Origin: Thermoguttaceae bacterium
Lineage (GTDB): Bacteria > Planctomycetota > Planctomycetia > Pirellulales > Thermoguttaceae
Assembly: GCA_050013075.1 (NCBI GenBank)
Contig: JBEKFZ010000005.1
Coordinates: forward strand, 16,065-80,064
DNA: 64,000 nucleotides
Reading direction: 5' to 3'
Positions 1 through 64,000 of the stretch are shown here, piece after piece. The notes under the pieces were generated by a model, which was not told where the DNA came from, did no database searches, and worked only from the letters and a program-made list of their open reading frames with translations. The first letter of the stretch is position 1, and every line of letters begins with the position of its first letter. The translations under genes were made by a program, and so were the position numbers.

Positions 1-2155
1 AATCGCAGGACAATCCGGCGAAAAGACCGTCGGGATGCCGGGCCAGCCAGAAAATGGTTTCATCCAGCAGGTTGAAAAACGGGCTGCGCAGGACGCCCAA
101 AAGGCTCAGGTGGTCGCAGGAACTTTCCAACGCCCTGAGCAGGTGCAATAGATCGAAAACTTCCTGCTGGGCGTAAAAGGCGTGTCCGCCGACAAGGTAG
201 TAATCGATGCTGTAGCGGCGCAAGGCTTCTTCGTAATATTCCACGTCGGTCAGGGCGCGGAACAACAGTGCGACGTCGCCGGGGCGGACCGGGCGCGTGG
301 CCGGCTTGCCCGCCTTGAAAGCCTCTTGGTCCCAAACAATTCTTTCGCCCGAATCGAGCATGGCGCGTATACGTCTGGCGATCCAATCGGCCTCCCGCCT
401 TCGCCGGCGCTCGGCGGGCGCTTGATCGCGCGTGGTTTCCTCATCAGCGTTATTTAAGAATGCCGCCTGGGCGATTGAAAGCGGATCGGTTGCGCCCGCG
501 TCGGCAATCTTTGTGGAATCAACGGCCCTCACCCTAGCCCTCTCCCGACCAACCTTCGGTCGGTGCCCGGAGAGGGGGCTTTTTTCATCCAAGGAAAGGG
601 AGTGGGGACTGTTTTCGTCCACGGAATCGGCATCGGCCGCCCATAAAAATTCCACGGCCGGCGTTGGGCTAATCTGTGGTTTATGGGCACGTAGGGGTTC
701 GTAATCCTGAAATTTCCCGCCGAACAAGGCGTTGACGAAATCCAAAATCGCCGGCTGGCTGCGAAAATTTAGTGAAAGCGGCAAGCGGCCCTGGGACGGA
801 ATCTGTTCGCCGAGACGGTGAAACACGCGCGGATCCGCGCCGCGGAACCGGTAAATCGATTGCTTGAAATCGCCCACGAAAAATAGTTTGCCCCCGGCGA
901 CTTCGTCGTCGCATAGGGCTTTGACCAGTTCCACCTGCAAGGGATCGGTGTCCTGAAATTCGTCGACCAAAAGCAGTTGCAAATTAGCGGCCCAGTGCTT
1001 GCGGAACTCTTTTTGCTTTGGTCCGACGAGCAGTTTTTTGGCATGGATCAAGAGGTCGTTGAAATCGAGCACGCCTAGGCTTTGTTTTTTGGCTTCGTAG
1101 GCCTGGCCCGCGCCGTCGGCCAGCCGGAGCAATTCGAGGCCGATTTCGGCCGCCGGCCGCGCCGCTTTAGGATCGAAAGATATTCGATCTTTGAAAGCGT
1201 CGATTGTATCGCGTAATGACTTGACCGCCTCGCGATATTTTTCATATAACTCTTCGCTGAGCCAATCTTTTTTCGTGCCGGCGCCCTTTATCATGGTTGC
1301 TTTGCGAAGTTCGGACAACGTGGCCGGCAGGTCGGCGCTTTCGGCCAAGTTGGGCAGATTATCGAGCAAAAATGCCATTTGTGCTTGCATCACCGCATGG
1401 CTGGAAGGATTTTGCCGGGCGATTTCCAATACGGTATTTGCCTCCGGCGAAGCCGCGATGGAACGCATCATGCGGGGCAAGGCTTCACGCCGGTGATAGT
1501 CCTGCCATTTTGCCGCAAGATCTTCGGCGGTTATGGTCCGCCAATAAGGCCAATCGATTTCATGGCGGCGAGCAAGTAGTTGTGCGATCATCTCGCCCAG
1601 TCCGCCGAGGCCGTAGAGCACCGTTAAATCGAGAACCGCTTGGACGGGTTCCGCCAATTTATCGCGGAGTTGATCGCCAATTAATTTGGTCAGCAGCATG
1701 TCGGCCTGGGCCTGATCCAGGACGCGAAACCTGGGGTCCAAGCCGGCTTCGACCGCGTGGCTGCGCAACAGCGAACCGCAGAAGGAATGGATCGTGCTGA
1801 TTCGCGCCGTGTCGATTTCACGGAGCAGTTCCAGCCAATACCCGACGTCCGCTTCAGGACATCCGATCAGCCGATTGCGGCATTTTTCCCGGATGCGGCC
1901 GCGCATTTCCCGGGCGGCACGTTCGGTAAAGGTGATGGCGACCAATTGTCCCAAGCGGGCCGGATCGGGGCCGCCCGGATCCAAATGCGAGAGGAAGCGT
2001 TCGGTCAGAACAAACGTCTTCCCGCAGCCGGCGCCCGCCGAAAGGGCCACGGAAACGTCGCGGGCGGCGATCGCCCGGCGCTGCTGGTCGGTGGGTGGCA
2101 CTGGCTGAGCCAGTGGCACGCGCGGGGGGTCGGATTTTATTGCGTCGGCAGCCAT
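1..2155 (-). CDS. addA: AddA/UvrD-type ATP-dependent helicase(-nuclease) subunit, N-terminal ~718 codons only. The ORF runs off the left edge, so it is absent from the ORF track.
   Basis: Manual translation from ATG at 2155-2153 gives MAADAIKSDPP...VALSAGAGCGKTFVLTERF (Walker A), ITFTERAAREMRGRI and ISTIHSFCGSLL (UvrD-type motifs). I translated 721-180 and ~100 codons from the ATG; neither has a stop (...YYLVGGHAFYAQQEVFDLLHLLRAL...). Openness of the rest is inferred because no minus-strand ORF in this frame appears in the track. The start overlaps the addB stop by 19 nt. Confidence 0.85.
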   Translation of the reverse strand, partial: MAADAIKSDPPRVPLAQPVPPTDQQRRAIAARDVSVALSAGAGCGKTFVLTERFLSHLDPGGPDPARLGQLVAITFTERAAREMRGRIREKCRNRLIGCPEADVGYWLELLREIDTARISTIHSFCGSLLRSHAVEAGLDPRFRVLDQAQADMLLTKLIGDQLRDKLAEPVQAVLDLTVLYGLGGLGEMIAQLLARRHEIDWPYWRTITAEDLAAKWQDYHRREALPRMMRSIAASPEANTVLEIARQNPSSHAVMQAQMAFLLDNLPNLAESADLPATLSELRKATMIKGAGTKKDWLSEELYEKYREAVKSLRDTIDAFKDRISFDPKAARPAAEIGLELLRLADGAGQAYEAKKQSLGVLDFNDLLIHAKKLLVGPKQKEFRKHWAANLQLLLVDEFQDTDPLQVELVKALCDDEVAGGKLFFVGDFKQSIYRFRGADPRVFHRLGEQIPSQGRLPLSLNFRSQPAILDFVNALFGGKFQDYEPLRAHKPQISPTPAVEFLWAADADSVDENSPHSLSLDEKSPLSGHRPKVGRERARVRAVDSTKIADAGATDPLSIAQAAFLNNADEETTRDQAPAERRRRREADWIARRIRAMLDSGERIVWDQEAFKAGKPATRPVRPGDVALLFRALTDVEYYEEALRRYSIDYYLVGGHAFYAQQEVFDLLHLLRALESSCDHLSLLGVLRSPFFNLLDETIFWLARHPDGLFAGLSCD
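538..577. repeat. REP-like nested GC palindrome embedded in frame in addA
   Basis: CCCTCTCC(538-545)/GGAGAGGG(570-577) is the outer stem and CGACC(546-550)/GGTCG(558-562) the inner stem. It translates in the addA frame as ...SPLSGHRPKVGRERARVRA... Confidence 0.6.
2091..2119. repeat. 29-nt repeat copy 1 (inside addA codons)
   Basis: GTGGGTGGCACTGGCTGAGCCAGTGGCAC is identical to 4465-4493. It contains the CACTGG/CCAGTG inverted core. Confidence 0.9.
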
Positions 2156-5100
2156 GTCTTCTCCAAAGAGCGAATCTGCCTGATGCGGCAAAGCGTGCTT
2201 AAAGGGCAATAACTAGTGCAATGTTGATCGAGGTTGAAAACCGGAAACCGGCCGCGACGAATGTTTTGAACCAACGAGGGAATTATTTTCTCCACGTCCA
2301 TGCGTATTGTTTCCCAATTTTCAGATGGCATGACGACATCGTCGCATTGTTCGAACATCACAAGCGATTGTTTCGGCTTGAAGCCGTCCTTGGCGACGTT
2401 CCAATAACCTGCCCGCCAAGGTCTGCAGTCGCGATCGTTCAGAATCAACTTCGCTGCGGCCAAGGCATATAGCGGCAGTTGCAGGGCAGTGCCGCGTTTT
2501 GCTTCGTCGTCGGAGAATTTCAACGATTTGCCGGTTTTATAATCCAGGATATTGAATATGTTTATGCCGGCGATTTTGCCGGCGTCGATGCGGTCGATGC
2601 GTCCGGAAACGCGGATCGATTGTTTTCCGTCGGCAAATTCCAGCGGCTCATCGATTGCAATCGCGTCGGCCTCGCGGTGTTTTGATTCGCCAAATGAGGT
2701 TTCGAAAAACTCCGGAACAAGCGGCTCATCATATTCCGACCACAATTTGTCGTAAGATTCGCACTGCTTGCGGTACTCTGCGAGCCATTTGGCGATCAAG
2801 CGGCGGTTTATTTCCCCAAGCGCGGCGCGAACCGGATTGTTCGACTGCGCGGGGAGCGAATCTTGCAACGCATTTTCAAGCATCCGATCGAACTCGTCCT
2901 GGGCAAGTTCCAGCGGGGAGGCGGGACGTCCGAACGATTCGTTAACCCGGCGATGGAACAAGGCCAATGCCTCATGGACGATCCGACCGCGTTCCAAAGC
3001 GTCCAGTTGCATGGTTATATCTTCCAGCGGCTCCAGTTTCAGGATGTTTTGCAAAAGGAAACGGTAAGGGCAAGAGGCGTACTGCTCCAGTTCGGAGGCG
3101 GTGAAGCATCGCTTGGATGGAAATTCCTTGGCAAGGAGTTTTTGCGCCGGTTTGCCGAGAAATACGCCCTCGGCCGGACCGAAATCCTTGCGATCCTGAC
3201 GGAGAATGATCGTTTCCAATCCGGCCGGTAGATTGGCGATTTTACTTTGCAATAAGCCCGCAAAAAGCGATATGTCGCCGGATGGAGCAAGGGCGTCGGC
3301 TACGGCCTTGACGCGGAATTGGGCTGCTGACAGAGGCTCATCGCCGGCTGGAATAGGGCGAAGATCGGCGGCCGGCGCGCGGACAATTTCCCTACCGCCG
3401 CAAGCCTGTATCACTTCGATAAGGTATGGACTGGGCGAAAGCGGCTGGGCGGCCTCGTCCAAGGACGGATAACTTAAGTACAAACGCCTGGTCGCCCGGG
3501 TTAACGCCTCGTAAAACAACAACATCTCTTCCCGAGCACGTTCCGTCCGCGCGACGAGAGGCAAGCCTTTTTCGATCAGTTCCAGATACTCGGCTTCGCT
3601 GTAGAGCCGTTCCTCGCGGTCGGGCGGGGGGAACGCCTTTTCCGACAATCCAGCCAAAAAAAGATATGGCACTTGCAGCGATCGGACGCTTGCCGCGGAA
3701 AGCACTCGCACCCGGCCCGACTCGTCGTCTACCACGAGCATCCGTTCACTTGCCAATATATCCAGGAGAACTTGAAAGGCCTCCTTGCGATCCAGTTCCT
3801 CGGCACGGCGATGCAACCAGCGGGCAATTTGTTCGCCGGCCGACAGCGCGGTCATCAGGCGATTCCAGGCATTTTTGTCATCCGAATCAGTATCCCGCAA
3901 CAGGCCGATTTCTCGGGCGAGTTTTTCCCAGGCTTTGGCCCATTGCGGCAAGGCGGCTTTTACGGGCAACTCGTCGAATGCGCCCGCCAAACGATTTAGT
4001 ATGCTTAGGGCGGGATTGTCCTCTGATACGGCAGTAAGCTGGTCGAGCAACTGCTTTCGGCCATGGGGAATCTGCAAATTCCGGATGGTTTTTTCCACTA
4101 TCGCGGCCGATTTGCCGGCCTGCCATTCGCACCAGTCGGGCTGGAAATAGTTATTACCTAAAACTCCCAACAGCCCGCGGAAGGGCCAATCGTCCAGATC
4201 CAGTTGCAAGATAGACTTTAGCGCCTGCATTACCGGGATTCGATCCAGCTTTTGTCCCATTTCCCAAGCCGCCGGAATGCCAAGCCGATTGAAGACCTCG
4301 GCGGCCAGTCCGCCGTCGTCTTGCGGGGACCGGAATACGACGGCGATTTCGCCCGGCCGCGCGATCCCTTCCGCTAAAAGCCGTTTAATTCTTGCTCCCA
4401 CAAGTTCCATTTCGCCTTGAGGTTTTGCGGCGGATAGAATTTCGATGCCTTCGGTGTTGGGTGCGTGGGTGGCACTGGCTGAGCCAGTGGCACACGTGCG
4501 GGGATTGATAAACAGGTTTTTTTCCAGATGAATTATGGCCGGCCAGGGAGGATTTTCAGGCCGCGGAAGTTCAATTACCGATAAATTGCTGTGCCGCCGC
4601 TTTAACTCCTTTAATGTTTTAAGCGGCTTGCCGAACAAATCGTTGCGGCAAGGTTCCGACTCCAAGGGCAGGGAAATGATGATTTCGTCGACCCAGCCGG
4701 CAAGCAATTCAAGAATTTCGTGCTGGGTGCGAGTGAAGTCGGTAAATCCGTCGGCAACGGCCAAACGCAGATTTTCAAACGGCCTGCGATGCCCTTGTTG
4801 CAGCCAATCGCGGGCCGACCATAATCGGCCTTCGGCGTCGTACAGTTGATTCTCACGCAGGATAAGTTGATAAGCCTCGTAAAGCTCCAGTAATTCCCGA
4901 TCCTTAGCGGTAAATCCTCGGGCCTGGCACGCGCGGCGAAGATCCTCGGGCCATATTTCCAAGCGTTTCAATTCACTGATTAGTTCGCAGACAAGGTCGA
5001 CCAAACCGCTACTTGAGACGATAGGAAGAAAGTGTCCAATTCGGCCGCGGGCAAGTTGCTCGCCGATCAAATGTCGCACGAGTTGCCGCTTCACGGAACT

Positions 5101-5448
5101 GCTCAAAGGCCGGATCGACCGCGGGGGATTGTCCTGATTTTCCGGGCACCATGCCGGCAGCATGGTCGGCGAAAATGAGACTGTTCCCTTATGACGCATC
5201 GGCTCTGGGAAAGATTCAAGAATGGCTTGAGCGAATTTATCGAAAGTGAAGACGCCCGGTTCCCAACAGGCTTGCAGTTCAGCACCTGGAATGCGATTGC
5301 GCACGTCTGCCGCCGCTCGCCAGGTAGGCGCCAACCATAATACATTTCCCGGTTTGCCGCCGTGCAATGCCGCCCTGTAACGCGAGAGCAAATAGTGTGT
5401 TTTTCCGCTTTGCGCCGGTCCAGTTACAATAATAAGGGAAGCAACCAT
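2137..5448 (-). CDS. addB: AddB-type helicase-nuclease subunit B (PD-(D/E)XK nuclease with Cys cluster)
   Basis: 1103-aa ORF with N-terminal Walker A GPAQSGKTH. The C-terminal nuclease core ILDYKTGK is bracketed by Cys residues (ASCPYRF ... HCTSYCPLSTLC), as in the AddB Fe-S domain. It is translationally overlapped with addA. Confidence 0.85.
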   Translation of the reverse strand: MVASLIIVTGPAQSGKTHYLLSRYRAALHGGKPGNVLWLAPTWRAAADVRNRIPGAELQACWEPGVFTFDKFAQAILESFPEPMRHKGTVSFSPTMLPAWCPENQDNPPRSIRPLSSSVKRQLVRHLIGEQLARGRIGHFLPIVSSSGLVDLVCELISELKRLEIWPEDLRRACQARGFTAKDRELLELYEAYQLILRENQLYDAEGRLWSARDWLQQGHRRPFENLRLAVADGFTDFTRTQHEILELLAGWVDEIIISLPLESEPCRNDLFGKPLKTLKELKRRHSNLSVIELPRPENPPWPAIIHLEKNLFINPRTCATGSASATHAPNTEGIEILSAAKPQGEMELVGARIKRLLAEGIARPGEIAVVFRSPQDDGGLAAEVFNRLGIPAAWEMGQKLDRIPVMQALKSILQLDLDDWPFRGLLGVLGNNYFQPDWCEWQAGKSAAIVEKTIRNLQIPHGRKQLLDQLTAVSEDNPALSILNRLAGAFDELPVKAALPQWAKAWEKLAREIGLLRDTDSDDKNAWNRLMTALSAGEQIARWLHRRAEELDRKEAFQVLLDILASERMLVVDDESGRVRVLSAASVRSLQVPYLFLAGLSEKAFPPPDREERLYSEAEYLELIEKGLPLVARTERAREEMLLFYEALTRATRRLYLSYPSLDEAAQPLSPSPYLIEVIQACGGREIVRAPAADLRPIPAGDEPLSAAQFRVKAVADALAPSGDISLFAGLLQSKIANLPAGLETIILRQDRKDFGPAEGVFLGKPAQKLLAKEFPSKRCFTASELEQYASCPYRFLLQNILKLEPLEDITMQLDALERGRIVHEALALFHRRVNESFGRPASPLELAQDEFDRMLENALQDSLPAQSNNPVRAALGEINRRLIAKWLAEYRKQCESYDKLWSEYDEPLVPEFFETSFGESKHREADAIAIDEPLEFADGKQSIRVSGRIDRIDAGKIAGINIFNILDYKTGKSLKFSDDEAKRGTALQLPLYALAAAKLILNDRDCRPWRAGYWNVAKDGFKPKQSLVMFEQCDDVVMPSENWETIRMDVEKIIPSLVQNIRRGRFPVFNLDQHCTSYCPLSTLCRIRQIRSLEKTWLPTQ
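4465..4493. repeat. 29-nt repeat copy 2 (inside addB codons, different reading frame)
   Basis: Identical to 2091-2119. Here it encodes ...ATGSASATHA..., whereas in addA it encodes ...VPLAQPVPPT... Confidence 0.9.
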
Positions 5449-5696
5449 GTGAATAATTGTGGCTCTTCCGGTTTATTGTAAGAAAGTTTGACAACATTGT
5501 AAGTGTATTGGCTACTATAAGTTTTATTTATAGAAGCAACAGTGATAATTATGTAACAAAAAATACGATGTGTATCATAAATGGACATAATTGACATGGT
5601 TAGTAAAAAACCGGCAGTATTGGTCGTATTGATCGGAACACTGGGATTGGCAGCAAGTTGTAATAGTTCGATTATTAAAAATTATTGAAAAACCCT

Positions 5697-5726
5697 TTGA
5701 CAAAGTAGTAGCCGATAACATAGAAT
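5697..5726 (+). promoter_or_regulatory. Possible sigma70-like promoter for the DUF1559 gene
   Basis: TTGACA (5697-5702), an 18-nt spacer, then TAGAAT (5721-5726), in an AT-rich intergenic region about 180 nt upstream of the ATG at 5909. Confidence 0.3.
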
Positions 5727-5908
5727 CAGAGGCGTCGGGGAAGAGTGTTAAAAATCTTCCTGCGCGTACTGGGACGAGAAGTGACGGCAGTATAATACTG
5801 CGGAGTTGCCTCATTTCCATTATTGTGTATGTGTAGTATGTAGTCTGCGGCGGTGGTCGCCGCGGATATTTACCGTTTTTATCTTTTTATTTTTATGGAG
5901 GTGGTCTT

Positions 5909-7048
5909 ATGAAAAATTATTCGAGGAAGAGGGGTTTCACCCTCGTGGAATTGCTGGTGGTGATTGCCATCATCGGCATTTTGATCGCCTTGCTTTTGCC
6001 GGCGATCCAAGCGGCGCGTGAAGCTGCACGGCGGGCGGCCTGCATCAACAATTTGAAGCAGATTGGTTTGGCCTTTCACAATTATCACGACGCCAACCAT
6101 CATTTTCCACCGTCCGCGAGAAACGCGTATACCAACGGCACCAGAATAATCTGTGGGCCTAGTCATCTCTTATTGTTACTCCCCATGATGGAGTATGGAG
6201 CAATGTATGACACGTTGAATACTAGTTACGTGCTCAAGAACTCGAATATGGGCACTAATGCGAATTGGGTGTATGTCTGCACTGACTCCAACATGATGAC
6301 CGCACGCGACACCCTAATCCCGGAACTGGCATGTCCAAGCAATCCTAATAGTTTATACCTGAACTCAACTGGTGGCGCGGGAAGCAGAATCGCCTTTACC
6401 AACTATAAGGCCATGGGCGCGTCGAATATGATAAGTTTGTCCGCTTGCTTATCTACCGCTGGAGTTACTCCTTACCCTAACGGCGGAGTTACAGGAGCCA
6501 CAACACCAGATGGCGCCATTTACCCAGCAGGTACTGGAAATAATATATCCGCTCTCATCGATGGCACTGCTCACACAATCATAAGTGTGGAAACCATGGA
6601 TTTTTCAGGTAACCCTGCAACGCCGTCAACTGCTACCAGCGCTTGGTTTGCCGGCACATCCGCCACTCTTGCAGGCGTGCCCACAAACACTGGCACAGCC
6701 CAAATTACTTACCAGGCAGCGAGCGCAACCGGATTTCCTTTCGTTGCTCCGAACACTTTTAATGGGAAATATTACGAAGACGCTTCGACATATATCCAGG
6801 GATTGCGTACGTATTTGGCATACGATTTCCCGGGTACTGACAAAGGAAAATACCCTGACCCCAACACCCCTGTGGTAGGCGCCTGGATTGCAAACATGTA
6901 CGGCCCTTCGTCAGGACATCCGACCGTGGTGAACCATTTGATGGGAGATGGGGCGGTACACACCGTTAGGAAAGATGTCGACTTTGCCATGTACTTCTTT
7001 GCCATTACCAGGAATAACGGCGATCCCGCCCCGGACTTTGAACGATAA
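5909..7048 (+). CDS. DUF1559 family protein with prepilin-type N-terminal cleavage/methylation motif (H-X9-DG protein)
   Basis: [35 protein letters not shown] at the N-terminus. C-terminal [12 protein letters not shown] matches H-X9-DG. GGAGGTG Shine-Dalgarno sequence just upstream. Confidence 0.9.
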
Positions 7049-7118
7049 CGCATAATCCCCTTACTAGTTGGGACGACAGTTTAACAGCCGCCCCGCCGGG
7101 GGTTTAAGACGCAATTTT

Positions 7119-7158
7119 AAACTGCTGTTCTCCTTTTTTGGGGAGCAGCAGTTTTTTC
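7119..7158 (+). terminator. Intrinsic terminator after the DUF1559 gene
   Basis: AAACTGCTG..CTCC stem pairs with GGAG.CAGCAGTTT and is followed by a T-run (7152-7157). Confidence 0.6.
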
Positions 7159-7245
7159 TTCCCCTCTTGCTTTTTTGCGATAACTTTTTTAAAAAACAAG
7201 GTAAAGATTCGCATAAAAAATAACATAGCCGTTTTTTTCTTAGAA

Positions 7246-7330
7246 GCCGAAGTGGCGGAATTGGCAGACGCGCTAGGTTCAGGACCTAGTTCCCGTCAAG
7301 GGAGTGCAGGTTCAAGTCCTGTCTTCGGCA
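7246..7330 (+). tRNA. tRNA-Leu(CAG), class II with long variable arm; CCA not encoded
   Basis: Acceptor GCCGAAG/CTTCGGC, anticodon stem CTAGG/CCTAG with loop TTCAGGA, variable arm TTCCCGTCAAGGGAGT, T-loop TTCAAGT. Confidence 0.9.
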
Positions 7331-7569
7331 CTTTACGGCATTTGGCCCGATTGGACCAAAGTATACATCCTGCCCGTTAATTCGGACACGGGCTTACCCA
7401 GAAGCCTTGTGAGGTTAGATAAGAGGGGATTTTTTACAAGGACATGGCATAAATGCGACTCCTTTCAGGAGTTTCATGGTAGGTTTACCACGAAATCCCG
7501 TACTGTTGAGCCGCACTTTCCGGCATGGAAAGAAGTTCCTAAGTCTAGGGACCGGCTGGATTTATGTTA

Positions 7570-7586
7570 AAGTCGGGGCGACTGGA
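7570..7586. repeat. 17-bp relic of the tRNA-Pro 3' end (old att site)
   Basis: AAGTCGGGGCGACTGGA is identical to 55010-55026. The upstream TTTATGT also matches 55002-55008, with one substitution and one extra base between. Confidence 0.7.
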
Positions 7587-7865
7587 CGCCAGTAGAACTT
7601 TTTCTGCGGGGTGCCGCGTCCATCGAAGCCCATATCCGACGCCTCATCCTTGCCTTCGTCCAAGGCACCCGACCCCCACATTAGAGCGGATTGTTGTTGG
7701 ACTGGTAAATGCCGGCTCTAGTGAAACCGGCGGCCGCGAGCCGTGGAGCCGACCATCGGCGGCCGCGGCGTCCCGACAGGGTAACGCATTTCCCAAACCC
7801 TTACCGATCATCCGACAATACCGGCGGATCGAAAATCGGTTTGACCCCCGCGTGATGATACTTCT

Positions 7866-10661
7866 CTACTGAGTGTCGGGGTTGTTGGCAACAGTAGTCG
7901 CCAGTATGCGAGACGACCGACTCCATCGCTTCATTACGGCATCAAGTCCCGTTTTGCCGGAAAGCAAAAATCGGAGTAGACTGCGCCCGTTGTACCTACA
8001 AGTCTCCACCACGCTCAACATAACGAGCGCCTCATTCAGTGAATGCTCGGTGAACAACCCTTCGCCTGTCCGTTTGTATTTTGCAAAGCTCTTCGCCGCA
8101 TGTTCAGCGCTATTGTTGTTCCAAGGTACCCCGTCGAAGTCCAAGAACGTGAACAGCCTATCCCCGTATTTTCGGAATCGCTTTTGGTACCGCAAAGCCA
8201 CTTCTGAACCGAAAGGCGTCTGACGCACGCGCTCAATAAACTCTATTGCGATGCTCCTGTGTTTGTGCAAATGCCGCTTCTTCAGCCCATAGCGGTCAAT
8301 AGTGTCGATGATCCCGCGCAGGACTCTTCCGAACTCACCGGCAATCTCCTTGAACTCCTCATCAAAAGGGCTGTTTTTTAAGTCGTCATTGAAGTCCCTC
8401 AAAAGGTGCAGAAGGCACTTTTGCTGTGGACAGTCAATGCTGTCGTATGCGCTGTAGAAGTCCGAGATTAGCACACCATGAAAGTCCGCCAGCATTTCCT
8501 TTAGAAAATCCCCAGAACGCGACTCCTTGTAGAGATACCATACTGCATCAAGCGTAGCAAATATCCACACGTAACCTTTGGTCTTTCTAATCGCCACATC
8601 TGTCTCATCAATATGAAGGACTGGGCTTGCGAGAATGTGTTGACGAATCTCCTCGTATAGCCCCGTAAACGATGCGATAACTTGCCGCTTAAAACCATAC
8701 AGCCTGTTCCTATCAATGTTGATCCCAAAGAGGTCGTACAGGGTGGAGCCGACTGTTGACATGTTCTCTCTGCACGCGAAATTCAGATACACACACCATC
8801 TTGCCAAGTTGTCTCCATGCCTTTTCCGCGACTCGGGCCACTCGGCTGGCAGAAACGTTTTCCTACATCGTTTGCAGAGGTACCGATTGGATACGTATTC
8901 AACTACCCATCGCTTTACCCCGCCTGGTGAAAATCGCAGATCGGCAACACGCCGACGAACTCTGGCGCAAGGTTTTATCTTCCTGCTGTTGCAGTGCGAG
9001 CAGCGCTTGCACACTAGGTCGATGCGCTTGTTCACCCGGAGCTTTCGTGCTTTTCTCTTCTTGGCTCTTTCGATGCTTGCGATCCTTCGATTTGTGCGTA
9101 AGAACACCCTTTCGCGTTGATAGTCAAAATACGCGCATTCGCTTGCTCGTTCAAGGTCTTTCAACACAAATGTCGGTCTACCCCATCTACGAGAAGCCTT
9201 TGCGAGCTGGCTCGTATGGATGACGCTCGATTGCTCAGCACCCGACAAGGCAGGCTGGTTTTCTGTGGTAGCTGTGGAGTGGATAAAGTCGCAAATCGTC
9301 TTTAGAGCTGCGCAGTCGTCTTGGTTGTACTTGATGAGCCGCCGTTTCAGGGATAGATCACCGCTTTGTTTCCATTGCTCGCGCCAGATGATACTTTGGA
9401 TACCTGTCGCATTCGAGTCAGTCCACTTGAATCCAAGGTACGTGGCGATGTCCTTGAGACTGTTAGAATGGATTGGGAAGTATATCTGTGAACTGACAAG
9501 CGTAAGGACGTTCGTTGATGCTTTTACAAACCTTTCCAGGATTGGTCCGAACTGCGGCTGGCAAATGCGGCGGGCGCGCTTGAGTGCTGTGGCATCGTAG
9601 CTTCCAAAATGGAATAGGTGAGCATCCGGGAAGCTGGAAACCGTTTCGCCGAACTTCTCAAAGATGGATGCTTGTTCCTCCTCAGAGTCGGCCCAGAGGG
9701 TGTGGTACTCGTCTCTATTCTGATGGACAACCAGCATCCCAATGAGGTAATAGAAATCGGGATTGGGAAGCCCCTCAATATCATAATAGATGGCTGGGCT
9801 AGCCGGAGGGAGGCGTGGTGTGCCATGCACATGAACTTTCTGTGTGCGTAATGCCAATGCTTGGAGGCTGAATTGGTGAGGCTTCGGCGGTCTTTTTGCT
9901 CGCTTTGATGGCTTTCGATAGCGGTAAGTGTAGGAAAGCTGGTTTACGGTGAAGATGCCCTTCCGATTCTGAGCGGCGATTTCACGTTCCGTCATTCCAC
10001 CGAGTAGGCTCAGGTCGTCGGAGGCGATGGCCTCGTTCCGACAGCGTGTACGGTATTCGCACACCGAGCAATGCTGGTTTAGAATACGTGGCGGAACTGC
10101 ATCCGGGTTGGAATATGCCTGAACAGTTGCTATTAACTGGCGTACACGTTTTTGCAGTCCAAACAGCTTAACCCTGCGGGAAGAATGAGTCGGTCCGAAG
10201 ATTATGGTACCATAGCTGGGAATATGCCCTTGCAGTTCGCCAATCGCCAAGCTCTTGAATGCCAACAGGAGTGTTGCAGCTCTCGTGGGCACGTCATGGT
10301 AGCATAGCTGAATGGGCTGATAGAGAAATTCACCGAGAGGAGATGTGCCAGTCACTCTTTGAATCGCATCAATAGTTGCTGATAGATGCGACACACGTAT
10401 TTTTGCGTTGAGTATTAGCGGTTTCCCTTTCTGTAGCGTATGGACGGTAAGTGGTGGGCTTTTAAGAACGTCGGTGTCCTGATGCTGGCTTAGCCATTGG
10501 CCTTCAACTAACTGGCAGTAGGCGATGCGTTGGGCGGCGCAATGTCGCTCGAAATCGGAGGGTTCGCCGACTGTGTTGTTGATCGTCAGGTACGCCTTGT
10601 ACCGGCAATGAAGTAGCGCTTCAAGGGCGGCGTCATTGACTAAAGGGGTGTGTTGTGCCAC
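7866..10661 (-). CDS. Fusion protein: N-terminal RecB-like/TM0106-type nuclease plus RNase H-like exonuclease module, joined to a C-terminal IS66-family DDE transposase
   Basis: N-terminal part: Cys at LHCRYKAYL plus QHCSVCEYRTRC (Cas4/RecB-like 4-Cys), an HhH-like LSLLGGMTEREIAAQ, and YYDIEGLP...FHFGSYD...YNQDDCAALK (DEDD-like RNase H fold). C-terminal part: Zn ribbon CKRCSHC...CKRCRKTF, then HIDETDVAIRKTKGYVWIFA...VLISDFYSAYD...QQKCLLHLLRDF (IS66 DDE signature). Confidence 0.75.
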   Translation of the reverse strand: MAQHTPLVNDAALEALLHCRYKAYLTINNTVGEPSDFERHCAAQRIAYCQLVEGQWLSQHQDTDVLKSPPLTVHTLQKGKPLILNAKIRVSHLSATIDAIQRVTGTSPLGEFLYQPIQLCYHDVPTRAATLLLAFKSLAIGELQGHIPSYGTIIFGPTHSSRRVKLFGLQKRVRQLIATVQAYSNPDAVPPRILNQHCSVCEYRTRCRNEAIASDDLSLLGGMTEREIAAQNRKGIFTVNQLSYTYRYRKPSKRAKRPPKPHQFSLQALALRTQKVHVHGTPRLPPASPAIYYDIEGLPNPDFYYLIGMLVVHQNRDEYHTLWADSEEEQASIFEKFGETVSSFPDAHLFHFGSYDATALKRARRICQPQFGPILERFVKASTNVLTLVSSQIYFPIHSNSLKDIATYLGFKWTDSNATGIQSIIWREQWKQSGDLSLKRRLIKYNQDDCAALKTICDFIHSTATTENQPALSGAEQSSVIHTSQLAKASRRWGRPTFVLKDLERASECAYFDYQRERVFLRTNRRIASIERAKKRKARKLRVNKRIDLVCKRCSHCNSRKIKPCARVRRRVADLRFSPGGVKRWVVEYVSNRYLCKRCRKTFLPAEWPESRKRHGDNLARWCVYLNFACRENMSTVGSTLYDLFGINIDRNRLYGFKRQVIASFTGLYEEIRQHILASPVLHIDETDVAIRKTKGYVWIFATLDAVWYLYKESRSGDFLKEMLADFHGVLISDFYSAYDSIDCPQQKCLLHLLRDFNDDLKNSPFDEEFKEIAGEFGRVLRGIIDTIDRYGLKKRHLHKHRSIAIEFIERVRQTPFGSEVALRYQKRFRKYGDRLFTFLDFDGVPWNNNSAEHAAKSFAKYKRTGEGLFTEHSLNEALVMLSVVETCRYNGRSLLRFLLSGKTGLDAVMKRWSRSSRILATTVANNPDTQ

Positions 10662-10988
10662 GATTCACCTCAACTGGACAGAAAAAGAGAATGTCGTGTA
10701 CTCAGACGATTCTGTTCTCCTAGCCAGCCCAAGCGTTGGACCCGGCGGCGGTATGATCCTGTGGTCATGCGAACCCGTCAACGAAAGAAGAGGGCATCGA
10801 ACTAGGCCCGCTCCAGGAACCCCGGCGAAGGGGCGCAAGAGAACAGTACCCAGCCGACACCCCCAAGGCGGGGGCGCGGTCTAAGCACTGCTTCTCTTAC
10901 TCAAGGGTCTGCGTAGACCCTCGTTCGCCGTTTTCCTGGAAGCAGTAACCTGACGCTGCGCGTCAATTTCGAGTTGTGCTGTTAGTTT

Positions 10989-11531
10989 ATGTCGTGTTGG
11001 CCCCCGCTGCAATCCCCAGCCGCGTGCGCGGCCGAAGAGGGACCCTCCCCCGTTGCGCCAGCGGCCCATAGACGGCCGCGTACTGTGGGCATGGTGACTT
11101 TCGACGTGCCTTCTCTCTCCATCGACGCTAGGGGCCTTGGCAGCGGCGGATTGAAAAAACTCGGCACGGGCATGCTGACCCTTTCGGACAATGCCACCTA
11201 CTTGGGCGACACCACAATCGACAGCGGCTGCCTGCAACTAAACGGCGCCAACTCAGTGCTGCACACCATTACCGGCGCCGGCAACCTCGGCGTGGGCAAC
11301 GGAGTCATTCCTTCCATGCTCACCGCCGATAGCGTCCAAGTGGGCACACTGACTATCGGCGCCGGCTCGATATTGACCATCGCACCCATTCCCGGCGGCC
11401 CACTTGCAGAAAGAAACTCATTGACTTCGGTTCCGGAGCCATCGGTTTGGGCAATGCTCATGCTAGCCGCTATGGGACTGGGAATTTATAGGTGTCGCTG
11501 TCACTGTTGCATCAAGTCATCCCTTTTTTAG
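10989..11531 (+). pseudogene. 3' fragment of an autotransporter-beta-strand-repeat / PEP-CTERM protein gene (passenger region missing)
   Basis: In-frame TAG two codons upstream of the ATG. Only the last ~140 aa look genuine: GTGMLTLSDNATYLGDTTIDSGCLQL repeats plus the VPEPSVWAMLMLAAMGLGIYRCR anchor. Compare the intact 541-aa paralogue-like gene at 33643-35265. Confidence 0.6.
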
Positions 11532-12003
11532 GAATGCCAATTATCCACCGATTTCTCGGACGGACTGGCCGCCCAATTTTCCATGCGTCGGACCGGGGAG
11601 CCCCGGGTCGTTGCCGACCCGGGGCTCCCACAGATCCGTGCTCGCATTAGAGCATACGGTTATGGCGTTACATAATAGAGTTGGCAGCCCAGGGTGTAGA
11701 GCCTACGCCCGCGAATCTTGCGGGGCTTTATCGCCGTGATGGTGTCGAATTTCCATCGGCTGACATTGGCGAGTTGATGGGTGCCGCGTGTGCAACGTCC
11801 GCAACGGCCCCGCAACACGCCCTGCCACTTTGACCAAAACGTGGCCCGGCAGTGGCGGACCAGTGACGCTATGTGTGTTGTCCGCATAGCAGCCAGTAGT
11901 CGGCAATGGTCTACGGCGAATTAGGCCACCAGGTAGCGAATCCTTGAAATTATCTGTTTTGAACTTCCGCCTCGAAGACGCAACTCTAATCCGCACAATA
12001 AGA

Positions 12004-12038
12004 AAGCCCTTCGACATGCTTGCCGAAGGGCTTATTTT
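12004..12038 (+). terminator. Hairpin/terminator abutting the 44-bp att repeat
   Basis: AAGCCCTTCG (12004-12013) pairs with CGAAGGGCTT (12024-12033) and is followed by ATTTT. Confidence 0.45.
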
Positions 12039-12045
12039 GAACAAC

Positions 12046-12089
12046 AGTCGGGGCGACTGGATTTGAACCAGCGACCTCTTGGTCCCGAA
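12046..12089. repeat. Distal att direct repeat (44 bp = 3' half of tRNA-Pro)
   Basis: AGTCGGGGCGACTGGATTTGAACCAGCGACCTCTTGGTCCCGAA is identical to 55011-55054. Confidence 0.9.
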
Positions 12090-12216
12090 TTATGTTTTTG
12101 GAACTGCCGAAAACACCCGAAAACCAAAGCACGCTATGAATTTACCATGCTTCGATAGCATTTGCAAGTAGTTGCAAATAGTATTCGTATTTTGCGGGAA
12201 ATAAGCGTATTTTTGA

Positions 12217-12324
12217 GTGTACACGTGTACGAAAAAATGTGAATGTGCGTACATTGACCGCTATCGTAATGCACCCAGAGGTCACTGGTTTTTTTACAAA
12301 GCATAAAACGTCTTGGTACACGTC
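12217..12324. promoter_or_regulatory. Cluster of GTACACGT-type motifs just inside the distal att site (candidate arm-type recombinase sites)
   Basis: GTGTACACGTGTACG (12217-12231; GTACACGT in both orientations) and GGTACACGTC (12315-12324). The same octamer occurs at 54927-54934 between int and the proximal att. Confidence 0.35.
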
Positions 12325-12514
12325 TTAGCACACACGTTAGTAAAGCGATCATCTTTTATGGAGTCGAGGGCCACGGCGTCGAGAAATCAATGTGGGGCTT
12401 GTAGGTGCCAGTGACACCTGTTTTAGACTACTGAACAGACAAGGAAAATGCCAGTCCACCCCCTCTTGTCATGCACCCGGCCTAGATTAATGCTAACATT
12501 CGATAGGCAGTAAT

Positions 12515-12599
12515 GGCCGGATATACTGCCCCCTCCGGCTATAGCCTATTAAATGTTGCCCCCATGACTATGTGTGTGTGATCATGGGGGTCTTTTATT
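12515..12599 (+). ncRNA. Candidate small RNA unit A (hairpin + linker + intrinsic terminator)
   Basis: Stem GCCGGA/TCCGGC with a loop containing CTGCCCC, linker TATAGCCTATTAAATGTT, then terminator CCCCCATGA...TCATGGGGG + TCTTTTATT. Confidence 0.3.
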
Positions 12600-12695
12600 G
12601 GTTGATCAACCCAGCCTGGGCATCGGGTTATGAACACCCGTCCATATTGCAATACTGCTGGATCAGGATAGGTTAAAAGTCGATGGGCTTCTTTA

Positions 12696-12777
12696 GGCTG
12701 GATTCCCTGCCCCATCCGGCCACGCCTATCAAATACAGCCCCCATGCCCACTAATCTGGACATGGGGGTTTTTGTTT
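12696..12777 (+). ncRNA. Candidate small RNA unit B (paralogue of unit A)
   Basis: Stem GGCTGGAT/ATCCGGCC with loop TCCCTGCCC, linker ACGCCTATCAAATACA, then terminator CCCCCATG...CATGGGGG + TTTTTGTTT. Confidence 0.3.
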
Positions 12778-13112
12778 GAAGGTTAATCTCCACGGCGTCG
12801 AGCACCCCTGCATGGGCGTCGCGACTTGGCGTTACTCAACCCCCCCGCTCTCCCTCTTTCTGGGTGATTGAACTTTAATCTTTGATATCGCAAAAGTAAG
12901 TGCGTTCGTTTTAACTTAAAGGCTTCTAGCCATGAGGCAGCGTTAGCACCCGGATATTCCGTTTCTGATCATATCAGAACCGTCCGGAGTGCGCTCTTTA
13001 ACACGGCTCGTTTGCTGCGGGCCAATCTTCAACAGTTCAACTGGCAGGGATTTCCTGCTTGTGTTTTTATTTCAGGGCGGCAAGCCGCCCGCAACGTTAA
13101 GGGAGGTGTAAG

Positions 13113-13667
13113 ATGAGAAGGTCGATTTTTTTTGTTTTGATGGTATTACTATTTTGGATGGTTAATCTTGATATGATGCTGGCGGCAGATTACCAGTTCA
13201 TCAGAAGTGTTGGCAGTTCTGGTTACGGGAATGGACAGTTTAGGAATCCTGGCAGCATAGCCGTGGACCTATCTGGGAACGTTTGGGTTGCCGATTCAAA
13301 TAACAGTCGCATTCAGGAGTTTGACAGCAGTGGAAATTTTCTAAGAACCTTTGGCAGTTATGGTACCGGGAACGAGCAATTAGAAGGTGTTCAGGGTATA
13401 GATGTAGACTTGTCAGGAAACATTTGGGTCGCCGATACAAATAACTATCGCATTCAGAAATTTGATAGTAACGGAACATATCTCACTGAGTTTGGGGACG
13501 GGCAATTCTGCGATGTGGCTGTGGATTTATCAGGGAACGTTTGGGTTTCTGATTGGGGTAACAACCGCATCCTGGAATTCAGCATGGTTCCCGAACCCTC
13601 CACCCTTGTCCTTCTCGGCATCGGTGCCATCAGCCTCCTTGTCTATGCTTGGCGACGGAGGAAGTGA
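13113..13667 (+). CDS. NHL-repeat protein with PEP-CTERM sorting signal
   Basis: Signal peptide, then repeats SGNVWVADSNNSRIQEFD / SGNIWVADTNNYRIQKFD / SGNVWVSDWGNNRILEF. C-terminal VPEPSTLVLLGIGAISLLVYAWRRRK. GGGAGG Shine-Dalgarno sequence upstream. Confidence 0.85.
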   Translation: MRRSIFFVLMVLLFWMVNLDMMLAADYQFIRSVGSSGYGNGQFRNPGSIAVDLSGNVWVADSNNSRIQEFDSSGNFLRTFGSYGTGNEQLEGVQGIDVDLSGNIWVADTNNYRIQKFDSNGTYLTEFGDGQFCDVAVDLSGNVWVSDWGNNRILEFSMVPEPSTLVLLGIGAISLLVYAWRRRK

Positions 13668-13693
13668 TACATTGTTCCCCAAGTTGCAAGACT

Positions 13694-13857
13694 CGCCACC
13701 CTGAGTGGATTTGTACTCCAAATTGATAAAGAACATAATCGTAATCACGCCGAATATTGAACGCCAAAGGTACCCTTTGTGGTACCGGTTGCAAAAATCT
13801 CCTAGACGTTTGGTAGAATCAGCGGATTGAGCATCCGCTTTAAGAATTTTTACGCTA
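13694..13857. repeat. Left copy of a ~165-bp inverted repeat
   Basis: Reverse complement of 19575-19739: the first ~85 nt differ at a single position, the middle is ~70% identical, and the terminal hairpin part is identical. Weaker homology extends into the PEP-CTERM codons (13596-13667 vs 19767-19850). Confidence 0.9.
13821..13851 (+). terminator. Intrinsic terminator of the NHL/PEP-CTERM gene (inside the inverted repeat)
   Basis: AGCGGAT-TGAGC-ATCCGCT followed by TTAAGAATTTTT. The mirrored copy at ~19581-19611 serves the minus-strand PEP-CTERM relic. Confidence 0.6.
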
Positions 13858-14484
13858 TCTTTCTTGCTTTCGGCGTGGTCAATTTCTGGGCCTTCTTCGT
13901 GGTGGTATTCTTGATAGCCATTTATCATGTCCTTTCGTATTGGGAATTCTTGTGGATTGCGACCTCCGCGACCAATCAGGACAGACAGTTACCTCGGGTC
14001 TACGAAAAGCTCAAGCTGATAGTTAAAGGAATTGCAGTGGGTTACAGCAGCGAAATGGGGCATGTCGAGAACCTCATACCGCACGAGTTTACAACATGTA
14101 GATACACGATATGGCAATTTTGGACTCCAGCCAACTAGTAATTAAGCAGAAAGCTTGGAGCCGGAGAGATCTGACGAAAAACCAAGGGTTCTTGACAGGT
14201 GGCGTCAGACAACTAAGTTGATGGAATGGCCGAATTACTGACGCCCGAGGAAGTGAAGGTTCCTGAACATGGCCATCCGCGCCAGGGTTGGCGAGCGTCT
14301 GCACCAGCTCGTCGCGGCCAGGCAGAACGGCGAACCAAATGGACTCACCAGTATCCTAGCTATAATGACACCGAAGTTATCATGTTGCGCGCCGGCTGAT
14401 AAATCTGGTTCGGGCGGTTGATCTCGATCAGCTAGCGAGCGTATGCTCGGGCAGCGGGGTGGATGGGTATGGAAAGTTGAAAGG

Positions 14485-15459
14485 ATGTTTTTTTACTTCG
14501 ACGAGTCAGGTGGGTTTGAGACGCAGCCGCAGGGTCATCGTGCTGGAATCGTCGTCGGTGTGGTTCTTCCCGAGTCAACACGCGACAACGTTTTCGGCCG
14601 GTTTCAGAAGTTTCTCGCAACCCTGAGCCCCAATGAGTACGATCGCGGCGAGCCGAAAGGTGCTCGCCTCAGTGACGACAGCAGAAGCCGATTCTCTAAG
14701 TTGTTGGCCGACTGCCAGGACTTGCTGCTGGCGGTTACGATGCTTGACCTTACGCCGCTAGCGCAGTTGGACGCTAAGACACTCTGCGAGTCCATCGTCA
14801 AGCGGCTCAACTGGTGGGCCGGACAATGCCGCTACCAGACACTGCGCGATGAGGTGACCCTGCTGGCAAAGCAAGCGGGAAACCTCAGTGTGCCGCAGAC
14901 GCTTCGCCTTGCCGCGACGGCCAGGTGCATCATGCGAGCCCTGGACCACGCAGTCATTCGCTTCGCGGGCGATTGTTACCGGCCGTGCTGGAACGCGATC
15001 AGCTTCGAGTTGGACGCGGTTCAGACGCGGCCGGGCAGCCGGGAGCAGCAGGTCTTCGAGACGCTCCTCCCGGCGTGGATTACGGCTTGGAGTATAAAGA
15101 ACCCAATCACCCTGGTCGAGGAACTGCATACGCCGGATCATCCTTTTGTGAAGCAGTACGACCGGGCCAACGGGATCGACCTGGGAGCCATACTCCGAAA
15201 TAACGTACATTGGCGGTCATCTGCGGGTAACCCAGGTATCCAAATCGCTGACATGGCGGCAACCGTTGTGTCGCGGGCCGTGCATGGTATAACAACGGGG
15301 CGCGAGTTGAAAGACTATGGCACTTTGATGAAACGGGCGTTGGTGTCCCGAGCAGACATAGGAATCTTATCTGTCACTGAAACCTCGGAAGAGGACATCG
15401 CTCGGCGTTATGCTGGCCTGCTTGGTGCGGTCCACGCTGTTCGTCGGCATGAGCGGTAG
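14485..15459 (+). CDS. DUF3800-like protein
   Basis: MFFYFDESGGF matches the DUF3800 N-terminal hYhDESG motif, as I recall it. The ORF-track start at 14443 is probably too far upstream. Confidence 0.65.
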   Translation: MFFYFDESGGFETQPQGHRAGIVVGVVLPESTRDNVFGRFQKFLATLSPNEYDRGEPKGARLSDDSRSRFSKLLADCQDLLLAVTMLDLTPLAQLDAKTLCESIVKRLNWWAGQCRYQTLRDEVTLLAKQAGNLSVPQTLRLAATARCIMRALDHAVIRFAGDCYRPCWNAISFELDAVQTRPGSREQQVFETLLPAWITAWSIKNPITLVEELHTPDHPFVKQYDRANGIDLGAILRNNVHWRSSAGNPGIQIADMAATVVSRAVHGITTGRELKDYGTLMKRALVSRADIGILSVTETSEEDIARRYAGLLGAVHAVRRHER

Positions 15460-15807
15460 CGACGATTGGTACTCATGCGGCGGCGGGATGCAAAGGGGAA
15501 CATTGGTGGCGCGTCTGGCGAACAAACCGCCAGCGGCAAAAGCGATGAAGGGCTTGACAACCTGGAGCAAGTAGCCCGTCCCACTTCCCGCCGCCGTACT
15601 TAAACGATACCCGCCCGACAAGCAAGAGAAGGCCACGCTCCTGGTTCTGGAGCAGGCCGAGATGCACTCTCGATGAGATTTCGGCTTCTGTTGGGGCTCC
15701 GATGCAATCCGTGTCGGCTCACCTTCGGGATCTCCGAAAGCCAAAACATGGAGGGCACACGGTCGAGAGAAAATCGCTTGGGAAAGGACTATTTAGCTAT
15801 CGGCTTT

Positions 15808-16560
15808 TCATTCCTCCTCCGGCCTTTCAAGCGTAATCTTTTGGCCTTCAAGACAGGGCAAATGATCAAGTAGCGATTGAAACTTCGTGCAACCCGTCAT
15901 TAGAAGCTGCGCATATTTAAGACCGACGCGCCGAATCATCTTCGTACTCTCAGCACTATTGCTTCGTCCACATTTTCCCGAGATACAACGCGGATGATCA
16001 ACTCCCGTTACCATGTAGTCCGCCAACGGAACAGGGGCAGTAAGCACAATGTCGTAAATTGCTTTATTTTTTCGGTAAAGTTTCTTCTTGAGACTGCTGA
16101 AGTAGGACTCTGGATTTACTACTCGCCATGATTTATTCTCGAAACTGTAGATCGGAATACCCGACTCATACTGCACAAAGAAATATCGGTTGCGGTCCTC
16201 ATCTTCACGCCGGAATACCATGAAGTGTCGGCCTACTAGGACAGAAATCGGGAACCTCATCAAGCAGGGACCATAGTAATTTCCATTTACGTTGAAATTG
16301 TTTAAACCGCACCAGACTCCTGGAACTGTCCACATTCCATGTTCCGGAAGACGCAATTGCCATTTGCTTCGAAGCAGCAACTCTCCCACGTTCAAGATCT
16401 CGTCCAATTCTTCCTCATGACATGCGTGGTATAGGAATCCTCCTAGACGATCCGATAACGAACCTGTCCACCGGAAATAGCCACGGAAATCCTCTTGATC
16501 GAATGGTTCTTGGTATGACGGCAACTTTGCCGCACTCTTTTTTGTTGCTACTTTTGGCAT
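15808..16560 (-). CDS. Hypothetical protein (250 aa), no confident domain
   Basis: Long ORF convergent with the DUF3800 gene. The segments FLYHACHEEELDEILNVG ... YDIVLTAPVPL only vaguely recall ADP-ribosyltransferase-fold families and are not assignable by eye. Confidence 0.6.
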   Translation of the reverse strand: MPKVATKKSAAKLPSYQEPFDQEDFRGYFRWTGSLSDRLGGFLYHACHEEELDEILNVGELLLRSKWQLRLPEHGMWTVPGVWCGLNNFNVNGNYYGPCLMRFPISVLVGRHFMVFRREDEDRNRYFFVQYESGIPIYSFENKSWRVVNPESYFSSLKKKLYRKNKAIYDIVLTAPVPLADYMVTGVDHPRCISGKCGRSNSAESTKMIRRVGLKYAQLLMTGCTKFQSLLDHLPCLEGQKITLERPEEE

Positions 16561-16627
16561 TCTTCACCTCAAGTTTCATTACGGTGGTGATTGTTAACAT
16601 GCAACAGTTGGCCTGATCGTCATGCGG

Positions 16628-16910
16628 CTACCCGACACGTAATCGTCCGAAGGAACGCGAGCCGAATCCGTAGGGCACACCGTTGCCCATGTTGGTAATT
16701 TTATACCATGCACTACCTGATCGACAGTAGCCAACCCCATCCCCAGGGGGCAGTGACTGACGACGAAATAGCGTGTGCCGCGCCATTAACGGCCACCCCC
16801 GCCCATAGAATAGCGCACGTCGGTGCGACACACCGATGCGTGTTAGGAAACGCGATGCCGTTGAGCAATGATCGCCCGACCGTCCCAACTACCCGATGCG
16901 CGTGAGACAA
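16628..16910 (-). pseudogene. Decayed fragment of a DUF1559-type gene (frameshifted)
   Basis: Two minus-strand frames joined near 16720 read ...SLLNGIAFPNTH...APWGWGWLLS / GSAWYKITNM... Compare the intact gene: [14 protein letters not shown] ... [15 protein letters not shown]. The patch is GC-rich inside an AT-rich cassette. Confidence 0.45.
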
Positions 16911-17329
16911 GCCATCAAACGACCCATTGCAGGAGTGGAGTGTCTATTTCGTTAGACTTTTAGATTTCAACTATGCAATTTAAAAAGTTGTGAGAAAGTC
17001 GGAAAACTCGATTATTCATTCCTATTCGCCCTCGCCTAGCAACCACTCCCGTGCTCGTTCGACCAGCAATAGTTCGGCGGCTGGCCGCCGCCCTGGTTAA
17101 CCTCAAGGGAACATTCCATGAGTATTTTGATTGAGAAGTGGGGGCAAAAACCGCCCGGAGCGGATTCGTGTTCCGCTGGTCTAGCGAACAGGTCTAGCGA
17201 GTTTTGAATAGATGGTACGCGGAAGGGTACTATTCCGCCCCAATTTTCGGAGATAAACATTGCGGGATTATATACTTGATGCAAGGTAGTGCATAAAGAC
17301 TGTTCTAATGTTTAGTAAATACAGGGTGA

Positions 17330-18352
17330 ATGGGAACCGCTAAAATAGCGGTTATGAAAAACTATAGACGTGCAATCTGGGAAAAAACGAAATGCAATGT
17401 CCGGGCCTGTATTGACCTCAGGAAGATATTATCCGTAATTATTTTATCATTAGTCATCGTTTATTGGTACGGAAATAATTCTACTAAAATGTCGGATATG
17501 TTAATAGATACCATTGCCGTTCCGAGCTTGGGTGTAATTCTATGGTTCATTATTTATGGATTATGGAGTTGGGCAACCGCCCCACGGCAAATCTATTATG
17601 AACAAAGTGAAAAGATTGATGAATATACAAAAGCCAATCAGCGGCAAGTGATTGAAATCAAAACAATTGATGATTTCAATTTTGCACAAGGTCTTTATTG
17701 TACGATGCCTCTAGGTGAGATGCATCATCCATCTCATATTAAACGCTGGTGGAAAGAAGAACAAGCAGCATCCGTAAATGATCGTGAATCACGCGAAATA
17801 TTTCTTATTGCAAAGCAAAAGCAAGAAGCTTGGTCAATACTTTATGCAACTTGTCCATTCGACAATTATATCCTTAATATCTACGGATTTGCTAAAAGGG
17901 ATCTTCAAAAGTCCGATATTGATGAATGGGACTCATCACAAGATATAGTCAAAGCATTATTAGAAATTGTAAAAAGGGATTTGCCGAAATGCCGTGGCGT
18001 ACTAATTGAAGTTGATTCAAAAAAAATTAAAGAGCTATCACCCAAAAAAATTCTATTTGATCGGCTTGCCGCAGTTTGTGACATTGAATTTCAGGAAATT
18101 TGCAAAATATCTTATAAGATTCCAGAAATATATTATTGTTCTCGCAATAAAAACGAAGAGAAATCAATGACATTATTATATGCGCGGGCACCTTGGGGGC
18201 AGGATAATCTGGACGTTAATAATAAGTCACATATTGGGTTCTTGGTTCATTCTATGTATTCCATTTATACTGATTGTCTTCCTGGTGATACTGAGTGGCG
18301 AATATACCTCGAAGATCTCGAAAAACGCATTATGGATACTTATTTACCATAG
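17330..18352 (+). CDS. Hypothetical membrane-anchored protein (2 predicted TM helices, ~240-aa soluble C-terminal domain), low GC
   Basis: 340-aa ORF with hydrophobic segments ILSVIILSLVIVYWY and LGVILWFIIYGLWSW. No motif recognised. Confidence 0.65.
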   Translation: MGTAKIAVMKNYRRAIWEKTKCNVRACIDLRKILSVIILSLVIVYWYGNNSTKMSDMLIDTIAVPSLGVILWFIIYGLWSWATAPRQIYYEQSEKIDEYTKANQRQVIEIKTIDDFNFAQGLYCTMPLGEMHHPSHIKRWWKEEQAASVNDRESREIFLIAKQKQEAWSILYATCPFDNYILNIYGFAKRDLQKSDIDEWDSSQDIVKALLEIVKRDLPKCRGVLIEVDSKKIKELSPKKILFDRLAAVCDIEFQEICKISYKIPEIYYCSRNKNEEKSMTLLYARAPWGQDNLDVNNKSHIGFLVHSMYSIYTDCLPGDTEWRIYLEDLEKRIMDTYLP

Positions 18353-18395
18353 GATAATTATTCGGAATTATCCGGTTGACAAAGCAAATTGCCTA

Positions 18396-18542
18396 TTATA
18401 CCTTATGGTTAATGCGTTTTAGTTTGCCCTCCATCTTTTTAGCGTCAACCTTAATGAAGGCTTCTAATGCCTCTTCGGGTTTCAGGGGGTAGAGGGAGAG
18501 ACGTTTAAGGCGGTTTTTGGGATGTTTAGGCTTTTTAGACAT
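18396..18542 (-). CDS. Possible small basic protein (48 aa)
   Basis: Manual translation gives MSKKPKHPKNRLKRLSLYPLKPEEALEAFIKVDAKKMEGKLKRINHKV. It is below the ORF-track length cut-off, has no clear Shine-Dalgarno sequence, and is co-directional with the upstream membrane protein gene. Confidence 0.25.
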   Translation of the reverse strand: MSKKPKHPKNRLKRLSLYPLKPEEALEAFIKVDAKKMEGKLKRINHKV

Positions 18543-18654
18543 ATATTGACTTTCGGAATTAGAAAATATCTAATGTAATCTCTGTGAGTTTATCCACCGC
18601 AAAGTAACATTTCCGTGGAGTCTCCAATGGCAACGAATAATGATTCCCAGACAC

Positions 18655-19392
18655 CTAGTGAACCGTCCCGTACTCCCGAACCACCCGCCCCCTCAACTCC
18701 ACCGACGCCTGCTGTAATTCCAGCGGTTGAACCATCGGTTCGACCCCAAACGGAGCGGTGGCAGGAGGGATATCAGCCACCCCAAAGAAAGTAAACTTCT
18801 CCGGAGACGGAGCAAAAAGAACAAGAGGGGCCAAAAAAAATGCGAATATCAGTGCGCGCGACGCATTAGCAATTTGATTAGCTTTCCAAGCGTTTACCTT
18901 AAGTATTTCTTTTGTGGCGCAATGTAAATTGGCACTGATAATTGCACTCGGGTCTTCTGATGATTCGGCACATTGAATTGCCCCGCGAATAGACATACTA
19001 GCCGGTCGTTCGCCGGGGCTTTTTGTGCGAATTATGCTAATAAATGCCAATCCAGAAAAAACTAGTGACGGAAGTCCCCACGAAATCAAAGTTGAAATCT
19101 TCTTTTCTGGGGACAATAAATAGACTGATGCAATGGCCGCTATTGTCAAACCATAAAGCCATTCTGCCTTTTTATCCAAGGATGCAAATGTGACCAAAGC
19201 TTCTCTATAGAGATTCTCTGCATATTTTAACACAATACCATAATCAACATCTGCTTTGGCCTTAAATTCCTTTGAATACCAATCGTGCTCTTGTTGAATA
19301 TCGGGTTCGTCTTGCATGCTGTTACGACGAGAAAATGGAATCGACAACAAATCCCAAAACAAATCCCAAATCATTAGTAAGTATTTCATCAA
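18655..19392 (-). CDS. Hypothetical multi-pass membrane protein (effector-like)
   Basis: N-terminal helical region, SLDKKAEWLYGLTIAAIASVYLL, then two more hydrophobic helices. The true start may be the internal MQDEPD. Any resemblance to 2TM/3TM abortive-infection effectors is impressionistic only. Confidence 0.6.
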   Translation of the reverse strand: MMKYLLMIWDLFWDLLSIPFSRRNSMQDEPDIQQEHDWYSKEFKAKADVDYGIVLKYAENLYREALVTFASLDKKAEWLYGLTIAAIASVYLLSPEKKISTLISWGLPSLVFSGLAFISIIRTKSPGERPASMSIRGAIQCAESSEDPSAIISANLHCATKEILKVNAWKANQIANASRALIFAFFLAPLVLFAPSPEKFTFFGVADIPPATAPFGVEPMVQPLELQQASVELRGRVVREYGTVH

Positions 19393-19574
19393 TTATTCTC
19401 CTTATTAAGCACTCTCTTTTGCAATTGCTAATTTATAAACTAATCTTTTAACTTACCCTGTAATATGATTTCCACTTCTGTCAGCATAGGCGGGAGCGCA
19501 GCGGTGCACAAGCGGGGGTTGAATGTCCTGCTCTACATTGCAGAATGTCGGCGCTGATCCAACGGCACCTTGAA

Positions 19575-19739
19575 TAGTGTAAAACTTCTTAAAGCGGATG
19601 CTCAATCCGCTGGTTTTGCTAAATGTGTTGGGGATTTTTTACAAGCGGTACCATAAAGGGTACCTTTGGCGTTCAATATTCGGCGTGATTACGATTATGT
19701 TCTTTATCAATTTGGAGTACAAATCCACTCAGGGTGGCG
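19575..19739. repeat. Right copy of the ~165-bp inverted repeat
   Basis: Reverse complement of 13694-13857. The ORF track shows the shared peptide YHKGYLWRSIFGVITIMFFINLEYKSTQGG in ORFs 13530..13928(-) and 19598..19804(+). Confidence 0.9.
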
Positions 19740-19766
19740 GGCCGGACGGCTATGGAAATTCTCTTC

Positions 19767-19913
19767 TTACTTCCACCGTTGCCAAGCGTAGTCGAGTAGG
19801 CTGATGGCACCGACACCGAAGAGTGCGATGGCGGAGGGTTCGGGGATGGGTGTGAGAAGGAACGCTTCACTCTGCCTGCTAGGGTTCATACCAACACCAA
19901 CAATCCACCCCAT
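19767..19913 (-). pseudogene. PEP-CTERM tail relic (48 codons)
   Basis: Manual translation gives MGWIVGVGMNPSRQSEAFLLTPIPEPSAIALFGVGAISLLDYAWQRWK*. A TGA lies 8 codons upstream of the ATG. It is homologous to the C-terminus of the NHL protein. Confidence 0.6.
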
Positions 19914-20204
19914 TTTTGGCACACCTCCATGATCCCGTCAAACGATGTCCGTTAGGACAGAAGCGACATTTGCTGGCGGAGATGCACTGGCAAGTGGCCC
20001 ATCAATGCAACGTATTCTGATTCGCAGAGTTTAACCATCGAGTGGGCTGGCGATCAGTCGCAACACATTTGCCAGTATGAGGCATCGAGGTTGACAACGC
20101 CATGCTCGGCTGCGAAAATGCAGTAAAGTTTTATCACACTTCGGCGGTCGAATACCTGTTAACCCGCTCGTCGCAATCACAACTTTCCGAGAGTTCGGGT
20201 CAGT

Positions 20205-21019
20205 ATGCCATCTATCGGGGATATAGCGCTTACAGTCGCCCCATATGTTATTGGGTTTCTTATTGCTTTCGTCGGCTTCATCGCTTTCAGTCTCAGTAGA
20301 CAGCGGAAGTTTTTCAACTTTCTCGGAGCCGATAAAAAAACGAGACAAACAACCGTCTATCTTTCCAGCCTCCTTATCCCGCGAGGTTGCGCTGTCGGCT
20401 TTGACGGATTACCGCGTTCGTATCAAGGAATTACTATCCCAACCGAAGAACTCAGCATCATTGCGCGACTCGCAAAAGCCTTGACGGTTGACGCATTCGA
20501 GTATATTCCACCTATCATCAGAAAGTATCTACAGCAAAAATACGCTTTCTTTCGCCCCTTGACTGTAAGCGTCAATGCCAGCCCGATGCAAGAAAGCGAA
20601 ATAGATTTTTCGACTCGCTCAATAATCACCGTCGGCAGTCAGGGCTACAATGTGGTTACGAACTACTGTGTCAGCCGCAACCTTGCCCAATTGCAAATAG
20701 CACATAACGGAACAGTCATCCAAGTAATGAAGGGAAAAGACAAGGGCGAAGTTATACAGCCAGCCAGCAACATGATATAGCGATACTTGAACGTTTAGTT
20801 GACCATACACGCAACGACACTACGATCATTATCGGGGCTGGCGTTGGTGTAATTGGAACAACAGGATCAATCCAGTATTTGATTGACCATTGGCAAGAGT
20901 TAGACAAAACGTACCGTAATGGCGAGTTTGCTTTGGTGCTTCAATTTGGGCCTGTAGGCAAACGCTCGTTTGAAGACATTCTGAAAGGCACTGTTATTCG
21001 GCGTATTCCAGAAAAGTAG
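20205..21019 (+). pseudogene. Membrane-anchored hypothetical protein gene interrupted by a -1 frameshift
   Basis: Frame 0 ends at TAG 20778-20780. Frame 2 is open from 20708 to TAG 21017-21019 and reads ...HDIAILERLVDHTRNDTTIIIGAGVGVIGTTGSIQYLIDHWQELDK... The N-terminal TM helix is IALTVAPYVIGFLIAFVGFIAFSL. Confidence 0.55.
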
Positions 21020-21089
21020 GGCGCGGGCTAACCCGTGCATGCAGGCGACGGCGCTTCGCTTCGCTACGCGCCGCGCCTGATGCACACCG

Positions 21090-21665
21090 TTACCGTCGCG
21101 GATGTCTCGTAATCTCAGCCGTTTGCTCGGATGGTCGCTCGTAAACCTCAGAATGCTTGAAATGGGTCTGCCAGTTTTCGGTATATTTCCCCGCAAGGTC
21201 CGCCGAATGAATTATCAAGAGGTTTTCCGCATTGCTGTTTTCGGCTTGCTTTGTGAAATTGAATGATCCCGTGATAACAACCGCGCCGTCAATCACCATG
21301 ATCTTGTTATGGGCAATGGCGTGTTTATCGTCGATGTAGGTCGGGATGCCGGAGTTTTTGAGAAACGTTGCCGACGAATACTTCTCGGTCCGCTGGCTCT
21401 TGTCGAGGATCACCTGAATTTTCACGTTTCGTTTGTGGGCCTCCACCAGGGCCTTGGCAATCGGTGCCGATGTGAAGGAATACGCCTGGACAAGGATGCT
21501 GCTCTTCGCTGCGTCGATCTCCCTGACGGCGGCTTCGGTGCAGCCACCCTTCGGAGAGAAGTAGACTTCGATGGGAGGAAGTGTTTGCGGGGCCTTCGGC
21601 GGCTCCTGGGCTTGGCAGGAGGGGAGGAAGAGGACGAGGAGCAGGATGAGGGGGAGGGTTTTCAT
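21090..21665 (-). CDS. Phospholipase D-family (single HKD) Nuc-like endonuclease, exported lipoprotein
   Basis: HNKIMVIDGAVVITGSFNFT is the HxK..D......GS.N motif. From the M at 21665 the signal peptide MKTLPLILLLVLFLPSC carries a lipobox. Size matches Nuc-type nucleases. Confidence 0.85.
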   Translation of the reverse strand: MKTLPLILLLVLFLPSCQAQEPPKAPQTLPPIEVYFSPKGGCTEAAVREIDAAKSSILVQAYSFTSAPIAKALVEAHKRNVKIQVILDKSQRTEKYSSATFLKNSGIPTYIDDKHAIAHNKIMVIDGAVVITGSFNFTKQAENSNAENLLIIHSADLAGKYTENWQTHFKHSEVYERPSEQTAEITRHPRR

Positions 21666-21669
21666 CACA

Positions 21670-22539
21670 TCATCCCTTATTGCGTGCCGTTGGTGTCTTA
21701 TCTTCCAGGATTTCGACGCTGATAGCATACTTGTCATCGAGTGCCCTCATCGCCTTCTCGATCTCATCTCGGACTTTTACCATCGCCGCCAACGTCCGAT
21801 CCGCTATCATCACACGTTCCTGCCAGAGTTCATCGCTAATCGAGATAGGCAAGACATGGTAATCACACAGCTTGTTCAACAACGTAACATTCAGCCATGC
21901 ATCGTTCAGTACATCAAGTCTTATCAAGTCGTTTGGCGGCGGTGAGACAAGGATTTGGTCTAGGGCAGAATGACGGCAATTCAGGAAACTGCCTTGGTGT
22001 GACGAAAATGCCGCCCTCGCTCGTTCTATCGGCAGTAAGTTGGAATGTACTTCATTTAGCAGCCCGCTGAGTAGACTCCGAAGCTGTTGATCGGAGTGAT
22101 GGTCAACAAAGCGGTTCAAGTGGTCCAGCCTGTCACCATCGAGAAAGTAAACGTTTTCGCCGTATGGCTGAGCCTTGCAGAAATCGGAAATATACTCCCG
22201 TGCCTGCATAGAGATCGAACCTGAAGCCATGACATACACTGCTGATATCCGCTTTTCATCGGCCTCTCTGTAGTTCCGTATTCTCACGGTGAAACATCTG
22301 CTGATTTGGTTGAGAAGCCCATCAAGTTCGGTCTGTCCCGCTCCTATGTCTCCCAACTTGACTTGCACCGCATAGAATCGCCTGTGTTCGAAACGGTCGT
22401 AGTCCGCAAAGAAGAAGTCCTTTCCTTGCTCACCGCTGCCGTGCGAATGCGTAACCAAGACGTAGCCCAGCTTAGTCAAGAAAGGTGCTATCCATTTCTT
22501 GCGGAAGTCTGCCTCACTCGCAAAGTGTGGAATTGCCAT
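21670..22539 (-). CDS. PD-(D/E)XK (Mrr-cat-like) restriction-endonuclease-fold protein with unassigned C-terminal domain
   Basis: KWIAPFLTKLGY...GSGEQGKDFFFADYDRFEHRRFYAVQVK gives an E...D-x(n)-QxK core. Its stop lies 4 nt from the PLD gene start. Confidence 0.65.
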   Translation of the reverse strand: MAIPHFASEADFRKKWIAPFLTKLGYVLVTHSHGSGEQGKDFFFADYDRFEHRRFYAVQVKLGDIGAGQTELDGLLNQISRCFTVRIRNYREADEKRISAVYVMASGSISMQAREYISDFCKAQPYGENVYFLDGDRLDHLNRFVDHHSDQQLRSLLSGLLNEVHSNLLPIERARAAFSSHQGSFLNCRHSALDQILVSPPPNDLIRLDVLNDAWLNVTLLNKLCDYHVLPISISDELWQERVMIADRTLAAMVKVRDEIEKAMRALDDKYAISVEILEDKTPTARNKG

Positions 22540-22623
22540 TGGGTTTCCTCGAACGAATGGGATGACCTATCTACTCTTACTCAACAACGCCCGTCTCGGA
22601 GAATTTCCACCAGCCCACACCAT

Positions 22624-23073
22624 CTATTGAGGCTCCGTGGATTTCTCGAATTGAATTGTGGGAATCGGTTCTGACGTGGAAATGCGAAACTCTTTCTGAA
22701 TACACAAGCAGATTACTACTGTTCCACAGATGACAAGGACTGCTCCAGGGCCGGCTGTTCCCAATTTTGCTGCTATCCCTGTTGATCTTACTTCCATTTG
22801 GGTGCTCTCTTTTACACCAAACCAGGAAAGAAGCGTGCCAAGCAAAATCATTGCCAAGCCGATGACAATTCCGAGGGTGAGTTGCATCAAGCGAATGCCA
22901 AACATCTGCTCTTGGAGTGTCTGCATCCCCATCTTAATCACGATGGTGAGTAAGATGGCAGCACCAGCAACAAGAATGAAGCCGAAAAGGTAAATCGTTA
23001 TTCGGATGAATGGCTCTTGCCAAAGTTTTACCGTCTCTGGTGGTTGGGTCTGTTGTTGTAATGTCTTTCCCAT
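22624..23073 (-). CDS. Small integral membrane protein (3-4 TM)
   Basis: Hydrophobic helices IYLFGFILVAGAAILLTIVI, LTLGIVIGLAMILLGTLLSWF and GPGAVLVICGTVVICLCI. The start is 2 nt after the upstream gene's stop. Confidence 0.65.
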   Translation of the reverse strand: MGKTLQQQTQPPETVKLWQEPFIRITIYLFGFILVAGAAILLTIVIKMGMQTLQEQMFGIRLMQLTLGIVIGLAMILLGTLLSWFGVKESTQMEVRSTGIAAKLGTAGPGAVLVICGTVVICLCIQKEFRISTSEPIPTIQFEKSTEPQ

Positions 23074-23075
23074 AA

Positions 23076-23777
23076 CTAGTTGCTCCTGGCGGATTCTGGA
23101 ACGGACTCTGGTAAGGGTATCAGTGGTTGCGAATCAGTAGTTCCCTGCAATTGAAAAGGAGTTAGACATGGACCGCTGGTTGCACAACAATAGGAAATAC
23201 CTCCACGAATAAGCCCACTTGGGCCGATTACACCAACCTGAATGCAGTCACCCCAGAAGTTATCAACCAGGGTTCCATTTGCACGGACTTGTATCAAATA
23301 TGCGAATTGATACCTTGCATGAGAGAGGGCTGTTGCAGCATAAGGCAAAAATAGCGGCAGATCGAAATCTGATTCTTGCTGATTTGGGTTCACGAAGCGA
23401 ACTACGGCACAAACACACCCCATAGTTTGAGATCGGTACTGCCAGTCGATGCCACGCTGTGAGGCAGGTACACCTGCCCAATTGCTGAGTGGTTGGTCAT
23501 TCTCGTCAACTCTTCGTTGATAGAAATAGACTCCTACTTCAAGTCGCTCTCCTGGGCTTGCGGTTGTGCGAAGGATGAATAAGTCCCCTGGCTCGCCAGC
23601 AAGAGCAGTCTCGCCTTGTGCCCATCGAGGAATCCCAGTTATTCCATGGGAGACCAATCCATTGAGAGCGATCCTTTGCCTGGGACGTTTCTGTTGTCCA
23701 TGAACAGTGTCACCTTTTAGGAAGGTAATCATTATAAGAAAAGAGCATGCTGTCAGAACGACTGGCCAGTGTTTCAT
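23076..23777 (-). CDS. Secreted hypothetical protein (233 aa, Cys-rich C-terminus)
   Basis: Signal peptide MKHWPVVLTACSFLIMITFLKG. No recognisable domain. Confidence 0.6.
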   Translation of the reverse strand: MKHWPVVLTACSFLIMITFLKGDTVHGQQKRPRQRIALNGLVSHGITGIPRWAQGETALAGEPGDLFILRTTASPGERLEVGVYFYQRRVDENDQPLSNWAGVPASQRGIDWQYRSQTMGCVCAVVRFVNPNQQESDFDLPLFLPYAATALSHARYQFAYLIQVRANGTLVDNFWGDCIQVGVIGPSGLIRGGISYCCATSGPCLTPFQLQGTTDSQPLIPLPESVPESARSN

Positions 23778-23943
23778 GTGATCTCGCCTTTCATGTCTTT
23801 TGACGTGTCTTACACCTTTCGAGCATTGGGAATCCCTCCATAATCAACAGATCTATTCCAACTCAACACAGTATCTCCTCCCTCACTTCCTCACCAATCC
23901 CTTACCAACCAAATAATTGAACAACGACTGCAAATCCTTTCCG

Positions 23944-25692
23944 CTAACGCCTAGTCTTCTTGATGCTTTCATCGAGAGCATGTTTTACTTCAAGGAATCT
24001 CTTGCTTGAGCCACCGCAAATGCCGCCTCTTAATGGGGGCCAATTGTCTCCGCACCTTTTTTGTTCAGTCTCGATTTCTCCCACGATGTTACCAGCGTCG
24101 GGATACCAAAACTGCCTTCCAAATCGGCCAATCGGCATGTCTTTTATGTTGTATATATCGCCATAACATATTGCAGACAAGTATTCATATCGGTCAAACA
24201 GCTTCTCATAGCGTCGGTCGTCGGGTTCGATAGCTCGGAGCGGATTACGCAGGAGTCTGTACAGGTAGTCACTGACAGCGACGTTGCTTTGAGTTCCTGC
24301 TGCAACCTGGAATGTCCTCCTGAAGTCCCACAATGCTGTTAGAATCCCGGCTGCTTTTTCCTCGACCCGTTGTCTGTGAAGCGTCAGTGACGCAATAGTA
24401 ACGTTTGAGAGTAGGCTGCTCAACAGGCCATAATCTTCGGCGGCTACCGCTGCTAGGCCACCCCCGTACAAAAGAAGCAGGGGGGGATAATGCGTCAGAT
24501 CGGGGTCACCTACGAAATTGAGTTCCTCTATCGACGGGCTGCTTATCCATTCGAGAGATCGAATCCACAGTTGATGATGCGGGGGCTTGCCCCAACGGCA
24601 ACCATGAATGAAAAGATGTAGTAGTGTGTCCACACGAGTCTCGTACTGCTCCAGGCGGTGCTTAATAGAATCCGGGGTATCTGTGCATGTTTTTCTTAGG
24701 AAGTCTTGGTCTAACACGGCTCGACGAGTTCTCTCAGTCTCCTCATCGATTAGATCGTGCAGTCTGATTGCGTGTTTATTTTCGACTATGTATCGTTTCA
24801 GAGTTGCGACAGCCACCTTGGCCGTCATTGGATGAGGCTGTGTCAGGTCGTCCAGACTAATCACCTTTTCGGTTAGCTGGGGAAAGAACGAGTCTGCCCC
24901 CGACGTTGAGAGGACTACAGCCCTCCGCAAAGCAATGAGGGGCTTTGCTAATTCAATCGGCTCGCTTCTGGAAACCCAATAGGTGGTGAATCTGTGTCCT
25001 TTGCACCGCTCCAACGCTGCTCGGAGTGCCGTGTCCCATTCAGCCGACCACCCGCACACGATTAGGCCATACTCGTCGAAGATTCGATCGAGTAGGCTAT
25101 TGGTCCGATCATCGTACTTCTCCAACTCATGCGGGGCATTCTTGATGCGGGTGTCGAGGTAATCACCATGAACTTTGAATACAGTGCAGCGAGCATGGGC
25201 AAGTGGCAAAGCCCCTTCAATGGCGTCTGGTGAAGCTATCACTTGAGGCTGAACTCCCACCTCTTCAAGTGCCTTTTCCATTAGTTTATCAAAGTTAGTT
25301 GTAACAATAACTTTGATGAAACCATGTTCAACCAGAGAAGCCACTGCCCGATGAGCGGGTGTGGGAACCTTCTTTCCTTCTTCTCTTTCCTCTGGTGTTG
25401 GCTCGAAATAGGGTCTTAAAAGTTGATTCCGTTCGCTGGGGGATTTAGCGAGTTCATCTAGGAGAATAGAGTAATCAGGATCTTTCCCGAATGATGTTCT
25501 AAACCATGCTGCGGGATCTGGTTCACAGTCCTCTTTTTTCAGATGTGCCAACTTTCGAGTGAGGTCGAGGACTATTTCCCAACCTGTTGGTATTCCTGCC
25601 GACCTGGACACCCCAGAACCGAGTAGCACAGCATAGCAACCTTTGTTCGAATGAATAGTGATTGCTAAAGAAAGCATTGGGTCCATTAGCAA
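23944..25692 (-). CDS. SIR2-like (SIR2_2 type) protein with ~300-aa unassigned helical C-terminal domain
   Basis: GSGVSRSAGIPTGWEI, VTTNFDKLMEKAL and VFKVHGDY are motifs typical of bacterial defence-associated sirtuin-like NADase domains. Confidence 0.75.
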   Translation of the reverse strand: MLMDPMLSLAITIHSNKGCYAVLLGSGVSRSAGIPTGWEIVLDLTRKLAHLKKEDCEPDPAAWFRTSFGKDPDYSILLDELAKSPSERNQLLRPYFEPTPEEREEGKKVPTPAHRAVASLVEHGFIKVIVTTNFDKLMEKALEEVGVQPQVIASPDAIEGALPLAHARCTVFKVHGDYLDTRIKNAPHELEKYDDRTNSLLDRIFDEYGLIVCGWSAEWDTALRAALERCKGHRFTTYWVSRSEPIELAKPLIALRRAVVLSTSGADSFFPQLTEKVISLDDLTQPHPMTAKVAVATLKRYIVENKHAIRLHDLIDEETERTRRAVLDQDFLRKTCTDTPDSIKHRLEQYETRVDTLLHLFIHGCRWGKPPHHQLWIRSLEWISSPSIEELNFVGDPDLTHYPPLLLLYGGGLAAVAAEDYGLLSSLLSNVTIASLTLHRQRVEEKAAGILTALWDFRRTFQVAAGTQSNVAVSDYLYRLLRNPLRAIEPDDRRYEKLFDRYEYLSAICYGDIYNIKDMPIGRFGRQFWYPDAGNIVGEIETEQKRCGDNWPPLRGGICGGSSKRFLEVKHALDESIKKTRR

Positions 25693-25880
25693 CTCCTAGA
25701 AATAATATTCTTTCACTCCTTCAACCCCTCCACAATCAAACTAAACTGATCCAAAGCCGTTTGCAGGTCGTCGGCGATTTCCTGGGCTAAAACATCGGAA
25801 TCGGACAGATCGTAGGAATCATGTCACTATTTTCGACGTACTGTTCTCCGAACAGATTTCTTCTTTGCTACCTTGGCCAC

Positions 25881-26285
25881 CTACTTTTTTGCAGTCTTCT
25901 TGGCCACCTTCTTTTTTGGAGCTTTTGCCACTTTTTTCTTTGGAGCTTTCTTCGCAACTTTCTTCGCAGGTTTTTTCTTTGCCTTCTTGGCCGTATGTCG
26001 CTTTACTTTGTTGAGTATGTCTTTAGTGCGGATTAACTCTGCTGACGGCTGAACACCCGTTGCCTCAGCCGCTAATATGTTAGCCTCAGCGAGTGAAATG
26101 TCTGGATTATCATTTAATAGCTCTCGAAGAGCCGTAGATAGAAAAAGCTTATACTTTGTTTTGGAAGTTTTGGCTTTTAAAAGATTCAGAGCCCCTTTCA
26201 AACTACTTTTAACACTGTCAATTCCCACGGAACTCAGAATTGCTTCCAGCACCATGTTAATCTCTCCCATTTTGAAAAACCACAT
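25881..26285 (-). CDS. Histone H1-like lysine/alanine-rich protein
   Basis: C-terminal AKKAKKKPAKKVAKKAPKKKVAKAPKKKVAKKTAKK. The likely true start is the internal MVLEAIL. Confidence 0.6.
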   Translation of the reverse strand: MWFFKMGEINMVLEAILSSVGIDSVKSSLKGALNLLKAKTSKTKYKLFLSTALRELLNDNPDISLAEANILAAEATGVQPSAELIRTKDILNKVKRHTAKKAKKKPAKKVAKKAPKKKVAKAPKKKVAKKTAKK

Positions 26286-26303
26286 TCAATATAAAAACTA
26301 TCC

Positions 26304-29300
26304 TCACGCCACCCCTGCATAAATGCTCCGCTCTTCCCCGTAATACGAATCGTAAATGTGCCGATAAATCAAATCGCATTTTGCCCTAAACAGTTCAGGG
26401 GTATATGCACGAGGCAAGCTTTCGTCCAACACCATCTCTACGGTTCGCAAAACGTCGGCTCGGGCTTGCTGCTTTTTTCGCCAATCCAAAACAAGTTTTC
26501 CTGTCTTGAGGGTTTCGAGTAAGCCCTTCGCCGCCTTTTTTACCTGATTTATCTCAGCGTCAGTCATTTCGATCTCGGGTTTGGTGAGAATATCGAATAC
26601 AGCCAATTCCTCCTCCGAAAGTTGCTCCGCTACGCCACGCTGTTCCTCCTCGCTTAAATCCTTCGCAAACGCCAACAGGCGGTCAAAGAATATTTGCACA
26701 TCCAAACCGCTGTTGTATTCGTCAATCAATTGTTTGAATGTTTCGAGATAATCAATTCGGCTCTTGTTTAACCGAACCATCTGTTGAATTCTCCCACTGA
26801 TCCTTCTTTTGAGTTTTTCGGCTTCGGTGCGTTTCCGCCCTTTAGTGAAGCGATCTTTCAATCCCTCAAAGTCGATCTTGCCCAAATCAATAATCGAGGT
26901 TTCATCACTGTCCTTGATTTCGTAGCCTGTGGGCGAGATGGACTCATCAAGTAACTGCTCCACTCCCACCATCACCTCTTCGACGGACACTTCAGGCAAG
27001 AACGAACGTATCTTTTCCATCAATACGGCAAAACAAGCCTTGATCGGAGCAAATTCATTGGCAGCATGGTCGGGAAGAATCGCTTTGTAAAGTCGCACGA
27101 CATCGTTTGCCAATAGTATAAACTGTTTTTTTAGTTCATCATTGACAATCACCTTTTCCACGGCGTCATCAACAGCCGCCACTACCTGCTTGTCCACCAG
27201 ATTGGCAGCAGCATCGTCTAAAAAAGCAACTCTCTGAAATCCCGCCGAATTGATGATCGGTTCTATTGAAACACCTCGCTTCTGGCAAAAATGGTTTGCC
27301 TCGTCGATGGCTACCCGCAGTGCCTTGATCAGTTCTTCCTTGTCCTGGACTGGTGTTTCACCTTCTTTAACACCGCCGCCGGCCGCAGAACCATAGATTG
27401 CCAATGCCTTCTGCAAATCTCGGAACACCCCCACGTAATCCACGATTAGTCCATTGTTTTTCTCGCCAAATACTCGATTTGCCCGAGCAATAGTTTGCAT
27501 CAGGGTGTGGTTTCGCATCGGCTTGTCTAAATAAATTGTGGAAACGCAGGGGGCATCAAAACCCGTCATCCACATTGCACAGACAAACACAATCCGAAAT
27601 GGGTCGCTAGGGTCTTTGAACTTGGTTTCTAAGTCCTCCTTTATCATCCGTTTGCGATGGGTTTCAATATCCAGCCCTTTCTTTTGGAACTCTTCGACCT
27701 CGTTCTGGGCAGAAGATATTACTACCGCCATGTCAGTTTCTTCCATGAACTTGATCTTGGCTATTAGATCGGGGCGTTCCAAAACATCACAAACTGCAAG
27801 GCGTGCTTTCAGATCACCCAAATATGCCTTCCAATACTTTTGCACCTTGTCATACATTTTCACCGCAGTGAAGCGGTCGATACATACCACCATTCCCTTG
27901 TCTGATACACCCCGACCCATGAAATGAGAAACCAAATCCTCAGCAACCTTCTCTAAACGGTCGTCCCGAGTAATTAGATGGTATTCTCTGGCAAATGTCC
28001 GCTCTAGTTTTTTCTGCTGTTCCTCGTCTAAGTCGGCAGCCTCGATCAAATCTTCCAAGTCCTCTTTCAAATGCTCATTGGTCAACTGCAATTCAGGAAT
28101 GCGGTTTTCATAAAACAGAGGAACTGTTGCTCCATCTTCAATCGACTGGCGGAAATTGTAAATACTGACATAATCCCCAAAGACTTTTTTGGTCTTTTCC
28201 TCTCCTGCCATCAATGGGGTGCCAGTAAAGGCTATGAAGGCTGCATTGGGTAAGGCGTTTCGCATGTTCAAGGCAAAGGTGTCGTACTGGCTGCGATGGG
28301 CTTCATCAGCAATCACGATGATGTCCGAACGGTCGGACAATTTATCATATTTCTCCCCTTTGTTGGTATGGAACTTTTGGATCAGCGTAAAAATCTGGCG
28401 ATGATCCTCGGTAAGGAGTTGTTTGAGATGGTCGCCGCTAGTCGCCTGGATATGCTCTTCGGTGACTGCCCCCGTATTCTTGAAATTTTTGGCAATCTGG
28501 TCGTCCAGGTCATCCCGATCTGTCACAACCACAAAAGTCCAATTGCCTGGAACTTTACGGAGAACTTTTTGGGAAAAGAAGACCATCGAAAAGCTTTTGC
28601 CGCTTCCCTGTGTATGCCAGAAGACGCCGAGTTTGCCTTGATTATGTTGGATTTCATCCAAGGCGTTGATGGCCTTGTTGACACCTAAATACTGATGGTT
28701 CTTCGCCACCAATTTAATCAGTCCCCCTTTGGCTTCCTCAAACACGATGAAGTTTTCCACAATGTCCAGAAAACGAGTTTTTTCACACGTTCCTCGAATC
28801 ATCGTTTCAAGCGACACCACCCCTTGTTCGCCTTCGTCGTTGATCCGCTTCCAATCGGCAAAATGTTCCCAACCTGCCGTGATGCTGCCGACTTTGGCTT
28901 CGCTGCCATTGGAGAGGATGATGAAGGCGTTATACCAAAAAAGTTGGGGGATAGTATTTTTGTAATCCCTAAGGTTGTGCTTGTAGGCATTTTCCAACCG
29001 ACTGTGGGATTTTTTGAGTTCGATGAAGATTAGCGGCAATCCGTTGATGAAGCCCACCAGATCGGCACGCCGCTTGTAAATTTCACCCGAGACCCAGAAT
29101 TGTGAAGCCAAAAAGAAATCGTTGTTTTCAGGATTGTTCCAGTCGATTATTTTGACCTTTTCATCGTTTTCCTCATCTTCTTCTGATTGGAGGGATGGAT
29201 TGAATCTGTTTTTCAGTAGTTTATATACTTCACGGTTCGCCTGGGCTGGACTCATCATGCTGCGATCCTTGCCCAATTCTTCGATGGCAAAGGAGATCGC

Positions 29301-29510
29301 TTCCGAGGGCAGATCAGGATTCAATCTCTCCAATGCCGCACGCAGTCGTGGTACAAGGATTACTTCCCCACTGGTTTCCCGCCCTAATGTTCCTTGTTCG
29401 CCAAAAGTTTCGTTGTAGCAATTGGCGGTTTCGTATTCTAAATCACTGAATAAGGCAATTGCGGGTTGTTCGACTAAGGCATCTTCGGAGTAGTTGGTAT
29501 GGGAAACCAT
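26304..29510 (-). CDS. hsdR: Type I restriction enzyme R subunit
   Basis: 1068 aa with Walker A TQGSGKSFSM and DEAH box IVIADEAHRSQ. Downstream of hsdM-hsdS. Confidence 0.9.
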   Translation of the reverse strand: MVSHTNYSEDALVEQPAIALFSDLEYETANCYNETFGEQGTLGRETSGEVILVPRLRAALERLNPDLPSEAISFAIEELGKDRSMMSPAQANREVYKLLKNRFNPSLQSEEDEENDEKVKIIDWNNPENNDFFLASQFWVSGEIYKRRADLVGFINGLPLIFIELKKSHSRLENAYKHNLRDYKNTIPQLFWYNAFIILSNGSEAKVGSITAGWEHFADWKRINDEGEQGVVSLETMIRGTCEKTRFLDIVENFIVFEEAKGGLIKLVAKNHQYLGVNKAINALDEIQHNQGKLGVFWHTQGSGKSFSMVFFSQKVLRKVPGNWTFVVVTDRDDLDDQIAKNFKNTGAVTEEHIQATSGDHLKQLLTEDHRQIFTLIQKFHTNKGEKYDKLSDRSDIIVIADEAHRSQYDTFALNMRNALPNAAFIAFTGTPLMAGEEKTKKVFGDYVSIYNFRQSIEDGATVPLFYENRIPELQLTNEHLKEDLEDLIEAADLDEEQQKKLERTFAREYHLITRDDRLEKVAEDLVSHFMGRGVSDKGMVVCIDRFTAVKMYDKVQKYWKAYLGDLKARLAVCDVLERPDLIAKIKFMEETDMAVVISSAQNEVEEFQKKGLDIETHRKRMIKEDLETKFKDPSDPFRIVFVCAMWMTGFDAPCVSTIYLDKPMRNHTLMQTIARANRVFGEKNNGLIVDYVGVFRDLQKALAIYGSAAGGGVKEGETPVQDKEELIKALRVAIDEANHFCQKRGVSIEPIINSAGFQRVAFLDDAAANLVDKQVVAAVDDAVEKVIVNDELKKQFILLANDVVRLYKAILPDHAANEFAPIKACFAVLMEKIRSFLPEVSVEEVMVGVEQLLDESISPTGYEIKDSDETSIIDLGKIDFEGLKDRFTKGRKRTEAEKLKRRISGRIQQMVRLNKSRIDYLETFKQLIDEYNSGLDVQIFFDRLLAFAKDLSEEEQRGVAEQLSEEELAVFDILTKPEIEMTDAEINQVKKAAKGLLETLKTGKLVLDWRKKQQARADVLRTVEMVLDESLPRAYTPELFRAKCDLIYRHIYDSYYGEERSIYAGVA

Positions 29511-29525
29511 CGGATATTCCTCATG

Positions 29526-30803
29526 CTATGTGGCATCTTCGACAGGAGATTCGTCCACAGTAATGTCCAGATCTTCAACATCAATTTGACCAGAAATTAA
29601 CTTGGGTAAGAGAAGGTCACGGGTGGTGCAGAGATTTTCATTCTTATTTGCGAGTGTAAAGACATGCTTAAATAATGGCCCCATAAGCAAGGCGAATAAT
29701 TCCATGACCTTCGATTCAGGTTGAGCAATAAAATACTTTTTGAAACAATCTTCTTGAACACGCTGCCTTCCAGTTGCTCCACTCATGCTTTTAATGGCAT
29801 TACCTCTGAACTCATCCAAGCGAGCCATAAGATACACATATTCTGGGCAGACTGTTCTTGATCGCAACACGATAAACTCGGTTGAACCAAATGCCACATC
29901 CCTATCAGAAGGTAAGAATTGAACGAAAGCCGTTTTCCCATTCTCTAAGCAAGGAGTAATTCGAGCAAAAAGAGTATCGCCATTTTTAAATTTAGAGCCA
30001 CTGTTTCCCGTCCGCATTTCGATTTCAGATTCATCAATCAACATTGTGTTGTGTGGTACAGCACCCATTGATACAAATGGTTTTTCTCCTTCTCTGGGCA
30101 CTGTCGTCCTGGGATTGATAAAAACGGCGTCCTCAACATTGACAACCTCCCACCCCTCGGGAATCTTTCCCAACGGCGAATCGACCATTTTCACCTTTTC
30201 ATGACCAGGAAAACGGAAGTTGACGAACCTCTCCCGATAGATCGCCTGAGCCATTTCTTCAAGGATTGCAATGCGGCGGGTGTTGTTTTCGATCAGATCG
30301 TCGTATGCGGAAAGTATCGAGGCGATTTTACGTTGGGCGGGGAGGGGAGGAACTATAATTGGGAAATTGGAAAAGGCTGTCTTGTTGACGATTGGGGTGG
30401 CCGCTCCGCCCGCAATGCCAACAATCTCGTTTCGTAAGGTTCGGAGCAGACTATAGGCGAAGTATGGATCATGCCGTTGGGGGTTGACGATGACGCTATT
30501 GATCTGCTGATTTGTGAAACTCTCACGGCCCGTCATGCAAATCTTGCCAATCGTCGCACCGATGCATGTAAAACAAACTGTACTCTTTAGAAGCAAAAGA
30601 TTCTTCTGAGTTTCACGCCCTTCTTCTGACAGGAAGCGTTCGGTCTTTATACGAACACAGTCAAAGTCCATATCAGTTGGCGTGATGAATGGGTATACTT
30701 CTCCGAAGAGTTCTGGGTGCGTCGAAGGTGGGGTCTTCCCCGTGACCACTTTCCCGAGTTGGCCTATGGTAAGATTCTCCCATCTATCGTGATTGCGGTT
30801 CAT
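29526..30803 (-). CDS. hsdS: Type I restriction-modification S (specificity) subunit
   Basis: 425 aa with two target-recognition halves separated by conserved helices ([33 protein letters not shown]; [17 protein letters not shown]). ATGA overlap with hsdM. Confidence 0.85.
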
Positions 30804-32353
30804 CCTTCCGCCTCCAACAACTTCGCCACGTTCTCCCCAATCCGTTCCTCCAATTCCCGTGCTTCGCTGTTCAGAACTTCTAATTCCTCATTCAATTCTT
30901 CCAGCTTTTCGGCAAAAACAAATCCATCATCCTCCCGTTCGGCTACCCCGACATAACGACCAGGATTCAGACTCCATCCCTGGGCTTCAATATCCTTTAA
31001 TGTTGCAACTTTGCATAATCCCGCAACATCAACGTATTTCCCCTTTGGGAAATGTTCCTTCATCAATTTTTGGCTGCCGTTATCTGTTTCGGATTCTTCG
31101 CCACGATACAACCGCACAATATTTGCAAGAAACTCAATCTGTTCGGGCAGGAACTCCCGATGAGCACGGTCAATCTGGTTGTAAATGTGTCTAGCATCGA
31201 TGAACAGCACTTTGTCCTTGCGTGGCGTTTGTTTCTTCCCCTTGTCCAAGAACCAAAGGGTGCAAGGCAGCGTGACCGTGTAGAAAAAGTTTGGCCCAAT
31301 TGAAATCATCACATCCACTGCCTGGGCTTGGAGCAGTTTTTTTCTGATCTCCATTTCAGACTGGCGTGCATCGGCTGCCGAGTTCGCCATTACAAATCCT
31401 GCCCGACCGTTGGATGCCAGGGAACTATAAAAAATCTCGATCCAAAGGTAGTTGGCATTGTCAGGCTTTGGCATTCCAAAGGGGAAGCGGGGATCGTCTT
31501 TGATTTTCTCCTTGTCCACCTTGTCTACATTAAATGGTGGATTTGCCATTACGAAGTTGAATCTGCCCACACTGCCGTGGAGATCTTCATAATAGGTATT
31601 CCCTTGTCGAATGTCGCCTGAAAGTCCATGCACGGCAAGGTTCATCCGACAAAGCCGAACGGTTTCTGCTACTCGTTCCTGACCGAAGACGGAGATTTCA
31701 CTACTGGGATTCTTTTTGTGGTTGGCAACAAACCTTGCACTTTGCACGAACATACCGCCCGATCCACAAGCTGGATCAAAAATCCGTCCATGATACGGCT
31801 CGATGACTTCCACAATCAGCTTGACCAGACAGGTGGGCGTAAAAAATTCTCCTCCCTTTTGCCCTTCCGCCCTAGCGAAATTGCCGAGGAAGTATTCATA
31901 AATCTTCCCAAATGTATCGCCCTCGGCATCCATTGGGATTTGGGAAAAGTTTTTGAGCAAGGCGAAGAGAGTATCGTTTTCCAAACGATTGTAAGTCTTG
32001 GGTAGCACGTCCTTGAGTTCCTCATTCTCGGCTTCTATTGCCTTCATGGCATCATTGATCGCCTTGCCTATATTCTCTCCCTCGGGCAAGGCCAGCAATT
32101 TTGAGAATCGAGCGGTCGGGGGTAGATACATGACCCCCTTGGCTTGATAGTCCGCTTTGCCGATGGAACGTCGTCCCGTGCTTTTCCCCGAGAGTTCCTT
32201 TTCGGCAACGCTGAATTTGTGGTCGGCGTAGCGGAGAAAGATCAGACCGAGGACAGGCACCGAGTATTCGGAAGATTTGAGTTTGGAATTTGCCCGCAAT
32301 TCATCGGCGGAATCCCAAAGCCGTTTTTCAATTTCGCTGTGGTTGTTGGCCAT
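30800..32353 (-). CDS. hsdM: Type I restriction-modification M subunit (N6-adenine methyltransferase)
   Basis: [11 protein letters not shown] (motif I) and VMANPPFN (motif IV), with an HsdM N-terminal-type helical region. Confidence 0.9.
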
Positions 32354-32407
32354 GGTAAAAAATGCAGAGCCATAAAATGTAAACTATTTTGTACAATGGT
32401 GCAGATT

Positions 32408-33046
32408 TTAGTCCGCTACAATATGCGTTTCCAATTTGGACTGCATCACTTTGTATTTTTCAATCTTTTCTGGATAAGGGTAGCAAGCAGTCAGAAAATC
32501 AAAAGCAAAATCTTTTAGACGACGGCCAGTAGGAGTGAAGAATCCCAATCTTTCAAGATTGTGAAAACTTATGTTTGTTTGTTCAGCAGACAATTTGGTA
32601 GCCTTTGCAATATCGCCGATTTGATTTCTTGGTTCAATGTATTCGCCAGAAATCAAGGTGTCTAAAAACTTAACGTCTGCTGGTGCCATCGATTGCAGTA
32701 TATTGACAAAGGCTATATGACAAAAAGAACTATTTTGAATAGAACTTGTAAGCATCTCAGCCCACCACTCTTGAAGATCGGGATTCTCGGCATCTCCACA
32801 ATTTCTTAAAAATGGAACAACGAAGTCCCTCGGAAGTTGCCGAGATGATATTCCTCTGGCCTTGAGTTTAGCTGCCACTTTCTCAGCGATCTTCAATCGA
32901 TTCTCCCATTGCCAATAGGATACTTGGTCGCCCAACATTTCCCAAAGTTTCTTTGTTGGAATGGAAAGTATATTTTCAATCAAGGTGCAAGCCGTGTCTA
33001 AGGGTCGTCCTAAGTGTTTGGCAATTTCTTGAATTGTATTAGGCAT
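32408..33046 (-). CDS. Abi-alpha (DUF4393-like) abortive-infection-type protein heading the R-M operon
   Basis: ...VSYWQWENRLKIAEKVAAKLKARGI...PFLRNCGDAENPDLQEWWAEMLTSS...FVNILQSMAPADVKFLDTL follows the Abi_alpha pattern as I recall it. Confidence 0.6.
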   Translation of the reverse strand: MPNTIQEIAKHLGRPLDTACTLIENILSIPTKKLWEMLGDQVSYWQWENRLKIAEKVAAKLKARGISSRQLPRDFVVPFLRNCGDAENPDLQEWWAEMLTSSIQNSSFCHIAFVNILQSMAPADVKFLDTLISGEYIEPRNQIGDIAKATKLSAEQTNISFHNLERLGFFTPTGRRLKDFAFDFLTACYPYPEKIEKYKVMQSKLETHIVAD

Positions 33047-33642
33047 AATTCGAGCCCTTTTTGCCCCCTTGGGGCATCAACTATCATTCTATCCCCTACT
33101 TTCCCACAGTATTTCTCCAGCAACAGGTAGCCCGATCAAAAAACCCCTGCACAGTAAAACAGCCATTTTACCACAATGGGGGGTGCTTGCAAGCAGTCCA
33201 ATCTCTGAAAATGGCAATCTATCAGTCTAACAGGAAGGTCTCCCAATCCATGTCCAATCCCCCCTGCAAAAAGGCAGCAAAATTGTTGGCGACCATTTTA
33301 CGCCATTTTCTACCGAGAGACTGCCCATAAAGTCCTCGCAAGGACCAGATTGGGATGGAGGGGGAAAAGCACTAGGAGCCGAAAAGGAACGAAATGCACA
33401 ACAAACGGCTGGCAGAAATACTTTACAGTCGTATCTGCCTTTGTTATATTACGGTTTAGAGATTGTCTTCACAAAATCTGAAGCCTTAAGAGGCAGCTTA
33501 GCACCCGCAAAATAGCTCGATCATCCGAGGTTCTTTACCGGATGTGGTTGGGTGCGTTCTTTTTGTTCACGAGTTTGGTCGTGAGTCGTTGTTGCTGCTG
33601 TTTCAGGAGAGCAATCCAACCTTTGATAAGGGAAACAATACG

Positions 33643-35265
33643 ATGTTGCGGAAAAACCTTTTGATGTGGAGTGTGGTGGCTTTATTTATTTTGGTAATAC
33701 ATTCAAAAAGTCTTGCACAGATAACAACTACTTGGACCGGCTTGGAAGGATCGAATTGGTCTAGCACAAATTGGACGGCTGGTGAGCCAACCTCTTCTGT
33801 TCAGGCTATTCTCGACAATGGTGATACGGCAATCATCAATCAAACAGGAGAGGCTTGCGGAACCCTTACTCTTGGTAGCACGACCATTGGAGTGGGTAAG
33901 ATTGAAATTTCAGGAAACGCTCTTGGTGATGGGCAATTGTTTACGCATGTGGATGAGAACATTGGTAATTACGGTACAGGTAATTTCAATCAGACTGCTG
34001 GAACAAATCATGTTGGCAATTACTTCAATATCGGCTATTACTCTGGGTCCAATGGAACATATAACCTGACAGGCCCAGGACAATTAACATCGGTTGCAAC
34101 CGAGTTTGTTGGTCGTTATGGCACGGGCACATTTAACCAATCAGCAGGAACCAATACTACTCTTGTTACTATTTGGGTTGGAGCAAATTCAGGCTCTATA
34201 GGGAATTATAACCTTAGCAATACAGGTCAAGTTTCATCTGGCTGGGAGCTAATTGGCGAGAGTGGTTTTGGAACATTTAAACAATCGGGCGGAATTAACA
34301 CAATTTCCAATTATTTAGCTCTAGGCTTTGCCTACAATGGCAATGGAACGTACAACCTTACAGGAGGTACTCTAATCCTAAACCAGATCAGAATCGGTTA
34401 CGGTGCTGCAAAGTTTAACTTTGGCGGTGGAACACTCCAAGCAAACGGGACGCTCTCCACGACGTTACCGATGACACTGACAGGTGATGGGGGCGATGCG
34501 AATGTGGATACTGCTGGAAACACGGTAACATTAGATGGCATTCTCTCCGGTACGGGCGGACTCAATAAACTGGGAGCAAACACGCTGACCCTCGGTGCCA
34601 ATAACAGCTACATAGGATCTACGACGATCATGACCGGAACTCTGGTTCTTGGCAGCACCGCAACACTTACCAGCGATGTGATTAGCGTGGCAAACGGAGC
34701 ATACTTCGATGTTTTGGCCGTAAGCGGTGGATATAGCTTGGGAGCGGCACAAACATTAAAAGGATCGGGAACGATTGTTGGAAATGTGACCATCAACGGC
34801 ATTCATGCACCTGGCGATTCGCCTGGCGTCGAGACGGTACAGGGAAATTACAATATGCTGGGGCAACTGCAAATCGAAATTAAGGGGACCACCGCTGGCA
34901 CGGGCTATGATCAGGTGCTTTTGAGCGGATCGAGTGCTTACAATGCCACGCTCGGCGGCACGCTCACGCTCAATTGGGCAGACATGAATGGCTCTACGGA
35001 TTCGACCCAGCTTTGGATTCTTGAAAACGACACAGCCGGAACCCTTTCGGGCGTGTTCAGTAATTACGCCAACGGTGCATCTTTAGGCAATTACGACGGC
35101 CACGACTGGTATATTTGGTACGGGGCAGATGCCGCCACCGGCAACCTCACCGGCGGCAATGATGTGCTTATCTCCGCAGTACCCGAACCCAGCATGATCG
35201 TCTTGTTGATGACCGCCGCATTGGGAATTGGCGTTGGCTCTTTCCAACGGAAAGGGCATAAGTAA
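33643..35265 (+). CDS. Autotransporter-associated beta-strand-repeat protein with PEP-CTERM anchor
   Basis: Signal peptide MLRKNLLMWSVVALFILVIHSKSLAQ. Repeats GTGxFNQSxGTN and LNKLGANTLTLGANNSYIGSTTIMTGTLVLGS. C-terminal VPEPSMIVLLMTAALGIGVGSFQRKGHK. The ORF-track GTG start at 33544 is probably too far upstream. Confidence 0.85.
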   Translation: MLRKNLLMWSVVALFILVIHSKSLAQITTTWTGLEGSNWSSTNWTAGEPTSSVQAILDNGDTAIINQTGEACGTLTLGSTTIGVGKIEISGNALGDGQLFTHVDENIGNYGTGNFNQTAGTNHVGNYFNIGYYSGSNGTYNLTGPGQLTSVATEFVGRYGTGTFNQSAGTNTTLVTIWVGANSGSIGNYNLSNTGQVSSGWELIGESGFGTFKQSGGINTISNYLALGFAYNGNGTYNLTGGTLILNQIRIGYGAAKFNFGGGTLQANGTLSTTLPMTLTGDGGDANVDTAGNTVTLDGILSGTGGLNKLGANTLTLGANNSYIGSTTIMTGTLVLGSTATLTSDVISVANGAYFDVLAVSGGYSLGAAQTLKGSGTIVGNVTINGIHAPGDSPGVETVQGNYNMLGQLQIEIKGTTAGTGYDQVLLSGSSAYNATLGGTLTLNWADMNGSTDSTQLWILENDTAGTLSGVFSNYANGASLGNYDGHDWYIWYGADAATGNLTGGNDVLISAVPEPSMIVLLMTAALGIGVGSFQRKGHK

Positions 35266-35347
35266 AGCAGAGCAACAACACACCCATCAGTAAACGTGTG
35301 CTGTTTGTTGGTCTGCTCGTAGGAGTCTAACTGAAAGAGGGAGACCC

Positions 35348-35590
35348 ATGCTCAAGCGAAACAAACTGGAAACAGTGTTACTGAAAATTACCGACAACGA
35401 ATTCAATGCCGTCTGGAAGGACGCCTATGGTGATGTCCCAAGTGGTGAGCGTTCGGATCTGATTAGGGATTTTGTGGCTGAACAATACGACGAAGAGTTG
35501 GACGGCTGTATCAAACGTGCCGAATCATTTTTAAATCCCGTTCCAAAACCCAAGCCCAAGCCTAAAAATAGGTGGCTCTGTCCTCGCTAG
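35348..35590 (+). CDS. Hypothetical protein (80 aa)
   Basis: ORF with a GAGGGAG Shine-Dalgarno sequence. No domain recognised. Confidence 0.45.
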   Translation: MLKRNKLETVLLKITDNEFNAVWKDAYGDVPSGERSDLIRDFVAEQYDEELDGCIKRAESFLNPVPKPKPKPKNRWLCPR

Positions 35591-35725
35591 CCAGCACGGC
35601 TTCGTCGTGCGTATAGTCGCTCTACTTGTCTGCTTCGACCCACTTGCGTAATGACACAGTAACAGTACAATTGACCAATCGACAATCGTAAGTGGGCATC
35701 AGTTCAAATAATCAGGAATTCACAA

Positions 35726-35923
35726 ATGGCTGAAGGCATCATCAAAAAGTTGACGAACAAGGGCTTTGGGTTTATCAAAACGGAGAAGGAAAAAGACCTG
35801 TTCTTCCACTCCTCCGCTCTCCAAGGCGTCAGTTTCGACGAACTGCATGAAGGACAAAAAGTATCCTACACGGAAGGGCGGAGTCCGAAAGGCCCCTGTG
35901 CCGAGAACGTGAAGCCGATATAG
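35726..35923 (+). CDS. Cold-shock domain protein (CspA family)
   Basis: KGFGFI (RNP-1) and LFFHSS (RNP-2-like), 65 aa. Confidence 0.9.
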   Translation: MAEGIIKKLTNKGFGFIKTEKEKDLFFHSSALQGVSFDELHEGQKVSYTEGRSPKGPCAENVKPI

Positions 35924-35955
35924 TTTCGCTAGTCAGCACAGCAAGAGGTTTCATC

Positions 35956-36387
35956 GTGCGTATCGTCACTCAACTCGCCTGCTTCTGTTATTGGATACTG
36001 CTCACAGTCCTGCTCCTGGTTCCCAACCCAGCCGCACTAGTCCACCTGCAAAGAGTCCCAACCTTTCCTTGGGGCAAATTTGGAATTCACCTGATTGCCT
36101 TCACCATCCTGAGTGTCCTGGTACATACAACTCGGTGGCCGAAACGCTCCTGGTGGCCCCTGATCGCTATTCTCGTATTGTATGGCCTTACCACGGAAAC
36201 GCTGCAACTCTTCGTACCTCATCGTACCGCTCGGGTAATGGACGCCGTTGAAAACATTCTCGGAATTGCCATTGGAGCAGGAATTTATTGGCTTGCTCGA
36301 CGATTGAGGGAGATATGCCTAAAGAGCAATCTTGCTGCTGGGTCAGTGAAGCACATCGCTGAAGCGGACGCAACCGATGTGCGATAA
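35956..36387 (+). CDS. VanZ-like membrane protein
   Basis: Four hydrophobic helices and ...TTETLQLFVPHRTARVMDAVENILGIAIGAGIYW, typical of the VanZ family. GTG start. Confidence 0.7.
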   Translation: MRIVTQLACFCYWILLTVLLLVPNPAALVHLQRVPTFPWGKFGIHLIAFTILSVLVHTTRWPKRSWWPLIAILVLYGLTTETLQLFVPHRTARVMDAVENILGIAIGAGIYWLARRLREICLKSNLAAGSVKHIAEADATDVR

Positions 36388-36469
36388 AGTGACAGATTTG
36401 GAACGAATCCTGTCACGCCTTTCCCTCAACAGTCGGAAGGCCCGCTCTTAGTGGAATAGGAAAACATGA

Positions 36470-36512
36470 AAAAACGCCCTGCTATCACTCGATAATAAGC
36501 AGGGCGTTTTTA
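36470..36512. terminator. Bidirectional intrinsic terminator between vanZ-like and lipoprotein genes
   Basis: AAAAACGCCCTGCT pairs with AGCAGGGCGTTTTT, with A-/T-runs on both sides. Confidence 0.65.
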
Positions 36513-36535
36513 TTGGCAACAATGTTGTATTGCTT

Positions 36536-36901
36536 TTAGAGTTCATCTATCAGTCTGGCCGCCGTCTTTTTGGCATCAGACTTAAGCTCTTTAACATCCG
36601 TCTTGGCCTCTTTGGTCACTTCCTTCACTGCTTCGGCTTCCACCTTTTTGGTATCGACCTTTATTTTTTCGACATCGACCCTGGCCTTCTCGGCTGTCCT
36701 ATCAAGATCAACTTGGACCTTTTCGGCAGGCCCCCTATCGTTGGTTACCCTCTCTTTCTCGATCACTTCTCTCCTGGCTTGATTTGTATCGGAGTTGAAC
36801 TTGGGAGTCTTGTCCCGAGCCTCTCTGGCATCATGGCTGCGTCCACAACCAATGCAAAACAACGTCAGCCCCATCAATACAGCTAATGCAATTCCTTTCA
36901 T
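36536..36901 (-). CDS. Lipoprotein with K/E-rich repeats
   Basis: MKGIALAVLMGLTLFCIGCG is a signal peptide with lipobox. Repetitive KVDxxK/EAK segments follow. Confidence 0.7.
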   Translation of the reverse strand: MKGIALAVLMGLTLFCIGCGRSHDAREARDKTPKFNSDTNQARREVIEKERVTNDRGPAEKVQVDLDRTAEKARVDVEKIKVDTKKVEAEAVKEVTKEAKTDVKELKSDAKKTAARLIDEL

Positions 36902-37329
36902 CGAAGAATCTCCTTTCTAGGGTTTAGTAGACTGGACCATCCTTGGTGGAACCCATTTGATGATCTATTCACTGCCCAAAATTGTACTTTTACCAACAAG
37001 AAGACTGCAATAGCAATAATTTCTAAAATTTACTAACCAAATAAACATCGCCGAGGATGGCCATTTCGCCGATGGTTTATGCACAAGCAAGTGTTTTCCT
37101 AAAATCTCACGAAATTTAAAGCTGGTTATCGTTGCTTGTTCTTGGACTTGGACTTAATGTTGTCTCAATATTTTGCTCGGTCTCACCTCATTTCTCAGCT
37201 ACACAATGCCACTAAGGCGGGCCAGACACAGAAACACAAGGGCGGATTGGTGCAACGAGGGATTTTGACTCGCTCCTAGCTATCGGACAGATTTGCTTTC
37301 TCCATCTGCCTCGAACTCCGCTCGGAAGA

Positions 37330-37794
37330 TCAACTCAACGCCTTCCGCTTCTCCTCGATAAACTGAATATGATGAGGGATGTGACGGCTTCTTCGCTGAA
37401 CTAAAGCTTCCAACGTCTGAGGCCCGACCTCCGAATGGATGCCCCGGCGTTGGAAATCCTCGGGCTTCAGGGTGCGAAGAATCCGTGCCACTTGCTTGCG
37501 GATCAATTCGATCAGGAGGAGTTCCTCTTCGGCATTCCGCTGATGATAGGCCAACCGAGCGGCAAATATCTTCTCGTCCCCGCCGAACAGTGTCGGCTCG
37601 TTCTCGGCGATCACCCGCTTAATACGGTCAGCACCAACGATCTCGAAGTCAGCCAAGTGGCAGATGACTTCCAAAGTGGACCATTTGCCGGGAACGGGGC
37701 GAGCAACAAGCTGCTCCTGGGTCATGCCAGCCACAGCCTGCCGTAGCAGTTGGGGGCCGGCAAGGTAGTCGTCGATAAGCATTATAGGTTCCAT
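37330..37794 (-). CDS. DinB-family (DinB_2-like) protein
   Basis: From the internal M: MEPIMLIDDYLAGPQLLRQAVAGMTQEQLVARPVPGKWSTLEVICHLADFE...HIPHHIQFIEE, a His-triad four-helix pattern. Confidence 0.7.
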   Translation of the reverse strand: MEPIMLIDDYLAGPQLLRQAVAGMTQEQLVARPVPGKWSTLEVICHLADFEIVGADRIKRVIAENEPTLFGGDEKIFAARLAYHQRNAEEELLLIELIRKQVARILRTLKPEDFQRRGIHSEVGPQTLEALVQRRSRHIPHHIQFIEEKRKALS

Positions 37795-37918
37795 TGTGTG
37801 TCTCCAAGTTAATTGCCCACTTACTAATGATACCAACTTCCCTGCCGTTTCCAACGATGCCACTTGCCTCTCTCGGAGCTTCAGCGATAATGGCAATGCT
37901 TGGTGACACTGGGGGCGG

Positions 37919-38314
37919 TTATTCCATACTTCCCCCGTCCCACTCATGCTTTGGATCGGGATAGAAAGTAAGCCCATTCACTCGACCAGTATTCATGAGG
38001 CCAACCGTTAATATCCACCCCCCAGTGACCTTCGCACGTCTAAAATCGAGGAGGAGGTTGGAAGTAACGAGTTGCTGGAAAACCAATTCAGTCTTCTTAG
38101 CCCCAGGCTTCTCGGGTGTAACATCGTCGGCATAAGCAACCGAAGAAAACGAAGGCGATGGTATTCGGCTGTTCTTACACAGTCTATAACCAATCATGAA
38201 CAGTCCTACGACTAAGCGAGTCTCCTGTCTTATTACGTCACCTTCGTCACCGATGTCATTACCCCAGGGGTATTTGTGCAGAATGGTGCAGGATGGTGCA
38301 AATAAGTCGGCCAA
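37919..38314 (-). CDS. Hypothetical protein
   Basis: ORF only; no motif recognised and the start is uncertain. Confidence 0.3.
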   Translation of the reverse strand: MADLFAPSCTILHKYPWGNDIGDEGDVIRQETRLVVGLFMIGYRLCKNSRIPSPSFSSVAYADDVTPEKPGAKKTELVFQQLVTSNLLLDFRRAKVTGGWILTVGLMNTGRVNGLTFYPDPKHEWDGGSME

Positions 38315-38317
38315 ACA

Positions 38318-38412
38318 TGACGTAAATGAGCCCCATGTGACGCAAGGAATTTTGGCCGTGACGCAAATCCCGTTCCAATTTCTGTGAAATGATGCAAATG
38401 ACGGCAGTGACG
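38318..38412. promoter_or_regulatory. Array of five TGACG-core repeats (candidate operator region)
   Basis: aTGACGtAA 38317-38325, gTGACGcAA 38337-38345, gTGACGcAA 38358-38366, aTGACGgcA 38398-38406, gTGACGggcAA 38407-38417. The first three are spaced 20-21 bp apart. Confidence 0.35.
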
Positions 38413-38553
38413 GGCAATCCTGGCCACTCCGAACGATTACAAAGAATTATAACAAACAGAGCGAATTTTAGGTAGATTTCGCTTGATGTTTTTCCGAAAT
38501 CACGGCTCATGTGTGTATGGACAAACCAACCCCGAATCCCAAGGAGCATACCC

Positions 38554-38682
38554 ATGTACGTAATTGAGATTACCAACGATTTGATGATGGTTTTGGATGA
38601 AGACGGCAATGGCTACGATTGCCATGAGTTGACCTCGCTTGCCGAAGCCCAGAATCAACTGAAAAAATGGAAGCATGAATAA
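38554..38682 (+). CDS. Small hypothetical protein (42 aa) with strong Shine-Dalgarno sequence
   Basis: AAGGAGC lies 6 nt upstream of the ATG. Translation: MYVIEITNDLMMVLDEDGNGYDCHELTSLAEAQNQLKKWKHE. Below the ORF-track length cut-off. Confidence 0.45.
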   Translation: MYVIEITNDLMMVLDEDGNGYDCHELTSLAEAQNQLKKWKHE

Positions 38683-38689
38683 TCCTTCG

Positions 38690-38785
38690 ATTATCCCTGG
38701 GGTTGTTCTGGTAGGGCCGGATGCTGTCTATCGGAACGTACTCGATCTTCAGCTTGGCAACGTTCGCTGGTTTCTTTTTCACCAT
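38690..38785 (-). pseudogene. N-terminal stub of a ParB-like-domain gene (truncated)
   Basis: MVKKKPANVAKLKIEYVPIDSIRPYQNNPRDN is a ParB/Srx-fold N-terminal signature. Resemblance stops after ~32 codons, exactly where the plus-strand small ORF ends. Confidence 0.5.
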
Positions 38786-38789
38786 GAAT

Positions 38790-40820
38790 TTATCTCCTTT
38801 TCGTTTGTTGAAACCAGCTTTCCGCACTCATCTGAGCGGGGGCCGCTAGTTTATGTATGTCTCCGGTAAGGCTGAACCCCAGCATGTTTCCCGCCACACT
38901 TGCAAGCGCCGCACCATCGAGCCAGTGGTTTGCCCCGTGCTTCTCCCACGTCCGCACCAGCCCTTTGCCCTCCACCATCTCCTGCTTAATCTGCTCCGAT
39001 GCAAAATGCCGCGAGAGCTTGTTGTGCCGCTCTTTTTGCATCTTGTCGCTGCCGGGATCGTAGAGCGTGACCGCCCCAGGCTGATCCGTCGGTATGCGCA
39101 GACCGGCCTGCAACCATAATTTCCAGAGGTCGGAGTCCAAGGTGATTGCGCAGGACCGATGCTCTTTGCTCCTAGCCAAGAACCATCCGTCGCCGATTCT
39201 CCGGACCACGTTGTCGGTCCTCCGGGGCGCCCGGTACTTCATTTTCTGCATCTGCGATTCACCCCGGCCGAGGGTCGCGTACCAGCGGGCATTCTCCGCC
39301 GGCCAGGTCCCCGATTCCTTGCAAAACGTGTGAATTACCTGCGGGAGATAGCCGGCGTCAATAAGCACAAGGTCCGGCACACGCCTGTGCGCAGAGCCGT
39401 GCACCGGCCAGCCCCGCAAAACCTGTTCCCGAAAATCCCGCAAGGCCGAGAGCACGGCCACTTGCTCTTGTATATCGTCGCTATAGACCTCGATTGCCCC
39501 ATAATCAGGTATATGAATTCGCTTGTCGGCCCGGAAGCAGAGGCAAAGATACCACGAGGTGTACTTGCCCACGTCCACACCTATCGTCATAAACTCCGTA
39601 TCGGCTGGAACTTCCATCGGTCCGATGTTCTCTTTGCGTTGCTGCACCACCTTGTAGTCGATTCTCGATGTGTCCACCGTCGGTGGCTCGTAAGGTAGGC
39701 ACCAACGAAACTGCCTGAGCGCCTTCTCGGCGTTGTCCTGGTCGGCCGCGTTCTTCCCCTGCCATTCCTCCGCCGCCAACTCCGCCGCGTCGGTAAAAAG
39801 ATTATGGTAAGCAGACCAACGAAAGCCGAGCGTCCTCGTGGGTGGCATTGGACCTACAATATGACCATCGTCGGTAATCTCTTGGCCTTTATGCACCAAC
39901 TTAGCTTTGTGATTCGATTCGACTCGTTCATCTTCGGTTATTTCTTGGCCGCAAGCCGGACAAGACCACTTAGCCGATGCCCGGGCGTCCTCTTCCGTTT
40001 CCGATTCCTGCCAGCCTATGAGTTGTTCGCGTTCCATGCACACAAAAGCGCGACAATGCGGACAGGGCGTCATTATCCGGCTGGCCGATCCGGTCTCGTA
40101 ATAATTCCATGTGGGATTTTCCGCGGTCGTAACCGTGCATTCTTGATAAATGATACTGCGGTCCTTGTAGGCTCGCGTTCGACCTTCGAGTTGTTTCAAC
40201 TTATCCGCTTCGAGTGATGTTTCGGTCGATCTGGCAAAATCATCGGTCTCTGTAACAACGAGCACCCGGGCCGTGAAGCTCGCCCGGGCCTTGTCTGAAC
40301 CGCCAGCAGTCATAAAGCGGAGCGTGGCCCCATTTCTGAACCGGACCGCCATCACCTTGCCACCCTTTGATCCGCCGCCACGCAAGGGCAATAGGTATCG
40401 GTATCTTGTCTTCTCGATAACCGGCAGTATGTCCTCGTTCCATTTGTCCGAGACCAGATCCATCGTCGGCACACCACAAACAACAGTCTCCTGCATCTCG
40501 AACAAGTGATAGCATATTGGAATTGCAAAACCATTCAGACTTTTTCCGCATTGCTGTGGGCCTGTAACATTCCGCCGCCGCCAATAGTGATAGCCGGTAA
40601 CTGGATCTCGCCGGTCATGTTCTTGAAGCAACAAGCGGGTGAATGGCTGCCTATCGCAATTAAATCTTCGACCTTCGTATGGCCCAGTGGGTAGTATTAT
40701 CTCGCTCTCGGCGAATTCCAACATCGACCGGAGCCGCGGCGGTCGGGCCGATCGGCAGAACTTCAGGCCATCGCCATAAGCGGCGGCCAGACTATTCGTG
40801 CTTGTTGCCATTATCGTCAT
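38790..40820 (-). CDS. terL: Phage terminase large subunit (GpA type)
   Basis: FAESEIILPTGPYEGRRFNCDRQPFTRLLL, P-loop GPQQCGKS, and Zn ribbon CPHCRAFVC...WSCPACGQEI. 676 aa. Confidence 0.85.
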   Translation of the reverse strand: MTIMATSTNSLAAAYGDGLKFCRSARPPRLRSMLEFAESEIILPTGPYEGRRFNCDRQPFTRLLLQEHDRRDPVTGYHYWRRRNVTGPQQCGKSLNGFAIPICYHLFEMQETVVCGVPTMDLVSDKWNEDILPVIEKTRYRYLLPLRGGGSKGGKVMAVRFRNGATLRFMTAGGSDKARASFTARVLVVTETDDFARSTETSLEADKLKQLEGRTRAYKDRSIIYQECTVTTAENPTWNYYETGSASRIMTPCPHCRAFVCMEREQLIGWQESETEEDARASAKWSCPACGQEITEDERVESNHKAKLVHKGQEITDDGHIVGPMPPTRTLGFRWSAYHNLFTDAAELAAEEWQGKNAADQDNAEKALRQFRWCLPYEPPTVDTSRIDYKVVQQRKENIGPMEVPADTEFMTIGVDVGKYTSWYLCLCFRADKRIHIPDYGAIEVYSDDIQEQVAVLSALRDFREQVLRGWPVHGSAHRRVPDLVLIDAGYLPQVIHTFCKESGTWPAENARWYATLGRGESQMQKMKYRAPRRTDNVVRRIGDGWFLARSKEHRSCAITLDSDLWKLWLQAGLRIPTDQPGAVTLYDPGSDKMQKERHNKLSRHFASEQIKQEMVEGKGLVRTWEKHGANHWLDGAALASVAGNMLGFSLTGDIHKLAAPAQMSAESWFQQTKRR

Positions 40821-41466
40821 CTTCTATCTCGCTTTTGCCTTCTAAATCAGCATTTATATTCTGCATGAAAATCCGCTCGGCATCGACCAGTCCTTCCAGT
40901 ACTATTGCCAAGGCTTCCGGTCCGCACTGTCTTTGCAGCGTGTCGAACGTCTGCCGCAACGATGCTGCCGCTATGGCCCATGCCTGCTGCGTTTCGTCGG
41001 ATCTTCTCCAAAGTCCCTTCTCCCGTTCAAACGCAAATTCTTCTCTCTTGGCCTTTATCAACCTCAATCTTTCCAATGAAGCCGTAGGCGGGCCGCCAAG
41101 CAAACCCTCGGCCTGATCCTTGAGAATCTTGCTTCCATGTTGAGCCAAAAAGTCGTGAAACCATTTTATAACCTCGAATAAATTGACTATCTTTTCAGAA
41201 CATGGAATTCCGTACAATGCTTTCTGGCCGTTGAGTATCTTAGCCTGCCGGCCGGAAAGTCGAATGTAATGCTTCTGCGGAACCGTCTTGTAGTATTCGA
41301 TTCGCAGGCGTTCTTCCCGGTCGCGGTCTGCCCGTTTGATAGCGGCCTGCTGTTGGGGGGTCGGCAGTTTCCCTTCTGCCTTTCGCTTTTGGGCTTCTCG
41401 GATGAGTTGGATGTCGAGGGCCGCCGAGGCTGATAGGGAAGCATCATTAGAATACGCCATATACAA
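40792..41466 (-). CDS. Probable terminase small subunit / DNA-binding packaging protein
   Basis: Lies immediately upstream of terL and overlaps it by 29 nt. The HTH-like segment is KTVPQKHYIRLSGRQAKILNGQKALYGIP. The assignment is positional. Confidence 0.5.
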   Translation of the reverse strand: MYMAYSNDASLSASAALDIQLIREAQKRKAEGKLPTPQQQAAIKRADRDREERLRIEYYKTVPQKHYIRLSGRQAKILNGQKALYGIPCSEKIVNLFEVIKWFHDFLAQHGSKILKDQAEGLLGGPPTASLERLRLIKAKREEFAFEREKGLWRRSDETQQAWAIAAASLRQTFDTLQRQCGPEALAIVLEGLVDAERIFMQNINADLEGKSEIEDDDNGNKHE

Positions 41467-41544
41467 GGCATCTTGCTTGTTTATAAAGGCGCAGCTCCCA
41501 AGAATGATGATAAATCATCGGGAAAAGACTGTCAAGTGTTTAAT

Positions 41545-42405
41545 TTAGCAGTTTGCATGTTGCCACTGGTTCTTTTGTGTTTTGTGCGGATGAACTTTGA
41601 TGGTTTCACCGGGTTCTATCCACTTTAAACATTTGCGACAGAGAACTTTGTACTGAGCCCGCGTCGTACCCTTGCCGTTTTTGCCGTTTGCTTTGTGGTC
41701 GTCGTCGTCGCGGATCATCGGCACGCCGAACCGTTCGGGTAGATCGGTATTGCTTCGGGCGTATGGTGCTATCTGCTGCAATGCCAGGCCGATCGACCAG
41801 GCGTTATCACAGGCTTCAAACCGGCCGAGCCCTTTCGGTATCGCTTTCAAGGCCCTGCCGGTCTCCAACTTCCAAACTCTTTTCACGAGCCGCCCCATGG
41901 CATTTCGGAAACCTTTGCCCGATCCATCAAACTCGTACACTTCGCACCGGCGAATAAAGCGGTCCGACAGATTGTGCAAATTGTTGGTAGTGAAGATCAC
42001 CACCGTTTTTTGTGAAAGGTGTTCCAAACCATCGAGCCACATGATTTCGGCATTCTCGGTCATGCGGTCAGCCTCGTTGATTATTGCAACCTTCCAGCCG
42101 GAACCGCCGAGAGGCTTTAGGCGTAGCGAATGCAACAAATCTTCGACTGCCCGGCCGTCTTGGGTGCCAGACGCTATCTCGCTGACTCCTCCCCAATCTG
42201 GATCACAGCCCAACTCCGCAGCGATGGTCCAGGCCGCGGCCGTTTTACCGACGCCACTTGGGCCGGCGAAGATAAACACGGCCGAGCTGGGCACCTTGAG
42301 AAATGATCGCAAGGACCTGACAACTTTCGGCTGGCCAACCAGTCCCGACAGGCGAGAGGGTTGATATTTTCCAGTCAATCCGACCCCATTCGAAAAGGCA
42401 ATCAT
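41545..42405 (-). CDS. AAA+ ATPase, clamp-loader (RFC/DnaX)-like, with C-terminal Zn ribbon
   Basis: From the internal M (ATGA overlap with the upstream gene): FIFAGPSGVGKT (Walker A), VAIINEADRM (Walker B), VIFTTNN (sensor 1), CRKCLKW...HANC. Confidence 0.7.
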   Translation of the reverse strand: MIAFSNGVGLTGKYQPSRLSGLVGQPKVVRSLRSFLKVPSSAVFIFAGPSGVGKTAAAWTIAAELGCDPDWGGVSEIASGTQDGRAVEDLLHSLRLKPLGGSGWKVAIINEADRMTENAEIMWLDGLEHLSQKTVVIFTTNNLHNLSDRFIRRCEVYEFDGSGKGFRNAMGRLVKRVWKLETGRALKAIPKGLGRFEACDNAWSIGLALQQIAPYARSNTDLPERFGVPMIRDDDDHKANGKNGKGTTRAQYKVLCRKCLKWIEPGETIKVHPHKTQKNQWQHANC

Positions 42406-43304
42406 GGCTTTACTCCTATTTGTGGCGTGTCCTGGGGGCCGTTTATAGGCTCCGTGTGCTCTCCGGCCAGCTCCGGTGTTCCGATATGCCCCTGATCGGC
42501 CGGCGTAATTGTGGTGCTTCCGGTGTCTTTTGGGGCCAAATCCCGGATTTCGGCCGGTATATTGGCGCGTTTTCCGCTCCACGAGCCTCCGCCCCACCAG
42601 AAGCCGGCAGCTTTAAGGGCGTTCAGGACTTCCCGGGCCGGCTTTTCGGCGAAGGTGATCGAAACGTATTCGCCTTCCCCCTCGACCAAAATGCCGGCCG
42701 GCGTATCGGCCGCGACTGCTGATCGGGCCTGCCGCCGCTCGATTTCCTCTATCCGCTGCTTCATGCGCCGGATATTCGCGTTGTTGTTTGTGGTGGCATA
42801 GCTCGGAAAACCATACCTCCCCATAAAATCCGGCGTGAATAGCTTGGTGACTTGACCTTCCTTGAGACCGAGAGCCAGCAATTCAACCACCTTCTCAGGC
42901 GTCGATTCGTTTTTCGGTTTCCGCCGAACTATCGCATTGACGGCCCTCATAACCTCTTGGAGTTTTTCGGCATCGGCGATTTTCGCGGTGAGTTGTTCGA
43001 CGGCATCGACATCATCCGAGAAAACGCTTCGAGTAAGTTGATGCTCAAGTCCGCCCGCTTTGCTGATATGATGCGCGGCCATGTCTTGCGATTCGCAGCC
43101 GCGCCTCATGGCGTTGTCGTGTTTATCCAAGGCTCGCTGGTGATGACGTTCGCTATGGTGGCCAACCAAGATCGGTTGACCGAAAGGAATACCGGCGACT
43201 GCGTTGTCGGCCGCTTTGAATGCCGCGGCGGCCTTGGCTTTGCGGGTCTGTGCCCACTCTCGGCGTTTATCCAATTTTTGTTCTAGTCTTTCGCGTCTTG
43301 TCAT
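42402..43304 (-). CDS. DUF3560-like phage/plasmid protein
   Basis: From the internal M with an AGGAGC Shine-Dalgarno sequence: MTRRERLEQKLDKRREWAQ...GIPFGQPILVGHHSERHHQRALDKHD. The family name is from memory of this motif. Confidence 0.55.
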   Translation of the reverse strand: MTRRERLEQKLDKRREWAQTRKAKAAAAFKAADNAVAGIPFGQPILVGHHSERHHQRALDKHDNAMRRGCESQDMAAHHISKAGGLEHQLTRSVFSDDVDAVEQLTAKIADAEKLQEVMRAVNAIVRRKPKNESTPEKVVELLALGLKEGQVTKLFTPDFMGRYGFPSYATTNNNANIRRMKQRIEEIERRQARSAVAADTPAGILVEGEGEYVSITFAEKPAREVLNALKAAGFWWGGGSWSGKRANIPAEIRDLAPKDTGSTTITPADQGHIGTPELAGEHTEPINGPQDTPQIGVKP

Positions 43305-43317
43305 GGCTTTGCTCCTT

Positions 43318-43632
43318 TCAATACTCGTCGGGCAGGAGGATTGTGGTCGCCGCCCGGTGGCCATCGTCGCCGGTCGCTTCGGTGATGATCCAAATCTTCT
43401 CACCGAGCAAGGTCTTGTAAGAGGACATGATTCGGCTGCCATCTACCAAAGCCTCGTCGTTCATTTCTTTGTCGCCTTCCGACAGGTCGCCCCAATCGCC
43501 GAAGAAGTGCTTTTGCAAGAAGAACACCGGATCTTGTCCAGCCCGCTCCATTGCATTTAATGCGCCCGGGGTGGAAACTATCCGGCCCGGCTCGAACTTA
43601 ATTCCAGTTTTGTGTTTTGTTCTCGTACTCAT
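43318..43632 (-). CDS. Conserved small phage/plasmid protein (104 aa)
   Basis: MSTRTKHK...FFGDWGDLSEGDKEMNDEALVDGSRIMSSY...IWIITEATGDDGHRAATTILLPDEY. The upstream part of the 193-aa track ORF is Arg/Gly-rich and unlikely to be coding. Confidence 0.6.
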   Translation of the reverse strand: MSTRTKHKTGIKFEPGRIVSTPGALNAMERAGQDPVFFLQKHFFGDWGDLSEGDKEMNDEALVDGSRIMSSYKTLLGEKIWIITEATGDDGHRAATTILLPDEY

Positions 43633-43661
43633 GGGATTGCTCCTTGTTTTGCCCGCTTGGT

Positions 43662-44294
43662 TTAAAATAGTTTTTTCACGCCGCGTTCTTTGGTGCCAGA
43701 ACCGCTGTCCTGACCCTTTTCTTTCTTTCCCTTGGCCCCTGCTTCTCGTGTTTCGCGTAGCTTCCAGAGCCGATACGCTTCGTCTTCGTAAGCGTCTTTC
43801 TTTGCCGGCGCCGGTGAGAGTATCGCCGAGACTTCGCGGAAGTAGTCGATGCCGCGTCCCTTGGCCTTGCCCTTGATCGTGTGCTGATCGTGGACCCAAT
43901 CCGGTATGGTCGGCACATAATCTTCGAGTTGAGAGCGGAGCCCGATCGACGCCCCAAAATGCACGCCCTCGCGTGATTTATTGGCCCGGCATATCGCACA
44001 GATTGCCGTGCCAACTATCAGCCTCCAATCGCCCGGCTTGGCTTGATCGTAAACTTCTTTGGCCTGCTCGCAGCAGGTCCGCACCAGCGTAATTACTTCC
44101 GGCGCCGCGAGGCCCATATCTTCGTGGGAAATAATTTGCAGCCGGTTTGTGACCCAACTGGCGAATGACTTGGACGTGTGGCCGAGTTCGACCGCGATTT
44201 CCATCGCTTCGCGTTCTTGCCCCCTTCGGCAGAACTTCTGCATCGCCGAGATGCAAGCATGGGCTTCCAGATTGTGAATTGTTCTTGGGAACAT
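43662..44294 (-). CDS. Protein resembling the C-terminal helical domain of RarA/MgsA
   Basis: ISAMQKFCRRGQEREAMEIAVEL...NRLQIISHEDMGLAAPEVITLV parallels the RarA segment SA..KS.RGSD.DAA.YW...EDIGLADP. Confidence 0.45.
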   Translation of the reverse strand: MFPRTIHNLEAHACISAMQKFCRRGQEREAMEIAVELGHTSKSFASWVTNRLQIISHEDMGLAAPEVITLVRTCCEQAKEVYDQAKPGDWRLIVGTAICAICRANKSREGVHFGASIGLRSQLEDYVPTIPDWVHDQHTIKGKAKGRGIDYFREVSAILSPAPAKKDAYEDEAYRLWKLRETREAGAKGKKEKGQDSGSGTKERGVKKLF

Positions 44295-44300
44295 TGAACA

Positions 44301-45167
44301 TCACTCCTTTTTGTTATTGGTGGTTATTGAGTTAATGGTATTTTTAATGAGTTCCACGGCGTCTTCGTAATTCCAGACGCCCGCGATTAGTATCCGCTTT
44401 GCATCCCGGCTAACTTCGTCCAGGTCGTTGTTATTTGGCAACTGTGCGTGTCCAAGACCGGAGTCGATATAATGACTGCCCGCACAACAGGCTCGGAAAA
44501 ACACCGTTCGGAAACACCAGCCGGACACCGCCGATATTAAGGTAGACGTGTCCAGCACGTCGCTCGGCCGCTTCAGGCAAACGGCGTGCATCGCGTCGAT
44601 GTCATATTTCCTATCGTTTTTCGACCAAACTCCAACCGTCTTGTCGATCAGCCACAGTTCCACGCGGTAGCCGGCTTCTTCGAGTATTTTCGTGAGGGCA
44701 ACCGCAGCCGCCCCACGCCAGAGAATGTCCTGGTGATTGACGTGGCAATTCGCCGCCACATCGACCATGATGGTGATTGTTGCCGGGCCTTTGGTATTCG
44801 CTCGGCGGGTGTATCGCCAAAACGCCTGGCCGGACCGGAGCCGATCGTAATCCAACTCGTCGCCGTCATCCTCGGCGAATCGCATTTTCCGCTTGCGGCT
44901 GACCGGCTTCGGAAGTTCGGTCCCACCGAAATCGGTAAGCATCTTTTCCAGCACTTCGATTCCTTCCGGCCAAGCTTCCCGGGTGGCCTTGTAGACTTCA
45001 GCCCAATCCGAAAAACGCCGGCCGGTGAAACTTTCCCTTTGGGTGCAATCGTGATCTTCTACCCTCGATTGATTAACGATGGAAACGTAATTGACGATCT
45101 CGTCCATCGAATCGAAAACGCGGTACTCAATTTTGCGGCCGTCATTTTTGTTTTCGGAATAACGCAT
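44301..45167 (-). CDS. Hypothetical protein coupled to the AAA_5 ATPase (CobT/vWA-like partner position; no canonical MIDAS seen)
   Basis: 288-aa ORF starting 2 nt after the ATPase stop. ITIMVDVAANCH...WRGAAAVALTKILEEAGYRVELW is vWA-like in pattern only. Confidence 0.55.
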   Translation of the reverse strand: MRYSENKNDGRKIEYRVFDSMDEIVNYVSIVNQSRVEDHDCTQRESFTGRRFSDWAEVYKATREAWPEGIEVLEKMLTDFGGTELPKPVSRKRKMRFAEDDGDELDYDRLRSGQAFWRYTRRANTKGPATITIMVDVAANCHVNHQDILWRGAAAVALTKILEEAGYRVELWLIDKTVGVWSKNDRKYDIDAMHAVCLKRPSDVLDTSTLISAVSGWCFRTVFFRACCAGSHYIDSGLGHAQLPNNNDLDEVSRDAKRILIAGVWNYEDAVELIKNTINSITTNNKKE

Positions 45168-45169
45168 GA

Positions 45170-46165
45170 TTAGTACCCTTTCACCTTTCGGACTTCATCG
45201 GCTCGCCAACCCGCGAACAGTTTGGCGTCCACGTACTCGTGATCCTTCCCCCGCTGGACTGCCCTGTAAGCCGCTCCGATGAAACGGGTGGAAACAATCC
45301 GCTCCAACCGATTCTCGGTGATCCGCTCGCGGTAGCTCCAAAGACGTTTTAATAGTTGGGTATCCGGGCACAACTTTTGTTCGAGGCCCCGGTCGTAATC
45401 CATCGGCACCGTGCCCATCCGGAAACGGTCGAGGGTGGACTCGTCCAGCTCGTTCCGGCCGACATACTGCCGGTCGGCACCCTTGCCGTAGGTGTTCGCC
45501 GCGGCAATGCAAACAAAATCCGGGTGACGTTTTGCAATCGGATTGTCATGCCGGGATGGAACGGAAAGCTCGCCATTCGCCAAGGCGGAATTGACTACGA
45601 GCAGCACGTTCGAGTCGGCGGCATCGAGTTCATCGAACAGGAAAACTCCGCCGTTCTCGTAGCAATCGAGAAATCCGGTCCCAAGGTAAATAAACTGGCC
45701 GTTCTCGCCGGCCGGAACCATGCGGCCGAGTAATTGCGATTCGCTCATGCCAGCCGAGCAAGAGATGAAACGGAATTTCAGGCCGAGTGCATCGGCAATC
45801 TGATGTGCAAGGTGAGACTTGCCACAGCCGGCCGGTCCGGGGAGGAAAACGTGCTCCCGAGCGACGGCCAACTCCAAGACTTCATCGAATGCCGGATGAA
45901 CGGCGCCGTTGATTTGCACCGGCGGCTTGTCCGAGATCCGGACCTCGACCACCTTGACCGCCGCGGCCGCGGCCTCGTTCACCCTGTCCCGGAGGTTATA
46001 AACCACCGCCGACAGATTCATAATTGCCGAGCGGGCGGTGTCGTCCATGGACTGCCCATCTTTAACACCCCCGGTTTCGAGGATGTCCACCCGTTCCGCG
46101 ACATGGCGGATGGCCGAAGCCAGCGGGCCTTTGCGTTTTCCGAGCTTTTGGTCTATAATAGACAT
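45170..46165 (-). CDS. AAA_5 (MoxR/CobS-like) ATPase
   Basis: From the internal M (AAGGA Shine-Dalgarno sequence 9 nt upstream): LPGPAGCGKSHLA (Walker A), GVFLFDELDAAD (Walker B), LDESTLDRF. Confidence 0.8.
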   Translation of the reverse strand: MSIIDQKLGKRKGPLASAIRHVAERVDILETGGVKDGQSMDDTARSAIMNLSAVVYNLRDRVNEAAAAAVKVVEVRISDKPPVQINGAVHPAFDEVLELAVAREHVFLPGPAGCGKSHLAHQIADALGLKFRFISCSAGMSESQLLGRMVPAGENGQFIYLGTGFLDCYENGGVFLFDELDAADSNVLLVVNSALANGELSVPSRHDNPIAKRHPDFVCIAAANTYGKGADRQYVGRNELDESTLDRFRMGTVPMDYDRGLEQKLCPDTQLLKRLWSYRERITENRLERIVSTRFIGAAYRAVQRGKDHEYVDAKLFAGWRADEVRKVKGY

Positions 46166-46825
46166 TGAGAAGGGTCCTTTCATTAAGGATCTGGCCGGCC
46201 TGCGGGTGCAACCGTGTGCCGGCCGTTTTTGTTTCAGGGGTTGTGTTTGTTTCGTTCCATACCAGTATTCTAGTAGGGTATCGGCCCCTGTAAAGAGTGG
46301 CATGGACAATAAGCCACTATTTTTTACAAATAGTTGTAAGTTATTGGCGGATATTCTTTTAGAAACAGGGAAAAAACGAAAAAAAACGAAAATAATTTGC
46401 CAAAATTTTACCCCCTCGACTTGGACGGTTGGTATTTCGGGAATCGACTCCACGCAAGAGGGGGTGATCAAATCGTAAGCCCGTGATAAGTAAGCAGTTA
46501 AGTTCTATTTGACTCTATACGACATCTATAATTGGTATGGGGGGCGGTCCATGCCGTTCAAAACCGGCCCATGACGGCCCGGGGAGATCCCGGGGAAATC
46601 CGGAGAACGTTCTTTGGTGCCAGAAATCGCTGGCCGGGGAGATCCGGAGGCGGCCGGCGCGCGGCCCGGAGGCCCGGGGAAGGCCCGAAGCCGGCAAAGG
46701 ATGTCCTGGGTGGCCGAAATGGCTTCCAGGGCTAACCCGGGGACCAGGCCGGCCGGTGAGGCTTTGGCGGCATGGGACTAGAGACACTAGAGGGACTATT
46801 TAGGCTTGCTGGCGGCCGGCGGCGC

Positions 46826-46869
46826 CGTCGACCAGCCCGTCGACCTGGCCCGTCGACATGTTCGTCGAC
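46826..46869. repeat. Four direct repeats of CGTCGAC (SalI-type palindromic core), 12-13 bp period
   Basis: Copies at 46826, 46838, 46851 and 46863, immediately after the sulfotransferase stop codon. Confidence 0.8.
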
Positions 46870-46874
46870 GTCCA

Positions 46875-47531
46875 CTAAATGTAGTCGAACTCGTCGCACA
46901 GTTCGCGTTCTGCTTCCAGTATTCGGTGCCGTAGGCCGTTTGGGATCTGCGCGTTATCTTTCAACGGCCCACTAGCACCGACTCTTTGCGGGGAGACAGC
47001 TTTTATTTTGGCTTCATCAATTTCCAGCCGTGCTAATTCCTTGAGAAATTTTATAAAGTCCGCTTCTAATGTCTCGAACTTGCCGATGAAGTCAACCTTG
47101 AATTTGGAAGGTCTCCATAGCCCGGGGGCCTTTTGATAGTAGCCCAACATCGACAATGTAATTTGCGTGATTAAGCCCGGGTGAATGAGCAGATACTTGA
47201 CGACAAATTCCTCGTAATCTTTGCTCCAACACTCCGCAAACCAATGTCCTGCTGCGGCCGGTTCAGAATCGATCTTGTCATTAAAATTGGTGAGCATTGC
47301 CCATGACCACAAGCTCGCCAACCGTGTTACTGGATGACGCACTATTGCAAATGCCGGCCGGCTGTAGCGGAGTTCATAGGGCACGCGGAAGATACCATCA
47401 TGCTCGTGAAATGAGTATGGTTCGGCATTCTCCTTGCCGGCGATTCCCAACGCTTCCAGCGATCGGCGAATCCATGTGCCGCCGGTCTTGGGAATATGCA
47501 CGAAAATAAATTTGTCAGTAATCAAGGCCAT
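46875..47531 (-). CDS. Sulfotransferase family protein
   Basis: From the internal M: FIFVHIPKTGGTWIRRSL (5'-PSB loop PKTGGT) and AFAIVRHPVTRLASLWSW (3'-PB-like RxPxxRxxS). Confidence 0.75.
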   Translation of the reverse strand: MALITDKFIFVHIPKTGGTWIRRSLEALGIAGKENAEPYSFHEHDGIFRVPYELRYSRPAFAIVRHPVTRLASLWSWAMLTNFNDKIDSEPAAAGHWFAECWSKDYEEFVVKYLLIHPGLITQITLSMLGYYQKAPGLWRPSKFKVDFIGKFETLEADFIKFLKELARLEIDEAKIKAVSPQRVGASGPLKDNAQIPNGLRHRILEAERELCDEFDYI

Positions 47532-47533
47532 TA

Positions 47534-48304
47534 CTAAACTCCCTTTCCGATGATACTTCCTCGTTTTACCCTGATCGACATTACGCTTGTCTGCCCCTTT
47601 GTTTTTACCCATCCCGGTTTGCTGGTTCCAATGTACTTGCCCCATTTCTTATAGAGCAATTTTGTGGTAGCCTCCCAACTTTCATGCGACAGTATTCCTA
47701 CGTTGCCGCCACGTCCGGTAAAGCTCCGCCCGTGATCGAAATAAAACCGCATGTCGGCATAAAGAATCCGGTCCTTCAACAAAGTCTCCATTGTGAAGTC
47801 CAGGTCTGGTCTCGCTGGTAAAGTCGTGTCGAACTTTCTCTCTCGCGCCGCTCCGCGTAATCCCCAGGTGGCGGCCATTGGTTGTACCAGTCGAATTGGG
47901 TTTCCATCCGGTCCGGCTAGAAAACTATTCCGCGTCCGGCTCCAACAGAACACGTTGATTCCCAAGTCCTGACAGACCACATGAGAATTGTTGATGATTT
48001 GCAAGATCACCGCCGGATCGGTAATCGGCCGCTGCTTTCCTATCAGTGGCCGAACACATAACAGGTCATCGTCGGACATTACCACGCAATCTTCCTGTAT
48101 TTTGGCGTTGATCCAATTCCTGATGTTGACCAATCCCTTGATTTCATCGTGAAACAATAACTGATTTGCCGGCACAACCTTGGAATAATCTTCTTTCTCC
48201 GAACGCGCCACGCAGACTAAAGCCGTGGGGAGCAACTTGAGTAGACGTTTCATGTTTTGGGATCGGGCTCGACTCGGAACCACAATCCTAAGACTTTCTG
48301 GCAT
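47534..48304 (-). CDS. GT-A-like glycosyltransferase-fold protein (putative)
   Basis: LRIVVPSRARSQ...LLKLLPTALVCV...GLVNIRNWI...CVVMSDDDLLCV shows the beta-alpha-beta start plus an acidic DDD motif typical of GT-A enzymes. The family is not identifiable by eye. Confidence 0.5.
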   Translation of the reverse strand: MPESLRIVVPSRARSQNMKRLLKLLPTALVCVARSEKEDYSKVVPANQLLFHDEIKGLVNIRNWINAKIQEDCVVMSDDDLLCVRPLIGKQRPITDPAVILQIINNSHVVCQDLGINVFCWSRTRNSFLAGPDGNPIRLVQPMAATWGLRGAARERKFDTTLPARPDLDFTMETLLKDRILYADMRFYFDHGRSFTGRGGNVGILSHESWEATTKLLYKKWGKYIGTSKPGWVKTKGQTSVMSIRVKRGSIIGKGV

Positions 48305-48980
48305 CTTCGCCCTCTAACTTTTTGATTAACTTGTCGGCCGAGTAGCCCCTTGCCACTCCGACCCGATTTAAAGTCCTTTTGATTTGCGGCAATTCCAGTA
48401 ACTCCACCAGTCGATTCCATTCATGCGTGTTGCGTGCCAGCACGATCACATAGTCGTAGTGCTCGTGCGGCATCAACTCCATCTCGGGCGGCCCGTCGCT
48501 TGCCGGCGCCCGCCCAAACTCTCCTTCTTCGAGGGCTTGCAGTTCGAGGTCCCCTCGGATCTCATCGAGCATCCTCCGCATGTCCGCGTCTTCGGCCTCC
48601 AACTCCGATAGAAGATCGCCCAAGACATCATCTTTTGTTTTGGCCTTCCTGCCGATCATGTCGTGGACGGCTATAAGTTGCTTCGCTTCCTGCTCGGTTA
48701 GATCCAAGATCAAGACCGGAACAATGTCATCCTCCGCTATGTCGGTTCGCATGTGGCCGTCAAGAATCATGAGCCGGCCGTCGGGCAGTTCGCGGGCAAG
48801 CATTGCGTCCGCATATCCAATCTCATGGAGCACGCCAATCATGTCCTGCCGCTCCTCGATCGGGTGCTCGTGCCAGTTATGCGGATTGGGGATCAACTCG
48901 GAAGCCTTCACACGCCTCAATTCCTTGATGCGGTCGCGGAAAGACTGGCTCGATTGGGCGACTTGTTTTTTACGTACCAT
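48288..48980 (-). CDS. ParB-like N-terminal (ParB/Srx fold) domain protein
   Basis: RVKASELIPNPHNWHEHPIEERQDMIGVLHEIGYADAMLARELPDGRLMILDGHMRTDIA. Overlaps the downstream gene by 17 nt. Confidence 0.75.
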   Translation of the reverse strand: MVRKKQVAQSSQSFRDRIKELRRVKASELIPNPHNWHEHPIEERQDMIGVLHEIGYADAMLARELPDGRLMILDGHMRTDIAEDDIVPVLILDLTEQEAKQLIAVHDMIGRKAKTKDDVLGDLLSELEAEDADMRRMLDEIRGDLELQALEEGEFGRAPASDGPPEMELMPHEHYDYVIVLARNTHEWNRLVELLELPQIKRTLNRVGVARGYSADKLIKKLEGEDARKS

Positions 48981-49143
48981 TAGATTCCACCACCATATAC
49001 CACCTCTTAGGTGTTCAAGACAAAAAAAAGGGTCAATTTCATATAACTATTCTGAGTTATACGTAAAAAATAAAGCATCGTTTTCTCGGAGATTTTGCAT
49101 GGTTATAACCCGTCTGAGCTATCTCAAATAAATAATTTTTTAC

Positions 49144-49386
49144 TTACCCGGAGAAATAATTTAGTACGCGTAAAAGGTCCCCGCCCGAGGTCTGGGAAAC
49201 CCGGACCCGGCCCGGCCGGGAAGGACCCATTGCTTTTGCATTTTCATTTGATATGACGTTGGTTGTCATGCTCCACGGCTCGGCCTGCCGTATCTCGTTG
49301 GCGTGCTGCTGCCAATACTCATTCCAGCCGATGCCGTTGCGGAAGGCGTCCAGGGCGGCGCGCTCGAAGGCTTTAATTCCGTTCAT
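49144..49386 (-). CDS. Small hypothetical protein translationally coupled to the primase
   Basis: MNGIKAFERAALDAFRNGIGWNEYWQQHANEIRQAEP... The ATG overlaps the primase TGA (ATGA). Confidence 0.5.
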   Translation of the reverse strand: MNGIKAFERAALDAFRNGIGWNEYWQQHANEIRQAEPWSMTTNVISNENAKAMGPSRPGRVRVSQTSGGDLLRVLNYFSG

Positions 49387-52235
49387 TCCGTTGGTTCCTT
49401 TCGGCACGGCAACCATGCGCGACAATCGCGGCATTGCTGGTTGATGTAGCCGTCGGCTGTTCGGGTTTCCTCCACTTCATTGTGAGGGTAGGAAGTCACA
49501 GGGTTCACAGGGTTCACAGGGTTTTCCCTATTGGGATACTTACTACTACATATATCCTTATCTATTTCCTCTCTTGCGCGCGTGCGTTGATAACAAGTGT
49601 GTGAACCTTGTGAACCTTGTGAAGTCTGTGAATTATCAGTTGGGTTTGGGGGGAATAGTGAATTCTGTAAAGCATTGTCCGGGTGAAGCATCCCGATTCC
49701 GGTAAAACACCATTGCAATTTTCCCGCGACGGTCCGTTGCTTCTTTTCGATGTTCGGTCTTAACTTTTGTATCGCAAGGCTAAACGCGGTATCGGTCATT
49801 GTCGGTCGGCCTTCGCGCTCCACGGCCGCGTTGTAGGTCACTCTGAGGGCTTGCTTGGTAACAAATGAATCGGGATCGTCAATCGTGTAACGGTCCAGCC
49901 AAACGGATAAAGGATCGGTTGTAGCGTGAAAATCCCGCCACGCCTCTTGAACGGACGGCGAATCGGAAAATCGCCGCTGCTTTTCGACGCGACGTAATCC
50001 TTCGATCGCTCTATTGAACATCCCCGATAGTTCTTCTGGCGATTGCAACCGGGCGTCGAGCACGTCACGCGGTATCTGTTCATCGGGGCCGAAAGTATGG
50101 TCAAAGGGAATAACAATCCATCGACGAAAAAACGCCGCTGAACTATCGGCACTTCGCGGTGGATAATTCGCAGAGAATACCAGCCGGGCAAACGGCTCAA
50201 GGTCGAATGAATCCTTAAACTTGTACTCTGCGTTCAATGTATCGCCGCCGGTCAGCGCCTTAAATGTCGATGTTCCGGCAAGATGTTCGCTGGGCAGGTC
50301 CGCACAGATATTTGCCAGCTTGCCGACTAATCGAGAAACGGAAAATTTATCCGCCTCCAATTTGTGAAGTGGAATAGCGGCGATATTATGACGGCCGAGA
50401 AAACGAGTAAGCAGAGATAACCAAACCGACTTGCCGTTGCAACCTTCCCCCAGTAGTAAGATTGCCTTTTGTAACCACGTTGCGGGCACCATCAAAACGC
50501 CGGGGATCTCCCACGCCAAGTCATGGGCATCGGTCGGGAATGTACTTTTCACAAAGGCTTCGATGTTCGGACACGTTGCCGCCGGATCGTACTTGACTGG
50601 CAATTGCACCACTGATAGATATTTCGGATCGTGTGGAAGCAACACGCCATCGGCTCTAACCATGCCGTTTAGCACGTTTACTAAATCCATGCGCGGCCGG
50701 TCCGGCAGTTCAGGTGCATCGACCCGGACAAATTCGACCACTTCCGAAGCAAGGCGAGTGCTCCACGCCTTTGTGTCACCCCACGCGGTCATACTTGCCT
50801 TGACTATTGCCTTAACATATTTTTCCGCGCCCGGTCGATAGGCTCCGCCGTCATATCTGTAGAGCTTTCCGCCGCCGTCTTGAGCAAAGTATTCTTTCAA
50901 GCAGATTGCATCGGCAAGAGTTTTGACAAGGCCGGGATCATTGTCTGTTTCCTTATCGCCTTTTTTTTTATTGGCCCGAGTTACGGCCTTGGTATAGATT
51001 TTGTCTCTTGTGTGGTTCGCGGCCTTGTCCCATGTTCTTAAAAAATACTTTTCATTCCCGGCGAATTTTCCGACATTTTGCACGGCGTCCCAAACGTTAG
51101 CTTGCGGAATGCCATGCTCGATAGCCCAACAGCAAAGAGCATAATCAGTTTCCGATCGTGTACCAACCGGCGCTACTTCGCATTGCATGATAAGATCGTT
51201 AAATTGATCGTGCCGTTTTGGTGTTATCTTCTTTGAAGTCGGCAATTTCACTTTGGAAATCTGTTCCCGCTGCCGGTGTGATGGTGATTCATCAGCAAGC
51301 TTTTCAAAGTCCGAGAAAGGATAACGGGCGTCGGGGTTCAAGTGGACCAGTTCGCATGGTCGCGGCTCGCGGCCGTTACGCTGATCTTTACGATTAAGGG
51401 TTCCTGGTACGCGAAGCAATCGGGACAAGTCTTGGGTGTGGTCGCCCCCGATCTTTGCGGCCATCCCGCTTAGAACGTCTTGGAAGTGTAGCGCTTTGGA
51501 TGATAGCGGCGGGACGTTTTGCAACTTATCGAGATAAACTTTTTCTTTCGATTCATCGAGGATATATGACCGGTGTTTTTTATTTCCGGTTTTCTGATCG
51601 TCGATGAATTCTACATGAACCGCCGGCGGAGTTCCAGCATCGTCGATCAAAAACGGCTCGGCGAGCAAAAAGTATAAATGACACCCATTGCCAGAGTTGA
51701 CCACAATAGACGGCCGGGGAATTCCGGCATCTTTGCATCGCTGGATCGCCTCTTCGTATTGGCAGTCGTCGATGTCACTCCATAGCGTCCGCACCACGCG
51801 AATCTGCCAGGCTTGATCATACTGACCACCTGTGCCGAATCGAGGGCATGCGCCGAAAAAAATATTTGCATGGGTCTGTTCTGCACATTTGATCTGGCGA
51901 TTGATGGCAGATGCCAATTTCTGCGGGAACGACTGCCATTGTCCATTTTGGTCTTTTAGGCCCACCAGTGTGTATTGAATACCCTTGTAATCGACTTTGC
52001 TCTTTTTGTGGTTCGCTTCGGTCCACGTTTCAATGGGCCGGAAGAGAATCATATCGCCCGGCGAGAAAAGGCTCTGGAAAAACTCAACTGTGTCACTTAC
52101 ACTGCTGGCTGTTCCGTTACTATCTTTTCGAGCATGAGGTAATGTAGATGAGATACGTTCAATAACATCACTGTCTTTCATTTTCGATTTTAATCCCGTA
52201 TCATCCATATTGATAGATTTTTTATACCCTGGCAC
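49383..52235 (-). CDS. Bifunctional AEP-type primase-polymerase / SF3 helicase (P4 alpha / D5-like)
   Basis: LWSDIDDC and VVNSGNGCHLYFLL are AEP motifs. LLLGEGCNGKSVWLSLL (Walker A) ...FSANYPPRSADSSAAFFRRWIVIPFDHTF matches the P4-family primase C-terminal domain. Confidence 0.85.
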   Translation of the reverse strand: MPGYKKSINMDDTGLKSKMKDSDVIERISSTLPHARKDSNGTASSVSDTVEFFQSLFSPGDMILFRPIETWTEANHKKSKVDYKGIQYTLVGLKDQNGQWQSFPQKLASAINRQIKCAEQTHANIFFGACPRFGTGGQYDQAWQIRVVRTLWSDIDDCQYEEAIQRCKDAGIPRPSIVVNSGNGCHLYFLLAEPFLIDDAGTPPAVHVEFIDDQKTGNKKHRSYILDESKEKVYLDKLQNVPPLSSKALHFQDVLSGMAAKIGGDHTQDLSRLLRVPGTLNRKDQRNGREPRPCELVHLNPDARYPFSDFEKLADESPSHRQREQISKVKLPTSKKITPKRHDQFNDLIMQCEVAPVGTRSETDYALCCWAIEHGIPQANVWDAVQNVGKFAGNEKYFLRTWDKAANHTRDKIYTKAVTRANKKKGDKETDNDPGLVKTLADAICLKEYFAQDGGGKLYRYDGGAYRPGAEKYVKAIVKASMTAWGDTKAWSTRLASEVVEFVRVDAPELPDRPRMDLVNVLNGMVRADGVLLPHDPKYLSVVQLPVKYDPAATCPNIEAFVKSTFPTDAHDLAWEIPGVLMVPATWLQKAILLLGEGCNGKSVWLSLLTRFLGRHNIAAIPLHKLEADKFSVSRLVGKLANICADLPSEHLAGTSTFKALTGGDTLNAEYKFKDSFDLEPFARLVFSANYPPRSADSSAAFFRRWIVIPFDHTFGPDEQIPRDVLDARLQSPEELSGMFNRAIEGLRRVEKQRRFSDSPSVQEAWRDFHATTDPLSVWLDRYTIDDPDSFVTKQALRVTYNAAVEREGRPTMTDTAFSLAIQKLRPNIEKKQRTVAGKLQWCFTGIGMLHPDNALQNSLFPPNPTDNSQTSQGSQGSHTCYQRTRAREEIDKDICSSKYPNRENPVNPVNPVTSYPHNEVEETRTADGYINQQCRDCRAWLPCRKEPTE
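49496..49522. repeat. Iteron cluster 1 (3 x 9-mer TCACAGGGT)
   Basis: Perfect tandem 9-mers, equal to GTGAACCCT x3 on the minus strand, inside the primase 3' codons (NPVNPVNPV). Confidence 0.85.
49601..49636. repeat. Iteron cluster 2 (GTGAACCTT x2 + GTGAAGTCT + GTGAATTAT), inverted relative to cluster 1
   Basis: Tandem 9-mers, with a further GTGAATTCT at 49658-49666. Confidence 0.8.
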
Positions 52236-52265
52236 ATTGCAGATTGTGACCGGGGTTTTGTAATT

Positions 52266-52589
52266 TTAGATTCCTGCTGCCTGAAGATGTTTTTCCGCCG
52301 CTTCAATCTGCTTACGCCGCTGGGCGGACATTTTCGTCGGCTGCGGAACTGGCACGCGACCGGATTCCGCCTGCTCGGTGAGTGCATCGAAAAAACGCTG
52401 CAATGCTTCACGCGACGTGCACTTAGTCCCGGCAATTTGCGAGTATTCGAGACGAATACCGCGTACTCCGATTTGACACCATCGGTAAAGAGTCGCAACA
52501 TTCGGCCGTTTGCCAGCTCGCCGCTTAGGTAGAATGTTAGTGGCGTCGGTGAGAGAAATTAGCTGTTCAGAGTTCGTGTCGATTGCCAT
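52266..52589 (-). CDS. Small HTH DNA-binding protein (DUF1580-like; excisionase/AlpA-like position)
   Basis: LISLTDATNILPKRRAGKRPNVATLYRWCQIGVRGIRLEYSQIAGTKCTSREALQRFF. Sits between the integrase-side genes and the primase. Confidence 0.55.
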   Translation of the reverse strand: MAIDTNSEQLISLTDATNILPKRRAGKRPNVATLYRWCQIGVRGIRLEYSQIAGTKCTSREALQRFFDALTEQAESGRVPVPQPTKMSAQRRKQIEAAEKHLQAAGI

Positions 52590-52601
52590 TGTATAACCTT
52601 T

Positions 52602-52631
52602 GCAATTAGTGTTTTGTTCACAACTAATTGC
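52602..52631. promoter_or_regulatory. 9-bp inverted repeat upstream of the HTH gene (candidate operator)
   Basis: GCAATTAGT (52602-52610) and ACTAATTGC (52623-52631) flank GTTTTGTTCACA. Confidence 0.35.
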
Positions 52632-52726
52632 AAGGTATCAAATGACATTGCCAATTAAAATTGAAGACAATTCAGCACTTATCAGCATGATATTATTTAT
52701 TCGAGAAATACCGTGCTTTTATACCT

Positions 52727-53554
52727 TTAATTATTCGCTTGATTAGTTTTTCGACCCAATTGCCGAGGTGGTGGTAAAGGTAAATTGTGTCGATTCGCAT
52801 ATCTCCGGGCAGCGTTAATAATCCCCTGAGGACTTTCGATTCGCTCCCATGGTTTATGTTTCTCTAATAAATTCCGCTTGATACTATCCCACGTCGTTCC
52901 TTTAATCGCCTCTTGATAAATCCACTTGTCGCGCTTTTCATTTTGTCCTACCACAAGAACAGGAACTTTATTTACATTGTCTGCTTTGCCGTCCACCTTG
53001 GCGATAGTTGATTGTTGTTTGAGGAGATTCACCGCTCGCTCATATTCTTGTCTTAATATAGCATTGAGACGGGGAATCTCAGTTTGCCAGAGAATAGGGG
53101 TGCATCCGGGATATTCTATGCGTGCTGCGTTACTGATAGGCCACCATACTTCGTTGGTTAGCTCGTCAATGCACTCTGGAATCTCCGGTCTGATATCCCC
53201 ATATTTTGCACAGCCCGGCTGGATAGCCTCACAGAGACGCATATACACTTCATGGGCCAGATTGTATGTAAGAACATGGGCGTTTGCTTCAATCATTCCG
53301 CAACACTCGATTGGCGTTGTTTGGACCGCATCGAATGCCTGGGGAAAAGTGCTAATAGCAAAACCTTCCTGGCATGTATGCAGAAAAAAAGATAAAGTTT
53401 TCCAAGATTGTTCTGTAATATTGTCCCTAGGAAAAATTGGTTGGTGTTGTGGATCGAATTGAGCAAATACTTTATCAAGCCAAAAAAGAAAATCACTAGC
53501 CCATGAATGGATTCTTCTCAGACGGCGTAGTCTTATTTTAATAGACAAAACCAT
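52727..53554 (-). CDS. Hypothetical protein (275 aa)
   Basis: Long ORF between int and the HTH gene. No motif recognised. Confidence 0.55.
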   Translation of the reverse strand: MVLSIKIRLRRLRRIHSWASDFLFWLDKVFAQFDPQHQPIFPRDNITEQSWKTLSFFLHTCQEGFAISTFPQAFDAVQTTPIECCGMIEANAHVLTYNLAHEVYMRLCEAIQPGCAKYGDIRPEIPECIDELTNEVWWPISNAARIEYPGCTPILWQTEIPRLNAILRQEYERAVNLLKQQSTIAKVDGKADNVNKVPVLVVGQNEKRDKWIYQEAIKGTTWDSIKRNLLEKHKPWERIESPQGIINAARRYANRHNLPLPPPRQLGRKTNQANN

Positions 53555-53670
53555 GATTCATCTTTCCTTTTCTCCGGGCGGTCAACCGGCTGCTGTGGCG
53601 AAAGATGATTTCCACAACAACCGGCCGACCATGCGGTTTATAATTCCGCGGACCCGGCAATGTTAAAATT

Positions 53671-54894
53671 CTAACCTATTTTCCTCACAACTTCGATAGC
53701 TCGGGCGCTGTCACGCTCGGCGTAGACTTGCGTAACGTCGGCTCTGGAATGTCCTAAAATAACCTGTGCGGCCTCTAGTCCGAACTGCTTGCGGATCGCC
53801 GTAGCGGCGGAGTGGCGTAACTGGTTAGGATGCCAGTGCGGAACTAGGACGGGGTTGTCGAGGCCCATGTGCACGGCATCCTCTACAATGGCTTTATTTG
53901 CCTTCACCACGGCTCGGCGGATAGCACGGCCATAACTATCCTTAGAGTAGGCTTTGAGCGGTGGACATTGGTGTCGGGCCTTACGGCGGTGTTGCTGGGA
54001 GGGCTGAACCTTTGACCGGCGCTTAGACCGTTGCTCAGCATGGCGTTTATCTTCACTCTCGACAGGCTGGAAGCAGAAGGCATCGGCGGGGCGGAGCAAA
54101 TACGGCCGCAAAATATCCTGGGCCTTGGGACCTATGTAGATCACACGGTCCTTACCATGATGCTCGGTCTTATGACTTGACGGTCGATATTCCCAAACCT
54201 CCCCGGATCGGTCCACGTCCATCGGCCGCATCATGCACACTTCACCTGGACGGCAACCTGTTAGCCGCTGTAAACGCACCATATCCGCAACCACGGCGGG
54301 GAGGTGGTACAAAGTGGTTTCGACCACTTCCACGGCCACGGGCTTAATAGGTGCCGTTTCCCGGGCCATGCCACGGCCTTGGGGAATACCGCGAACTGTC
54401 AACAAGGCTTGATATACAGCAACCGGAATTAGCTGCTTAGAAACACCCCACTTGATAACCCTTTTAATTTCCTCACAAAAGTGATTGATTGTTTTTCGGG
54501 AAAGATCACGTTCAACCATCTTTAATTGAACTGCTTGCATGGCCAGGGGGCCAAATTCACTTGCGGGCGTACGTGCGTACAACTCGTTTAACTCATGTAT
54601 GGCCTGCCGGATTATGTGTACTTGGCTGGTTACTTTACCACCTTTGCGATAATAGCCCTTTGCATAATCCAGATAGCTGGCACATAGTTCGACAATGGTT
54701 AAACCTATATCGGCTTGAGGAACAGGAACCTTGGCGGGATTCGCCGCCATCTCGGCGATAATGCGGCCATACTCCTGCTTGCTCTCAGGCGAATCGTATT
54801 CGCCAAGATAGATAAACTTGCCTTGGACCCGCATGTAAGCGAGTCCGCGGGCCTTGTGGAAACAATACTTAGGCAGAGAAACGGTTTTCGGCAT
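53671..54894 (-). CDS. int: Tyrosine-type site-specific integrase
   Basis: LTGCRPGEVCMMR (Arg I), HPNQLRHSAAT (H-x-x-R), LGHSRADVTQVYAERD (His/Tyr). Lies 118 bp from tRNA-Pro. Confidence 0.9.
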   Translation of the reverse strand: MPKTVSLPKYCFHKARGLAYMRVQGKFIYLGEYDSPESKQEYGRIIAEMAANPAKVPVPQADIGLTIVELCASYLDYAKGYYRKGGKVTSQVHIIRQAIHELNELYARTPASEFGPLAMQAVQLKMVERDLSRKTINHFCEEIKRVIKWGVSKQLIPVAVYQALLTVRGIPQGRGMARETAPIKPVAVEVVETTLYHLPAVVADMVRLQRLTGCRPGEVCMMRPMDVDRSGEVWEYRPSSHKTEHHGKDRVIYIGPKAQDILRPYLLRPADAFCFQPVESEDKRHAEQRSKRRSKVQPSQQHRRKARHQCPPLKAYSKDSYGRAIRRAVVKANKAIVEDAVHMGLDNPVLVPHWHPNQLRHSAATAIRKQFGLEAAQVILGHSRADVTQVYAERDSARAIEVVRKIG

Positions 54895-54916
54895 AGTGCA
54901 ACCCTTTCAAAACAAG

Positions 54917-54934
54917 GTGTGTACAAGTACACGT
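54917..54934. promoter_or_regulatory. GTGTGTACAAGTACACGT motif between int and attachment site
   Basis: Contains GTACACGT (54927-54934), also present at 12219-12226 and 12316-12323 at the other island end. Confidence 0.3.
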
Positions 54935-55012
54935 TTTTGCTTTGTTTTCGGGCCGCACTTCCGACCGTCGGAAGGTATCGTAAGTTACGATTCGGCAAGT
55001 CTTTATGTCAAG

Positions 55013-55087
55013 TCGGGGCGACTGGATTTGAACCAGCGACCTCTTGGTCCCGAACCAAGCGCTCTAGCCAGGCTGAGCTACGCCCCG
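55013..55087 (-). tRNA. tRNA-Pro(CGG); CCA not encoded; integration target
   Basis: Reverse complement folds as CGGGGCG-TA-GCTC-AGCCTGGCTA-GAGC-G-CTTGG-TTCGGGA-CCAAG-AGGTC-GCTGG-TTCAAAT-CCAGT-CGCCCCG-A, 75 nt. Confidence 0.9.
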
Positions 55088-55457
55088 AATCTCATTAACT
55101 ACTTATTTTTCAAGGACTTGTAACAATTCGGCACTCATCACAACATATCTCTCTATTTATTTTATTTTTACCCATTTTCAAGGCATTTGTGCCCTGTTTA
55201 GTGCCATTTCGTATCACCGCTCTAGTGCCAAACAAGCATGTAACGTCTTAATTTTGACATTAAATTAACATAGTCATCTGCTAATTGCAACTGTATCGAC
55301 TATAGAGTTGATTTTATCTTATCGACAAACACTTCACATCTTGTGAAGTCATCCGCTTGATGGTCAATCTCTTATTAGCCAAAGACAAGGATACATTGGC
55401 ATAAAACCACTTTGTTCGGACTACCTACGATCCATGCCGTGAGTTGGGCGCGGGATA

Positions 55458-55895
55458 CTATAGTATTTCAAGGATTTCGACCACGCTCTGAACGCATGGC
55501 TTGCAGACTTTGTTAAACAGGTCGTTTTCCTTGTAATGCTTCTGGCCAGCTTCGGTTGTTAATACGCATCCGCCGAGTAATTGACGACAGATAAACGTGC
55601 CATGTTTAGCGGCGAATCGGTCCATGAGTTCGCGGGTTTTATTGTAGGTCAGTTCGGTTGCCGTGCGATCGGCGTTTTCGCCCCTGCCGTATTTTGCTCC
55701 CAATATGATAATTCCTCCGGTCACTGCGCCGCAGACTTCTTGTTTTCGTCCCATGCCGGCGCCAAACCCGCAGGCCAGTTTCAAAGCGGTGTTCTTATCG
55801 AACTGGAGATCGTCGCAAAAACAGTAAAACACGGACTGTGCACAGTTATAGCCTTCGATAAACTTTTCCAGGGCAACTTCGCTTTTCGTTTTCAT
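55458..55895 (-). CDS. C_GCAxxG_C_C family protein
   Basis: EGYNCAQSVFYCF ... ACGFGAGMGRKQEVCGAVTGG ... CRQL ... CKPCV. Confidence 0.8.
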   Translation of the reverse strand: MKTKSEVALEKFIEGYNCAQSVFYCFCDDLQFDKNTALKLACGFGAGMGRKQEVCGAVTGGIIILGAKYGRGENADRTATELTYNKTRELMDRFAAKHGTFICRQLLGGCVLTTEAGQKHYKENDLFNKVCKPCVQSVVEILEIL

Positions 55896-55923
55896 CTTTG
55901 ATAGTTCTTTTTATATGCAATAT

Positions 55924-56424
55924 TTAGTCTAACATCTTTTGAAAAATGTGTACATCCAAAAGTTTATTGAATTTACGGCCGACTTCTTTCAGCGTTCCAA
56001 CGTAAACGAAGCCAAAAACTTCGTTAAGATGCAAACTCTCGTTGCTCCCCTGCGCCACCCGGGCTATTAGCGAATGAAATTTTAAGTGCCGGGCTTTTTC
56101 GATAATCGCTCCTTTGAGTTTTCGACCGATCCCTTGGCCGCGATACTCGGCCTTGACGTAAAAAGACGTCTCCGCGGTATCGGCATAGGCGCAGCGGCCG
56201 GACCATTTGCTTAAACACGCCCAACCGACCGCCTTCCCGTCCAGCATCGCGACCAAAACGGGATGCCTGACATCGTGATCCTGAAACCACACGAGCTGCT
56301 CGGATCTTGTTTTTGGCTCGATATCAAAGGTTGCGGTCGTGGTCAGGATCGCCTCGTTGTAGATTTCGGTGATCGCTTCCAGATCGGAAAGATCGGCAGG
56401 TCTAATTAAGATTGATGGATTCAT
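55924..56424 (-). CDS. GNAT N-acetyltransferase (phosphinothricin-acetyltransferase-like)
   Basis: From the internal M: IRPADLSDLEAITEIYNEAI...FYVKAEYRGQGIGRKLKGAIIEKAR (acetyl-CoA binding Q/RxxGxG). Confidence 0.8.
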   Translation of the reverse strand: MNPSILIRPADLSDLEAITEIYNEAILTTTATFDIEPKTRSEQLVWFQDHDVRHPVLVAMLDGKAVGWACLSKWSGRCAYADTAETSFYVKAEYRGQGIGRKLKGAIIEKARHLKFHSLIARVAQGSNESLHLNEVFGFVYVGTLKEVGRKFNKLLDVHIFQKMLD

Positions 56425-56510
56425 GGAGTTTTTCAAGATTGCCCCCCTTTGACCAGTCAGCCTTGAAAATATAAAAAGTAACATGTAAAAGAGTTTTTAA
56501 ACAGCTCCTC

Positions 56511-56626
56511 GCCGGCATCCGATGAGGGGCCCCTGCAATGGGGACCTGCGAACCTGGTCAGGGACGAAAGTCAGCAGCCATAAGCAGTCTTTCTCAGGTG
56601 CGGCGGGCCTCTCATCGGGCGCCGGC
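56511..56626 (+). ncRNA. ffs: Signal recognition particle RNA (small, 4.5S-like)
   Basis: Closing helix GCCGGCATCCGATGAGG / CCTCTCATCGGGCGCCGGC. Domain IV core CCTGGTCAGGGACGAAAGTCAGCAGCCATAAG. Conserved position upstream of dnaX-ybaB-recR, as in Bacillus subtilis. Confidence 0.8.
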
Positions 56627-56645
56627 TATTTAAAGGGTTAAGCAG

Positions 56646-56736
56646 TCAGGGTTCAGGGTTCAGAATTTATGCGAAAAAACAATGACTGAACCCTGAACCC
56701 TGAACCCTGAACCCTAAATCCTAACCTTAGAACCCT
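56646..56736. repeat. Heptamer tandem repeats forming a long hairpin in the SRP RNA-dnaX spacer
   Basis: TCAGGGTTCAGGGTTCAG (56646-56663) is complementary to (CTGAACC)x4 at 56686-56713, followed by degenerate CTAAATC CTAACCT TAGAACC. The array ends 6 nt before the dnaX ATG. Confidence 0.85.
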
Positions 56737-56742
56737 TCGGTT

Positions 56743-58485
56743 ATGTCAAATTCACCTGCCGATACGCAACCGCCTAAAGAAGAAATCACCCGGCAACAGC
56801 AATATGTGGTTGTTGCCCGGCGCTATCGGCCACAGGTTTTCGAGGAACTTGTAGGGCAGGAACACGTTGCCCAGGCGCTTTCCAATGCGATATCCACCAA
56901 TCGTGTGGGCCATGCTTATCTGTTTACCGGCGCAAGGGGGGTGGGCAAAACATCTGCGGCGCGGATTCTGGCCAAGGCATTAAACTGCGAAAAAGGGCCC
57001 TCGCCCGTGCCTTGCAACCTCTGCGACACATGTCAAAGCATAAGCGGCGGCGACGACGTGGACGTGCTGGAAATCGACGGCGCAAGCAACCGCGGCATCG
57101 ACGAAATCCGCCAGTTAAGGCAGAACGTCAATGTCCGGCCCAGCCGATCGCGGTTCAAAATCTACATTATCGACGAAGTGCATATGCTTACGCGCGAGGC
57201 TTTCAACGCCTTGCTGAAAACGCTGGAAGAGCCGCCTGAGCATGTAAAATTCATCTTTTGCACGACCGAACCCACCAAAATTCCCGTCACTATTCTGTCG
57301 CGCTGCCAGAGGTTCGATTTTGCCGGCATTTTGACGCAATCCATAGCCGCGCGCTTGCGGCAGATCGTCGATGCCGAAGGCGTCCAGGCCGATGCGGAGG
57401 CCCTGGAAGTGCTTGCCCGGCGGGCGTCCGGTTCGATGCGCGACAGCCAATCGCTCTTGGAACAATTGCTGGCCTTTTCGCCCGGGCGAATTACCCTGGA
57501 GGAAGTAAACGGCATGTTGGGTACGGCCGGCGATTCGCTGCTGATGAACATGGTCCGGCACGTCGCGGACCGTCAGCCCGCGGCGGTTTTGGCCGATTTC
57601 GACGCTGCACTGCAAGCCGGAGTGGATGCGGCCCTCTTGATCGAGCAACAGTTCGGTTATTTTCGCGACTGCATGGCAGCGGCGGCCGGATGCACCGCCG
57701 AATCGTTTTTATACGTGGCTCCATCCAGTGCAAAAGATATAGCCGAGGCCGGTAAAAAGCTGGGACTGCAAACCATCCTGGCCATGATGCAAATCCTCGA
57801 TCAAACCCTTTCGCGGATGCGATACAGCACTCAAGCCCGGATTTTGGCCGAGTTGGCACTGGTTCGGATCTGCCGCCTCGAAGATCTCGACGAACTGCCG
57901 GCCTTGATTGCCGAATTGCGCGGCGGCCTTCCGGCAAGCGGGGGGACTATGACGCGGCCAAACCCGGTTGCAACGGCCACTCCGCCGCAATCCAGCGGGG
58001 AAAACGCCGGGAAAAAAAACATTGAATCGGCCGTAATCCCCCCTGTTTCATCACCGCCGTCTGCACCTTCGGACGGGCCTGGGATGGCGTTTACTCCTGA
58101 AAATGCGGTGGAAATATGGGACCGGGCACTATCGCGTCTTTCGGGAATGATGGTCGAACATGCCAGGCATTTCGACCGCCTGGCTATTTCCCAGCCGGAC
58201 CGTCTGGTCATTAGCTTCAAGCCGGGGTATGCTGTGGCTAAGACGTTCTGCGAACGGCCCGAACAAGTTGCCCAATTCGAACAGGCCTTGGCCGAGGCCA
58301 CGGGTCGGCGGATTCGGGTGGAATTTATTATCGATTCGGAGCAGTCGGACGCAGTGGCCGCCGCAACGCCCGCCAAATCCGTTTCGCAGCATCAATTGAT
58401 GCTGGAAATCTCCAAGCATCCGATGATCCAACGGGCCGCGGAACTGTTCGGAGCAACCCCCACTCGCGTGGAACCGCCAAACTGA
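56743..58485 (+). CDS. dnaX: DNA polymerase III subunit gamma/tau
   Basis: RRYRPQVFEELVGQEHV...HAYLFTGARGVGKTS...CNLCDTCQSI...YIIDEVHMLT. Confidence 0.95.
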   Translation: MSNSPADTQPPKEEITRQQQYVVVARRYRPQVFEELVGQEHVAQALSNAISTNRVGHAYLFTGARGVGKTSAARILAKALNCEKGPSPVPCNLCDTCQSISGGDDVDVLEIDGASNRGIDEIRQLRQNVNVRPSRSRFKIYIIDEVHMLTREAFNALLKTLEEPPEHVKFIFCTTEPTKIPVTILSRCQRFDFAGILTQSIAARLRQIVDAEGVQADAEALEVLARRASGSMRDSQSLLEQLLAFSPGRITLEEVNGMLGTAGDSLLMNMVRHVADRQPAAVLADFDAALQAGVDAALLIEQQFGYFRDCMAAAAGCTAESFLYVAPSSAKDIAEAGKKLGLQTILAMMQILDQTLSRMRYSTQARILAELALVRICRLEDLDELPALIAELRGGLPASGGTMTRPNPVATATPPQSSGENAGKKNIESAVIPPVSSPPSAPSDGPGMAFTPENAVEIWDRALSRLSGMMVEHARHFDRLAISQPDRLVISFKPGYAVAKTFCERPEQVAQFEQALAEATGRRIRVEFIIDSEQSDAVAAATPAKSVSQHQLMLEISKHPMIQRAAELFGATPTRVEPPN

Positions 58486-58587
58486 AAAAAATGTCCGGAA
58501 ATTGATATTTAGCCCGTCGTGAATACACGGCGGGCGTCCCCCGGGTGTATTCACCCGGGGCTAAATAAGCTTTTTAATGCAACTACG

Positions 58588-58962
58588 ATGTTTAAAGGTC
58601 TTTCCAATCTCGCCGCGTTGATCAAACAGGCTCAGCAAATAAGCAGCCACATGGGCCAAATTACCGAGGCCATGAAAAACCACCGCGTTACCGGATCTTC
58701 CGGAGGCGGAATGGTGGAAATCGAAATTAACGGCCTGATGGAGGTCTTGCGCTGCAAAATCGATCCGCAATTGTTCGCCCAAGCCGACCGCGAATTGCTG
58801 GAAGACCTCGTTACCGCGGCCGTTAACCAGGCCATCGCCAAGGGCAAGCAGATGCACGCCGAAACCATGAAAGAACTGACCGGCGGCATTCCCCTGCCCA
58901 CTAGTTTGCAGGAGGCCTTGGAAAAGTTTACGGGAACGGAACAGGAAGAGAATAAGGAATGA
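58588..58962 (+). CDS. ybaB: YbaB/EbfC nucleoid-associated protein
   Basis: From the internal M: MFKGLSNLAALIKQAQQISSHMGQITEAMKNHRVTGSSGGGMVEIEINGLMEV. Lies between dnaX and recR. Confidence 0.9.
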   Translation: MFKGLSNLAALIKQAQQISSHMGQITEAMKNHRVTGSSGGGMVEIEINGLMEVLRCKIDPQLFAQADRELLEDLVTAAVNQAIAKGKQMHAETMKELTGGIPLPTSLQEALEKFTGTEQEENKE

Positions 58963-58971
58963 AGGCGGAAG

Positions 58972-59571
58972 ATGGCCGAGCTTACTCAATCGGTAATCAT
59001 TCTGATCAACGAGTTTGCCAAACTCCCGGGCATCGGCCGAAAATCGGCTGAACGGCTGACGTATCATATTTTGCGCGCCAGTCGCAACGAAGCCCTGGCC
59101 TTGGCCGAGGCAATTCGGGCGGTTAAGGAAAATGTGCGATATTGCCGAACGTGTTATAATTTATCCGAAGAAGATCAGTGTGACATCTGCCGCGACCCGA
59201 AAAGGGAACAGGACGTAATTTGCGTAGTTGAGCAGCCCAGGGACCTGATTGCACTGGAACAGGCGGGCGTGTATCGGGGATTGTATCACGTGCTTCTCGG
59301 AAGGATTGCCCCTTTGGAAGGGATCGGGCCGGACCAACTGACCATCGAGGCACTTGTCGCCCGGATTCGCAACGGTAATTTTAAGGAAGTGATCATGGCC
59401 ACCAACCCTACGGTAGAGGGCGACGGCACGGCATTGCACATTTCCAACCTGTTGAGCAATTTGCCGCTTAAAATTACAAGGCTTGCCCGAGGTATTACTT
59501 CCGGAAGTGTGCTAGAATTTGCTAATAAGGAGATACTGGCCGACGCCATCAGCGGCCGGCAGGCATATTAA
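58972..59571 (+). CDS. recR: Recombination protein RecR
   Basis: LPGIGRKSAERLTYHIL (HhH), CRTCYNLSEEDQCDIC (Zn finger), and a Toprim region VICVVEQPRDL. Confidence 0.95.
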   Translation: MAELTQSVIILINEFAKLPGIGRKSAERLTYHILRASRNEALALAEAIRAVKENVRYCRTCYNLSEEDQCDICRDPKREQDVICVVEQPRDLIALEQAGVYRGLYHVLLGRIAPLEGIGPDQLTIEALVARIRNGNFKEVIMATNPTVEGDGTALHISNLLSNLPLKITRLARGITSGSVLEFANKEILADAISGRQAY

Positions 59572-59612
59572 TAATAGTTGATTGCAAATTGAACGAAATA
59601 AGAATTTAGCGT

Positions 59613-59640
59613 TCGTTCCCACGCCGGAGCGTGGGAACGA
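59613..59640. repeat. REP-like 12-bp-stem hairpin after recR
   Basis: TCGTTCCCACGC-CGGA-GCGTGGGAACGA. Confidence 0.7.
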
Positions 59641-59710
59641 GTAAAAACACGTGCAAGACCAAACGTCAACACAAAACCTCTAACCTCTAATCACTAATCC
59701 CTATATTTTT

Positions 59711-61240
59711 ATGCGTCTCTCGCTCGGTCAAGACCTCAGGATGGTGCAAAAGCAGGTGCTGGCGCCGCGGATGATCCAGTCCATGGAGATTTTGCAGTTG
59801 CCCATCTTGGCGCTGCAAGAGCGGATCGAGCAGGAGATGGAAGAGAATCCGGTGCTGGAGGTTTTGGAAGAGGAGACTGATCTTCCCCCCGAGCCGGAAG
59901 AATTGGCCGAGCAGCAAGCCCCCGACGCACCCACCGAGGACGAGCGGGAATTGGTCATCGACGAAACGCACTCTCACGAAGGCGATTTCGAGCGCTTGAT
60001 GAAAATGGACGAGCAGTGGCCCGACCATTTCGAGGAGCGCACCCACCTATCGCGCGAACAGATCGACGAGGCCGGCGAACGCAAACTAGACGCCATGGCA
60101 AACATGGCCGCCCGGCCGCAATCGCTGCAAGATTATCTTTACGATCAACTCGGCTGGTTCGACCTGGAAGCGGAACTCCACGCCTTGGCCGACCGGATCA
60201 TCGCCAATCTCGACTCCAACGGGTATCTGCAAGGGCGGCTGGAAGACCTTTTAGGCCCCAATCCCAGCAAAGACGATCTGGCCGTGATCCAGCAGGCGCT
60301 CAGCCTGGTGCAAAAGCTCGATCCGCCCGGAGTGGGCGCAAAGGATCTTAAGGAATGTCTGCTTTTGCAGTTGATCCCCGGCATACCTTATTACGAGGAA
60401 TTAAAAACCCTGATTTCCAGCCATCTGGAAGACCTGGAACACAACCGCTTGCCGATCATCAGTCGGCGCACGGGCTATTCGGTCGAGTTGATTCAAAAGG
60501 TTTTGGTCGAGCTTCGCAAGCTGAATCCCAAGCCGGGCGCCGATTTTACCAACGTGCCCGTGCCCCCGGTCACGCCCGACGTGTTCGTCGAGCAGGACGA
60601 ATACAACCGATACCGCGTGCGCTTGGAAGACAGACGTACGCCGGGCTTGCACATCAGCGCGTACTATCGCCAGTTGTTGCAGAATCCCGCCACCAGCGAA
60701 GAAACCCGGGAATACATCAAGCGCAAGGTGAATTCGGCCCAATGGCTGATCGATTCCATCGAGCAGCGCCGCAACACGCTTACCCGCGTCGCCCAGGCCA
60801 TCGTCGATCATCAAACCGAATTCTTGAACAAGGGGCCTGAGTCCATCGAGCCGCTGAAGATGCAGCAAATCGCCGACAAGGTGGGCGTGCACGTGACAAC
60901 CGTAAGCCGGGCGGTCGACGACAAGTGGATTCAAACGCCCCGGGGTATTTTCCCCTTGAAACGATTTTTCTGCGGCGGCACCGTAAGCGCCGGCGGCGAA
61001 GAAGTCGCCTGGGACGCCGTGCGGTTGAAACTGCAAGAGATCGTGGACAAGGAAGACAAGCAGCATCCCCTAAGCGACGAGCAGTTGGTAAAGGAGATGG
61101 CCGCCCACGGTCTGACTGTCGCCCGGCGCACGGTTACCAAATATCGCAAGGCCATGGGCATCCCCAGTTCCCGCCAGCGCAGAGATTGGACGGCGGCAAA
61201 AGGCGGCAAACCCGATACGGGCGAAATTGAAGAAGAATGA
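59711..61240 (+). CDS. rpoN: RNA polymerase sigma-54 factor
   Basis: MRLSLGQDLRMVQKQVLAPRMIQSMEILQLP (region I) and the RpoN box ARRTVTKYRKAMGIPSS. Confidence 0.95.
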   Translation: MRLSLGQDLRMVQKQVLAPRMIQSMEILQLPILALQERIEQEMEENPVLEVLEEETDLPPEPEELAEQQAPDAPTEDERELVIDETHSHEGDFERLMKMDEQWPDHFEERTHLSREQIDEAGERKLDAMANMAARPQSLQDYLYDQLGWFDLEAELHALADRIIANLDSNGYLQGRLEDLLGPNPSKDDLAVIQQALSLVQKLDPPGVGAKDLKECLLLQLIPGIPYYEELKTLISSHLEDLEHNRLPIISRRTGYSVELIQKVLVELRKLNPKPGADFTNVPVPPVTPDVFVEQDEYNRYRVRLEDRRTPGLHISAYYRQLLQNPATSEETREYIKRKVNSAQWLIDSIEQRRNTLTRVAQAIVDHQTEFLNKGPESIEPLKMQQIADKVGVHVTTVSRAVDDKWIQTPRGIFPLKRFFCGGTVSAGGEEVAWDAVRLKLQEIVDKEDKQHPLSDEQLVKEMAAHGLTVARRTVTKYRKAMGIPSSRQRRDWTAAKGGKPDTGEIEEE

Positions 61241-61281
61241 TTCGCTTTGCCTCTTGAATAATCGGTCTTTTTAAGCGGTCG

Positions 61282-61671
61282 TCAATCGAATTCAGTGTTC
61301 TTGTGAAAGAACCGGGCAACTTCCGTCTTGGACGTTTCGCCACGGGCAACCGCCAACACCAGGTCGGCATATTCATCCTGGTCGGCGGTGATTTGTATCT
61401 TATTTAGGGCAAGGAATACATAGGCTGCAACCGCACCAACCCGTTTGTTACCGTCGATAAATGGACGATTTTGAACAATATGGAATAAATACGCTGCCGC
61501 CATTTCACATAAGTTTCCATGTAGATACTTCCCACTAAAACCTGCGGCCGGCATTGCAATAGCCGAGTGAAGCAGGTCCCAGTCCCGGATGCCTTCCGAT
61601 CCGCCATATCGGGCGATTTGATCCCTATGAATGGCGATTATCTCCTCCAGAGTGAGAAACGTCGGTTGCAC
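61282..61671 (-). CDS. doc: Doc (death-on-curing) Fic-family toxin
   Basis: HIVQNRPFIDGNKRVGAVAAYVFL is the Fic/Doc motif HxFx(D/N)GNKR. Confidence 0.85.
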   Translation of the reverse strand: MQPTFLTLEEIIAIHRDQIARYGGSEGIRDWDLLHSAIAMPAAGFSGKYLHGNLCEMAAAYLFHIVQNRPFIDGNKRVGAVAAYVFLALNKIQITADQDEYADLVLAVARGETSKTEVARFFHKNTEFD

Positions 61672-61683
61672 GGCAGAGCTCCC

Positions 61684-61911
61684 TTATTCCGCGAGCCGTT
61701 TAAGGGCTTTTCCGTACCGCCGATTGCAGGCATCCAATGCTGCATCGAACTGCTTGCGATGTTTCTTTTTGTGCGAAGGCACAACAACCAGCGCTTTGCC
61801 GTCGGTTGATATATCAAGAGGCGTACCGTCGTCGATGCCGAGCAATTCCAGAATGGAACGGTCGATCACCAACGCCAGACTATTGCCATGTTTGCTCAAT
61901 TTTTTAATCAT
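61684..61911 (-). CDS. AbrB/MazE-type antitoxin
   Basis: From the internal M: MIKKLSKHGNSLALVIDRSILELLGID (SpoVT/AbrB swapped-hairpin motif). Lies 12 nt upstream of doc. Confidence 0.8.
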   Translation of the reverse strand: MIKKLSKHGNSLALVIDRSILELLGIDDGTPLDISTDGKALVVVPSHKKKHRKQFDAALDACNRRYGKALKRLAE

Positions 61912-62066
61912 TTTGGCACCTGCTGGAAAATGGGAGCAGACTATTAATGACGTTATAACAATGTATAACCTTTTGTACACTCAGTCAAGCGGTATCATGA
62001 CTTCACTCGATAAATGACTTGCACTCTAACAAAACCATCTCTGTTTCTTTCTTAATTTTCTTAGAG

Positions 62067-62194
62067 CCTATCCCAAAACAATAATGTCATTCTGAGCGAA
62101 GCGAAGAATCTAGAAGGGACATATGACTAAAATGGGTAATATATTGCCAAATACGGAGATCCTTCGCTACGCTCAGGATGACTTTTGGGATAGG
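62067..62194. repeat. MITE-like 128-bp palindromic element
   Basis: Outer arms CCTATCCCAAAA / TTTTGGGATAGG. Inner arms GTCATTCTGAGCGAAGCGAAGAATC / GATCCTTCGCTACGCTCAGGATGAC (3 mismatches). Confidence 0.75.
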
Positions 62195-62758
62195 TTCTTA
62201 ATTTGATACTCCTCTTGTAATCCCGCGTGAATGGTCGCAACCGCATAGATTGTCTACAGTTAAACAATGACGTTATCTTCACCCCCCCTACCCCCGCCCC
62301 AGTACGGATTTTTGTGATTTTTTACCAAAACGTTGAACATTTTGGTGGAAGGGGGTAAAGGATAGATAAGCAGAAATTACCCCTTCTTACTTGGTACATT
62401 CAGCGAGGCAGCGTTTTTTTGGCCCTGTGATATTTTTGCGGATTGTTCACAAAACATTATCACTGGGTCATTCTTTTTGATGAGCCTTTCGTGAAAGGCT
62501 TTTCCTTGATTTCGTTTTGCGGGACCCAATATGAGGCAGCATTGTAGCATTTAGCCCTGGTTGTATGCGGTACATGGCACGGTGATGCCGTGGGTGCTTA
62601 TTTCGCGATTTACCGCAATCGGCCGTTCTCGGGCTGGGTGTTTTCCCTTGATCGTTGGATCGGCGGATGTCGCCTTGTACACCGCCCGTCGATGGTTTCT
62701 GTTTTTCGTTATTTTTCATAATTCATACATGTTTTCAAATAACGCAAAGGAGAGAACG

Positions 62759-63808
62759 ATGAGATTGAAGATTTTGAGTACATCATTGCTGGCGGTCGCC
62801 CTTTTGGTTTCGGCTGTCAATGTGGCCCTGGGTGGCGATCACGCCCCATGGCCAAGTGACTGGAACAATTGGAACGACCCTGCCCTTTGGGCAACCGTGG
62901 GCAATCCGGGCAACAACCCCGACACGCGCTACAACAACATTTCCGTCGGCGCGGTATCCTATTCATACAAAATCGGCAAGTTCGAGGTCACGGCAGGGCA
63001 GTACACAGCGTTCCTCAATGCCATGGCAAAGACCGACACTTACGGATTGTATAATGCCCACATGTGGTCAAACGGTGAATGCAAGATCCAACAGAGCGGT
63101 AGTTCTGGCTCTTATACCTATTCCGTGGCATCGGATTATGCCAACCGGCCGGTGAGCTATGTCTCCTGGGGCGATGCGGCTCGCTTCTGCAATTGGCTCA
63201 GCAACGGCAAGCCGTCCGGAGCACAGGTAGCCTCGACCACCGAAGACGGCTCGTACTACCTCAACGGTGCGACGAGTAATTCGGATCTGATGACGGTGAT
63301 CCGCAAGGCGAACGCTACCTTTGTGATTCCCACGGAGGATGAGTGGTACAAGGCGGCGTACTACAAAGGAGGCGGAACGAACGCCGGTTACTGGGATTAC
63401 CCGACCGGGACGAACTCTGTGCCCAGCAACCTGCTCACGAGTCCGGACCCGGGGAACAACGCCAACTTTTACTTTTATCAAAGTGGATATACGATCGGTT
63501 ATCCATATGGGCGGACCGAAGTTGGCGCATTCACAAACTCGGCCAGTCCCTACGGCACGTTCGACCAAAGCGGCAACGTATCGGAATGGGATGAGACAAA
63601 GGTAAGTGGGGAGCGTGGTTTGCGTGGCGGGTCGTTCGACTGCGTCTCGACCTTCTTGGCCGCCTCCGACCGGTACTACTACTCCCCGCAGTCAGAGATC
63701 GGCGACATGGGCTTCCGCGTGGCATATGTTCCTGAGCCGGGTAGCATTGTCATGTTGCTTTCGATCATTGTGTGTGGGTTGATGTATTGGAATCGCCGTA
63801 AGGCTTAA
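62759..63808 (+). CDS. Formylglycine-generating-enzyme (SUMF1/FGE) family protein with PEP-CTERM anchor
   Basis: From the internal M with an AAGGAGAG Shine-Dalgarno sequence: a signal peptide, KIGKFEVTAGQYTAFLNA...ANRPVSYVSWGDAARFCNWLS...GLRGGSF (FGE-sulfatase fold motifs), then C-terminal VPEPGSIVMLLSIIVCGLMYWNRRKA. Confidence 0.8.
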   Translation: MRLKILSTSLLAVALLVSAVNVALGGDHAPWPSDWNNWNDPALWATVGNPGNNPDTRYNNISVGAVSYSYKIGKFEVTAGQYTAFLNAMAKTDTYGLYNAHMWSNGECKIQQSGSSGSYTYSVASDYANRPVSYVSWGDAARFCNWLSNGKPSGAQVASTTEDGSYYLNGATSNSDLMTVIRKANATFVIPTEDEWYKAAYYKGGGTNAGYWDYPTGTNSVPSNLLTSPDPGNNANFYFYQSGYTIGYPYGRTEVGAFTNSASPYGTFDQSGNVSEWDETKVSGERGLRGGSFDCVSTFLAASDRYYYSPQSEIGDMGFRVAYVPEPGSIVMLLSIIVCGLMYWNRRKA

Positions 63809-63828
63809 CTTGGATTATTCACGAATTT

Positions 63829-63894
63829 ACACTAGCCCGAAGCGCAGCGAGGGTAACCAATTTGCAGCCCCTCGCTTGCGCTTCGGGCTAGTGT
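63829..63894. repeat. REP-like long hairpin / terminator after the FGE gene
   Basis: ACACTAGCCCGAAGCGCAGCGAGGG pairs with CCCTCGCTTGCGCTTCGGGCTAGTGT (one bulge). Confidence 0.75.
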
Positions 63895-64000
63895 TCCGCT
63901 AAAGTCCGCGCGTGTTCATATGCGGTGTTTTTATCGGTTGGATGTGGTGGCGACGCCGCAAGTAGAACCCCTTGATCATAAACTAGGCGGATGTAATTTT

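Follow-up and report, generated by a model that had tools for sequence, protein, structure and literature searches.

The gene at positions 7866..10661 (minus strand) of the window, a 64,000-nucleotide stretch of DNA from a Thermoguttaceae bacterium, is a real fusion of 931 residues in which a DNA-end-processing module is joined to an IS66-type transposase. The gene is no canonical IS66 element and does not appear to serve a self-bounded insertion sequence as its transposase. The window copy appears to be cargo of an islet that is gained and lost by site-specific recombination, and not to move on its own. With no transposon ends and a place as island cargo, the gene therefore looks like a recruited transposase, not a jumping insertion sequence. 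We incline, with modest confidence, to the reading that the protein is a transposase-derived, island-borne DNA-end enzyme, not a self-mobile insertion sequence, and that the window copy is cargo of DNA integrated at tRNA-Pro. An earlier note on this DNA had offered a distinct transposition mechanism or a domesticated enzyme; the evidence leans to a domesticated or recruited enzyme as against a self-bounded IS66 element, and the fusion, then thought unusual, belongs to a widespread family. This family is large, already annotated automatically yet uncharacterised, and the fusion is no one-off.

Integrity and domain architecture

The open reading frame listing of the window gives a sole, intact frame at 7866..10661, complete from a GTG start to a TAG stop at 7866-7868. 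A ribosome-binding block, GAGGTGAATC (10662..10672, minus strand), lies directly 5' of the start codon, with GAGGTG 5 nt upstream of the GTG. The ribosome site and start are kept in the 72-73% relatives L010 and L011, and the DNA similarity of the window gene to these relatives starts only at this block. The identical 931-residue protein occurs on three independent contigs, and the domain junction is spanned by metagenome contigs from four runs. Both halves are found together in more than 120 full-length homologues of 900-970 residues, and the junction region recurs in 451 or more clusters (50% identity); the fusion is therefore not an artefact. The concern that assembly or a frameshift had joined two adjacent genes has next to no probability and was rejected, given three assemblies, four runs across the junction, the homologues and clusters just named and conserved linker motifs.

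Both halves of the protein were matched in profile searches. TIGR03491 (TM0106) covered residues 8-460 along model positions 1-462 of 462 (E 3e-72, 244 bits; cut-off 97), and PF13482 (RNase_H_2) covered residues 291-458 (E 1e-26). In the C-terminal half, NF033517 (transpos_IS66) matched residues 534-899 over model positions 4-380 of 387 (E 1e-54, 186 bits; cut-off 180) and PF03050 (DDE_Tnp_IS66) matched residues 642-862 (E 2e-30). The Pfam search of the fusion protein gave no match to PF13005 (zf-IS66) or PF13007 (LZ) at E <= 0.1, and the IS66_C model was likewise unmatched. The proposal of a single frame fusing a TM0106-type module to an IS66 DDE domain was upheld by the HMMs, the family alignment, an AlphaFold model (mean pLDDT 83.8) and Foldseek, which agree. 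The motifs quoted for it are all present, namely the cysteine pattern, YYDIEG (residue 292), FHFGSYD (350), YNQDDC (445), HIDETD (683) and SDFYSAYD (733), as are QQKCLLHLLRD (746) and NNSAEH (849). Among 123 non-redundant family copies, the Fe-S cysteines, the DEDDy residues, the zinc-ribbon cysteines and the DDE residues are 97-100% conserved. Purifying selection is seen in each of four protein parts (dN/dS 0.12-0.26).

The Cas4/RecB-like domain (residues 8-215; 10017..10640, minus strand, as are all the domains below) was delimited from the TIGR03491 match, motif comparison, conservation counts and Foldseek. It carries the four-cysteine signature of a predicted Fe-S cluster, C19 ... C198-x2-C201-x5-C207, each cysteine being kept in 120-123 of the 123 copies. 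Its PD-(D/E)xK motifs have decayed: where the canonical DTK has its D and K, the protein has Q118 and C120, and there is no QxxxY. Other family copies also have non-acidic, non-lysine residues at these two positions, the fusion family has L..K where the canonical proteins have QLxxY, and the motif II aspartate is retained in just 56 of 123. By comparison, canonical TM0106-helicase proteins have D(FL), EVxDTK and QLxxY. With these catalytic motifs lost, the domain is therefore probably dead as a nuclease; the architecture of the 'nuclease' module described earlier stands, and the RecB/Cas4-like activity implied by that name does not. Foldseek matched the domain to Cas4 (8d3l, E 2e-5) and also to 4ic1 and 4r5q, among hits to Cas4/Dna2. 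A helix-hairpin-helix (HhH)-like segment with a basic linker follows (residues 216-262; 9876..10016), which the family alignment defines and in which L219, L220, K234, G235, F237, Q241, L242 and S243 are invariant.

The DnaQ-like DEDDy 3'-5' exonuclease domain (residues 264-466; 9264..9872) rests on the PF13482 match, its motifs and conservation, and its catalytic D294, E296, D/E356, Y445 and D449 are present in 123 of 123 copies. Foldseek matched it weakly to the Cas2-DnaQ domain 8h18 (E 0.045). In the alignment and the model a low-confidence linker (residues 467-545; 9027..9263), with a family-specific AYFDYQR motif at residue 510, leads to a four-cysteine zinc ribbon (residues 546-600; 8862..9026). 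The alignment, the model and conservation support the ribbon, with C557 in 120 of 123 copies and C554, C596 and C599 in all; of the zf-IS66-like ribbon first described, the conserved cysteines are there and the match to PF13005 is not. The IS66-type DDE transposase domain (residues 601-905; 7947..8861), which contains an alpha-helical insertion, is defined by HMMs, conservation and Foldseek. Its triad D685, D734 and E853 is present in 123 of 123 copies, the QQKC..H..RD motif is retained, and Foldseek matched the C-terminal half to the ISCth4 transposase (E 2e-8) and to Hermes. According to the alignment and the model the tail (residues 906-931; 7869..7946) is not conserved, and similarity to the closest relatives stops inside it.

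The tRNA-Pro islet

An intact tRNA-Pro(cgg) gene (55012..55087, minus strand) is the integration target, and a tyrosine integrase gene (53671-54894, minus strand) lies beside it. The integrase belongs to a 43-kb island that also encodes a primase, a terminase, a type I R-M system and a SIR2-like gene. At the other end of this island, a 44-nt exact copy of the tRNA-Pro(cgg) 3' part (12046..12089, minus strand) pairs with 55011-55054 and forms the att repeat between island and islet. On its distal side the islet is closed by a further att repeat, in which 16 nt of the tRNA-Pro 3' end are copied exactly (7571..7586, minus strand). The 4.46-kb islet bracketed by these repeats (7587..12045) holds a PATR/PEP-CTERM gene (10989-11531, plus strand) and the fusion gene, with no integrase among its open reading frames. 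The exact 16-nt core is found at 7571-7586, 12046-12061 and 55011-55026, against a chance expectation of 0 matches.

The strain presence/absence breakpoint falls at the repeat 7571-7586, and co-occurring strains appear to lack the islet exactly at this repeat. Run X17 shows three continuations of the flank that ends at 7586: the islet (depth 12.4), the tRNA-Pro body (depth 9) and, from 7581, another tRNA (depth 25). Runs X2 and X3 have a diverged end of the islet behind a different flank, from 7565. It is suggestive that islet presence and absence among related strains break at the att repeat, absence having been read from assembled contigs, which are better at showing presence. The 4.5-kb islet with the fusion gene would thus form the distal part of DNA that integrated into the tRNA-Pro 3' end, and would move by site-specific recombination; an integrase lies in the neighbouring 43-kb island.

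Insertion-sequence hallmarks and family context

Canonical IS66 elements have terminal inverted repeats (TIRs) of about 15-30 bp, an 8-bp target-site duplication (TSD) and tnpA and tnpB genes; members of the ISBst12 group have a single open reading frame and no tnpA/tnpB. No inverted-repeat pair convincingly brackets the fusion frame in the window, as had been noted by eye, and in 59-60 loci the top-scoring inverted repeat that pairs the left flank with the right one scores the same as the cross-locus null. Within 5 kb, one of 40 long-flank loci (L052) rose above the null. Family loci show no excess of direct repeats or hairpins, no enriched terminal k-mer and no GTAAGCG-type motif, TAAGCG being at background frequency. 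The 8-bp TSD that had been expected is missing from L185/L186, the only 98%-identical pair whose flanks are unrelated both left and right; its ends are sharp, with no TIR and no TSD at either copy. No element ends could be defined around the window copy. The lack of accessory genes also held: no tnpA/tnpB-like frame adjoins the window gene, and neither the 83 loci nor the 127 flanking frames contain a recurrent neighbour. The copy count proposed in the earlier note gave a single copy, since contig depth over the frame equals that of single-copy flanks in four runs. Identical proteins occur in one context only per population, the contexts are stable across samples, and genomes with several copies hold divergent paralogues.

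The family is found in Planctomycetota, Acidobacteriota, Cyanobacteria, Proteobacteria, Nitrospirota, Omnitrophota and others, with a patchy distribution over more than 10 phyla that includes two archaeal MAGs; no member was found on 2.9 million viral contigs. The surroundings of the gene differ between copies and contain many mobile-element genes, such as tyrosine recombinases, toxin-antitoxin pairs and one three-recombinase element. Some copies lie in variable islands beside integrases, ImmA/DUF4411 genes or toxin-antitoxin genes, and the neighbours are a mixed set, with 138 Pfam families represented in the 127 flanking frames. Some copies are syntenic over the long term: in L060 and L068 the fusion gene abuts recG, with a dS of 0.68 for recG and of 1.39 for the fusion gene (dN/dS 0.12).

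Possible, though on the improbable side, is an autonomous and unconventional single-gene transposon whose mobile unit barely exceeds the frame and whose ends are non-inverted or too short to detect. In such an element the exonuclease and Fe-S module would process donor or target ends, and insertion would be preferred beside resident copies. This agrees with pairs in unrelated flanks whose similarity is confined to the frame, reaching about 10-60 nt upstream and 5-45 nt downstream: L010/L011, L011/L106, L104/L105, L016/L020/L080, L018/L019 and L040/L046. Several pairs at 88-98% nucleotide identity in unrelated flanks lose similarity within about 10-60 nt of the frame ends. One 2801-nt contig consists of a family gene alone, 17 nt preceding it and 42 nt following it. 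Divergent paralogues stand head-to-tail on the same strand in eight loci (L004, L010, L022, L041, L049 with three copies, L057, L120 and L145), in some cases with gaps of no more than about 20 nt; L180 also has a partial same-strand copy about 1.6 kb upstream, and L179 is the only case of opposite orientation. Array partners are nearer to copies in other genomes than to one another. Split reading frames occur in about ten loci, and truncated copies also exist. The patchy spread and the invariant DDE and exonuclease residues fit this alternative as well.

Several of these observations count against the preferred reading of a recruited enzyme. An active transposase would need the invariant DDE triad equally, the sharp loss of similarity near the frame ends resembles a discrete gene-sized mobile unit, divergent paralogues form head-to-tail arrays, and split frames are as in decaying selfish elements. 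That no defence-system model matched, apart from weak Cas4 hits, also weighs against it. Against the single-gene transposon, specific ends and target duplications were found neither in about 60-110 loci nor in L185/L186; to our knowledge, every characterised DDE transposase family needs specific ends and leaves target duplications. Copies are also single per population in stable contexts, the recG synteny persists at a dS of about 0.7-1.4, and the window copy comes and goes with the att-bounded islet. The window copy and L011 differ by a dS of 1.6, and the loss of flank similarity in that pair is therefore uninformative.

Proposed role and nearest known systems

The recruited-enzyme reading begins from a protein in which the N-terminal module of TM0106-type proteins is joined to a zinc ribbon and a DDE domain predicted to be catalytically intact. 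A DNA end or flap would be held by the HhH segment together with the Cas4-like Fe-S domain, which is probably dead as a nuclease, the exonuclease would trim the 3' strand, and the ribbon and DDE domain would cleave DNA or join the resulting 3'-OH. The role would plausibly lie in conflicts between mobile elements or in island-DNA processing rather than in transposition of the gene itself, the enzyme being kept by selection on mobile islands. The family keeps intact DDE and 3'-5' exonuclease sites under purifying selection without any of the DNA hallmarks of an insertion sequence. Documented domestications of bacterial transposases are few (Cas1 from casposons, Cas9 and Cas12 from IscB/TnpB), and these proved important.

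The module resembles the TM0106 family (TIGR03491/COG2251) in having a four-cysteine Cas4-like domain, an HhH segment and a PF13482 exonuclease with the same order and motifs. Three canonical members were sampled; each has about 1100 residues, ends in an SF1 helicase and keeps the D, DTK and QxxxY motifs, whereas the fusion has a DDE transposase in the helicase's place and has lost the nuclease motifs. Cas4-Cas1 and Cas2-DnaQ fusions similarly couple a Cas4 fold and a DnaQ-like exonuclease to an integrase-type enzyme, although the analogy is functional only: the integrase-type part here is a DDE enzyme and not Cas1, and the Cas4-like site appears dead. The Cas4 equivalog TIGR00372 scored 18 bits (cut-off 65), and no cas genes or CRISPR array were seen nearby or among the neighbours. 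Tn7 TnsA-TnsB likewise combines a restriction-endonuclease-fold domain with a DDE transposase. TnsA is catalytically active and cuts 5' ends, and Tn7 has elaborate ends and 5-bp duplications. In the fusion, by contrast, the PD-(D/E)xK site is lost and the predicted active accessory is the 3'-5' exonuclease. In structure the C-terminal half comes closest to IS256-family ISCth4 and hAT Hermes, with which it shares an RNase-H-fold DDE core interrupted by an all-alpha insertion; these two are only 12-14% identical to it in sequence, are members of other families and use inverted-repeat ends.

It is rather unlikely that the family is a new prokaryotic DDE machine without inverted-repeat ends, selfish or domesticated. 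In one version, a gene-sized selfish element would insert next to resident copies in head-to-tail order, through a mechanism not yet described that leaves no target duplication. In the other, a domesticated enzyme would capture, trim and integrate, its Cas4-like end binder and DnaQ-like trimmer feeding 3'-OH ends to a DDE integrase; by analogy, it would be a transposase-based counterpart of Cas4/DnaQ-assisted spacer integration by Cas1-Cas2. An enzyme that cut or joined ends without inverted repeats would be a new enzymatic tool, and would provide a test case for the recruitment of transposases by other mobile elements.

We consider it doubtful that the protein is a dedicated anti-phage or anti-plasmid effector, in which the Fe-S domain and exonuclease would sense or process foreign ends and the DDE domain would be the killing nuclease. 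The variable islands with toxin-antitoxin, integrase and ImmA/DUF4411 genes, the type I R-M and SIR2-like genes of the window island and the absence from viral contigs point that way. Canonical TM0106-helicase relatives lie on plasmids beside WYL regulators and HEPN, SbcCD-like, dGTPase and ubiquitin-like genes, and arrays of divergent paralogues are common in defence islands. However, the defence-system models of PADLOC gave nothing beyond weak Cas4 matches (E 5e-4 to 7e-3), no partner gene is conserved in the 83 loci, and the neighbours are heterogeneous.

An ordinary, single-frame IS66 element of the ISBst12 type, with inverted repeats missed or decayed, is very improbable. The fusion does share with IS66 TnpC the DDE_Tnp_IS66 domain, the D685/D734/E853 triad, the QxKCxxHxxRD motif and an upstream cysteine ribbon, it passes the NF033517 cut-off (186 against 180 bits) and matches PF03050, and, like the ISBst12 group, it lacks tnpA/tnpB. 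It differs from TnpC in its TM0106 module, which adds about 480 residues at the N-terminus, and from IS66 elements in having no TIRs, 8-bp duplication, conserved termini or multicopy state. The null-level repeat scores come from about 60 loci and not from the window alone, and the C-terminal half is only about 25% identical to annotated plasmid IS66 transposases. With no TIRs, TSD or terminal motif around a single-copy gene, an ordinary IS66 insertion sequence was largely refuted. The IS66 transposition mechanism is poorly known, and its study could gain from a soluble relative that has end-processing domains built into its single chain. The pipeline names 'IS66 family transposase' and 'TM0106 family nuclease' are both misleading, the first inflating insertion-sequence counts and the second naming a motif that is probably dead. 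Four such genes were tallied as IS66 copies in Ca. Solibacter usitatus in a 2012 table (PMC3469429), a count that speaks for the ordinary element.

Domains and active sites of the fusion protein

The fusion gene is a single ORF at 7866-10661 on the reverse strand, which encodes 931 amino acids from a GTG start with a GAGGTG ribosome site 5 nt upstream. The earlier note had described a nuclease and exonuclease module joined to an IS66-type DDE transposase. Each motif quoted there is present in the ORF at its place, HMM searches matched both halves, and this domain-level reading was correct; the finding is real. Residues 8-460 matched the full length (1-462 of 462) of the NCBIfam model for the TM0106 family RecB-like putative nuclease (TIGR03491; E 3e-72, 244 bits against a cut-off of 97), and residues 534-899 matched the IS66 family transposase model (NF033517; E 1e-54, 186 bits against a cut-off of 180). 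Similarly, the Pfam domains PF13482 (RNase_H_2) and PF03050 (DDE_Tnp_IS66) were found at amino acids 291-458 (E 1e-26) and 642-862 (E 2e-30) respectively. By HMM, the protein is a member of both the IS66 transposase and the TM0106 families.

An AlphaFold model, for which a 26-sequence alignment was the input, had a mean pLDDT of 83.8 and contained well-predicted separate domains and a low-confidence linker (amino acids 467-545). In Foldseek searches, the C-terminal half resembled the IS256-family ISCth4 transposase (E 2e-8) and Hermes, and the N-terminus resembled Cas4 (E 2e-5), SSO0001 and Dna2.

Residue conservation was counted over 123 full-length copies dereplicated at 95 %. The exonuclease residues (D294, E296, D/E356, Y445 and D449) and the DDE triad (D685, D734 and E853) are kept in all 123, and the Fe-S cysteines (C19, C198, C201 and C207) and the Zn ribbon (C554, C557, C596 and C599) in 120-123. 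The DEDDy exonuclease and the DDE domain are thus strictly constrained. The gene is under purifying selection, with a pairwise dN/dS of 0.12-0.26 for the whole protein and below 0.35 in each of four parts. One metatranscriptome contained a few fragments, all from the 5' half of the gene, which are weak evidence for its transcription.

The N-terminal half was also aligned with three canonical TM0106 proteins from plasmids, in which the RecB/Cas4 motifs are present (the D in GxxDFL, EVxDTK and QLxxY). At those places the fusion family has Y114-Q-P-I-Q118-L-C120 and L..K instead. The motif II aspartate, D98, occurs in 56 of the 123 copies and is replaced by His in 46; the DxK acid and lysine are Q118 and C120 in the window copy, at positions unconserved in the 26-sequence family alignment. 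Because these PD-(D/E)xK residues are lost or unconserved in the fusion family, the Cas4-like domain most likely binds DNA as an Fe-S domain without catalytic activity. Judged by its residues, the protein has a dead PD-(D/E)xK site, fails the catalytic definition of a RecB/Cas4 nuclease, and retains intact exonuclease and DDE sites.

The explanation preferred overall, with slightly better than an even chance of being right, is that the fusion protein is a recruited transposase-derived DNA-end enzyme carried on islands. The Fe-S domain and HhH segment would grip the end or a flap of the DNA, trimming of the 3' strand would fall to the DEDDy domain, and the DDE domain would either cut DNA or join it using the 3'-OH. 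The DDE core is like that of IS66 TnpC. The N-terminal end-processing module is like that of the TM0106 nuclease-helicases, although the three canonical TM0106 proteins are about 1100 aa long with a C-terminal SF1 helicase. Tn7 TnsA+TnsB, a nuclease with a DDE enzyme, and Cas4/DnaQ-assisted Cas1-Cas2 integration are functional analogies and imply no membership.

The tRNA-Pro island and its islet

The window copy shares a 4.46-kb islet (7587-12045) with a single other gene, a PATR/PEP-CTERM gene, and the islet lies between two partial repeats of a tRNA-Pro(cgg). The intact tRNA is located at 55012-55087 on the reverse strand. Exact repeats of its 3' 44 nt and its last 16 nt are found on the same strand at 12046-12089 and 7571-7586 respectively, with 0.00 chance matches expected for the shorter one. 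The intact tRNA and the 44-nt repeat bound an integrated element of about 43 kb (12046-55087), in which GC drops to 0.41-0.49. This element encodes a tyrosine integrase beside the tRNA (53671-54894), a D5-type primase (49383-52235), the large terminase gpA (38790-40820), a type I R-M system, hsdRSM (26304-32353), and a SIR2-like gene (23944-25692).

The window copy is thus in the position of island cargo. On contigs of metagenome run X17, the chromosomal flank to 7586 has three alternative continuations. One is the islet, at depth 12.4; another is the tRNA-Pro body (TTTGAACCAGCGA), at depth 9; and the third, which departs at 7581, is the T-arm of another tRNA, at depth 25. Runs X2 and X3 contain a copy of the islet end with 7 % divergence, which starts at 7565 behind a different flank. 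These junctions in assembled contigs therefore suggest that the window copy comes and goes as cargo of att-bounded DNA at tRNA-Pro. Adjacency to a tRNA was rejected as a family-wide target; a tRNA was present in 5 of 85 loci within the flanks (up to 5-6 kb per side), and none was adjacent.

An Rfam search of the window from 5 to 13.5 kb returned tRNA-Leu only. A weak, sub-threshold Rfam match to F6 sRNA came from a perfect 15-bp palindrome (GGGAGCCCCGGGTCG / CGACCCGGGGCTCCC; 11596-11629) shortly downstream of the PATR/PEP-CTERM gene; the match is probably due to chance, and a terminator hairpin is more likely. Also, a 1103-aa ORF on the reverse strand (2137-5448) encodes a P-loop motif (GPAQSGKT) in its N-terminal part and a cluster of cysteines, C-x3-C-x5-C, in its C-terminal part (HCTSYCPLSTLC). 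It looks like an AddB-type helicase-nuclease subunit and is a candidate for an unrelated second Fe-S nuclease-fold protein, 2.4 kb from the fusion gene. Metagenome depth is very high at 5734-6201, over the prepilin-type (N_methyl) N-terminal part of a DUF1559-like gene (5909-7048), because of many community paralogues; this pattern fits a Planctomycetota-type host.

Mobility, neighbourhoods and insertion-sequence hallmarks

Several features of the family look like those of a selfish gene. In pairs at 80-98 % nucleotide identity, similarity is lost within about 10-60 nt before the ORF and 5-45 nt after it, one 2801-nt contig consists of nothing but the fusion gene, and about ten loci contain split frames. 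Close same-strand arrays of two or three divergent paralogues occur in eight loci of relatives (L004, L010, L022, L041, L049 x3, L057, L120 and L145), sometimes spaced by about 20 nt or less, with partners less close to one another than to copies from other genomes. In L180, a partial copy lies about 1.6 kb upstream on the same strand, and L179 is the single case of paired copies in opposite orientation. The ORF-sized units of similarity and the head-to-tail arrays argue for an unconventional autonomous element without terminal inverted repeats (TIRs), which is a possible, if unlikely, reading. Features that fit a resident gene were also found. In two Acidobacteriota MAGs (L060, 5016-9954; L068, 2929-8002), recG and the fusion gene are direct neighbours on one strand, an adjacency kept over a dS of about 0.7-1.4 (0.68 for recG and 1.39 for the fusion gene, dN/dS 0.12), and L043 and L061 share synteny on both sides at a dS of about 1.

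Paralogues in the head-to-tail arrays of L049 (4965-12694), L145 (768-6408), L004 (1-5931) and L041 (682-6685) are 33-63 % identical, and a distinct subfamily (L004 copy 1, L041 copy 2, L010 copy 2 and L075) is repeatedly one partner of such pairs. In L088, a Bacteroidetes MAG contig, a 2.1-kb direct repeat (1-2091 and 7980-10072, 97.6 % identity) brackets a family member together with some 2.9 kb of further DNA.

Neighbours across the family include VapC/PIN, HigBA-like and MazE pairs, tyrosine recombinases and ImmA/DUF4411, and such neighbourhoods are typical of flexible islands. In L193-L197 (about 3360-5870), the family member adjoins a row of three phage-integrase-family (tyrosine recombinase) genes that are encoded on the opposite strand and arranged as in a recombinase-in-trio element. 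This island context is the one point in favour of a dedicated defence effector, which is improbable. The only matches to defence-system models were weak ones to Cas4, and no relatives were found on 2.9 million viral contigs. A defence role overlaps the preferred DNA-end enzyme as one of its possible roles. The canonical TM0106 proteins on plasmids (L092, 1805-7410; L093, 174-7221), which are nuclease-exonuclease-SF1 helicase fusions of about 1100 aa, are encoded beside WYL regulators among HEPN, DUF3883, SbcCD-like, dGTPase and ubiquitin-like/ThiF genes, and these neighbours hint that defence islands may be the setting of the TM0106 family as a whole.

An ordinary IS66 element whose ends were missed is very improbable; all DNA-level tests for an insertion sequence were negative, and its hallmarks are absent. 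Inverted repeats around the window ORF were chance-level pairs only, and the lack of TIRs that the earlier note had reported by eye held for 59-60 loci as well. In these, the best ungapped left/right pair (windows -300..+30 versus -30..+300, and also -120..+60 versus -250..+100) followed the score distribution of a null of flanks paired across different loci (mean 8.4 observed and 8.1 null, both maxima 11.5). A search to 5 kb on each side of 40 loci gave a single isolated 27-nt pair, at L052. Direct repeats and terminal hairpins at the gene ends showed no excess, no shared terminal motif was enriched at both ends by k-mer analysis, and the IS66-like TAAGCG occurred there at background frequency. 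A candidate end motif of L021 and L023, GCAAATA..AGCGG, which a stretch of L185 at its left end resembles, was rejected as not recurrent.

No recurring family of partner genes emerged from all-against-all BLASTP of the flanking ORFs. The 127 nearest-neighbour ORFs matched 138 different Pfam families, the commonest being phage integrase in four, with no conserved partner among them. A 166-aa ORF upstream in L021 and L023 had no Pfam match and was likewise rejected as not recurrent. By metagenome contig depth, the copy count suggested earlier gave one copy for the window gene. Identical proteins from many samples have one context each, as did all five relatives in contig look-ups for multi-context copies (P0110, P0099, P0053, P0307 and P0284).

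The most informative pair for element ends is L185 and L186, which share 98 % identity across 3197 nt. The shared stretch runs from 193 nt before the ORF to 224 nt after it, and it has sharp boundaries and unrelated DNA past both ends. These ends carry neither a TIR nor the duplicated target that the earlier note had proposed to look for. A filled and empty site comparison of L145 and L178 was rejected; here 113 nt are replaced by 4.2 kb, the surroundings are a mosaic of remnants of mobile elements, and no clean insertion is visible. The comparison of the window copy with L010 and L011 was also rejected as evidence for its ends, because at a saturated dS of 1.6 the loss of flank similarity to these 72-73 % relatives is uninformative. 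In TIRs, target-site duplication and copies, the fusion gene fails the element-level definition of IS66. The point of interest is this complete absence of transposon ends versus a perfectly conserved transposase active site.

Size and distribution of the family

That the fusion is an artefact is scarcely credible; an identical protein is present on three independent contigs, the domain junction is crossed by contigs of four peat metagenome runs at the depth of the flanks, and two-domain relatives are many. A word-indexed search gave 1119 relatives, the best 120 of which are mostly 900-970 aa long, share 40-72 % identity and all contain both Pfam domains. A search with the junction only (query amino acids 432-640 against 1.84 billion cluster representatives, E <= 1e-10) identified 451 clusters, with the match at about 425-640 in full-length proteins, and scanning a single genome from each GTDB species identified at least 545 relatives. 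Among the matches listed, the hosts are Planctomycetota, Acidobacteriota, Cyanobacteria (including Acaryochloris marina), Nitrospirota, Omnitrophota, Proteobacteria (Paraburkholderia, Cupriavidus and Polaromonas), one Parcubacteria MAG and two archaeal MAGs.

The relatives are named "predicted RecB family nuclease", "TM0106 family RecB-like putative nuclease" or "IS66 family transposase" in databases. A literature search found no description of the fusion apart from a table row in a 2012 survey (PMC3469429), where four "transposase IS66" genes of Ca. Solibacter usitatus are entered with pfam03050 and COG2251 and are uncommented. The fusion gene is no curiosity of the window; the family to which it belongs is large and unstudied. 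Two relatives, P0087 (1279 aa) and P0109 (1302 aa), contain the full fusion plus C-terminal PF13808 (DDE_Tnp_1_assoc) and PF14236 (DUF4338) domains.

Follow-up and report, generated by a model that had tools for sequence, protein, structure and literature searches.

A 43-kb island at the tRNA-Pro gene of a planctomycete from a peat bog joins the front half of a phage genome to anti-phage defense genes

Results

Direct repeats, tRNA gene and integrase

The stretch of DNA analyzed here (64 kb, hereafter the window) comes from a Thermoguttaceae bacterium (Planctomycetota) whose population is known from SPRUCE peat, a peat bog. In it, both ARAGORN and Rfam (RF00005, 65.7 bits) place an intact tRNA-Pro(CGG) gene on the minus strand at 55012/13-55087. 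The 3' part of this gene is the right-hand member of a pair of 44-bp direct repeats (12046-12089 and 55011-55054), which are identical at 44 of 44 positions and span 42,965 bp from repeat to repeat. Read in the sense of the tRNA, the repeat takes in the anticodon loop (TTCGGGA) from its first base on and ends at the discriminator base plus two nucleotides (CT). The integrase-proximal copy at 55011-55054 corresponds to attL and the tRNA gene to the integration target, while the copy at 12046-12089, a displaced 3' half of tRNA-Pro, corresponds to attR and has the same form in three contigs from other samples (L009-L011). A terminator-like hairpin followed by a T-run lies on the minus strand 13 nt downstream of the displaced half (12004-12033). 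No further copy of the 44-bp repeat is present in the window, and none is expected by chance; its inner 30-mer occurs only twice in the 64 kb with up to three mismatches tolerated, and not at all in 100 shuffled sequences.

A tyrosine integrase gene (53671-54894, minus strand) lies inside the repeats, with 117 nt between its start codon and the 3' end of the tRNA. The protein matches the Pfam Phage_integrase family (PF00589; 45.7 bits against a cut-off of 27.1), and its R/HxxR/H/Y motifs, represented by TGCRPGE, HQLRHS, LGHS and TQVY, could be aligned to those of the XerC-like 4a8e. The locus has three features of islands of the Islander type, i.e., an intact tRNA gene at one end, a displaced tRNA fragment at the other, and an integrase inside, next to the tRNA. 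The original prediction had described an integrated element of about 43 kb bounded by perfect repeats of the tRNA-Pro(CGG) 3' half, from the anticodon loop through the discriminator base plus two nucleotides, with an integrase gene in the classical position, and all of these points were borne out. By its anatomy, the 43-kb unit is a mobile island in the proline tRNA gene.

A phage core next to the integrase

The integrase-proximal 16.3 kb of the element (38.7-55.0 kb) is of phage origin, and the genes described in this section are on the minus strand. Beside the integrase gene, a 275-aa protein (52727-53554) has no match in Pfam, PHROG or NCBIfam; its C-terminal ~65 residues form a widespread domain, and 557 representative proteins match the 275-aa sequence, mostly over residues 205-270. 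By its position alone, the adjacent DUF1580 protein (52266-52589; PF07618) is a candidate for an excisionase or a regulator: its gene sits in the slot taken by an HTH_17 gene in a related contig (L106). Its structure model was poor, and a fold search gave no clear assignment. The DUF1580 gene is followed by a P4-family primase-helicase with D5_N and DUF5906 domains (49383-52235; Pfam, and TIGR01613 at 176 bits against a cut-off of 108.7). A trio of genes coding for ParB-like, TAGT-like glycosyltransferase and sulfotransferase-like proteins (46875-48980) is kept both in a capsid-less relative, L108, and in a complete phage, L109. The next segment (43321-46471) codes for an AAA_5 (CobS-like) ATPase, a DUF7192 protein, an MgsA_C-like protein and a conserved 104-aa protein; these genes are 56-89% identical to those of L108 and colinear with phage L109, and the same gene pair is found in portal-carrying phage contigs. 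A DUF3560 protein (42402-43442) is absent from L108, and a clamp-loader-like AAA+ ATPase (41545-42597; PF13177 and PF00004) is 78% identical to its counterpart there.

The core ends with the two terminase subunits. The small subunit (TerS-like, 40792-41466) on its own matches phrog_57 weakly, but six of eight orthologues match this family as well (best E-value 1.7e-14), and its gene is located directly upstream of that for the large subunit (TerL) in every locus compared. TerL (38790-40820) is of the GpA type, with GpA_ATPase (PF05876) and GpA_nuclease (PF20454) domains. We found 539 TerL homologues, mostly planctomycete. In deposited phage genomes, the nearest TerL shows no more than 23% identity. 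The sampling of planctomycete phages is very sparse. The nine core genes that L108 also has, TerS and TerL among them, are all intact, with dN/dS of 0.08-0.18 for eight genes and dS saturated for the TAGT-like gene. The core represents the half for integration, replication and packaging of phages whose lineage is uncultured and has a lambda-like head.

The missing virion half

Phage homology ends about 100 bp past TerL, in a ParB_N-N6/N4 methyltransferase gene of which only the first ~35 codons are left (38683-38785, minus strand); they are 60% identical to the N-terminus of a counterpart (L100, 11956-13371) before homology stops. This truncated gene is the breakpoint between phage core and cargo. 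The core is colinear with the 42-kb contig of the complete relative L109 (42,051 bp), where TerL is followed by genes for Phage_portal_2, a head protein of 790 aa and a cement protein; the core also matches other phage contigs bearing portals. Portal, capsid, tail and lysis genes were not detected in the element by Pfam or PHROG, and TerS and TerL aside, PHROGs revealed nothing structural; the portal and head proteins of the relatives also had no match in the window. Every element ORF of at least 350 aa could be assigned to a non-structural family, the longest unassigned ORF having at most 340 aa; several cargo ORFs of 230-340 aa lack annotation. With a large terminase subunit present and portal, major capsid, tail and lysis genes absent, the phage part is half a phage, and the element is not a complete prophage. 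The phage-type replication and packaging genes expected at 38.6-54.9 kb were identified (integrase, P4-family primase-helicase, TerS and TerL), but this part of the original prediction had to be narrowed to a core that lacks virion and lysis genes and stops in a truncated gene.

Cargo genes

The remaining 26.6 kb (12.1-38.7 kb) is cargo of lower GC content than the core. Its GC is 0.475 and its tetranucleotide distance from the flanks 0.26-0.29, as compared with 0.524 and 0.14 for the core; GC is 0.41-0.49 over 12-38 kb and 0.52-0.59 in the flanks. These values agree with the lower GC noticed earlier in the left part of the element, and in k-mer composition the cargo departs from the flanks more than the core does.

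Stress and surface genes had been proposed at 33-38 kb, and a defense-island-like block at 13-33 kb; both were found. The former include genes for a PATR/PEP-CTERM protein (33544-35265, plus strand), a cold-shock protein (35726-35923, plus), VanZ (35956-36387, plus) and DinB_2 (37330-37977, minus). The latter, all on the minus strand, comprise Abi-alpha (32408-33046), a complete type I restriction-modification system (HsdM, 30800-32353; HsdS, 29526-30803; HsdR, 26304-29510), a SIR2-domain defense protein corresponding to the PADLOC candidate PDC-S65 (23944-25692; PF13289, PDLC05061, E = 9e-204), a weak Mrr_cat-like protein (21670-22539) and a DrmC-like PLD-family nuclease (21090-21737). The clustering of HsdRMS, Abi-alpha, SIR2/PDC-S65 and the nuclease within 21-33 kb is that of a defense island. 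To the left, a low-GC 5.7-kb block containing a DUF3800-like gene and unknown ORFs (13590-19844) lies between ~270-bp inverted repeats (13590-13858 and 19574-19844). An NHL-repeat PEP-CTERM protein is encoded at 13113-13667 (plus), a position that is variable between strains; at 13122, one strain contig (L010) diverges and encodes a different secreted protein.

A second element and an occupied site

The predicted left boundary at 12046 stood as the end of the repeat, but the variable region extends beyond it. At 7331-7586 (minus strand), abutting the 3' end of a tRNA-Leu gene, there is a remnant of a second element. The final 16 nt of tRNA-Pro (7571-7586) are present in it, together with an attP arm and an integrase gene cut off after 40 codons. 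In a sister species (L015), an element of the remnant's type, different from the one described here and with an integrase 37% identical, occupies the identical tRNA gene, and the tRNA-Pro site is for this reason regarded as a hotspot with tandem accretion. The segment between the remnant and attR (7587-12045) carries an IS66-like transposase gene (7866-10661, minus) and a PATR/PEP-CTERM gene (10989-11531, plus). Its tetranucleotide distance from the flanks (0.25) is cargo-like, and by composition it is probably older island DNA. Given the remnant, the hotspot probably takes up everything that lies between the two convergent tRNA genes, tRNA-Leu and tRNA-Pro.

Related genomes with an empty site, an excised circle (attP) and a repaired attB had been suggested as checks on the element. 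Among metagenome contigs of the host population and its relatives we found no empty site and no excised circle: all contigs of the host population (at least 13) are occupied, the site is filled by another element in the sister species, and more distant relatives lack synteny. A junction scan recovered attL alone; no junction of the attB or attP kind turned up. Mobility in the host lineage is therefore read from the anatomy of the element only.

Discussion

We consider it likely, with a probability of about 70%, that the element is a prophage-derived genomic island which was inserted by its tyrosine integrase into the 3' half of tRNA-Pro(CGG), lost its virion half and gained cargo. Recombination between attP, a 44-bp identity block on the element, and attB in the tRNA gene, with the crossover most likely in the anticodon loop, would have rebuilt the tRNA gene beside the integrase gene and displaced the original 3' half by 43 kb, to the place of the distal repeat. 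The half with the virion and lysis genes would have been lost at the breakpoint in the ParB-methyltransferase gene just after TerL. As the likeliest route we infer that a neighboring island in a tandem array fused with the element and that an internal deletion followed, although no trace of such events, e.g., an internal degenerate att site, was detected within the window. The place of the lost half would have been taken by the compositionally different cargo, with its restriction-modification, Abi-alpha, SIR2, PLD nuclease and host-type accessory genes. The element now serves mainly as a defense and accessory island. Excision may still be possible because the integrase gene is intact and the repeats are perfect, whereas the element on its own cannot build virions.

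Rather unlikely, but the strongest of the alternatives, is a working helper-dependent phage satellite. Upon infection or induction, such a satellite would excise, replicate by means of its own primase-helicase and, through the TerS and TerL that it encodes, package its DNA, which is of phage-genome size and includes the defense cargo, into the capsids of a related helper phage. The integrase, P4-family primase, TerS and TerL genes are all intact in the absence of structural genes, i.e., an integrase and a replication gene of its own occur without a full virion set. In the comparison with L108, the core genes are under purifying selection; L108 is capsid-less as well, but its site is a different one and its integrase is unrelated. 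Other planctomycete loci, too, stop at TerL and lack a capsid gene within 10 kb. The length between repeats is close to that of the complete relative's contig, and defense hotspots are carried by known satellites and P4-like elements (PMC9122126). However, the truncated gene at the junction of core and cargo looks like an accidental deletion, and the gene after TerL differs in L108, so the losses appear independent and not the outcome of one inherited design. Much of the dN/dS signal may stem from a past as complete phages. The satellites known so far are small (7-20 kb, about one third of the helper genome; PMC13376191, PMC9618062) and carry hallmark hijacking genes (psu/delta/sid, capsid-morphogenesis genes, or the capsid set of capsid-forming phage-inducible chromosomal islands (PICIs)), whereas our element has 42,965 bp and, of such genes, TerS and TerL only. 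Neither a helper phage nor a capsid-redirection gene nor packaged reads were found. As for the prophage-derived island, the intact core genes and their dN/dS fit a functional helper-dependent element better than simple decay, and L108 and the unannotated cargo ORFs are further observations that speak against that reading.

The repeats could also bound unrelated elements lying side by side, a 16-kb phage remnant and a defense island, with the distal repeat left by an older insertion and not by this integrase. Core and cargo do differ in composition, elements accumulate in tandem at this site, and cargo varies from strain to strain, but the interior contains no further att copy, degenerate copies included, and a second recombinase is absent from 12.1 to 53.6 kb. 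We regard this arrangement as improbable, and in practice it merges with the fusion history outlined above for the prophage-derived island. A complete temperate phage with structural genes too divergent to be recognized would be in keeping with the sparse sampling of planctomycete phages, the 23% TerL identity and the six unannotated ORFs of 230-340 aa, but it is very improbable and already close to refuted: unassigned ORFs of at most 340 aa leave no room for portal, tape-measure or tail-fiber genes, relatives of the same lineage have recognizable Phage_portal_2 and capsid genes after TerL that are unmatched in the window, TerL is succeeded here by a truncated gene, and the space is occupied by restriction-modification, SIR2, Abi and PEP-CTERM genes on mixed strands. 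Finally, an origin of the repeat by coincidence, or as a tRNA pseudogene that was duplicated without any link to recombination, is ruled out by a match of 44 out of 44 positions with no expected occurrence, by repeat ends that coincide exactly with the anticodon loop and with the tRNA 3' end plus two nucleotides, by the adjacent integrase gene, and by the other integrase-bearing element at the same tRNA in the sister species.

The prophage-derived island belongs to a known kind, a tRNA island in which the front half of an uncultured phage is fused to anti-phage defense genes. Its host group, Thermoguttaceae and Planctomycetota, is poorly sampled and little studied; the kind of element is itself ordinary. 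In islands detected by Islander, a tyrosine integrase splits a tRNA gene that the island restores, and the tRNA gene and its fragment mark the ends (PMC4383910). Here, too, the integrase gene adjoins the intact tRNA gene, and nothing differs in principle; the differences are a poorly sampled host phylum and the lack of an empty site among the contigs examined. Cryptic or defective prophages with defense cargo likewise retain integration and early genes, lose morphogenesis genes, have a truncated gene at the deletion edge and acquire defense-rich DNA, but in our element every phage gene that was retained is intact and evolves under purifying selection, and the length is near that of a complete relative.

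P4-like satellites (PMC9122126, PMC8628076) share the integrase, P4-family primase-helicase, variable defense load, tRNA target and absence of virion genes. They differ in size (~11 kb versus 43 kb), and in our element psu, delta and sid homologues are absent, TerS and TerL are its own, and the core is colinear with a full phage and not with P4. PICIs share an integrase, a primase and a packaging gene (TerS), and their capsid-forming members also have TerL; the latter encode capsid, portal and connectors, none of which occurs in our element, roughly three times the larger of the two. In the tycheposons of Prochlorococcus (bioRxiv 10.1101/2020.12.28.424599), tRNA-targeting tyrosine recombinases are combined with a replication module and cargo. 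As new elements keep inserting at one tRNA, older ones are pushed outward, leaving fragmented integrases and partial tRNAs; the remnant at 7331-7586 matches such leftovers. In that study, PICI-like tycheposons never had extra cargo, whereas packaging genes and cargo occur together here. Recombinase, replication module, cargo, tandem arrays and remnants are all found at this locus, and the resemblance to tycheposons is meant as one of working, not of descent.

Results

A 43-kb element integrated at tRNA-Pro

Two identical 44-mers, at positions 12046-12089 (attR) and 55011-55054 (attL) of the window, delimit a 43-kb element. The inner 30-mer of the repeat has no third copy in the window with up to 3 mismatches allowed, and none was seen in 100 shuffles. 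The attL copy lies within a tRNA-Pro(CGG) gene on the minus strand (55012/13-55087, ARAGORN and Rfam agreeing). Read in the tRNA sense, the repeat extends from base 1 of the anticodon loop to 2 nt past the discriminator base, exactly as had been proposed. Next to the tRNA, the open reading frame at 53671-54894 (minus strand) encodes a tyrosine recombinase (PF00589, 45.7 bits vs a cut-off of 27.1), and alignment to a XerC-like structure located its Arg (TGCRPGE), HxxR (HQLRHS), His (LGHS) and Tyr (TQVY) motifs. The overall arrangement is a textbook integration layout. The original prediction of an integrated element is real, and its reading of the element is supported with the refinements described here.

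In the proposed mechanism, the integrase would recombine attP with the segment of tRNA-Pro from the anticodon loop to the 3' end, generating the direct repeats and a rebuilt tRNA. We infer that the crossover occurs within the anticodon loop because of what is established for tRNA-targeting integrases. The island interior showed no further att copy, not even a degenerate one, tRNA-Leu fragments were looked for and none was found, and an Rfam scan of the island interior returned no RNA family.

Right of the element are genes for C_GCAxxG and GNAT proteins, SRP RNA, dnaX, ybaB, recR and rpoN. The bacterial small SRP RNA (56521-56619, plus strand) is located directly upstream of dnaX, the usual core-genome order, so the right flank is indeed host chromosome. 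The left flank carries an AddB-like nuclease, a DUF1559 pilin-like protein and tRNA-Leu.

Phage core

Inward from the tRNA, the core (38.7-55.0 kb) contains genes for the integrase, a 275-aa protein, a DUF1580 protein, a P4-family primase-helicase (TIGR01613, 176 bits), ParB-like, TAGT-like and sulfotransferase-like proteins, an AAA_5 ATPase, DUF7192, MgsA_C-like and DUF3560 proteins, a clamp-loader-like ATPase, the small terminase subunit TerS and a GpA-type large subunit, TerL. TerL has hundreds of homologues, for the most part planctomycete, and the best identity among deposited phages is 23%. Viral-contig scans with the primase alone or DUF7192 alone gave no match, unlike an alignment-based scan, which succeeded. 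It is in a complete 42,051-bp relative (L109) that the identical order was observed: ParB-like, TAGT-like, AAA_5, DUF7192, MgsA_C-like, AAA+, TerS and TerL, with 35-61% identity to the window. Beyond TerL, this phage continues with two small genes, Phage_portal_2, a 790-aa head protein and a cement protein. Two other relatives (L103 and L107) and several IMG/VR contigs also carry the same core genes alongside portal or capsid genes. Judged by this colinearity with L109 and with portal- or capsid-bearing contigs, the 16-kb core is the half with early and packaging genes from an actual phage lineage that is uncultured.

Several core proteins deserve comment. A TerS profile had no meaningful match in PDB. 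The DUF1580 protein is a candidate excisionase by gene position only; its fold search gave nothing significant, the best match being a MarR-type winged helix (E = 0.23, from a poor model with pLDDT 59). The 275-aa protein (52727-53554, minus strand) adjoins the integrase gene, and its C-terminal domain of ~65 aa (residues 205-270) is common to several hundred representative proteins with differing N-termini and is not in Pfam, PHROGs or NCBIfam. At 46875-48980 (minus strand), genes for a ParB-like nuclease-domain protein, a TET-associated-type glycosyltransferase (TAGT) and a sulfotransferase-like protein form a trio that is kept in the complete phage (L109, 4287-8049), with a formyltransferase nearby. 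The trio may serve to modify DNA, but neither a TET/JBP nor a hydroxymethylase gene was seen.

Probable loss of virion genes, and the cargo

Phage homology stops ~100 bp past the TerL stop codon. What follows TerL directly is a ParB_N-N6/N4 DNA methyltransferase gene cut to its first ~35 codons (38683-38785, minus strand), with the break near 38683, as recognized by homology to the gene after TerL in another relative (L100). From this point to attR, GC content is 0.475 and the tetranucleotide distance from the flanks is 0.26-0.29, vs 0.524 and 0.14 for the core. The element gave no match to portal, capsid, tail or lysis families, none of its unassigned ORFs exceeds 340 aa (the 340-aa ORF at 17330-18352 had an unusable structure model, pLDDT 39), and the unknown cargo ORFs had no match in PHROGs or PADLOC. 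The element cannot make particles by itself. Its chimeric structure is best accounted for if the virion half was lost and replaced by cargo, probably through fusion with a neighboring island of the array and internal deletion.

Past TerL, the cargo (12.1-38.7 kb) encodes DinB_2, VanZ, a cold-shock protein, PATR/PEP-CTERM, Abi-alpha, HsdM/S/R, SIR2 (PADLOC PDC-S65, E = 9e-204), a Mrr-like protein, a PLD nuclease, several unknown proteins (including ORFs 14443-15459, 15808-16560, 17330-18352, 18655-19392 and 23076-23777) and NHL/PEP-CTERM. On either side of a 5.7-kb block, where GC content is at its lowest for the window (0.41), are inverted repeats of ~270 bp (13590-13858 and 19574-19844) whose central 104 nt are 97% complementary; the left arm takes in the part of the NHL gene for its PEP-CTERM tail. 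This pair could be an inversion or insertion scar. In a contig of the same population from another sample (L010, 2766-3111), similarity to the window is lost at 13122, where the NHL/PEP-CTERM gene starts, and another secreted protein is encoded from there on. Cargo near attR thus varies within the population. On these two contigs, cargo is turned over between strains. Three PEP-CTERM proteins occur in or beside the island (10989-11531, 13113-13667 and 33544-35265), two of them with PATR repeats, and surface proteins that need the host exosortase may belong to its accessory load.

A second capsid-less relative and the satellite question

On a 1.5-Mb contig, a capsid-less relative at another site (L108) has nine colinear core genes in common with the window (56-89% identity). 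It adjoins tRNA-Ser(TGA), has an unrelated integrase and is without the P4 primase. Past TerL, it retains a remnant of the 142-aa gene of the L109 type, followed by other cargo, with SIR2_2 and an SMC-like ATPase among its products. With this different post-TerL neighbor and cargo, the virion module was apparently lost on more than one occasion. A cold-shock-domain gene occurs in both cargoes (window 35726-35923, plus strand; L108 17716-17913), which are otherwise unrelated.

dN/dS between the window and L108 is 0.08-0.18 in eight of the nine core genes, dS being saturated for the TAGT-like gene. Because the retained core genes are not decaying, a helper-dependent satellite lifestyle is a rival to simple loss. 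It would imply a planctomycete lineage of phage-sized, capsid-less satellites that kept the integrase, replication genes and their own TerS and TerL and swapped the virion module for ~26 kb of defense and accessory cargo. At 42,965 bp, the element differs little in length from the complete relative (42,051 bp), and the normal capsid of a helper could therefore still be filled by a cos-type GpA terminase. We consider such a satellite lineage rather unlikely; if it exists, whole defense islands would be moved between cells by transduction, and the range of satellites would widen to elements as large as phage genomes and to a further phylum.

Two further planctomycete loci, in Aureliella helgolandensis (CP036298) and Thalassoglobus sp., carry blocks running from an ECF sigma factor to a ParB-methyltransferase, a TerS-like protein and GpA TerL, past which there are host-type or IS genes and no capsid or portal gene within 10 kb. 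Capsid-less blocks ending in terminase may be common in Planctomycetota.

Occupancy of the site

The nearest genome, a Thermoguttaceae MAG, comes from SPRUCE peat, and the NCBI names given to identical proteins are consistent with this. Contigs of at least 10 metagenome samples have the same junctions (98.8-100% identity), and every one of them is occupied; SPRUCE peat metagenomes with this population include JGI 3300038451 and 3300018021 and ENA ERZ27250124. When metagenome contigs were scanned with a degenerate 68-mer matching attL, attR, attB or attP, attB and attP junctions were absent and the sole match was one attL contig. A synteny search with flanking C_GCAxxG orthologues from 80 genomes found no empty site: the closest species holds another element, and the next two are without the tRNA and the left-flank genes. 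The element may still excise, and it may be packaged by a helper phage.

An integration hotspot with a probable array between two tRNA genes

In the closest species, a contig (L015) with flank proteins 93-97% identical to those of the window has an identical tRNA-Pro with a different element behind it (integrase 37% and DUF1580 protein 41% identical). A remnant of an L015-type element is present in the window at 7331-7586 (minus strand), aligning closely to L015 over ~190 bp. It consists of the last 16 nt of tRNA-Pro (7571-7586), ~130 bp resembling the L015 attP arm, and the first 40 codons of an integrase (65% amino-acid identity), and it stops exactly at the 3' end of tRNA-Leu(CAG) (7246-7331). 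An attR-side terminator might suggest that the DNA leftward from 12045 is the original host flank, a reading rejected in view of this additional island DNA further left. The tRNA-Leu (plus) and tRNA-Pro (minus) genes converge, nothing but island-like DNA separates them, and we infer that this whole interval (7332-55011) is accumulated island DNA. From left to right, the array would comprise the remnant, a 4.4-kb segment carrying genes for an IS66-like transposase and a PEP-CTERM protein, and the 43-kb element. The transposase (7866-10661, minus strand) is unusually long (931 aa), with RNase_H_2 fused to DDE_Tnp_IS66, and its surroundings showed no terminal inverted repeats.

Discussion

This type of element is well known, and interest in this example is modest, residing mainly in the under-studied host and the satellite question. 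To our knowledge, almost no phages or mobile elements have been described in Planctomycetota. The element provides a well-delimited case of defense-gene travel in this phylum, and an uncultured phage lineage is now tied to a host family, Thermoguttaceae. From 7 to 55 kb, almost all that is unusual in the window can be read as belonging to the island and not to the host core.

Arrays in which integrases are fragmented and tRNAs partial have been described for tycheposons (bioRxiv 10.1101/2020.12.28.424599). The likeness of the window to these arrays lies in its tandem order with a broken integrase and a partial tRNA.
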